Shown: one piece after another, positions 1 through 11,546 of the stretch
Layout of the letters: each line of letters starts with the position of its first letter
Position numbering within the stretch: the first letter of the stretch is position 1
Source: Samistivirus egole
Lineage: Duplodnaviria > Heunggongvirae > Uroviricota > Caudoviricetes
Strand: one strand, 5' to 3'
IMG/VR virus record: IMGVR_UViG_2974779775_000001
Coordinates: 124,108 to 135,653 of that record
Length of the DNA stretch: 11,546 bases
Notes under the pieces: model-generated
Database searches by the model: none
Seen by the model: the letters and a program-made list of their open reading frames with translations, nothing else
What the model was told of the DNA's origin: nothing
Position numbers and translations under genes: made by a program

Positions 1-111
1 AGGTATGACAACGTGTGCTTGAATCAATCAGTCTGTATGCATGATGAGTCTGTCTTGCATGTCCCCATTGAGCATGTGAAGTACACTCATCTTGTCAACC
101 AATGTTGCAAG

Positions 112-156
112 TTATCCACAGGTTTAGGCTAGGTTGTGGATAACTATTGTGGATAA
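112..156. promoter_or_regulatory. Cluster of three perfect DnaA boxes
   Basis: TTATCCACA at 112-120 (+). TGTGGATAA, its reverse complement, at 135-143 and 148-156. All are exact matches to the canonical 9-mer. Confidence 0.7.
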
Positions 157-412
157 AGAAATATAGGTTGTGCGCAATATAGTAGTGTGCTGATAGTGTG
201 TAATGGTGGGGTATGTTCCGGGCGGGAACAAAAGGCATCTACCCTGCATATTAAGGCTAGCAGACACATGGGCCCACGAATCCAAGGCAAGTAGGGCTGT
301 CAAGCACCGATAATTAGGCCCCAAAAGTGTCCCAAAGTGAGCAGAAACACGCTGATTTCAAGGGAAATGCTGCCATTTTGCCCGAAATCATGCCAAAAAT
401 CCCCAATTTTAA

Positions 413-882
413 CAGTCATTCGTAAAGCAGCCCCAATCTAGCCCACATGCAGCCCCGAATCAGCCCATCTTCCTGGAAAATTAGGCAGTCATCGTAAATG
501 GACCCACCATTCGAAGGCCAATGAGTCTGACAGACCTTAGATTCATAGATGAGGTGTCGATTCTCCCTATATACATGCCAGACTTGAGTCTGATGTGAGA
601 AAAGCCCGGCAATTTGAAGAAGCTTTCGTAAACGAACTAGATAGATACACACGCATTATAGGGAAGGGTAGGTAGTATATGTATATAGGGGACAAGGGTA
701 CTCATCACTACCGGCCTTGAATCTCAGCATGTCTTGTCTCTCATGTATATAGCAGAAAAGCCACCCCGAAGGGTGGCTATTTTTGTAAACTCAAATCCTT
801 GCGAAATTGTGGAATCTTCCGGGATTCTGAGGCCCATTCGTAAAGGGAATCTCTGGGAAATTTGAGGCCCCATCGTAAAGGG
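413..882 (+). repeat. Dispersed TCGTAAA direct repeats (5 copies) in non-coding DNA
   Basis: Core at 420-426, 492-498, 626-632, 838-844 and 873-879. Extended pairs: CAGTCAT(T)CGTAAA at 413-426 and 486-498; TGAGGCCCAT/CATCGTAAAGGG-type 20-mers at 828-847 and 863-882. Confidence 0.7.
755..785. terminator. Bidirectional intrinsic terminator
   Basis: Stem AGCCACCC (759-766) / GGGTGGCT (771-778), loop CGAA (UUCG on minus), A-run before and T-run after. Confidence 0.85.
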
Positions 883-969
883 GAAAAAGTCGGACATAGG
901 GGACAAATGACTGATGATGTTCATAGTCATGATGTTAGTTAGACTAGCTAAGGTGTCCGGGTCCGACAT

Positions 970-1058
970 TGAAAGGTCCCTGGGAGGCGGCCGACCTTCC
1001 GCTCATTACCCCTCGCCGAATGACTGATAGGGGTCCCAGGGACACACTTTGTACTACT
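970..1058 (-). ncRNA. Putative structured small RNA (three-way junction)
   Basis: Lies downstream of a consensus promoter with no plausible ORF. 9-bp closing stem 976-984/1035-1043, 6-bp stem 1008-1013/1029-1034, third stem 985-990/999-1003 with one bulge. Confidence 0.5.
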
Positions 1059-1063
1059 CTTCT

Positions 1064-1092
1064 ATGTTAGCAAGAGCGTGAGCCTATGTCAA
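1064..1092 (-). promoter_or_regulatory. Housekeeping-sigma promoter P1
   Basis: TTGACA (1092-1087), 17 bp, TAACAT (1069-1064), with extended TG. Confidence 0.85.
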
Positions 1093-1094
1093 CA

Positions 1095-1328
1095 TCACTT
1101 GGTGTAGTCAGGGAACAGGCGTTCCAACTCCCAGTCTTCCAAGAGATAGGCAGAGTGAGTGGGGGAGGGTACAGAGATACTGACAGCCCTGCCAAACTTC
1201 TTTGCCTGTTCGTTCCAGACCTTACCGATGAAAGAGTTGGGAGTGATTCCCTCCACCTTGAAGTAGAAGCTTCCCGAGAGAACCAGGTCACCCATGGACA
1301 GTTCGATGCTTTCCTTTACCGGCTTCAT
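1095..1328 (-). CDS. Hypothetical protein, 77 aa, probably leaderless
   Basis: ORF co-oriented with the array. ATG sits 7 nt after the TAGACT -10 element with no SD. Confidence 0.75.
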   Translation of the reverse strand: MKPVKESIELSMGDLVLSGSFYFKVEGITPNSFIGKVWNEQAKKFGRAVSISVPSPTHSAYLLEDWELERLFPDYTK

Positions 1329-1334
1329 GTGTTG

Positions 1335-1363
1335 AGTCTACCAGTACAAGAGGGCTCTGTCTA
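1335..1363 (-). promoter_or_regulatory. Promoter P2
   Basis: TAGACA, 17 bp, TAGACT (1340-1335), with extended TG. Confidence 0.8.
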
Positions 1364-1390
1364 CCCACCGGCCAATTTGTCGGACCCCGA

Positions 1391-1400
1391 CCCCGAAGGG
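1391..1400 (-). terminator. Short cassette-end C(UUCG)G hairpin
   Basis: CCC-CGAA-GGG on plus, 7 nt past the stop at 1408. The stem is only 3 bp. Confidence 0.4.
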
Positions 1401-1407
1401 CCGAGCA

Positions 1408-1707
1408 TCAGAAGTCGGGTTCGTCCATCAGGCTGCTGAACTCCTCTTCCATTTCAGCAATGGCCTCAGCCATCCAGAGGGCTCGTTCCTTCCTGCGAAT
1501 TTCACGACGGTGCCAGCGTCCGTTGTCCAGCTCATCCATGTAGCGGTGGGCAAGGATACGGCTGTTACCCATGACTCCACTGTTACGAGTCACGTGACCA
1601 CTCCACCTCTTACGGTGAAGCCCGGAACGGGGAATCGGGATACCCTTGGCACTGTTAGCGTACTCCGTGGCGCGAACCACACTGTACCAGTCACCGACAG
1701 AACGCAT
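1408..1707 (-). CDS. Hypothetical protein, 99 aa
   Basis: GGGAGG SD 6 nt upstream of ATG, own promoter, stop abutting the cassette hairpin. Confidence 0.8.
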   Translation of the reverse strand: MRSVGDWYSVVRATEYANSAKGIPIPRSGLHRKRWSGHVTRNSGVMGNSRILAHRYMDELDNGRWHRREIRRKERALWMAEAIAEMEEEFSSLMDEPDF

Positions 1708-1733
1708 ATACTTCCTCCCTTTTGCTTAGCTTG

Positions 1734-1762
1734 AGTCTACCAGAGTACAAGGACACTGTCTA
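1734..1762 (-). promoter_or_regulatory. Promoter P3
   Basis: TAGACA (1762-1757), 17 bp, TAGACT (1739-1734), with extended TG. Confidence 0.8.
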
Positions 1763-1795
1763 GCTACCGGGCGTTTGTCCGGCCCCGCCAAAAAT

Positions 1796-1820
1796 CCCCT
1801 AAACCCTTTCGGGCTAGGGG
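1796..1820 (-). terminator. Hairpin after the DUF932 gene (GAAA loop on minus)
   Basis: CCCCTA/TAGGGG outer stem plus CCC/GGG inner stem around TTTC on plus. Confidence 0.55.
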
Positions 1821-1839
1821 ACTGGCGAACATTCCTGGA

Positions 1840-2853
1840 TTAGCTGGCCAGGGCCAGGACCGCCTTACGGATGCGGTTCTTCTCGACGTTGACGACCGGG
1901 TCAAAGCCACTTGCGGCGATGAACAGGTTATCGACGTTGCCACCACGCGGCATCCGGTACCAGTCGATACGCTCCGTCAGAGCGTTCAGAGCACCCGCCA
2001 TCGTGCCAGACAGAGACTGCGTGGTCTTGGGACCGTCACCCGTGTCGGTGAAGATGCCCATGAGGATGTCACGCTTCGACTCCCACTTGACCATGCTGCC
2101 CTTGACATCCTTTTCGGGCTTGGGGTACAGGTCCTGAATCAGAGCATCGAACTTGTCCTTCGTGCACTGCACCTCGAACAGAGAGTTCATCTCACGCTCG
2201 AACTCATCCGCGTAGGCGAACGTGATGTTCAGAGCCTCACGCGCAGCAGCCATGCGACCCTCGATGGTCTGCGTGTGGCGCATCTTGAACTGTTGCTTCA
2301 CACCGTTACGGAGTGCAAAGTTCAGCGTGTTCTGACACACGACACGAACCGGGGTAATGCTTGCCTGAACTGCGACAGACCCGTCATGCGACGTGTTGAC
2401 CAGAAGATACAGCTTGGTCACGTCATCGTCACCGACCTTGATGTCACGCCCGATGCTCAGCGAACCGAACACCACACGACCATCCTTGATAGAACCGGCA
2501 GTCTCCCAGGTTCCACCACCCGCAAGGATGCCGTCACCGAAGCCGAACAGCTCTTCGTTCTGGACGACCTTGTACCGCTCGCCCACCGTGGCCAGAACGT
2601 CATTCCGGCCGGTGAAGGGGTTGGTACGGACGACCATGTGAGGCTCCGTCACGAAGTCATAGGTGTCGGACACCAGACCCATGATTTCCTTGATGGACTC
2701 CAGACGCACATCCCAGCCCGAAAGGTGGGCGAGAGACAGCATCTCCGAAGTGGTCAGCTCCCCCTCGAATACGGTTCCGAGGTTGTGCCACGCGGGCTCA
2801 CTGCGAGTGGCGAACGCGACCTGACCCTTGGAACCAATCTCAAGACCGTGCAT
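1840..2853 (-). CDS. DUF932 domain protein (phage/plasmid-like, TIGR03299 family), 337 aa
   Basis: Start MHGLEI with AGGAGG SD 6 nt upstream. Recognised motifs: PAWHxLG, Y.VVQNEE.F, WETAGS..xGR.VF, YLL..TSHDGS, TPVRVVCQNTL, HT. The ORF-track start at 3000 runs through the promoter and was trimmed. Confidence 0.9.
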   Translation of the reverse strand: MHGLEIGSKGQVAFATRSEPAWHNLGTVFEGELTTSEMLSLAHLSGWDVRLESIKEIMGLVSDTYDFVTEPHMVVRTNPFTGRNDVLATVGERYKVVQNEELFGFGDGILAGGGTWETAGSIKDGRVVFGSLSIGRDIKVGDDDVTKLYLLVNTSHDGSVAVQASITPVRVVCQNTLNFALRNGVKQQFKMRHTQTIEGRMAAAREALNITFAYADEFEREMNSLFEVQCTKDKFDALIQDLYPKPEKDVKGSMVKWESKRDILMGIFTDTGDGPKTTQSLSGTMAGALNALTERIDWYRMPRGGNVDNLFIAASGFDPVVNVEKNRIRKAVLALAS

Positions 2854-2911
2854 GTTGTGCCTCCTAGGCAGATTGGTGTTAGGGCCGGTTTCCCTGCCCT
2901 TCGATGTCTCT

Positions 2912-2941
2912 AGTCTAGCAGTAGGCAAGGGGTGATGTCTA
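2912..2941 (-). promoter_or_regulatory. Promoter P4
   Basis: TAGACA, 18 bp, TAGACT (2917-2912), with extended TG. Leader starts ATCGAAGGG at about 2905. Confidence 0.8.
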
Positions 2942-3006
2942 CCCATGCTGCCGGGCTCATGTCCACAATGTCCGATTTGCCCGTTGCCGGACCCGGACAC
3001 ACGAAG

Positions 3007-3024
3007 GCCCCTCCGAAGAGGGGC
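3007..3024 (-). terminator. Cassette-end C(UUCG)G hairpin
   Basis: 7-bp stem GCCCCTC/GAGGGGC, loop CGAA on plus, no U-tract. Confidence 0.6.
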
Positions 3025-3045
3025 TGTGTGCGAGCCTTAGCAGAC

Positions 3046-3486
3046 TCAGTACGCGGCGTCCAGGCAGGAACGCTCCCAGTTGGCCAGGTACATGCCGTCC
3101 AGCTTGGACACATAGGCGTCCACGATGTCCTTCGAGTCCTTGAGACCCAGACCGGTCTTCTCACGGAGCTGCTTGATGCACTGAATCTTCTTGTTGGAAC
3201 CGACCTCACGGACGATGTCCTTGACCAGCTCCGCACCCTGCGCCTTGACGCGCGCCTCGATGTCACGGAGACGGTTCAGCTCGTGGCTGGTGGGCTGCTC
3301 GGCGTCCTGCTTACCGGAACGGTAGCCAGCCTGGTAGCCCTCGGCGTAGGACTTGTCCTCACGGTTCTGGAGTTCCCCGGCGTAGATGGCCTCGAACATG
3401 TTGACCAGCTCCATGGCCTTGTTGAGGCTCATGTGACCCTCGAAGTTGTGGAGGGAGGCGAGGAGCTGAGCGCGAAGGTCCGACAT
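3046..3486 (-). CDS. Protein with C-terminal ribosomal L7/L12 CTD-like domain, 146 aa
   Basis: KKIQCIKQLREKTGLGLKDSKDIVD closely follows the L7/L12 CTD motif K(I/V)xxIKxxRxxTGLGLKEAKDLVE. GGAGA SD present. Confidence 0.8.
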   Translation of the reverse strand: MSDLRAQLLASLHNFEGHMSLNKAMELVNMFEAIYAGELQNREDKSYAEGYQAGYRSGKQDAEQPTSHELNRLRDIEARVKAQGAELVKDIVREVGSNKKIQCIKQLREKTGLGLKDSKDIVDAYVSKLDGMYLANWERSCLDAAY

Positions 3487-3531
3487 GATGTTCTCCGTTT
3501 CTAGGGGCTCCTTGCCCCTTTCGATGTCTCT

Positions 3532-3561
3532 ATCTTAGCAGTACCAAGGGCCCTGTGTCTA
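3532..3561 (-). promoter_or_regulatory. Promoter P5
   Basis: TAGACA, 18 bp, TAAGAT (3537-3532), with extended TG. Confidence 0.75.
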
Positions 3562-3586
3562 CCGGTCGTTTTTGTCCGGGCCCGAC

Positions 3587-3604
3587 AGGGCCCCGAAGGG
3601 CCCT
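3587..3604 (-). terminator. Cassette-end C(UUCG)G hairpin
   Basis: 7-bp stem AGGGCCC/GGGCCCT, loop CGAA on plus. Confidence 0.6.
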
Positions 3605-3608
3605 TCTG

Positions 3609-4049
3609 TCAGAACCTCACACCGACACCGGAACCGTCCAGCGATTCCACGATGCTCTTTGCGGTACGCAGGTCCAGCGTCGGGAAGTGGGCGCGAAGGT
3701 GCTTGATGCACGCAATCTTGCGCTCCAGGTTGTAGTAGCTGAATTCACTGTTCGCCCAGATGGACGCACGCGCGACCAACTTGGTGTGGTCGTTCTCAGC
3801 GGCATAGGTGGTCAGACGCTCCCCGTGCGCCTTACCCTGTCCGTAGCCGTCGTTGAAGGCGGACTCCACACGCCCGTTCGCCTCCTTACGGGCCAGGTCC
3901 CAGGCGTTGTTCTCCACCTCGTTGACCCGCTCCAGGTGGGCACCGTAGATGAGGTTGGCCACCGTGAACGCCTTCTTCAAGCTCATCTTGACACCGTTGG
4001 CGTTGAAGATACGCATGATGCGGGCCTCGTCCAGGGTGAAGATGCTCAT
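3609..4049 (-). CDS. Second, more diverged L7/L12 CTD-like domain protein, 146 aa
   Basis: RKIACIKHLRAHFPTLDLRTAKSIVE motif. GGAGG SD. Same length and layout as 3046-3486. Confidence 0.75.
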   Translation of the reverse strand: MSIFTLDEARIMRIFNANGVKMSLKKAFTVANLIYGAHLERVNEVENNAWDLARKEANGRVESAFNDGYGQGKAHGERLTTYAAENDHTKLVARASIWANSEFSYYNLERKIACIKHLRAHFPTLDLRTAKSIVESLDGSGVGVRF

Positions 4050-4094
4050 GGTAGCCTCCAGTCTCAGGGAGCTTGTCTCCCTTTCGATGTCTTT

Positions 4095-4123
4095 AGTCTA
4101 CAGGACTAGTGAGGCAGATACAA
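4095..4123 (-). promoter_or_regulatory. Promoter P6
   Basis: TTGTAT, 17 bp, TAGACT (4100-4095). Confidence 0.7.
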
Positions 4124-4151
4124 CCCCTCTTCAAAGTGTCCGGGCCCGACA

Positions 4152-4175
4152 CGGGCCCCGAAAGTCAAGGGCCCG
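4152..4175 (-). terminator. Cassette-end hairpin (10-nt loop variant)
   Basis: CGGGCCC/GGGCCCG stem, loop CGAAAGTCAA on plus, 6 nt past the stop at 4182. Confidence 0.55.
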
Positions 4176-4181
4176 GTAGGG

Positions 4182-4517
4182 TCAAGGGTTGGTGTGTCCC
4201 CTTTTCAGTAGTATCTGTTCGATGATGAATTTCGAATCCATCACGCGATTGAATTCATCATCTGAGCGGCTTTCCGTCCTGCCTGCCCATGCATTGAGAA
4301 TGGAGATGATGAACTGAAACATCACCGCCTGCACAGGCTCAGGATAGGTCGAAAGCAGATAGGCGAATGCATGAGGGTCGAATGACCGCTTATCCATTTC
4401 GTCAATCAGCTTATTGGCCAGACGCTCATACGACGTAGGCCGTGGCGTTACGAGTCGCGCACCCTCATACATGTCAGGTGCGATGATGCTTGTTCGTTTG
4501 AAGGGACTACGCGCCAC
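4182..4517 (-). CDS. Hypothetical protein, about 111 aa (start uncertain)
   Basis: 3' part of track ORF 4182..4859. GTG at 4517 overlaps the upstream stop and follows GGGGGAG. Alternative ATG at 4472. Confidence 0.65.
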   Translation of the reverse strand: MARSPFKRTSIIAPDMYEGARLVTPRPTSYERLANKLIDEMDKRSFDPHAFAYLLSTYPEPVQAVMFQFIISILNAWAGRTESRSDDEFNRVMDSKFIIEQILLKRGHTNP

Positions 4518-4671
4518 CCTCTCCCCCAAAGTCTTCCGTTGTACCGTATCCGTCTGAGACGCTGACAGACAGGCCCAGCACCTTTGCCATGAACTCTGCC
4601 GTAGCAGTAGCAAAGGGCCAGGCCGTGTCGTGAGCGTCATCATCGGGCGTGTCGATTTCGATGATGACCAT
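4507..4671 (-). CDS. Small acidic hypothetical protein, 54 aa (not in the ORF track)
   Basis: Hand translation MVIIEIDTPDDDAHDTAWPFATATAEFMAKVLGLSVSVSDGYGTTEDFGGEGGA*. AGGA upstream. Fills the gap between lsr2 and the next gene. Confidence 0.7.
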   Translation of the reverse strand: MVIIEIDTPDDDAHDTAWPFATATAEFMAKVLGLSVSVSDGYGTTEDFGGEGGA

Positions 4672-4680
4672 GACTCTATC

Positions 4681-5199
4681 CTATCGTGCGTGAACCTCGA
4701 CGTCCATACCGAGCACCACCGGGGAGCCACAGCCGCAGTGCGACAGGCTGTAACCGCACTTGCACACCTCACGCTCCGAGAGACGGATGCGCTTGCCACG
4801 GTAGTAAGCCGTGTACTCGGTACGGTTCGAACGGGTGGGCTCGGCGTGCGGACGGACATCCTTACCGGTCACCTTGACGTGCACACCGGGCGCAGCGGGC
4901 TTGACCTCCGGGTTGTCTGCCTTGTAAGCGGCCAGCACCTCAGCCGACAGACGACCACGGGACGACACGGTGAGACCCTTGGAAGCGGCCCACGCACGCA
5001 CCACCTTGGCATCGAACTGCCCGGCCTTGGGAGCGGCCTTGACGACCTTGCGAGGCGTGGCGTCGGTGTCAGCGAAGACCTTACCCGACTTCTCAGCCTC
5101 AGCGATGGCCTCGTATGCGGCAGCGCTCATCCGGCCACGGGATTCCTTGGCCAGGCCCAGAGAGACAGCGTACGCGCGACGGGTCATGTTGACGTTCAT
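4681..5199 (-). CDS. lsr2: Lsr2-type DNA-binding protein with a duplicated RGR module and Cys-rich tail, 172 aa
   Basis: FDAKVVRAWAASKGLTVSSRGRLSAEVLAAYKA matches the Lsr2 C-terminal DNA-binding domain. A second degenerate copy is at the N-terminus (RRAYAVSLGLAKESRGRMSA). The tail contains CKCGYSLSHCGC. Confidence 0.85.
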   Translation of the reverse strand: MNVNMTRRAYAVSLGLAKESRGRMSAAAYEAIAEAEKSGKVFADTDATPRKVVKAAPKAGQFDAKVVRAWAASKGLTVSSRGRLSAEVLAAYKADNPEVKPAAPGVHVKVTGKDVRPHAEPTRSNRTEYTAYYRGKRIRLSEREVCKCGYSLSHCGCGSPVVLGMDVEVHAR

Positions 5200-5226
5200 G
5201 GGGTTTCCTTCCCTCGGTGTGCACTC

Positions 5227-5255
5227 AGTCTATCGGATTGAAGGCGGAGAGGCAA
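5227..5255 (-). promoter_or_regulatory. Promoter P7a (proximal lsr2 promoter)
   Basis: TTGCCT, 17 bp, TAGACT (5232-5227). Confidence 0.7.
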
Positions 5256-5296
5256 GCCCCGGTGCAGAGGTTGGTTTCCCTCCCCTTCATGTCTCT

Positions 5297-5326
5297 AGTA
5301 TAGAGGACGTAACAGGGTCCTGTCTA
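5297..5326 (-). promoter_or_regulatory. Promoter P7b (distal lsr2 promoter)
   Basis: TAGACA, 18 bp, TATACT (5302-5297). Confidence 0.75.
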
Positions 5327-5367
5327 CAGTCCTAAATGTCCGATTTGCCCGAAGTCCGGGCCCGACA

Positions 5368-5383
5368 TGCCCCCGAAGGGGCA
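5368..5383 (-). terminator. Cassette-end C(UUCG)G hairpin
   Basis: 6-bp stem TGCCCC/GGGGCA, 5 nt past the stop at 5389. Confidence 0.6.
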
Positions 5384-5388
5384 AGGGG

Positions 5389-6123
5389 CTAAGCCTTTCG
5401 GCGCTTAGAGACCTTGGACGCGAAACGGATATCTGCCTTACCGAAGATGCAAAGGCCACACGTTACGCACGCGCCACCCTTTTCGGTAATGAGAGGAATG
5501 CGCTTGGCATTCTCAGGGCAGATAGCCCCAGGCTTACCAGTTTCGGTAAGCATGAATTCCTTACCCTGTTCGTGAGTCTCAGAGAGATAGGCAAGGCGGA
5601 CCGAAGGGAATTCCTTCTTTGTCGCCAGCGCCTTTTCCTCATTCTCACTGTCCACACTCAGATAAACAGAGAGGTTTTCGTGCCCTACGATGTGACGCAC
5701 GTACTGGAATGACCTAGTGTAAATCCAGAATTGCACATCCTGGAAAACCTCAGCCATTCGAGCGATATTCTGTGCGTATTCCGCAGAGAAGATATCGCCG
5801 TCAGCGTGCCAGCGAAACAGCTTAGGCGCGTCACGCTTTTCACAGTCAGCCCTGAAACTCTCAATCATTACTGCGAGATTGAGAAACTGGTCCTCGTTAG
5901 GGTCATTGAGAATGGCCCAGTTGTTGAGAACCAATTCACGATATGCAGGATACTGCCTTTCGAGCTTACCTGCATAGCATACGGTCTCACAGACCTTTGT
6001 CGCGCCGGGGCAGGAAAACGCCTTTCCACTCGGAATGGAGAATGCGTTTTTGATGACCGACTGTTCCCCTCGCTTGTTGGCAAGGTTGGCAGTCTTACGG
6101 TCATTCGTGCGCTTAAGCGGCAT
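5389..6123 (-). CDS. GP88-family Cys-rich phage protein, 244 aa
   Basis: Start MPLKRTNDRKTAN with GGAGG SD. Motifs CPGATxxCxxxCYA, FRWHADGD, FWIYTRS, NLSVYLSVD, CPEN and CVTCGLC are typical of the actinophage GP88 family as I recall it. Confidence 0.75.
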   Translation of the reverse strand: MPLKRTNDRKTANLANKRGEQSVIKNAFSIPSGKAFSCPGATKVCETVCYAGKLERQYPAYRELVLNNWAILNDPNEDQFLNLAVMIESFRADCEKRDAPKLFRWHADGDIFSAEYAQNIARMAEVFQDVQFWIYTRSFQYVRHIVGHENLSVYLSVDSENEEKALATKKEFPSVRLAYLSETHEQGKEFMLTETGKPGAICPENAKRIPLITEKGGACVTCGLCIFGKADIRFASKVSKRRKA

Positions 6124-6418
6124 TGCGTTCCTCCGAGCTGTAGGGCAATTCAGTGTTACGGACAATGGTACCGAGCGAAACAGCGTTGATTGTCTTGTGT
6201 CCAAGAATCCACGCCATTACGACACGGTGCTGACCATTGTAGACCGTGCCATTCTGAAAGTTGATAGGCATCTGAATTCCGTCACGCTCGCATGACTCAA
6301 TGAATTCATCGCTCATCTCAAAGAAAAGCTGAGTGAAAAGGTCCATCGTGGACTGACCTTCCTCGCGGTCTGCGAAGTCGGCACGGGCAACGATGGCTTC
6401 AACGCTCAGCTTCCTCAT
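6113..6418 (-). CDS. ParB/Srx-like domain protein (paralog 1), 101 aa, probably leaderless
   Basis: SC..DGIQMPI...NGQHRV..A..LG pattern resembles the ParB/Srx G.HR catalytic core. ATG at 6418 lies 8 nt after TATACT. The stop overlaps the GP88 start by 11 nt. Confidence 0.7.
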   Translation of the reverse strand: MRKLSVEAIVARADFADREEGQSTMDLFTQLFFEMSDEFIESCERDGIQMPINFQNGTVYNGQHRVVMAWILGHKTINAVSLGTIVRNTELPYSSEERNAA

Positions 6419-6425
6419 GTGTTCG

Positions 6426-6454
6426 AGTATAGCAAGACATGCGGACGTAAACAA
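6426..6454 (-). promoter_or_regulatory. Promoter P8
   Basis: TTGTTT, 17 bp, TATACT (6431-6426), with extended TG. Confidence 0.75.
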
Positions 6455-6505
6455 GCCCCTAGACGAATGTCTGAAATGTCCGTTGTCCGCCCCGGACATG
6501 ACTGA

Positions 6506-6523
6506 GGGCCCCCGAAGGGGCCC
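6506..6523 (-). terminator. Cassette-end C(UUCG)G hairpin
   Basis: 7-bp stem GGGCCCC/GGGGCCC. Confidence 0.6.
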
Positions 6524-6527
6524 GGTG

Positions 6528-6599
6528 TCAGAGAAAGATGATTGCGAGAAAGAACACAATCACCACGTACCAGAGAAAGGCGGTCAGACATTCTCGCAA
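6528..6599 (-). CDS. Putative transmembrane micropeptide, about 23 aa (start uncertain)
   Basis: (M/L)RECLTAFLWYVVIVFFLAIIFL*. TGA lies 4 nt from the cassette hairpin. TTG start at 6599, or GTG at 6647. Confidence 0.4.
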   Translation of the reverse strand: MRECLTAFLWYVVIVFFLAIIFL

Positions 6600-6661
6600 A
6601 CCTCCCGGTACCAAGAGTAGTGCGTGTACAGGTAGAAGTGAAGCCACTCAACGAAGTGCAT
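6584..6661 (-). CDS. Aromatic-rich micropeptide, 25 aa
   Basis: MHFVEWLHFYLYTHYSWYREVCENV*. AGGAG SD 5 nt upstream. ATG is 2 nt after the upstream TAA. Confidence 0.55.
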   Translation of the reverse strand: MHFVEWLHFYLYTHYSWYREVCENV

Positions 6662-6663
6662 GT

Positions 6664-6987
6664 TTACTCCTGACAGAGAGGCAGGCCCAAGTCGTCCTGC
6701 ATGTCCAGAAAGTCCGAGTTGAAGATTTCAAGGTACGTGCCACCCTTGATTTCTTCGATACCGAGCATGTATGCCACGATGAGCCTGTGACATCCCTCGT
6801 GAATCATGTTCTGCTCCTCATCATAGCAGATGGGAGAGACGATTCCAAGGGTCTGGCATGAGTCCATGAACTCATCCGACAGCTCAGACAGCTTGCGCAA
6901 GAGAAGTTGTTCACGAGTGAGACCAAGAGCCTCGGCGTCGTAGAACAGAGCGTTGTCGATGAGTGCCTTCACACTGTACATCTTCAT
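6664..6987 (-). CDS. ParB/Srx-like domain protein (paralog 2), 107 aa
   Basis: SDEFMDSC..LGIVSPI....HEGCHRL..A..LG. Aligns by eye with 6113-6418. Confidence 0.75.
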   Translation of the reverse strand: MKMYSVKALIDNALFYDAEALGLTREQLLLRKLSELSDEFMDSCQTLGIVSPICYDEEQNMIHEGCHRLIVAYMLGIEEIKGGTYLEIFNSDFLDMQDDLGLPLCQE

Positions 6988-7010
6988 TGCTTTCCCCTTT
7001 CGCTAGTACG

Positions 7011-7040
7011 AGTCTACTGCACTACCGGGCCCCATGTCAA
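7011..7040 (-). promoter_or_regulatory. Promoter P9
   Basis: TTGACA, 18 bp, TAGACT (7016-7011). Confidence 0.85.
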
Positions 7041-7071
7041 CACATCTGAAAAATGTCCGGGGCCGCCAAAA

Positions 7072-7089
7072 GGGGCCCCGAAGGGCCCC
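7072..7089 (-). terminator. Cassette-end C(UUCG)G hairpin
   Basis: 7-bp stem GGGGCCC/GGGCCCC. Confidence 0.6.
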
Positions 7090-7113
7090 CAAGGGGTCAA
7101 GCCGTTGTTGTGA

Positions 7114-7386
7114 TTAGTCCTCGCTGGTGTCCTTCTGGCTCACCAGCTTCGCACGACCGAGCAGAGAGGCGTCAGCCTCCTTCCACTTACGGACCGGGCG
7201 ACCGGTGCGCACGCGGGGGAAGCGGGCCAGGATGGCACGGGCGCGGGTCTCGTCGGCCTCCAGGATGTCGAACCGCTGGAAGGGAGCGACGTTGGACGTG
7301 GCACCGAACTCGATGTCCACCCCCTGGACAATCATGGCCACACGGAGGGCGAGAGCGTCACGGGCGGGAACGATACCGGCAATCAT
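7114..7386 (-). CDS. Hypothetical protein, 90 aa
   Basis: GGAG SD 5 nt upstream, GC3-rich codons, followed by the cassette hairpin. Confidence 0.8.
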   Translation of the reverse strand: MIAGIVPARDALALRVAMIVQGVDIEFGATSNVAPFQRFDILEADETRARAILARFPRVRTGRPVRKWKEADASLLGRAKLVSQKDTSED

Positions 7387-7499
7387 GTGAACTCCACTGC
7401 TAGAAGTAAGCTGGGGTATGAAGTTGTCAGAGACTTTGGCAGGAAGGGAAAAACCTCACGTTGCGAGGCCCTGTGGCCTGTCCCCTTGTGCTTAGCTAG

Positions 7500-7529
7500 A
7501 GTCTAGCAGGCTGACCTACTCGCAGTCAA
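7500..7529 (-). promoter_or_regulatory. Promoter P10 (-35 lies inside the upstream CDS)
   Basis: TTGACT, 18 bp, TAGACT (7505-7500), with extended TG. Confidence 0.8.
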
Positions 7530-7698
7530 CCAGGTACTCGGGCTCGTCGTCCTCGGAGACGGTCCAGATGTCCGCCAGCCATCCGCTACGGATGACGCCA
7601 GCCGACACGAACTTGTGCGGCTCAGCAGCCTCACGGACAGCGTCCGCGTGCTCCTCTTCGGAGATGATGCTGTAGCCCTCGGGAATCTCGAACGTCAT
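7516..7698 (-). CDS. Small acidic hypothetical protein, 60 aa
   Basis: AGGAG SD, own promoter and leader hairpin. Confidence 0.8.
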   Translation of the reverse strand: MTFEIPEGYSIISEEEHADAVREAAEPHKFVSAGVIRSGWLADIWTVSEDDEPEYLVDCE

Positions 7699-7743
7699 GA
7701 TTGCTCCTCTCTTGGGGAGGTTTCCCTCCCTTTCGATGTTCTA

Positions 7744-7772
7744 AGTCTACATGAGAGATGGGGCGGACGCAA
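7744..7772 (-). promoter_or_regulatory. Promoter P11
   Basis: TTGCGT, 17 bp, TAGACT (7749-7744). Confidence 0.75.
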
Positions 7773-7813
7773 CACCCAATATTCGTTAGGCTGCCTAAGT
7801 TGTCCGGGTCCGA

Positions 7814-7823
7814 CCCCGAAGGG
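7814..7823 (-). terminator. Short cassette-end C(UUCG)G hairpin
   Basis: CCC-CGAA-GGG on plus, 3-bp stem, 8 nt past the stop at 7832. Confidence 0.4.
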
Positions 7824-7831
7824 CCAGACTG

Positions 7832-7990
7832 TTAATCTCCCATGTCATCCAAGTGAGCATCGGGAGCGGGCTCGAACTCAAGGAAGGTGTCTTCGAAAAG
7901 CACCATCCATGCGTAGCCCTCACGGTTGTCAGGATTGCACTTACCACGGTGCATGTCACCCGTGGCAGCACCACACTCAATGCAGGTCAC
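7832..7990 (-). CDS. Small CCHC-type Zn-binding candidate, 52 aa (not in the ORF track)
   Basis: GTG start overlaps the upstream TGA (GTGA), GGAGG SD. Sequence MTCIECGAATGDMHRGKCNPDNREGYAWMVLFEDTFLEFEPAPDAHLDDMGD*. Confidence 0.75.
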   Translation of the reverse strand: MTCIECGAATGDMHRGKCNPDNREGYAWMVLFEDTFLEFEPAPDAHLDDMGD

Positions 7991-8205
7991 TCGGCCTCCT
8001 TGATGTCCATGGCAACCAGCATGTCAACCCTGCTGACAGTGAGGGCAATCTCTCGCCCGTCCTTGTCAGTGAAGTTGAAGGTACTTGCCTTGGCAGCGAC
8101 CGCCTTGCGCCACGACTCGTTCGTCTCCTCCGCACTGTGCGAAGTCAGAGTGAACAGAACCGGCTTGTCACGGTGGGCCAGGTGAACAGCAACGCGAGTA
8201 GCCAT
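7987..8205 (-). CDS. Hypothetical protein, 72 aa
   Basis: GAGGA SD, own promoter and leader hairpin. Confidence 0.8.
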   Translation of the reverse strand: MATRVAVHLAHRDKPVLFTLTSHSAEETNESWRKAVAAKASTFNFTDKDGREIALTVSRVDMLVAMDIKEAE

Positions 8206-8250
8206 GATGCATCCTCTCTTCCGGGAGTTTTTCTCCCTTTCGATGCTCTA

Positions 8251-8279
8251 ACTCTACACCATCAGACAGACAGAATCAA
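8251..8279 (-). promoter_or_regulatory. Promoter P12
   Basis: TTGATT, 17 bp, TAGAGT (8256-8251). Leader ATCGAAAGGG starts at 8244. Confidence 0.75.
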
Positions 8280-8297
8280 GACTGTCGGGCCCCGACA

Positions 8298-8315
8298 CGG
8301 GCCCCGAAGGGCCCG
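8298..8315 (-). terminator. Cassette-end C(UUCG)G hairpin
   Basis: 7-bp stem CGGGCCC/GGGCCCG. Confidence 0.6.
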
Positions 8316-8326
8316 GCGGGAAGGTG

Positions 8327-8611
8327 TTACTTCTTGGCCTTGGCGCGCTTGTTGCTGTGGTTGCCGTTCATGAGGGCCGTGAAGTCCAGCATGATGTTCT
8401 GCTTGAAGTTGGTCGCTCCGTGGAACTTGCCGTCCTGGTCACGGATGACGATGCGGACCTCGGTGGAGTCGCTGCCCGGAGTGGTCTTCCAGGTCTCCAG
8501 ACGGATGCTGTAGGTGCTCTTGGAGCCCTTGACCTTGAAGCCCTCGGAGATGGTGACGCTGGAGACGATGTTGTGGTTGACGTCGGTCGCCTTGCGAAGG
8601 GTAACAGCCAC
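8327..8611 (-). CDS. Hypothetical basic protein, 94 aa
   Basis: GTG start with AGGAG SD, GC3-rich codons. Confidence 0.8.
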   Translation of the reverse strand: MAVTLRKATDVNHNIVSSVTISEGFKVKGSKSTYSIRLETWKTTPGSDSTEVRIVIRDQDGKFHGATNFKQNIMLDFTALMNGNHSNKRAKAKK

Positions 8612-8663
8612 GGTGACTCCTAAGTCTCTGCTAGGGGTTTCTTTCCCCCTTGCTGATAGCTAA

Positions 8664-8692
8664 AGTCTACACGACTCAGCCGACAAGTACAA
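8664..8692 (-). promoter_or_regulatory. Promoter P13
   Basis: TTGTAC, 17 bp, TAGACT (8669-8664). Confidence 0.75.
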
Positions 8693-8731
8693 CCCATGAA
8701 ATTATGTCCGAAATGTCTGTCGGAGCCGGAC

Positions 8732-8749
8732 AGGGGCCCGAAGGCCCCT
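8732..8749 (-). terminator. Cassette-end C(UUCG)G hairpin
   Basis: 7-bp stem AGGGGCC/GGCCCCT, 4 nt past the stop at 8754. Confidence 0.6.
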
Positions 8750-8753
8750 CCCG

Positions 8754-9080
8754 TCAGTCTGCCAGGATGGCGGCCAGACGCTCACGCTGCGCACGGTCAT
8801 GCGCACCGGAACGGCTCGCGTACTCCTGGAACTCGGAGACGGTTTCGACGGAGAAGTGTCCGTTTTCGTCCAGCTTGGCCACACGAACGGTGTAGCGTCG
8901 GGCGTAGTCGTCGTTCCGCTCCGAAGAGACGAAGAACATGGACTGTCCGTCGATGGTGCTGTAGCACATGTCCGAAATGCGCGACTTCCACCACCGCATG
9001 GTAGAAGCGGAGAAGAAGTGGTTGCCCTGGTCCTTGGCGATGGCCTTGGCGTCCTCGATGCTGAACAGAACCTTACGCAT
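8754..9080 (-). CDS. Phage hypothetical protein, 108 aa
   Basis: Start MRKVLFS with GAGGA SD. The HFF...TMRWW.SRI...FFVSSE...RRYTVR pattern recalls a widespread uncharacterised phage family. Track start at 9224 trimmed. Confidence 0.8.
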   Translation of the reverse strand: MRKVLFSIEDAKAIAKDQGNHFFSASTMRWWKSRISDMCYSTIDGQSMFFVSSERNDDYARRYTVRVAKLDENGHFSVETVSEFQEYASRSGAHDRAQRERLAAILAD

Positions 9081-9109
9081 TTGGGGTTCCTCTCCCTCGG
9101 TGTAAGACG

Positions 9110-9138
9110 AGTCTATCAGAGACAAGGGACATGCACAA
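9110..9138 (-). promoter_or_regulatory. Promoter P14
   Basis: TTGTGC, 17 bp, TAGACT (9115-9110). Confidence 0.75.
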
Positions 9139-9176
9139 CACCTACCGGGCCTTTTTGAAAATGTCCGACCCCGACA

Positions 9177-9190
9177 GGGCCCGAAGGCCC
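9177..9190 (-). terminator. Cassette-end C(UUCG)G hairpin
   Basis: 5-bp stem GGGCC/GGCCC, extendable by GACAG/CTGTC. Confidence 0.55.
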
Positions 9191-9195
9191 CTCTG

Positions 9196-9510
9196 TCAGG
9201 ATTCGATGGACTTCTGACGCTCACGCGGGAGCGCAGCCACCTCCGTGATGATTTCGGTCAGACGCTCCTCATCGACCCACCCCTCAACGGAGTCATCCAA
9301 CACGCCATTGTCGTCAGGCATGTTGCCCTCGGGGTCGAAGATTCCGCATTCGACTCCGTAGGTTCCGTACGCCTTGACGACCGACAGACGCCATCCGTTC
9401 TCGTAGTTGACGTAGAAGTGGATGCCCGTTCCGTTCTCACCGTGACGCGGACCGAAAGTGACCTTTGCACCCGGAGCAACGTCACGCGCGATGTTGGCAA
9501 GCTCACTCAT
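9196..9510 (-). CDS. Phage hypothetical protein, 104 aa
   Basis: Start MSELANI after purine-rich GAAGGGAAAG. Contains NGWRLSVV..YG...E and DDSVEGW..EE motifs. Track start at 9570 trimmed. Confidence 0.8.
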   Translation of the reverse strand: MSELANIARDVAPGAKVTFGPRHGENGTGIHFYVNYENGWRLSVVKAYGTYGVECGIFDPEGNMPDDNGVLDDSVEGWVDEERLTEIITEVAALPRERQKSIES

Positions 9511-9541
9511 GGTCTTTCCCTTCGTCGTTTTCGTTAGCACT

Positions 9542-9570
9542 AGTCTAGCAGTCGGATTTTTGAGTCGCAA
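9542..9570 (-). promoter_or_regulatory. Promoter P15
   Basis: TTGCGA, 17 bp, TAGACT (9547-9542), with extended TG. Confidence 0.75.
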
Positions 9571-9631
9571 CCCCTCAGACCGATTTTTTAGTCTGTGGGC
9601 AAAATGTCTGTTTTTTTAGTCGGGGGCGGAC

Positions 9632-9643
9632 GCCCCGAAGGGC
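9632..9643 (-). terminator. Cassette-end C(UUCG)G hairpin
   Basis: 4-bp stem GCCC/GGGC. Confidence 0.45.
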
Positions 9644-9651
9644 TAGCCGCC

Positions 9652-9963
9652 TTACTCCCAGGGCCGGTAGTCAGACCAGTCGGAACCCTCGTGATTCTGA
9701 ATTTCGACGGTCACCGTGTCACCCAAACGGTGATTCACGCTGTACAGGGAACGGCTGGAGCCCTGGTAACGCCTCTGGGCCTTTGCCCACTTGACCAGCT
9801 TCTCAGCCTGCTTACGGGAACGGCAGGGCCATGCCTCGATGCACTCTCCGTAGTTGTACCACCATCCGCCCTCTTCCGAGCCACCACAGGCCCGGTCCAC
9901 CAGATGAATGTTCACCCAGTGCTTGTTCCGACGACGCTGACCCATACGCAGACCCTTGGCCAT
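9652..9963 (-). CDS. Phage hypothetical protein (GGxEEGGWWY motif), 103 aa
   Basis: AAGGAGG SD. VNIHLVDRACGGSEEGGWWY and a terminal RPWE recall an uncharacterised phage family. Confidence 0.85.
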   Translation of the reverse strand: MAKGLRMGQRRRNKHWVNIHLVDRACGGSEEGGWWYNYGECIEAWPCRSRKQAEKLVKWAKAQRRYQGSSRSLYSVNHRLGDTVTVEIQNHEGSDWSDYRPWE

Positions 9964-9987
9964 TTCCGCCTCCTTGTTGATGACCTA

Positions 9988-10016
9988 AGTCTAACAGAAG
10001 CCTAGGACAGATTCAA
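9988..10016 (-). promoter_or_regulatory. Promoter P16
   Basis: TTGAAT, 17 bp, TAGACT (9993-9988), with extended TG. Confidence 0.75.
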
Positions 10017-10071
10017 TATGCTTGCCAGGATGTACAGTGATTGTCGGACCCGGACAAAAAAATTCGCCTAC

Positions 10072-10132
10072 AAATTCACCCCTCTTTTCTAAGGGAATCT
10101 GGGAAGAAATCCTTGAAAAGAGGGGTGAATTT
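10072..10132. repeat. 18-bp perfect inverted repeat (long hairpin)
   Basis: AAATTCACCCCTCTTTTC (10072-10089) / GAAAAGAGGGGTGAATTT (10115-10132), with inner AAGG/CCTT pairing. Confidence 0.85.
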
Positions 10133-10318
10133 TTTCTGCGAATGTTTTTCGAAGGTCAGATTGCGACTTTTTCGTCTTTTCCTGCCTCACAAAGGCAGTA
10201 TTTCGAATGTGTCGCCTCGATTGCGACAAAGCCGCTTTCCTGATACCTCGAAAGAAGGTTGGCCAGAAGGGACGAGTTGAAAACCGGTGTTTTGGATTTC
10301 AGCCCGTCCCTTTCCAGC

Positions 10319-10376
10319 AAAAGGGACATACTGTGGAATCGAACCTGAGAAACAGCCTTTTTCCGCATTATGCCCC
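10319..10376 (-). terminator. Stem plus UUUU element after the 48-aa gene
   Basis: On minus, GGGGCAUA (10376-10369) pairs with UAUGUCCC (10330-10323), followed by UUUU. Confidence 0.5.
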
Positions 10377-10386
10377 CCCCTACTGC

Positions 10387-10533
10387 CTAGGCCAGTTCGG
10401 ACATGTGCGGGTAGGCGTCCCAGTCGAAGCCGTCCACACGGTCACCATCCTGCACATCGGACACAGGCACCGTGATGGTGGTGAAGACACCAGCGTCGCT
10501 GGCCTGCTCAAGAAGGGTACGGAGGTCAGTCAT
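10387..10533 (-). CDS. Small acidic hypothetical protein, 48 aa (not in the ORF track)
   Basis: MTDLRTLLEQASDAGVFTTITVPVSDVQDGDRVDGFDWDAYPHMSELA*. AAGGA SD and own promoter. Confidence 0.75.
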   Translation of the reverse strand: MTDLRTLLEQASDAGVFTTITVPVSDVQDGDRVDGFDWDAYPHMSELA

Positions 10534-10564
10534 GTTCTTCCTTCTTCCTCTTGGTGATAGCTCT

Positions 10565-10593
10565 AGTCTAGTCTACGTACATGGGGGATGCAA
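10565..10593 (-). promoter_or_regulatory. Promoter P17
   Basis: TTGCAT, 17 bp, TAGACT (10570-10565). A second overlapping TAGACT is at 10575-10570. Confidence 0.75.
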
Positions 10594-10653
10594 GCCCTAG
10601 ATGTTCCGGGAATTTTCAGCGCCTATCGTACACGCGCGGGGGAAATGTGGGGT

Positions 10654-10781
10654 ATGTACTTAATGTACCTTAATAGGGCCTATGTACCATATGTCCGATA
10701 TGTACCATGCGTACCTGTATGTACCCATATAGCAGGATATATCCCCTATCCTCCCTATGTACCGAATGTCCGATATGCCCG
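10654..10781 (+). repeat. Degenerate tandem repeat ATGT(A/C)C with about 9-bp period
   Basis: ATGTAC at 10654, 10663, 10682, 10700, 10719 and 10757. ATGTCC at 10691 and 10766. GCGTAC at 10709. Confidence 0.75.
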
Positions 10782-10896
10782 TTTGTCGGGGACGGACTGT
10801 TACACATCCGTTATCTAAGAAACCCTGTTTTGGTGGTTTGGCGGGCCCTGACTAGGGCATGATGTAGGCATAGCCACTACGGACCAGGGAGACACA

Positions 10897-11358
10897 GTGA
10901 ACGCCACCACCGCCACCCACACCAACACCCACACTGACGGCCGGACCTGCACCTACAGCACGGAAAAGGCCACAAACGCCCGTGTGCGTAGGCAGGTGCT
11001 CGCTACGGTCCTGTACCTGGCTAGCCTTACGGGAGACAGTGACGGGGCCACATGGGCTAACTGTGTGGGGTGTGGGGAGCGTGCCCACGTGGGTGGTACG
11101 CCTAGGGCCATGGACACGTTCAACCTTGGCCACGTGCACAGTGATGCTGAGGGTGGCATGTGGTGCGTGTGCAACTTCCTTCCCCTGTGCAGGCAGTGCA
11201 ACGTAGACATGGGCAAGGAACACATGATGGACCTTCTCACCCCGATGTATGACAATCGGGACATGTGGGACGGTAAGCTCCTCAAGGACACCGGGGCTGA
11301 GGTTGCACCCATGGACAACCGAGGACGTGCCCGCTGGAACGCCCCCACGGGCCGCTAA
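10897..11358 (+). CDS. HNH endonuclease (Zn-binding), 153 aa
   Basis: CVGC ... LGHVHS..EGG...VCNFLPLCRQCN gives the CxxC-H-N-CxxCN HNH signature. GTG start with AGGGAGA SD. Confidence 0.85.
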   Translation: MNATTATHTNTHTDGRTCTYSTEKATNARVRRQVLATVLYLASLTGDSDGATWANCVGCGERAHVGGTPRAMDTFNLGHVHSDAEGGMWCVCNFLPLCRQCNVDMGKEHMMDLLTPMYDNRDMWDGKLLKDTGAEVAPMDNRGRARWNAPTGR

Positions 11359-11372
11359 GCGGCTTTGAGAGT

Positions 11373-11406
11373 AGCCCCTAGGACGTAGTGGCCTAGGGGC
11401 TCTTTC
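11373..11406 (+). terminator. Terminator after the HNH gene
   Basis: 10-bp stem AGCCCCTAGG/CCTAGGGGCT followed by CTTTC. Confidence 0.7.
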
Positions 11407-11546
11407 ATGCCCTCAGACGGGCCCTCAGCCCTTTTGAAAACGGCTTTCAACTAGGGTGGAACCTTCCCCGGAACCTTCCCGCAAGAGAATGTCAAGGGAT
11501 ATGGGCGCACTATCTGGATTGTTACAAAGGTATGCGAAGCATGTAT

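Follow-up and report, generated by a model that had tools for sequence, protein, structure and literature searches.

The window analysed here, a stretch of 11,546 nt, consists from position 206 onwards of the direct terminal repeat (DTR) of a lytic, Samistivirus-like cluster BE Streptomyces phage. Its organisation is probably best explained as an array of gene cassettes in which the repeated intergenic units act as recombination sites and a dyad within them is read by a phage protein, the HNH endonuclease being the best candidate. The array, first noted in an initial annotation of the DNA, is confirmed, and the interpretation given there is, as a whole, partly supported. We found no prior description of the array or its unit system in BE phages in the literature.

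A cassette array fills the direct terminal repeat

The phage genome spans 135.6 kb and shares ~95% identity with Leo04 and Peebs. Its two DTR copies (genome positions 1-11341 and 124313-135653) are 100% identical, and window positions 206-11546 correspond to this repeat. An actinophage origin had been proposed, with T5 and SPO1 as parallels; the phage is indeed a Streptomyces phage, and the array likewise fills a terminal repeat. The units resemble the PeSL motifs of T4-like phages, but are sited in this SPO1/T5-like repeat.

Twenty-one genes were called, all co-oriented on the minus strand from 10533 to 1095—slightly fewer than the ~22 counted initially and within the 20-22 annotated for this region in relatives. 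They form ~15 self-contained cassettes of one to three small genes in a single orientation. Most genes had been regarded as independent units; several, however, are predicted to be co-transcribed in pairs or trios (8205/7990, 6418/6123 and 5199/4671/4517). No Pfam family was found for 16 of the 21 array genes, among which PHROGs gave a functional name only to the Lsr2-like protein.

206-11546, strand not applicable: DTR, 11,341 bp, at both genome ends
10897-11358, plus: HNH endonuclease, 153 aa, divergent from the array; phrog_7426, E 2.5e-88
10387-10533, minus: g1, 48 aa, no function assigned; phrog_7139
10156-10368, minus: g2, doubtful 70-aa ORF, annotated in relatives; long hairpin next (10056-10149)
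9652-9963, minus: g3, 103 aa, no function assigned; phrog_7302
9196-9510, minus: g4, 104 aa; cassette absent from every isolate compared, two other genes instead in Leo04-type phages
8754-9080, minus: g5, 108 aa, DUF7447; patchy in relatives
8327-8611, minus: g6, 94 aa, no function assigned
7987-8205, minus: g7, 72 aa, overlaps g8; patchy
7832-7990, minus: g8, 52 aa, overlaps g7; patchy
7516-7698, minus: g9, 60 aa; patchy
7114-7386, minus: g10, 90 aa, no function assigned
6664-6987, minus: g11, 107 aa, ParB-like nuclease-domain protein (relatives' annotation); phrog_4635
6113-6418, minus: g12, 101 aa, paralogue of g11 (34% identity)
5389-6123, minus: g13, 244 aa, GP88 family, E 1e-54
4681-5199, minus: g14, 172 aa, Lsr2-like DNA-bridging protein
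4507-4671, minus: g15, 54 aa, predicted co-transcribed with g14
4182-4517, minus: g16, 111 aa, predicted co-transcribed with g14
3609-4049, minus: g17, 146 aa; phrog_5819
3046-3486, minus: g18, 146 aa, g17 paralogue with L7/L12 C-terminal-domain-like segment; missing in PacManQ and Cursive
1840-2853, minus: g19, 337 aa, DUF932, E 1e-49
1408-1707, minus: g20, 99 aa; patchy, only in Evy, Warpy, Karimac, Yaboi and Tomas
1095-1328, minus: g21, 77 aa; patchy, 93% identity to the Daubenski copy, missing in the Leo04 group

The two paralogue pairs noted at the outset appear real but old when their sequences are compared: g17 and g18 share 25% identity (E 2e-5) and g11 and g12 share 34% (E 1e-14), each pair falling within one PHROG.

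A repeated unit separates the cassettes

The elements of fourteen intergenic units are arranged alike: after the stop come a C(UUCG)G hairpin and a 13-bp dyad, then the -35, a spacer of 17/18 bp and the -10, and finally the conserved leader and the RBS. The same ordered module had been described between the genes generally; it was recovered in these 14 units, and the promoter at 7500-7529 has neither hairpin nor dyad.

10534-10896, minus: control region; dyad 10785-10797; GGTACAT/CGGACAT word cluster; P1 TTGCAT-17-TAGACT (-10 at 10565-10570)
9964-10155, minus: g2/g3 module; long hairpin; dyad 10043-10055; P2 TTGAAT-17-TAGACT (9988-9993)
9511-9651, minus: g3/g4 module; UUCG hairpin; dyad 9619-9631; P3 TTGCGA-17-TAGACT (9542-9547)
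9081-9195, minus: g4/g5 module; UUCG hairpin; dyad 9163-9175; P4 TTGTGC-17-TAGACT (9110-9115)
8612-8753, minus: g5/g6 module; UUCG hairpin; dyad 8719-8731; P5 TTGTAC-17-TAGACT (8664-8669); leader hairpin
8206-8326, minus: g6/g7 module; UUCG hairpin; dyad 8284-8296; P6 TTGATT-17-TAGAGT (8251-8256); leader hairpin GGGAG/CTCCC
7699-7831, minus: g8/g9 module; UUCG hairpin, its 3' arm shared with dyad 7802-7814; P7 TTGCGT-17-TAGACT (7744-7749); leader hairpin
7387-7529, minus: g9/g10 region; P8 TTGACT-18-TAGACT (7500-7529); long leader; no hairpin or dyad
6988-7113, minus: g10/g11 module; UUCG hairpin; variant dyad 7055-7067 (GGCGGCCCCGGAC); P9 TTGACA-18-TAGACT (7011-7040)
6419-6663, minus: g11/g12 module; possible 25-aa ORF; UUCG hairpin; dyad 6485-6497; P10 TTGTTT-17-TATACT (6426-6431)
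5200-5388, minus: g13/g14 module, two promoters; UUCG hairpin; dyad 5354-5366; P11 TAGACA-18-TATACT (5297-5326); P12 TTGCCT-17-TAGACT (5227-5232)
4050-4181, minus: g16/g17 module; hairpin; dyad 4138-4150; P13 TTGTAT-17-TAGACT (4095-4100); leader block and hairpin; a parent of the Cursive junction
3487-3608, minus: g17/g18 module; UUCG hairpin; dyad 3574-3586; P14 TAGACA-18-TAAGAT (3532-3561); leader block and hairpin; a parent of the PacManQ junction
2854-3045, minus: g18/g19 module; UUCG hairpin; variant dyad 2986-2998; P15 TAGACA-18-TAGACT (2912-2941); leader block 2897-2909; other parent of both junctions
1708-1839, minus: g19/g20 module; GAAA hairpin; variant dyad 1777-1789; P16 TAGACA-17-TAGACT (1734-1762); boundaries 1711 and 1733
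1329-1407, minus: g20/g21 module; UUCG hairpin overlapping dyad 1379-1391; P17 TAGACA-17-TAGACT (1335-1363)
955-1094, minus: last unit; P18 TTGACA-17-TAACAT (1064-1092); no ORF; conserved ~70-nt stem region; dyad 955-967

Eighteen promoter-like sites serve the 21 genes, matching the initial count, with spacers of 17 bp at 13 sites and 18 bp at five. The -35 element is TTGNNN at 13 sites and TAGACA at five; the -10 is TAGACT at 13 sites—the 14 first reported being words, two of which overlap at 10565-10575—and otherwise TAGAGT, TATACT (twice), TAAGAT or TAACAT. TAGACT occurs 15 times against 3.5 expected. From these elements (TTGNNN or TAGACA, 17/18 bp, TAGACT), the array promoters are predicted to be of the host housekeeping-sigma type. 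The longer block AATGTCCGATWTGCCCG, shared at 2967, 5335 and 10765, and the likeness of the promoters at 1335 and 1734 (85%) were both as first described. A start region, (A/G)AGACAUCGAAA, is likewise conserved among the cassettes, and a 5-6-bp 5' hairpin is found in many leaders. Its 5' arm is Shine-Dalgarno-like, with the true RBS downstream; across 26 leaders, compensatory changes were seen in three of its five pairs.

The minus strand holds 18 copies of the word CTTCGG and the plus strand one, where 7.1 would be expected on the two combined. All 14 module hairpins tested fold; 13 have the UUCG loop that had been assigned to all, and one (1772-1825) has GAAA. None of the array hairpins has a U tract and a terminator scan calls none of them, so termination is at most a putative role.

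Homology boundaries and deletions map to the units

Recombination at the repeated units, which the initial annotation had cast as crossover points for gain, loss and duplication, is supported by sequence comparison with relatives. Rather than invariant content or breakpoints lying elsewhere, we found that gene content varies (9 of the 21 genes are patchy), that boundaries fall in units and that two junctions lie in the -10/leader block. A 12-gene backbone is collinear across all genera, so shuffling is limited. The last gene, g21, resembles that of Daubenski although the backbone is 95-100% like Leo04, and the L7/L12-like family occupies a different position in Karimacvirus. Of 49 homology boundary clusters, 39 fell within a module or no more than 5 nt from a gene end (12.7 expected, p 6e-15)—a statistic inflated both because selection on random recombinants puts mosaic boundaries at gene ends in any phage and because BLAST segment ends favour fast-evolving intergenic DNA—and the other 10 fell inside genes. 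Several boundaries recur: 7050 in seven relatives, 9613 (6 nt past the dyad at 9619-9631) in seven and 9200 in nine. Replacements of the Leo04 type also occur in soil metagenome contigs, delimited there too by 1074/1775 and 9200/9613.

Direct evidence for recombination at units comes from two deletion junctions only. PacManQ has lost window positions 2944-3508 and Cursive 2918-4078; in these independent events the parent switches inside the -10/leader block TAGAGACATCGAA(A)GGG, and 13-20 bp are identical at the crossovers. Cassette loss and the concentration of boundaries support the crossover claim; gain through the unit would be conjecture, and no recent duplication was seen, the paralogues being just 25-34% identical.

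The classical mosaic-phage model, with units as regulatory signals only, content shaped by illegitimate recombination anywhere plus selection for intact genes, and deletions as ordinary short-repeat slippage, would fit the collinear backbone, the boundaries inside genes, the shortness of the homology blocks and the bias of boundary statistics towards fast-evolving spacers. We consider it unlikely, however, given that one conserved block was used by two independent deletions and that many relatives have boundaries at identical element edges; in addition, DTRs are the exception to the evenly spread similarity among BE phages and the most variable part of their genomes (deCarvalho 2023, PMC10690885).

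A lineage-specific dyad confined to the terminal repeats

Beyond the initial annotation, four features appear new: the confinement of the dyad to DTRs, its lineage-specific forms, its tracking of the HNH protein, and conserved, covarying 5' leader hairpins. The dyad, GTCSG-N3-CSGAC, has 13 exact copies and three intergenic one-mismatch copies (1777, 2986 and 7055); at up to one mismatch there are 18 matches against 2.2 expected, a number reached in 0 of 200 shuffles. In full, the cassette dyad measures 13-15 bp (TGTCSG-N3-CSGACA). Five whole genomes hold 10-13 copies per DTR and none in ~110 kb of unique DNA, bar one copy 60 bp beyond the repeat in the present genome. At least five forms were distinguished:

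Type A: GTCSG-N3-CSGAC
Type B: (GG)CCGCCCCGG(CC)
Type C/E: GCGCCCGGCGC
Type D: GACCG-GCC-CGGTC
Type F: TGCGG-N3-CCGCA

The same host strains yielded phages of types A and B, and in at least ten orthologous units between Samisti-like genes the dyad had changed in every one.

It is quite improbable that the dyad is an RNA element—the second hairpin of a two-hairpin terminator or a 3'-end stabiliser, kept uniform by gene conversion with no protein involved. Types B, C and D do give a fully paired 5-bp GC stem with a loop of 3 nt, between types positions 2 and 12 vary as T-A, G-C and A-T, type B is oriented 11:1 along transcription, and in five type A units the UUCG stem is lengthened by the dyad's first half. 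However, type A forms no consistent RNA hairpin: positions 4 and 10 can pair in just 3 of the 13 copies, and folding predicts a stem of 3 bp at best. Sequence rather than pairing alone is conserved, whereas adjoining UUCG stems vary freely; Karimac conserves only the 9-mer CCGCCCCGG and not the outer pairing positions, reversed copies exist, and UUCG hairpins elsewhere in the genome lack a dyad.

The symmetry of the dyad, its place between hairpin and following -35 in 14 units and its confinement to the promoter-rich repeat would suit an operator through which a phage or host regulator other than the HNH protein, once the early phase was over, switched all DTR promoters off (or on) as a set. 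Parallels are known in phiC31, whose repressor binds conserved inverted repeats, and in the stoperators of cluster A mycobacteriophages. All dyad copies in a genome change in concert, as stoperators change along with their cognate repressor (PMC6550527), and Coruscant-type phages have a second dyad, AGATG-N7-CATCT, abutting the -35. We regard such an operator as possible but rather doubtful. Anything from 4 to 48 bp separates the dyad from the -35, with weak helical phasing (p ~0.05, not specific to 10.5 bp), and the dyad is coupled to the hairpin rather than the promoter—promoter 7500 lacks a dyad, and no promoter follows the dyad at 955. Additionally, the only covarying regulator candidates to emerge were the HNH protein itself and some small ORFs without known family, and BE phages are lytic with no known repressor (PMC10690885).

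Dyad form tracks the HNH endonuclease

From tree comparisons, dyad form appears to track the clade of the DTR-encoded HNH protein even where other DTR genes differ, with one robust discordant lineage, Anedea/Bmoc. In a tree of 30 HNH sequences, all 14 type-A rows fall in one clade (91/84), type B in another (99/94) and type C/E in a third (100/99). Anedea and Bmoc combine B dyads and a B-clade HNH with DUF932 and Lsr2 sequences that lie inside type-A Samistivirus (AU tests: HNH tree, p 0.013; DUF932 and Lsr2 trees, p ~1e-12). A second candidate, mgP0024, was not supported as discordant (p 0.47).

Small HNH proteins often assist terminases, which lends some plausibility to hitch-hiking, whereby a Karimac-like phage donated the right repeat edge, comprising control region and HNH gene, to an Anedea/Bmoc ancestor, the dyad form then spread by gene conversion, and the HNH protein serves packaging or another job. 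The Anedea ORF at 9574-9720, directly upstream of the HNH gene, finds a match only in Karimac, so that co-transfer followed by dyad homogenisation is possible; Anedea small proteins elsewhere are also Karimac-like, and the discordant lineage is a single one. This course of events is nevertheless only tentatively entertained: both DTR boundaries keep their cut sites whatever the dyad type, so packaging specificity does not explain the HNH clades, and the change of dyad in all of the orthologous units would require either selection or a highly efficient conversion confined to 13 bp.

A model for the terminal repeat

In the cassette-array reading that we favour, host RNA polymerase would transcribe the cassettes immediately after DNA entry, with the hairpins restricting read-through between them, and the small genes (Lsr2-like, L7/L12-CTD-like, ParB-like, DUF932, GP88 and many without known function) would each be expressed singly. 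By analogy with the SPO1 terminal redundancy, their products may act in host takeover or counter-defence. The dyad would be the DNA site of a phage-encoded, probably dimeric, sequence-specific protein, for which the HNH endonuclease at the repeat edge is the best candidate. The repeated blocks, finally, may supply short stretches of homology through which a genome recombines internally or with a co-infecting one—removing, replacing and moving cassettes much as PeSL motifs do in T4-like phages.

The terminal repeat of a cluster BE phage

Compared as a whole, the window finds 87 matching Streptomyces phage records, the best being Leo04, Watermoore and Peebs (~95% identity over 91%), and these relatives are cluster BE phages (Samistivirus, Stanwilliamsviridae). 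Because positions 206–11546 occur at both ends of the phage's own 135,653-bp genome (1–11341 and 124313–135653), the window consists of the direct terminal repeat (DTR) and a further 205 unique bases. Cluster BE includes some of the largest phages of Streptomyces, whose terminal repeats have so far been known only as 20–25 genes of unknown function—repeats of ~11 kb, with 20–25 ORFs that include an lsr2-like gene and a size compared with those of T5 and SPO1 (Hughes et al. 2018, PMC5764925). The DTR measured 10.4–12.6 kb in five genomes, and our gene-content comparison identifies it as the variable part of the genome (see also PMC10690885). We found no description of a repeated regulatory unit in BE terminal repeats in the literature.

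Both boundary sequences of the repeat, GTGTGTAATG|GTGGGG and GCATGTAT|CATACA (206 and 11546), are kept across genera (Anedea, Karimac, Coruscant and Mildred21) and are probably the packaging cut sites. Near the left end, at 400–900, lies AT-rich non-coding DNA with five TTTACGA(A/T)(A/T)G words, often within short palindromes, of which CCCTTTACGAATGGG is an example. At 10600–10800, in the DNA that separates the HNH gene from the first array promoter, we observed some nine GGTACAT/GGGCATA words together with CGGACAT words; this iteron-like cluster is retained whatever the dyad type of the phage, and may be an origin or a control region. Rfam and tRNA scans of the window returned nothing relevant.

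A single-gene unit repeated along the array

We called 21 minus-strand genes (g1–g21, 10533 to 1095) and one divergent plus-strand HNH endonuclease gene (10897–11358). All minus-strand spacers were inspected, and 14 of them carry one ordered unit, as the initial annotation had claimed for the DNA between these co-oriented genes.

Order of elements in the repeated unit (minus strand)
stop codon
GC hairpin
dyad
-35, 17/18-bp spacer, -10
leader, RBS, start

The elements are clearly enriched over shuffled controls, with 18 dyads (2.2 expected), 19 CTTCGG words (7.1 expected) and 15 TAGACT words (3.5 expected), and the longer shared blocks and near-identical promoter pair reported earlier are present as described. 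The loop of the hairpin is UUCG, but GAAA in one unit, and these hairpins fold in 14/14 units tested; they lack U tracts, and a canonical terminator scan calls none of them. The 18 promoter-like sites combine a -35 element (TTGNNN in 13, TAGACA in five), a 17/18-bp spacer and a TAGACT-like -10, with 11 passing a generic sigma-70 scan against 3.3 expected. The Streptomyces housekeeping-sigma consensus is TTGAC(Pu)-16/18-TAG(Pu)(Pu)T, with which the predicted array promoters agree. The same promoter type is also present at 81–118 kb of the phage's own genome. As to the proposal that most genes form independent expression units, there are 18 promoter-like sites for the 21 genes, and several genes have a promoter in common. 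The repeated-unit array is confirmed as an observation and its interpretation is partly supported; we infer that its promoters would be read early and that its hairpins would terminate transcription.

Absent from the initial annotation is a conserved block, (A/G)AGACATCGAAA, located directly downstream of the -10. In many units this leader block is followed by a 5–6-bp hairpin, the 5' arm of which is Shine-Dalgarno-like, and then by the real RBS. The arms of this leader hairpin vary (GGGAG/CTCCC, GGGGC/GCCCC, GGGGG/CCCCC and GAGAG/CTCTC), and RNAalifold, applied to 26 non-identical leaders of this phage and its relatives, predicts five pairs, three of them with compensatory changes. The leader hairpin may act as a 5' stabiliser or in translation control.

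Two loci at the margins of the array deserve separate mention. The last unit (955–1092, minus strand) has a near-consensus promoter, TTGACA-17-TAACAT, followed by a ~70-nt region with a long closing stem, then a dyad, and no ORF. Its DNA is 76–86% conserved in 12/13 relatives, including one of another genus; as a small RNA it was rejected, its fold being no better than that of shuffles (z +0.23). A 70-aa ORF at 10156–10368 (minus strand; annotated in relatives) is low in GC, has no Pfam family and contains a tRNA T-loop-like word, GGTTCGATTCC. The hairpin that follows it has a ~20-bp stem (-38 kcal/mol, z -4.5), and the locus (10056–10368, minus strand) may be a non-coding RNA instead of a gene.

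The repeated leader block as a crossover point

The initial annotation had further proposed that the repeats act as crossover points for gaining and losing genes. Gene content does vary among relatives: nine of the 21 genes are patchy (g4, g5, g7, g8, g9, g17, g18, g20 and g21), and the other 12 form a collinear backbone found in all genera. The backbone is 95–100% Leo04-like, g21 is 93% identical to Daubenski's copy, and the L7/L12-like family sits elsewhere in Karimacvirus. Five events separate the window from its closest relatives.

Events separating the window from its closest relatives
1101–1710, replacement
9201–9612, replacement
8758–9612, replacement, specific to Samisti12
2944–3508, deletion in PacManQ
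2918–4078, deletion in Cursive

All ten ends of these events lie at a stop codon, just beyond a dyad or in a leader. In three-way alignments, moreover, the PacManQ and Cursive deletions both change parental unit within the identical block TAGAGACATCGAA(A)GGG, and this is direct evidence of crossover at the repeated leader block. On a broader scale, 39 of 49 clusters of homology boundaries, drawn from 16 relatives, fall either inside units or no more than 5 nt from a gene end (12.7 expected, p = 6e-15), a statistic that we weighted below the deletion junctions because selection and the faster evolution of spacers inflate it. Boundary edges recur a few bases past dyads (7050, 9613), at stop codons (9200, 8755) and in leaders (1711–1733 and 3493–3527), and soil metagenome contigs show the Leo04-type replacements with identical boundaries. 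Additional joints seen in four runs of assembled contigs (3194–4062, 4104–9177 and 7754 back to 4132) have sides of <30 letters and probably arise from relatives or from the likeness between units. The recombination claim is now directly supported, while those on expression and function stay at the level of prediction.

Lineage-specific dyads confined to the terminal repeats

The dyad of this window (type A, GTCSG-N3-CSGAC) extends to TGTCSG-N3-CSGACA. We counted 27 exact type A copies in the phage's own genome, all in the two DTRs save one located 60 bp outside the left repeat, and an exact search of the remaining ~110–112 kb found none. Relatives have another 13-mer at the equivalent place, immediately after the hairpin.

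Dyads at the equivalent position in relatives (types B, C/E, D and F are the forms of other lineages)
(GG)CCGCCCCGG(CC), type B: Anedea, Bmoc, Karimac, Yaboi, Wofford, StarPlatinum and LukeCage
GGCGCCCGGCGCC: Coruscant, with the same core in two uncultivated relatives
GACCGGCCCGGTC: Tomas
TGCGG-N3-CCGCA: a metagenome contig

Each whole genome checked has a single dyad type, with 10–13 copies per repeat and none outside, apart from the one copy 60 bp out in the phage's own genome. Type A phages and type B phages have shared isolation hosts, S. griseus ATCC 10137 and S. lividans JI 1326, which argues against a host factor as the source of this specificity. The dyad might also be thought to act as an RNA hairpin; this is a poor fit, since the S positions 4 and 10 of type A are complementary in only 3/13 copies and, in the predicted RNA fold, the dyad is either unpaired or loses its first half to the UUCG stem. 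The pattern agrees better with a symmetric DNA site that a dimeric protein would recognise. The dyad lies 4 to 48 bp from the -35, and it therefore goes with the hairpin end of the cassette and not with the promoter. Periodicity in this gap is at most weak, and helical phasing (R ~0.5 for any period of 10.5–15, p ~0.05) was not accepted.

Several features of the relatives are recorded here as side observations. The Anedea dyad, GGCCGCCCCGGCC, matches the SfiI-type site GGCCN5GGCC and that of Coruscant comprises two GGCGCC words, both presumably resembling those restriction sites of actinomycetes that are interrupted palindromes. Nearly every unit of Coruscant-type phages has a second dyad, AGATG-N7-CATCT, in the gap that separates the first dyad from the -35; it does not occur in this window. 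The 3' half of a gene for a DUF2637-like membrane protein (13200–14219 of the phage's own genome) holds 28–36 TGTC/GACA words in ~400 bp, where ~4 are expected. This field, at 13.2–13.5 kb, is conserved in five genomes whatever their dyad type, and was rejected as a partner of the dyad because phages of all dyad types have the same words.

A candidate reader of the dyad

In search of a protein that reads the dyad, we compared every ORF of Anedea with those of two type A genomes and of Karimac. Among proteins present in all of these genomes, the DTR-encoded HNH endonuclease is the one most clearly nearer to Karimac. Its tree (30 sequences) divides by dyad type, with support of 91/84 for A, 99/94 for B and 100/99 for C/E, whereas the DUF932 and Lsr2 trees place Anedea and Bmoc within the type A Samistivirus, beside Mildred21. 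Approximately unbiased (AU) tests reject a grouping of Anedea and Bmoc with type A for the HNH protein (p = 0.013, for a group named post hoc from the tree) and, for DUF932 and Lsr2, the union of all type B sequences in one clade (p ~1e-12). In orthologous units of Mildred21 and Anedea, the dyad differs in each alignable case. Lsr2, DUF932 and GP88 were rejected as readers, their trees not tracking dyad type. Nor does a change of packaging specificity explain the HNH clades, since the DTR boundary sequences do not differ between dyad types at either end.

The link between HNH and dyad goes back to one evolutionary event; a second case of discordance (metagenome contig L081 versus L079) was not established (AU p = 0.47), and the DNA adjoining the HNH gene in Anedea is also Karimac-like. 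For these reasons, we regard the HNH endonuclease as a tentative candidate for the dyad's partner, somewhat more doubtful than not. Members of the HNH family were found only in BE-like phages. The protein has no sequence match among solved structures (PDB), and its AlphaFold model (mean pLDDT 47) is too poor for use.

A fuller reading, which we consider rather unlikely as a whole, would make the dyads the cognate sites of the HNH endonuclease. The terminal repeat would then bear its own site-specific nuclease together with 13 target sites, one per cassette border, and nicks or breaks at the dyads would seed the exchange of cassettes between co-infecting phages. Alternatively, such cuts could exclude or convert phages that carry another site type, or serve as priming points from which the 11-kb repeat is copied as DNA is packaged. 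A switch of specificity would come about when the enzyme and all of its sites change together. If true, a lytic phage would harbour a cassette system akin to integrons or homing elements. PacI and Hpy99I are small dimeric HNH restriction endonucleases that read palindromes, and I-HmuI/II (SPO1/SP82) are phage HNH nickases deployed when related phages compete. Like these, the system described here would combine an HNH-motif protein of ~150 aa with a GC-rich, (interrupted-)palindromic target in the style of restriction sites; unlike them, its candidate nuclease is known from sequence and matches no solved structure.

Predicted functions of the array genes

Few array genes can be assigned to families: g14 is Lsr2-like, g13 is GP88, g19 is DUF932, g5 is DUF7447, and g11 and g12 are a pair with ParB-like nuclease domains according to the annotation of relatives. 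The paralogous 146-aa proteins of g17 and g18 (3609–4049 and 3046–3486) contain a segment resembling the L7/L12 C-terminal domain (PF00542, E 2.7e-8 for one paralogue), which suggests mimicry of the ribosomal stalk. The two paralogue pairs noted in the initial annotation are real, each belonging to one PHROG, but old (25% and 34% identity). All remaining array genes match only PHROGs of unknown function. Likeness to SPO1, in whose module 8/26 products attenuate growth (PMC6873191), makes host takeover or counter-defence a reasonable analogy for the array genes.

Relation to known phage systems

The array shares its position in a long direct terminal repeat with SPO1 and T5, the repeats of which are likewise 10–13 kb long and hold ~20–26 small genes with strong host-type promoters and strong RBSs; this likeness concerns layout. 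SPO1 groups its genes in operons, unlike the BE array, and we know of no repeated hairpin-plus-dyad unit in the repeats of SPO1 or T5. Early timing and toxicity have been shown for SPO1, whereas for the BE array they are suggested by analogy.

The promoter-early stem-loops (PeSLs) of T4-like phages (Arbiol 2010, PMC2839356; Comeau 2014, PMC4122927) offer a close functional parallel. In both systems, a repeated composite of a strong host-sigma-type promoter and a GC stem-loop is distributed among small accessory genes where the genome is most plastic, and junctions of indels or replacements between close relatives fall at the motif. The array, in contrast, belongs to a siphovirus of a high-GC Gram-positive host, without sequence relation to T4-like phages; its hairpin has a UUCG tetraloop and lies 20–60 bp upstream, whereas the PeSL stem-loop stands within or beside the promoter. 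Only the array has a lineage-specific dyad restricted to the terminal repeat and a conserved leader with a hairpin of its own. The crossovers seen in the array lie in the leader block. The unit—described here from sequence analysis—is PeSL-like by predicted function and not by homology.

The dyad itself invites comparison with the stoperators of cluster A mycobacteriophages (Mavrich & Hatfull 2019, PMC6550527; PMC9283540). Both are 13–17-bp intergenic sites of actinophages, present in 10–30 copies, and both differ in sequence by lineage and evolve together with the phage protein that reads them (a candidate in the present case). Stoperators are asymmetric, oriented and genome-wide, and are bound by the immunity repressor of temperate phages; the dyad is symmetric and belongs to a lytic phage, where it is restricted to the terminal repeats, and the sole covarying protein that we found is an HNH endonuclease and not a repressor. 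The dyad thus lacks the stoperators' defining features, being symmetric, repeat-restricted and without a repressor, and resembles them in its evolution. Conserved inverted repeats are also a feature of phiC31.

Viewed as a whole, the repeat is a regular array of single-gene units, a source of ~20 genes that are candidates for host takeover or counter-defence and come with natural leaders, 3' hairpins and predicted strong promoters—units useful for function screens and as expression parts for Streptomyces. The pairing of nuclease and dyad, possible though not probable in our judgement, is the most novel open point of this analysis: a dyad restricted to the terminal repeat that changes in step with a nuclease gene is a testable candidate for a new protein–site pair, and may explain how the array is regulated, recombined or copied. 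The deletion junctions, in turn, carry the PeSL idea of regulatory repeats as recombination points from T4-like phages of Gram-negatives to an unrelated actinophage, and this extension points to a way in which lytic phages in general might replenish their sets of early genes.

Follow-up and report, generated by a model that had tools for sequence, protein, structure and literature searches.

The early gene block of this cluster BE1 Streptomyces phage is punctuated by a 15-bp palindrome (dyad), TGTCSG-SSS-CSGACA, that is confined to the phage's direct terminal repeat (DTR) and placed where the hairpin at the end of one early unit meets the promoter of the next. We propose that the dyad is a duplex-DNA site for a symmetric winged-helix dimer and serves as a junction operator that regulates or insulates the early units, a reading drawn from sequence to which we assign a probability of roughly 45%. 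If it is true, one protein would control or insulate the entire early gene block. The window analysed here, a stretch of 11,546 nt, represents the right copy of the 11.3-kb DTR; promoters, 3′ ends and timing are predictions throughout. We found no publication describing the dyad in the literature. A first-pass annotation of the same DNA had interpreted the motif as the site of a phage regulator switching the early block or as a recombinase core site, and as a whole that interpretation is partly supported by the results below.

The palindrome and its restriction to the terminal repeat

Exact copies of GTCSGNNNCSGAC number 13 in the window, whereas in 200 shuffled versions the count averaged 0.06 and never exceeded 1. 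Permitting one mismatch raises the number of matches to 18, five more than exact. Three of these (1777, 2986 and 7055) stand in the standard hairpin/promoter register and are genuine; the matches at 3839, within a CDS, and at 7808, overlapping the copy at 7802, are attributed to chance. The 13 exact copies of the first-pass annotation are recovered at its coordinates, its count of three one-mismatch copies is confirmed, and its statement that all are intergenic holds for 16 of 16 genuine dyads. The logo of 47 BE1 sites shows the conserved length to be 15 bp, where 13 bp had been described earlier, with a T before and an A after the 13-mer. Within it G1, C3, G5, C9, G11 and C13 are invariant, the half-site nearer the promoter is the better conserved, and the edges are sharp, information beyond the 15-mer being at background. 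The central 3 nt, formerly taken to be free, are nearly always G or C.

Across the whole genome there are 27 exact copies: 13 in each of the two DTR copies and one just beyond the left DTR, within a coding 3′ end. A motif scan found none in the central 113 kb, and a control scan with the reversed pattern gave no match genome-wide. The dyad is likewise missing from the central genomes of Evy and Mildred21 and restricted to their DTRs. The proposed specificity for the early block is borne out by this confinement in BE1 and by that of the counterpart palindromes in BE2 and Coruscant.

Hairpin-promoter junctions and spacing

On the transcribed minus strand the order of elements is UUCG hairpin, dyad and host-type promoter (TTGACA/TAGACT), and the gene-end hairpins before the dyads have no T-runs (no U-tract). 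The dyad had been placed 10-60 bp upstream of a -35 element; the upstream position stands, with a measured gap of 4-48 bp for the 14 window copies that have a promoter, but, read in the sense of transcription, the dyad also comes immediately 3′ to a gene-end hairpin. In a census of six genomes the dyad was present at 84 of 85 junctions combining hairpin and promoter (77 called with both, and 7 hairpin-only or promoter-only calls taken as detector misses) and at 0 of 8 hairpin-only and 0 of 6 promoter-only junctions. In each array the first dyad has no preceding hairpin and the final dyad no recognisable downstream promoter.

Following the direction of transcription, dyad 1 (10784-10798) is an exact copy with its flanking T/A; no UUCG hairpin precedes it, and the first promoter is found about 190 nt downstream, at 10593. 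The exact dyad at 10042-10056 follows a long hairpin with a U-run and is separated by 26 nt from its minus-strand -35 (TTGAAT-17-TAGACT). Then come exact copies at 9618-9632 (UUCG hairpin at gap 0; -35 48 nt downstream, with one CAGACAT unit intervening), 9162-9176 (hairpin 9176-9191, gap 0; -35 24 nt downstream), 8718-8732 (hairpin 8732-8749, gap 0; -35 26 nt downstream, beyond AGACAT/CGGACAT units), 8283-8297 (one of three perfectly complementary copies; hairpin 8298-8315, gap 1; -35 4 nt downstream) and 7801-7815 (its first bases forming the base of hairpin 7808-7829, an overlap of 7; -35 29 nt downstream). The one-mismatch copy at 7054-7068, with a GGCGG arm, has its hairpin at 7071-7090 (gap 3) and its -35 (TTGACA) 14 nt downstream. 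Exact copies resume at 6484-6498 (perfectly complementary; hairpin 6506-6523, gap 8; -35 30 nt downstream, beyond CGGACAT and CAGACAT units), 5353-5367 (hairpin 5368-5383, gap 1; -35 27 nt downstream, with GGGCAAATCGGACAT intervening), 4137-4151 (preceded at gap 1 by a longer-loop GGGCCC...GGGCCC hairpin; -35 14 nt downstream) and 3573-3587 (hairpin 3587-3604, gap 0; -35, TAGACA, 12 nt downstream). The dyads at 2985-2999 (hairpin 3007-3024, gap 8; -35 44 nt downstream, after the three 9-bp units CGGGCA, CGGACA and TGGACA) and 1776-1790 (hairpin 1802-1815, gap 12; -35 14 nt downstream) each carry one mismatch. The dyad at 1378-1392, exact and perfectly complementary, overlaps the base of hairpin 1386-1405 and lies 15 nt from the -35 of a promoter with a predicted leaderless mRNA. 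The last of the array (954-968), also exact, is preceded by a structured gene-less transcript region and followed by no recognisable promoter.

The BE1 gaps between dyad and -35 group near 4, 14, 26, 35 and 46 nt, a phasing at 10.5-11 bp with p of about 0.01-0.02 in the window and p <0.001 in Evy and Mildred21, whose units are orthologous and not independent (Rayleigh test). Phasing could partly come from the common ancestry of the promoter modules, and the BE2 spacing classes, 14-15 and 21-22 nt, differ by a distance other than one helical turn. In Coruscant the distance from the end of the dyad to the -10 is exactly 46 nt in 13 of 16 cases. The link between dyad and promoter is supported by this fixed or phased spacing.

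Each early cassette combines a promoter of the host sigma-HrdB type with one to three small genes and a UUCG hairpin lacking a U-tract, and the dyad is the junction element wherever a cassette hairpin meets the next promoter. In the mechanism we propose, the reader, most likely a phage-encoded winged-helix (MerR/RacA-like) protein recognising the terminal TG/CA steps, would accumulate and then occupy all 16 junctions of each repeat copy simultaneously. Bound ahead of the -35 at fixed or phased distances, it would modulate the early promoters jointly; for the sign of this effect we infer shut-off as the most likely. Sitting just past a weak hairpin, it would also block read-through from cassette to cassette. 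Against an operator, the early promoters are close to consensus and require no activator, a site 4-48 bp ahead of the -35 is unusual for a simple repressor, and the six promoter-only junctions, having no dyad, would escape control.

A probable duplex-DNA site rather than an RNA element

Positions 4 and 10 of the dyad, which the first-pass annotation had described as varying independently, are indeed complementary in just 3 of the 16 window copies; in the other 13 a 5-bp stem would be interrupted midway by a C-C or G-G clash, while the remaining positions are still invariant. Minimum-free-energy RNA folds contain 0-2 dyad self-pairs and no common fold, and Rfam returned no match for the dyad. 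Furthermore, the stems of the neighbouring hairpins differ from copy to copy while the dyad sequence is constant, which points to a trans-acting reader. Together these patterns support the earlier suggestion of a dimer reading double-stranded DNA, the dyad behaving as a duplex site for a symmetric protein and not as an RNA pairing element.

We regard it as very improbable that the dyad acts in RNA, whether as a second small hairpin, a U-tract substitute in the terminator, an antitermination box or a processing site. Such a role would suit its location, always -7 to +12 nt from the 3′ side of the hairpin, the frequent lengthening of the hairpin stem by its first bases, the perfect palindromy of all Mildred21 copies and the symmetric change of positions 2/12 and 4-5/9-10 between genera. 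It is contradicted by the mid-stem clashes, the RNA folds and the Rfam result, by the first dyad, which has neither gene nor hairpin upstream, and by the asymmetric centre, whose orientation is flipped in some BE2 and Coruscant copies.

Counterparts in sister genera and a candidate reader

In BE2 and Coruscant the junction position is taken by another GC-rich palindrome, specific to each, again in the DTR only. The BE2 version is GCCG-CCC-CGGC (general form GCCG-SSS-CGGY), with 14-15 copies per DTR, and the Coruscant version GGCGCC-C-GGCGCC (general form GGCGCC-S-GGCGCC), with 16; neither contains GACA. Evy (BE1) shares its isolation strain with Karimac/Wofford (BE2), and that phages of a common host have genus-specific dyads favours a phage-encoded reader.

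The proteins encoded in the DTR yielded no DNA-binding fold. A possible lead, offered only as such, is the phage's sole MerR-like winged-helix protein, encoded outside the window at genome positions 55343-55858 and nominated by just its fold class and divergence pattern. In a fold-model search its residues 60-122 match MerR-family DNA-binding domains (SCO5550, Z 8.5; CueR, 6.9; TipAL, 6.4; RacA, 5.8), Z values that are middling with one exception, and its fold is also similar to those of the DNA-binding domains of the Par protein of pSK1 and of RacA. Across the three genera the protein diverges most in its putative recognition-helix region, while Arg74 is the same in all of them. RacA binds a GC-rich 14-bp palindrome via terminal TG/CA steps (PMC4914108). 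The Lsr2-like protein, put forward earlier as a candidate, is an unlikely reader because the family of its DNA-binding domain binds AT-rich DNA.

Possible roles in recombination, anchoring and translocation

The dyad might mainly be a joint at which cassettes are gained, lost or swapped between related phages, by homologous or microhomology exchange, as at PeSLs of the T4 type, or by a dedicated site-specific enzyme, with regulation secondary or absent. The homology of the window to Leo04, Evy and Mildred21 does end near dyads: 10 of 24 HSP ends fall <=35 nt from a dyad centre, where the fraction of the window that lies so close to a dyad predicts about 2.3, and five HSP starts lie at -7 to -13 nt from the centre, the dyad edge. 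These breaks resemble the PeSL shuffling documented in T4 (PMC2839356); in addition, dyads separate only complete units and mark either end of the array, and the phage's genes include some for recombination proteins of the RecA-like, RuvC-like and Cas4 types. Breakpoints are, however, expected at any conserved intergenic block, homologous exchange requires no palindrome and would not keep eight dyad positions invariant amid drifting hairpin stems, and the constant 46-nt spacing from the -10 in Coruscant suggests a promoter function. As for a dedicated enzyme, 6-bp arms around 3 bp are far smaller than known recombinase core sites, and the annotation of the close relative Leo04 lists no integrase, serine or other site-specific recombinase, which makes the recombinase core site of the first-pass annotation unlikely. 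We consider a recombination joint rather unlikely overall.

The 13-16 sites per repeat could also act as anchoring or centromere-like handles, in the way of the ram sites of RacA or the OB sites of KorB, with a bound protein that tethers, pairs or compacts the two genome ends during DNA entry, replication or concatemer handling, transcriptional effects being a by-product. Many clustered GC-rich palindromes with TG/CA ends recall the RacA site TGACGCCGGCGTCA, present at 25 regions (PMC4914108); the dyads are strictly confined to the terminal repeat in three genera, the MerR-like candidate is similar in fold to the RacA and pSK1 Par domains, and the repeat contains two small ParB-like genes. Anchoring nevertheless requires neither the junction position nor the -10 link of Coruscant, and the ParB-like proteins, of about 100 aa, have no detected HTH and no Pfam ParB match; we judge this explanation unlikely.

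A role as clt-like sites for a phage FtsK-like translocase, on the model of the 8-bp repeat GACCCGGA recognised by TraB of Streptomyces plasmids (PMC5133688), is barely credible. One phage gene carries the annotation FtsK-like translocase, but its product gave only weak AAA matches in Pfam and none to FtsK/SpoIIIE or the gamma domain. The 8-mer occurs inside 4 of 16 dyads, dependent as it is on the variable centre, and TraB sites are direct repeats whereas the dyads are inverted.

Flanking repeats and the host regulator BldC

Additional CRGACAT units, described earlier as extra half-sites, do flank the dyads (2969, 5337, 6468, 6477, 8705, 8714, 9605, 10692 and 10767, all on the minus strand) but are better read as a separate element: they form head-to-tail repeats of 9 bp, in agreement with the optimal site published for BldC, a developmental regulator of the host (PMC5859096). 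Minus-strand examples in dyad-promoter intervals are CGGGCA-aat-CGGACA-ttg-TGGACA (2956-2984), GGGCA-aat-CGGACAT (5331-5352), CGGACAT-tt-CAGACAT (6462-6483) and AGACAT-tt-CGGACAT (8699-8717). BldC-type repeats stand beside six dyads, and the interval from dyad 1 to the first early promoter contains an array of about ten such head-to-tail units, A/T-rich-SG(G/T)ACA(T), at 9-bp spacing (10600-10783, minus strand), which is conserved in BE2 and Coruscant.

It is quite unlikely that the dyad itself has BldC or some other Streptomyces regulator as its reader and that early expression is thereby tied to the physiological state of the host. Early promoters have to fire ahead of any phage protein, both dyad halves contain CGGACA, the core of the site optimised for BldC (CAATTCGGACAATTCGGACA), and true BldC-type repeats are close by. 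Yet BldC binds head-to-tail and not inverted repeats (PMC5859096), and the dyad is inverted. Changing AATT to GGCC in a BldC site abolishes binding (PMC5859096), and the resulting oligo resembles the dyad centre plus a half-site. GACA is missing from the BE2 and Coruscant dyads, and BE1 and BE2 phages from the same strain have different dyads. Among the orphan 7-mers, 11 of 15 are intergenic.

A palindrome confined to the terminal repeats

Bases 206-11546 of the window are identical to both ends of the 135,653-bp virus record, which carries direct terminal repeats (DTRs), so that the window comprises the right copy of an 11,341-bp DTR and 205 bp of unique DNA. It is matched by 87 records of cluster BE Streptomyces phages, a numerous and lytic group, the closest at ~95% identity (Leo04, Peebs and others); Leo04, a close relative, has the genes of its repeat on the minus strand almost throughout. 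Cluster BE phages have the longest terminal repeats known among actinobacteriophages, with SPO1 and T5 as analogues in size, and the paper announcing the BE1 phages describes repeats of ~11 kb with 20-25 ORFs and does not mention the palindrome considered here (PMC5764925). We found no description of this dyad in the published literature, and the control of gene expression in cluster BE phages is not known to have been described.

The pattern GTCSGNNNCSGAC has 13 exact matches in the window, where 0.06 are expected. Of five further matches with one mismatch, those at 1777, 2986 and 7055 lie in the same context as the exact copies, while the other two were discarded, one being within a gene and one overlapping a true copy. 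All 16 genuine copies are intergenic, in agreement with the first-pass annotation, which had reported 13 exact and three one-mismatch intergenic copies and had proposed a motif scan of the phage genome. That scan finds the dyad restricted to the repeats, with 13 exact copies in each DTR copy, none in the central 113 kb and none for a reversed-pattern control. One extra exact copy just outside the left repeat (genome 11401-11413) sits in the 3'-terminal coding sequence of gene 24 (ESDPD) and is probably a chance or coding match.

A logo built from 47 BE1 sites (this phage, Evy and Mildred21) delimits a sharply bounded 15-mer, T-GTCSG-SSS-CSGAC-A, with background information outside it. G1, C3, G5, C9, G11 and C13 are invariant (G1 and C13 thus in 47/47), T at -1 is present in 37/47 and A14 in 40/47, and the half closer to the promoter is the better conserved. 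The dyad had been described as an invariant 13-bp element with three free central nucleotides; the fixed spacing holds, but the conserved unit extends to the flanking T and A, and the centre is not free, being nearly always G/C.

The dyad marks the junctions between early units

The repeat is organised in units which, read along the minus strand, consist of a promoter, one to three small genes, a stop codon, a hairpin, the dyad and an A/T tract that leads into the next promoter. The promoters take the form T(T/A)Gnnn-17/18-TAGACT, the leaders often contain AGACATCGAAAGGGAG, and the hairpins are GC-rich with a loop that is mostly UUCG. A regular-expression search returns 17 such minus-strand promoters in the window, and a stricter independent scan returns 12 promoter-like sites where 5.6 are expected. 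GC-rich UUCG hairpins are found at 13 of the 16 dyad junctions, with a hairpin-to-dyad gap of -7 to +12 nt. The dyad-to-(-35) gap is 4-48 nt. None of the dyad-adjacent UUCG hairpins in the window is followed by a T-run, the dyad filling that place; lacking a U-tract, these hairpins do not have the form of intrinsic (Rho-independent) terminators.

To quantify the association, 103 intergenic gaps (20 nt or longer) were examined across six phages. Of 85 junctions that have both a hairpin and a promoter, 84 carry the dyad (77 with both features detected and seven judged to be misses of simple detectors); it is absent from all eight hairpin-only and all six promoter-only junctions. In the window, the promoters at 7529 and 1092 belong to units that lack a dyad. 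At the ends of each array, the first dyad has no preceding hairpin and the last has no recognisable following promoter.

The sole canonical intrinsic terminator in the window lies at 759-778. It is bidirectional, AGCCACCC-TTCG-GGGTGGCT, with an A-run ahead and a T-run behind, and it therefore predicts an unannotated transcript of ~200 nt from the last dyad (967) to 759-778.

Spacing between the dyad and the promoter

In BE1 the dyad-to-(-35) gaps cluster near 4, 14, 26, 35 and 46 nt, and within a gap class the spacer sequences are mostly unrelated. A Rayleigh test at 10.5-11 bp gives p ~0.01-0.02 for the window and <0.001 for Evy and Mildred21, values to be read with the caveat that the units are orthologous and the tests not independent. 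The BE2 gap classes (14-15 and 21-22 nt) are 7 bp apart rather than one helical turn, and for these two reasons we have downgraded helical phasing as proof of activator function. In Coruscant the distance from the end of the dyad to the following -10 element is exactly 46 nt for 13 of the 16 copies, while that to the hairpin varies. There is good evidence in these spacings for the dyad as part of the promoter's upstream architecture, and weaker evidence that its action would depend on the face of the helix.

A probable duplex-DNA site rather than an RNA element

An RNA stem would require pairing between positions 4 and 10 of the dyad; these are complementary in 3/16 copies here, 9/16 in Evy and 15/15 in Mildred21, yet every other position is kept. 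RNA folds of the 16 units contain no self-pairing of the dyad and no common structure, and Rfam returns no family match. The adjacent hairpins keep their shape while their stem sequences vary from copy to copy; the dyad sequence is constant, and this combination is the signature of a trans-acting reader. The inverted half-sites at fixed spacing are thus conserved by sequence and not by pairing potential (13/16 are non-complementary at 4/10). Furthermore, the asymmetric centre of the BE2 and Coruscant dyads is flipped now and then, which an RNA signal would not tolerate.

The earlier proposal of a dimeric protein reading double-stranded DNA rather than RNA pairing is therefore upheld as to the type of site, and we consider it probable that the dyad is recognised by a protein as duplex DNA. 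Judged by its sequence and distribution, the dyad is a real, strongly non-random, repeat-restricted and genus-specific recognition site of the protein type, located at early-unit junctions. What it most likely does is to provide co-ordinate control and insulation of the early units, a statement to which, taken whole, we give a probability of about 0.45.

Each genus has its own dyad

The BE1 dyad has no copies in Karimac and Wofford (BE2, Karimacvirus) or in Coruscant. At exactly the same place BE2 phages carry (R)GCCG-CCC-CGG(Y), with 14-15 copies per repeat, usually followed by AAAAGATCTT, and Coruscant carries GGCGCC-C-GGCGCC, with 16 per repeat, mostly flanked t...a and followed by a second dyad, TAGATG-N-CATCTA. 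Both palindromes are absent from the central genomes of their phages.

This turnover bears on the possibility that the dyad is read by a factor of the host. S. griseus ATCC 10137 was the isolation host of the BE1 phage Evy and of the BE2 phages Karimac and Wofford alike; different dyads on a single host strain make a shared host factor a poor explanation and a co-evolving phage protein a better one.

A second element resembling BldC sites

The first-pass annotation had noted extra half-sites flanking the dyad, which turn out to be a second element made of 9-bp head-to-tail repeats in one orientation. Six junctions have CRGACAT units in the interval from dyad to promoter, always in a single orientation, and about ten [A/T]-SG(G/T)ACA(T) units with 9-bp spacing, ending ...GGTACAT or CGGACAT, fill 10600-10783 (minus strand), where they separate the first dyad from the first early promoter. 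GKACA cores are paired at a distance of 9 bp six times in the repeat, where 0.1 are expected, and four times in the ten-fold larger centre. Arrays of the GGGCAAATCGGACAT type are also found in BE2 and Coruscant, despite their different dyads, and the run at 10600-10783 is itself conserved in both.

BldC, a developmental regulator of the host, binds head-to-tail 9-bp repeats of the form AATTXXXX(C), with the optimised site CAATTCGGACAATTCGGACA; it tolerates a G-to-T change giving CGTACA, and substitution of AATT by GGCC abolishes binding (PMC5859096). The flanking CGGACAT arrays match this published site in their 9-bp repeats and in the A/T-rich tract ahead of CGGAC, and their GGTACA variants correspond to the tolerated change. 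The dyad itself was rejected as a BldC site: its half-sites are inverted and its centre is G/C where BldC needs AATT, and the effect of the GGCC substitution is evidence against BldC reading it. No BldC homologue (HTH_17) was detected in the phage genome at E<=0.1. The array at 10600-10783 looks like the site of a multi-protomer BldC filament; another possibility is an iteron array related to an origin or an end. The BldC-type repeats beside the dyads suggest a tie between early phage expression and the host's developmental regulator.

A candidate reader encoded outside the repeat

Searches of the 21 DTR proteins and an HNH protein against Pfam and PHROGs revealed no DNA-binding family other than an Lsr2 domain, the PHROGs matches being all of "unknown function"; a language-model atlas applied to two small DTR proteins gave nothing usable. 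In the "Lsr2-like" protein (4681-5199, minus strand) the RGR-type DNA-binding repeat of Lsr2 occurs twice, as SRGRMS and as SRGRLS, and the C-terminus forms a Cys-rich tail, CKCG...HCGCG; the usual Lsr2 oligomerisation domain is lacking.

Outside the repeat, the Leo04 annotation lists one helix-turn-helix (HTH) protein and one WhiB. Each of the five comparison phages encodes an orthologue of the HTH protein (genome 55343-55858), with identities running from 90 to 52%. In its structure model (pLDDT 82), the central domain (residues 60-122) matches MerR-family DNA-binding domains in a wide VIA-align search, with Z scores of 8.5 for SCO5550, 6.9 for CueR, 6.4 for both GlnR and TipAL and 5.8 for RacA; Foldseek found nothing similar in the PDB at E<=0.001. 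A small N-terminal beta-barrel resembles the Tudor-like RNA-polymerase-binding domains of the UvrD/PcrA C-terminus and CarD, at a Z of ~5 that is too weak to rely on. Divergence between genera is greatest in the putative recognition-helix region, against an invariant Arg74 and a highly conserved C-terminus.

RacA of Bacillus subtilis, itself MerR-like, binds a GC-rich 14-bp palindrome, the ram site TGACGCCGGCGTCA, through its terminal TG/CA steps (PMC4914108). The BE dyads share this design, and like ram they are GC-rich palindromes of 14-15 bp with TG/CA ends in many clustered copies; moreover, the winged-helix fold class of RacA is also that of the one HTH protein recognisable in the phage. 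We regard this phage protein as a candidate reader of the dyad, though as a lead only and a rather doubtful one. The same likeness favours the rival, and improbable, idea of a centromere-like handle, by which the genome ends would be held; ram sites, however, serve chromosome anchoring and have no tie to promoters, whereas the BE dyad is tied to them.

Comparison with known repeated elements

The KorB operator OB of plasmid RK2 is a 13-bp palindrome present in ~12 copies per replicon at variable distances upstream of promoters, and it confers global co-ordinate repression. The BE dyad is likewise a multi-copy palindrome at varying distances upstream of promoters in one replicon. KorB is a ParB-family HTH protein; the ParB-like proteins of the phage are short and no HTH is seen in them. 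The stoperators of cluster A mycobacteriophages (the sites of L5 gp71) are 13-bp elements in many copies in short intergenic gaps of the phage genome; each subcluster has a version suited to its own protein, which on binding blocks transcription through the site. They resemble the BE dyad in their many intergenic copies and group-specific versions, but they are asymmetric, oriented with transcription, distributed genome-wide and read by the immunity repressor of temperate phages, whereas the dyad is symmetric, restricted to the DTRs and found in lytic phages. A cluster A stoperator is ruled out by this symmetry and by the absence of the site from the central 113 kb.

SPO1 and T5 have 10-13 kb terminal repeats with host-takeover or pre-early genes transcribed by host RNA polymerase from many promoters, and the BE phage similarly houses its early-gene block, with many promoters, in such a repeat. 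We know of no repeated palindrome at unit junctions described for SPO1 or T5.

A translocase site would bring the dyad close to the TraB recognition sequence (clt), which consists of direct repeats of an 8-mer (GACCCGGA for pSVH1). The 8-mer occurs in 4/16 dyads, where it is inverted, and this candidate was rejected; the annotated FtsK-like translocase shows weak AAA matches and no FtsK or gamma domain.

A parallel in overall organisation is the PeSL (promoter-early stem-loop) cassette of T4-type phages (Arbiol et al., 2010; PMC2839356). In both systems small genes of unknown function are combined with a strong host-type early promoter and a GC-rich stem-loop, an AT-rich tract lies upstream of the -35 element (in BE units, sigma-70-type promoters with the A/T tracts that follow the dyads), the genome region is plastic, and relatives differ by insertion, deletion and replacement jointed in repeated regulatory blocks. 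PeSL cassettes have no extra conserved palindrome, whereas BE units have a dyad of 13-15 bp, strictly conserved and genus-specific, between stem-loop and promoter, and the BE array, unlike PeSL, is confined to a long terminal repeat.

This plasticity speaks for the rival, and less likely, view of the dyad as a recombination joint. Relative to Leo04, the cassettes at 1100-1711 and 9200-9613 are replaced, and breakpoints gather around dyad and hairpin. Of the 24 homology ends in alignments with Leo04, Evy and Mildred21, 10 fall no more than 35 nt from the centre of a dyad, compared with ~2.3 expected from the share of the window within that distance; five homology starts lie right at the dyad edge. 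By analogy, the exchange of cassettes resembles the PeSL-mediated shuffling of T4-type phages (PMC2839356). Any conserved block could give such breakpoints, and we therefore take exchange to be a property of the element rather than its purpose. The suggestion that the dyad is the core site of a site-specific recombinase did not hold up: such cores have arms of ~9-13 bp around the crossover spacer and the dyad has 6-bp arms around 3 bp, and no integrase or serine recombinase is annotated among the 274 features of Leo04, so that a true core site is unlikely.

A possible switchable boundary

Hairpin and dyad together might form a boundary that a protein can switch. Host RNA polymerase would read through the U-tract-less hairpins alone; a phage MerR/RacA-like protein on all the dyads would turn both terminal repeats into insulated units, or tether them together. 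One DNA-binding protein and one genus-specific 15-mer would thereby reprogramme, and perhaps physically organise, the two ends of the genome, and host BldC, through its arrays of sites, would link the first promoters to the hypha's developmental state. We consider this scheme improbable.

The dyad provides a concrete, testable handle, a single short sequence at essentially every early-unit boundary, and each genus has its own version, so that site and reader should be swappable in experiments. Knowing the reader would reveal how takeover genes are switched on or off in a large lytic Streptomyces phage. The exchange of cassettes at the same boundaries bears on the evolution of BE phages, and the units could serve Streptomyces engineering as compact, insulated expression cassettes.

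Other features of the repeat and the genome

Two dyads that share the centre ACC are each followed, 3 nt on, by a 13-bp palindrome, TTAGGCAGCCTAA or TTAGCTAGTCTAA (7786-7798 and 939-951); the palindrome is present in Mildred21 too and is a putative partial match to an actinobacterial iron box. TTTACGA(A)TG(G/A) recurs at least five times, with similar flanks, at ~420-880, in the gene-free stretch that separates the last dyad from the repeat's physical left end; the copies could be packaging, entry or replication signals.

Two early promoters (1328-1345 and ~6418-6440) have the -10 element just 6 nt before the ATG (tagactcaacacATG, tatactcgaacacATG), and leaderless mRNAs are therefore predicted. 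The conserved 5' leader CATCGAAAGGGAGG.. contains a hairpin, GGGAGG-GAAA-CCTCCC (7715-7730), ahead of the real ribosome-binding site. This hairpin is kept across three genera (Evy, Mildred21, Wofford and Coruscant) and may influence how the RNA is translated or how stable it is. Two paralogous early proteins of 146 aa (3046-3486 and 3609-4049, minus strand) include a stretch resembling the ribosomal protein L7/L12 C-terminal domain (Pfam E 2.7e-8 in one of the two) and may act on translation factors.

Beyond the repeat, a membrane-protein gene (~genome 13.2-14.1 kb) dense in TGTC/GACA was set aside, the density being probably due to the many Val-Thr pairs in its 3' half. Beside the left repeat (genome ~12-19 kb), ThyX, a nucleotidyl transferase and four glycosyltransferases are clustered, as seen in Leo04, and dCMP deaminase and MazG are encoded elsewhere in the genome. 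Together these genes suggest hypermodified DNA, and a modification of thymidine would leave the all-G/C dyads of BE2 and Coruscant unaffected.

Follow-up and report, generated by a model that had tools for sequence, protein, structure and literature searches.

A predicted three-way junction RNA behind a conserved promoter in the terminal repeats of cluster BE Streptomyces phages

The gene-free end of the repeat and its features

The window analysed here (the whole stretch of 11,546 nucleotides) comes from a virus record of 135,653 bp whose ends are direct terminal repeats. Window positions 206-11546 equal bases 1-11341 of the same record, and the covariance model of the element described below finds exactly two copies in this genome (763-841 and 125075-125153), one per 11,341-bp repeat; the window thus comprises the right terminal repeat and 205 bases to its left. 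Positions 1-205 are unique DNA adjoining the left side of the right repeat, which begins at window position 206. In cluster BE, approximately 84 records of Streptomyces phages (Samistivirus and Karimacvirus, ~131-135 kb) match the window, always at two places per record. The genes of the repeat lie on the minus strand of the window, the first of them being gene 1 (1328-1095, minus strand), which varies from phage to phage and ends with a TGA, with the -35 element of a promoter directly downstream. Plus-strand genes lie to the left of the right repeat and converge on a terminator at 759-778, which divides the leftward genes of the repeat from the rightward genes of the unique region. Two L7/L12-like proteins are encoded in the repeat, and this type of phage also encodes Ro60, RNA ligase, polynucleotide kinase, tmRNA and ~35-40 tRNAs.

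The element lies ~770-840 bp inside the outer end of the repeat, in a gene-free stretch with many repeated DNA motifs, and no other part of the repeat's last kilobase is as well conserved. Almost none of the GenBank records inspected annotates it, and the Jay2Jay record has a hypothetical CDS on the opposite strand that overlaps it. AT-rich repeated units, CTATATACAT in this repeat and TATATAAGACAT in Karimac-type phages, some of them palindromic, also occupy the gene-free end of the repeat (window 500-750 and the equivalent region of L005, L016 and L019-L022); they could be protein sites or phage-specific promoters. The features of the element and its surroundings are as follows.

1064-1092, minus strand: sigma-70 (HrdB)-type promoter, with TTGACA at 1092-1087, a 17-nt spacer, TG at 1072-1071 and TAACAT at 1069-1064
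1044-1058, minus strand: predicted 5' leader, ending in an invariant UGU; start site taken from the position of the -10 element
976-1043, minus strand: three-way junction of P1, P2 with the P2a hairpin, and P3, supported by covariation; 91.7 bits with the covariance model R1
1043-1034 with 985-976, minus strand: P1, 10 bp
1033-1029 with 1013-1009, minus strand: P2, with an AUCA internal loop between P2 and P2a
1024-1022 with 1017-1015, minus strand: P2a, a hairpin
1002-999 with 990-987, minus strand: P3, with the loop AAGGUCGG
968-975, minus strand: pyrimidine-rich 3' tail CUUUCAAU, invariant at 7 of 8 positions in 17 distinct BE copies
955-967, minus strand: cassette dyad GTCGG-N3-CGGAC, hairpin kept, with one G-G mismatch in this copy
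759-778, both strands: bidirectional intrinsic terminator with an 8-bp stem, a UUCG loop and a T-run on each side, from a scan of both strands

The promoter, which the initial annotation had described as near-consensus (TTGACA-17-TGnTAACAT), indeed matches the consensus at 10 of 12 positions in addition to the TG, ranks among the three best of the window in a consensus scan, and is unlike the TAGACA/TAGACT promoters of the other cassettes of the repeat. The pattern TTGnnn, a 17-nt spacer (18 nt in one copy), TG and TAnnnT is found at the same place in 30 of 30 copies while the sequence of the spacer drifts, as would be expected of a working extended -10 promoter. Transcription would start near 1056-1058, as deduced from the -10 position. 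The junction begins 20 nt downstream of the promoter, the leader varies between 15 and 24 nt among BE phages through indels, and the junction module occupies the very 5' end of the predicted transcript in every copy. It is highly probable that the RNA is transcribed from this promoter. Four runs, wastewater libraries labelled RNA-Seq among them, gave contigs that cover relatives of the region, in which start, end and strand are unreadable.

On the 3' side, the only change in the tail is an A-to-G in phage Elmer, and the sister-subfamily copies are also flanked by a related CU-rich segment. The dyad, which had been placed directly after the junction, is present there; among the phages, its hairpin shows changes in the arms and CCC/GGG swaps in the loop, and it is possibly a 3' end or a protein site. 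The stem of the terminator covaries between Samisti-type and Karimac-type phages. This terminator would be the latest possible 3' end, yielding a transcript of ~300 nt, and an end at the dyad would possibly yield one of ~100 nt. Short conserved blocks are present 3' of the dyad, namely CTAACTAAC (942-934), ATGTCCGA (897-890), which resembles a half-site of the dyad, and TTTACGA (879-873 and 844-838). An alternative pairing between the 3' arm of the dyad and the 5' strand of P1, as in a switching structure, can by inspection form in Samisti-type copies and not in Karimac-type copies.

The statement that no ribosome-binding site (RBS) or open reading frame (ORF) follows the promoter holds as well. 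No ORF 3' of the junction is conserved in more than 80 BE genomes. The two frames that overlap the element, a 33-aa GTG frame (1045-944) and an 81-aa ATG frame (969-724), are mechanical ORFs that are not conserved, the downstream one being cut or shifted in relatives. A peptide-like frame, MS[E/D]F.PFT, runs through the downstream blocks. It has neither an RBS nor a conserved start. Jay2Jay has a stop after the third codon, the frame is shifted in Sushi23, Samisti12 and Daubenski, and one in three of the phages has a broken version; we read it as non-coding. The element itself ranges from 79 to 83 nt among copies through loop indels of 1-4 nt, which rules out a reading frame through it.

Fold, distribution and genomic contexts of the junction

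The fold energy of this copy does not exceed chance expectation (z = -1.09 for 121 nt, -1.87 for 72 nt), so that the single sequence alone proves nothing. The case for the structure comes from comparison. The BE loci fetched (22) reduce to 17 distinct versions, for which RNAalifold yields 23 pairs, 9 of these with compensatory changes. The innermost pair of P1 (A1034-U985) occurs as five pair types (GC, UA, CG, AU and UG); one position of P2 occurs as CG, GC or UA and one pair of P2a alternates between AU and CG; in P3, one position is CG or AU and another GC, AU or UA. For our own structure, the covariation score of the BE copies is 0.255, compared with 0.096 for column shuffles and at most 0.111 for slid partners. 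When metagenome and sister-subfamily copies are included in a model-fitted alignment of 29 distinct sequences, the score rises to 0.45 (shuffles, 0.146; slid partners, 0.086 at most), 98.6% of the cells pair, and both sides change in 15 of the 23 pairs (104 cells). Since all copies belong to one phage family, common descent accounts for many of these changes, which are thus not independent.

The compact junction of about 68 nt proposed in the initial annotation is thereby upheld as a fold (976-1043), with one correction: A1034 pairs with U985, as its five pair types indicate, and not with U1008. With this pair formed, P1, P2 and P3 meet without spare nucleotides except for one junction strand, which is UAAU plus a bulged A in this copy and UUAAW in most copies. 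Inspection of the BE alignment and the metagenome copies suggests a further pair, G1004-C986, that varies between GC, GU, AU and UA around the invariant bulged A. One U-G pair is invariant in P2a, and U-G pairs also occur in P1 of Karimac-type copies; on the other strand these would be A-C, which identifies the strand read from the promoter as the functional one. The unpaired nucleotides CCU-AUCAGUC...GGCRAGG, UAA and GUCGGC are invariant across both subfamilies. Taken as a whole, the comparison makes it almost certain that the element is a structured RNA with a real fold, as had been proposed.

A 171-nt query around the element matches 81 cluster BE phage records at two places each, with one match in each terminal repeat, ~720-900 bp inside the genome end, and the part common to all 81 is window 968-1050, that is, the junction. 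Pattern scans and the model R1 recover the BE phages and three further viral contigs, and the element is present in 11 metagenome contigs by pattern scan and model; in all, the fold is kept in ~90 related phage genomes and contigs. One extra pattern match (L216) falls within an ORF and is due to chance. In 151 Streptomyces genomes, R1 yields no match at E 0.01 or better, and in two other Streptomyces genomes it gives only noise; none of 22 bacterial contigs with a pattern match carries a real copy, the best scoring 14.3 bits (E 0.36). Coruscant, a member of a third genus in the same subfamily as the BE phages, has no element in its first 14 kb with the filters off. By these comparisons the element is established as restricted to phages, as far as sequence searches can tell, and literature searches found nothing on this RNA.

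Beyond cluster BE, R1 matches Beuffert and Annadreamy (subfamily Loccivirinae, cluster BK) with 49-51 bits, and further matches are Blueeyedbeauty and several metagenome relatives, the latter with 44-49 bits; a barely scoring copy is found at the same genome position in Muntaha. These sister-subfamily copies add new compensatory changes in P1, P2 and P3 and keep the unpaired nucleotides. The element is single-copy there, at ~105-110 kb, and its context is different. In the Annadreamy/Beuffert-type phages, Muntaha and the metagenome relatives, the order is fixed: the promoter, a ~40-nt leader, the junction, 25-45 nt, a good RBS and the gene of a conserved acidic protein of 34-41 aa that begins MP.V(Y/F)DYDDE (example loci are L122:1625-1741, L124:654-779 and L215:16189-16293). 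The acidic peptide has no homolog in the BE genome studied here (best match E 0.09) and matches no PHROG family. The C-terminus of gene 1 (LLEDWELERLFPDY, window 1095-1140) weakly resembles the middle of this peptide (E 0.31, 19 aa), probably by chance. In a distant variant (L211:1501-1565, 25 bits), the P2 hairpin and the junction strand persist, P1 is short and P3 ends in a plain tetraloop; this variant directly abuts the stop codon of a gene and has no promoter at the usual distance.

The promoter and the junction are all that the BE phages and the sister subfamily have in common here, local alignment scores of the downstream DNA being equal to those of shuffled sequences. The junction would thus occur in two contexts, as a stand-alone RNA in BE phages and as an mRNA leader in the sister subfamily. 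StarPlatinum (L018:787-930), the only BE copy seen with a gene in the slot between junction and dyad, has there a 40-aa ORF that contains a CxxC motif and is preceded by a good RBS. This insertion, together with the sister contexts, points to the junction as a separable 5' module and to a transcript that does not end directly behind it. The description of the RNA as the payload of a cassette is therefore apt for its stand-alone form in BE phages, and falls short for the acidic-gene leader of the sister subfamily and for StarPlatinum, with its small gene before the dyad.

Known RNA families and candidate partners

The Rfam search and the covariation check in related phages that had been proposed for this element gave no family match on the one hand and compensatory changes in the majority of the pairs on the other. 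Rfam 15 has no match at gathering score in the window, and at E up to 10 nothing in window 700-1110 overlaps the paired core 976-1043; a SNORD35 match at 909-968, which touches only the last base of the tail, is due to chance. That the element is not a tRNA is borne out by ARAGORN, which reports none in the window, and by the Rfam tRNA model, which matches 35 loci elsewhere in the genome and not the junction. On these searches, the junction appears to belong to an RNA family not yet described. It resembles orphan motifs of the Rfam type in its covarying helices, invariant loops and narrow taxonomic range, and differs from them in having its own conserved promoter and two contexts. An antitoxin-like RNA, one of the roles initially considered, finds no counterpart here: in contrast to ToxI-like antitoxins, the element is single-copy in each repeat, contains no ~36-nt tandem repeats and has no adjacent toxin gene.

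Among phage RNAs, the pRNA of phi29 is built on a three-way junction and its gene lies at the genome end, behind a strong, host-type early promoter and read toward that end. The BE element is likewise a junction RNA near the genome end behind a promoter; this likeness applies to the BE phages only, the sister copies lying at ~105-110 kb as leaders of an mRNA. Furthermore, by inspection, the invariant loops of the junction (AUCA, the P2a loop and AWGGUCGG) offer no complementary pair for the formation of a ring, the junction has no Rfam match (which covers the pRNA family if it is in release 15), and the phages with the element have ordinary small and large terminase genes. The put RNA of HK022 is a promoter-proximal, ~70-nt structured cis antiterminator of early transcripts, without its own ORF and made of two stem-loops. 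The element is similarly promoter-proximal, ~70 nt long, structured and in no need of its own ORF; unlike put, it is a junction rather than two stem-loops, and the BE phages have no co-oriented downstream genes. Because the genes beyond the terminator face the opposite way, there is nothing for an antiterminated transcript to reach. With riboswitches, the element shares an aptamer-like core of covarying helices around an invariant junction and loops; it differs in that the consensus fold of six sister leaders, a small sample, consists of the junction only, with no alternative pairing of the RBS and no terminator, and in that the BE copies have no downstream gene.

The two L7/L12-like proteins of the repeat were the reason to consider a mimic of the ribosomal stalk base (the L10/L11 site or an L10 leader). 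The topology of the junction is presumably the same as in the 23S GTPase-associated centre (H42-H44). A search with R1 (filters off) of a Streptomyces 23S piece containing the H43 loop gave only wrong-strand noise. The L7/L12-like proteins do not follow the element either, Coruscant having an L12-domain gene and no element and Beuffert and Annadreamy the element and no L12-domain gene. The TROVE/Ro60 protein encoded in this genome shows the same mismatch: Coruscant has Ro60 and lacks the element, and Annadreamy has the element and lacks Ro60.

Y RNAs have a long stem closed by their 5' and 3' ends (PMC4201824), and the terminal stem of the junction is also closed by both ends, in a phage that carries Ro60 (PMC4201824, PMC12135203). 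The junction differs from YrlA and Yrl1/2 in having no tRNA-like domain and no CGAA/GNCGAA motif (PMC4201824, PMC12135203). The YrlA model RF02553 matches genome positions 77571-77685 (32.9 bits, below the curated 69) as well as tRNAs, and does not match the junction. This candidate locus (L108:1501-1615, outside the window) has clear tRNA-like T and D arms; a tRNA gene immediately precedes it, and the Ro60 gene follows ~5.8 kb downstream. In the relative Riptide, the corresponding region has no such annotation. The locus is probably the Y RNA of the phage.

Proposed function and alternatives

In BE phages, the helices of the junction stay paired through compensatory changes without a following gene, which suggests that the RNA does something by itself; it probably acts independently of a downstream gene in these phages. 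Invariant loops held on covarying helices are the signature of a binding surface, and for this reason we favor, with somewhat better than even confidence, a free RNA, made early, that would have a host or phage factor as its binding partner and act as a self-contained module. Under this model, the host RNA polymerase would make the RNA from its dedicated near-consensus extended -10 promoter, and in BE phages the product would be a stand-alone non-coding RNA with one copy of its gene per terminal repeat, starting near 1057. The three helices would fix a set of unpaired elements, namely the AUCA loop with the GUC/GGC stem, the UAA strand, the GUCGG loop and the CU-rich tail, that together would form a specific surface for the partner. 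The likeliest partner would be a host or phage protein that is bound, sequestered or recruited; the chances that it is a protein, rather than another RNA or a small molecule, seem to us evenly balanced. Transcription, abundance, early timing, the 3' end and protein binding are what we infer from the sequence comparison.

The sister-subfamily context keeps alive, as the main rival, a cis-acting 5' leader in which the junction would control its own transcript, be it stability against 5'-end-dependent RNases, translation or elongation, with or without a bound factor. In BE phages such a leader would act on the non-coding RNA 3' of the junction. In the sister subfamily, the junction is always followed by an RBS and then by the same acidic gene, StarPlatinum has a small ORF with an RBS directly after the junction, and the module always opens the transcript; all this would fit such a role. 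What makes us consider it doubtful is that the helices covary in the BE genomes that have no conserved ORF behind them, that the consensus fold of the six sister leaders shows neither of the switching elements sought, that the genes beyond the terminator provide no read-through target, and that a simple hairpin would be enough for 5' protection and would leave the invariant loops unexplained. A reading that would accommodate both contexts, and that we regard as rather unlikely, is that the junction is a sensing or decoy aptamer, which BE phages would deploy as a free RNA made very early and the sister subfamily as the leader of the acidic protein mRNA; its target would be a host small molecule or else a host protein involved in defence or RNA handling. 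Improbable to a greater degree is a base-pairing small RNA for which the junction would be a scaffold and whose CU-rich tail would pair with purine-rich sites, either Shine-Dalgarno regions or the AUCGAAAGGG leaders of the early cassettes. The near-invariance of the tail in BE phages and the CU-rich stretch that flanks the element in every lineage are consistent with this possibility, as is the occurrence of AUCGAAAGGG 4-5 times on the transcribed strand, compared with 0.65 expected, its GAAAGG core being complementary to the tail. However, the pairing with these leaders amounts to just 6 contiguous bp and 2 more, with mismatches, matches to the full tail complement number 7 against 7.7 expected, and no conserved single-stranded segment has repeated strong targets in the phage genome; moreover, a seed-only model leaves the invariant loops and the junction unexplained.

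The remaining explanations carry very little weight. An RNA partner of the phage Ro60, akin to Y RNAs, draws on the presence of the TROVE/Ro60 gene in this genome and on the long, end-closed stem (PMC4201824), and is very improbable given that the YrlA model matches another locus, that the CGAA/GNCGAA motif is absent and that Ro60 and the element occur apart. Least credible of all is the absence of any RNA feature, that is, a DNA-level site (an operator, an origin or a packaging element) or a small coding gene; the gene-free, motif-rich repeat end and the two overlapping mechanical ORFs could be read in this way, against which stand the compensatory changes, the U-G pairs that are valid on the transcribed strand only, the loop indels that break the frames and the fixed position of the promoter.

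Large Streptomyces phages of this family are widely isolated, and the early regions in their terminal repeats are almost wholly unannotated. An RNA that is backed by covariation, has its own promoter and occurs in two contexts offers a small, testable entry into the takeover of Streptomyces. Were the junction an aptamer, it would represent a new class of phage RNA decoy or riboswitch in Streptomyces and, if a ligand is sensed, a new riboswitch class. If the partner is a host factor, this RNA would be one of very few such phage RNAs known in actinobacteria.
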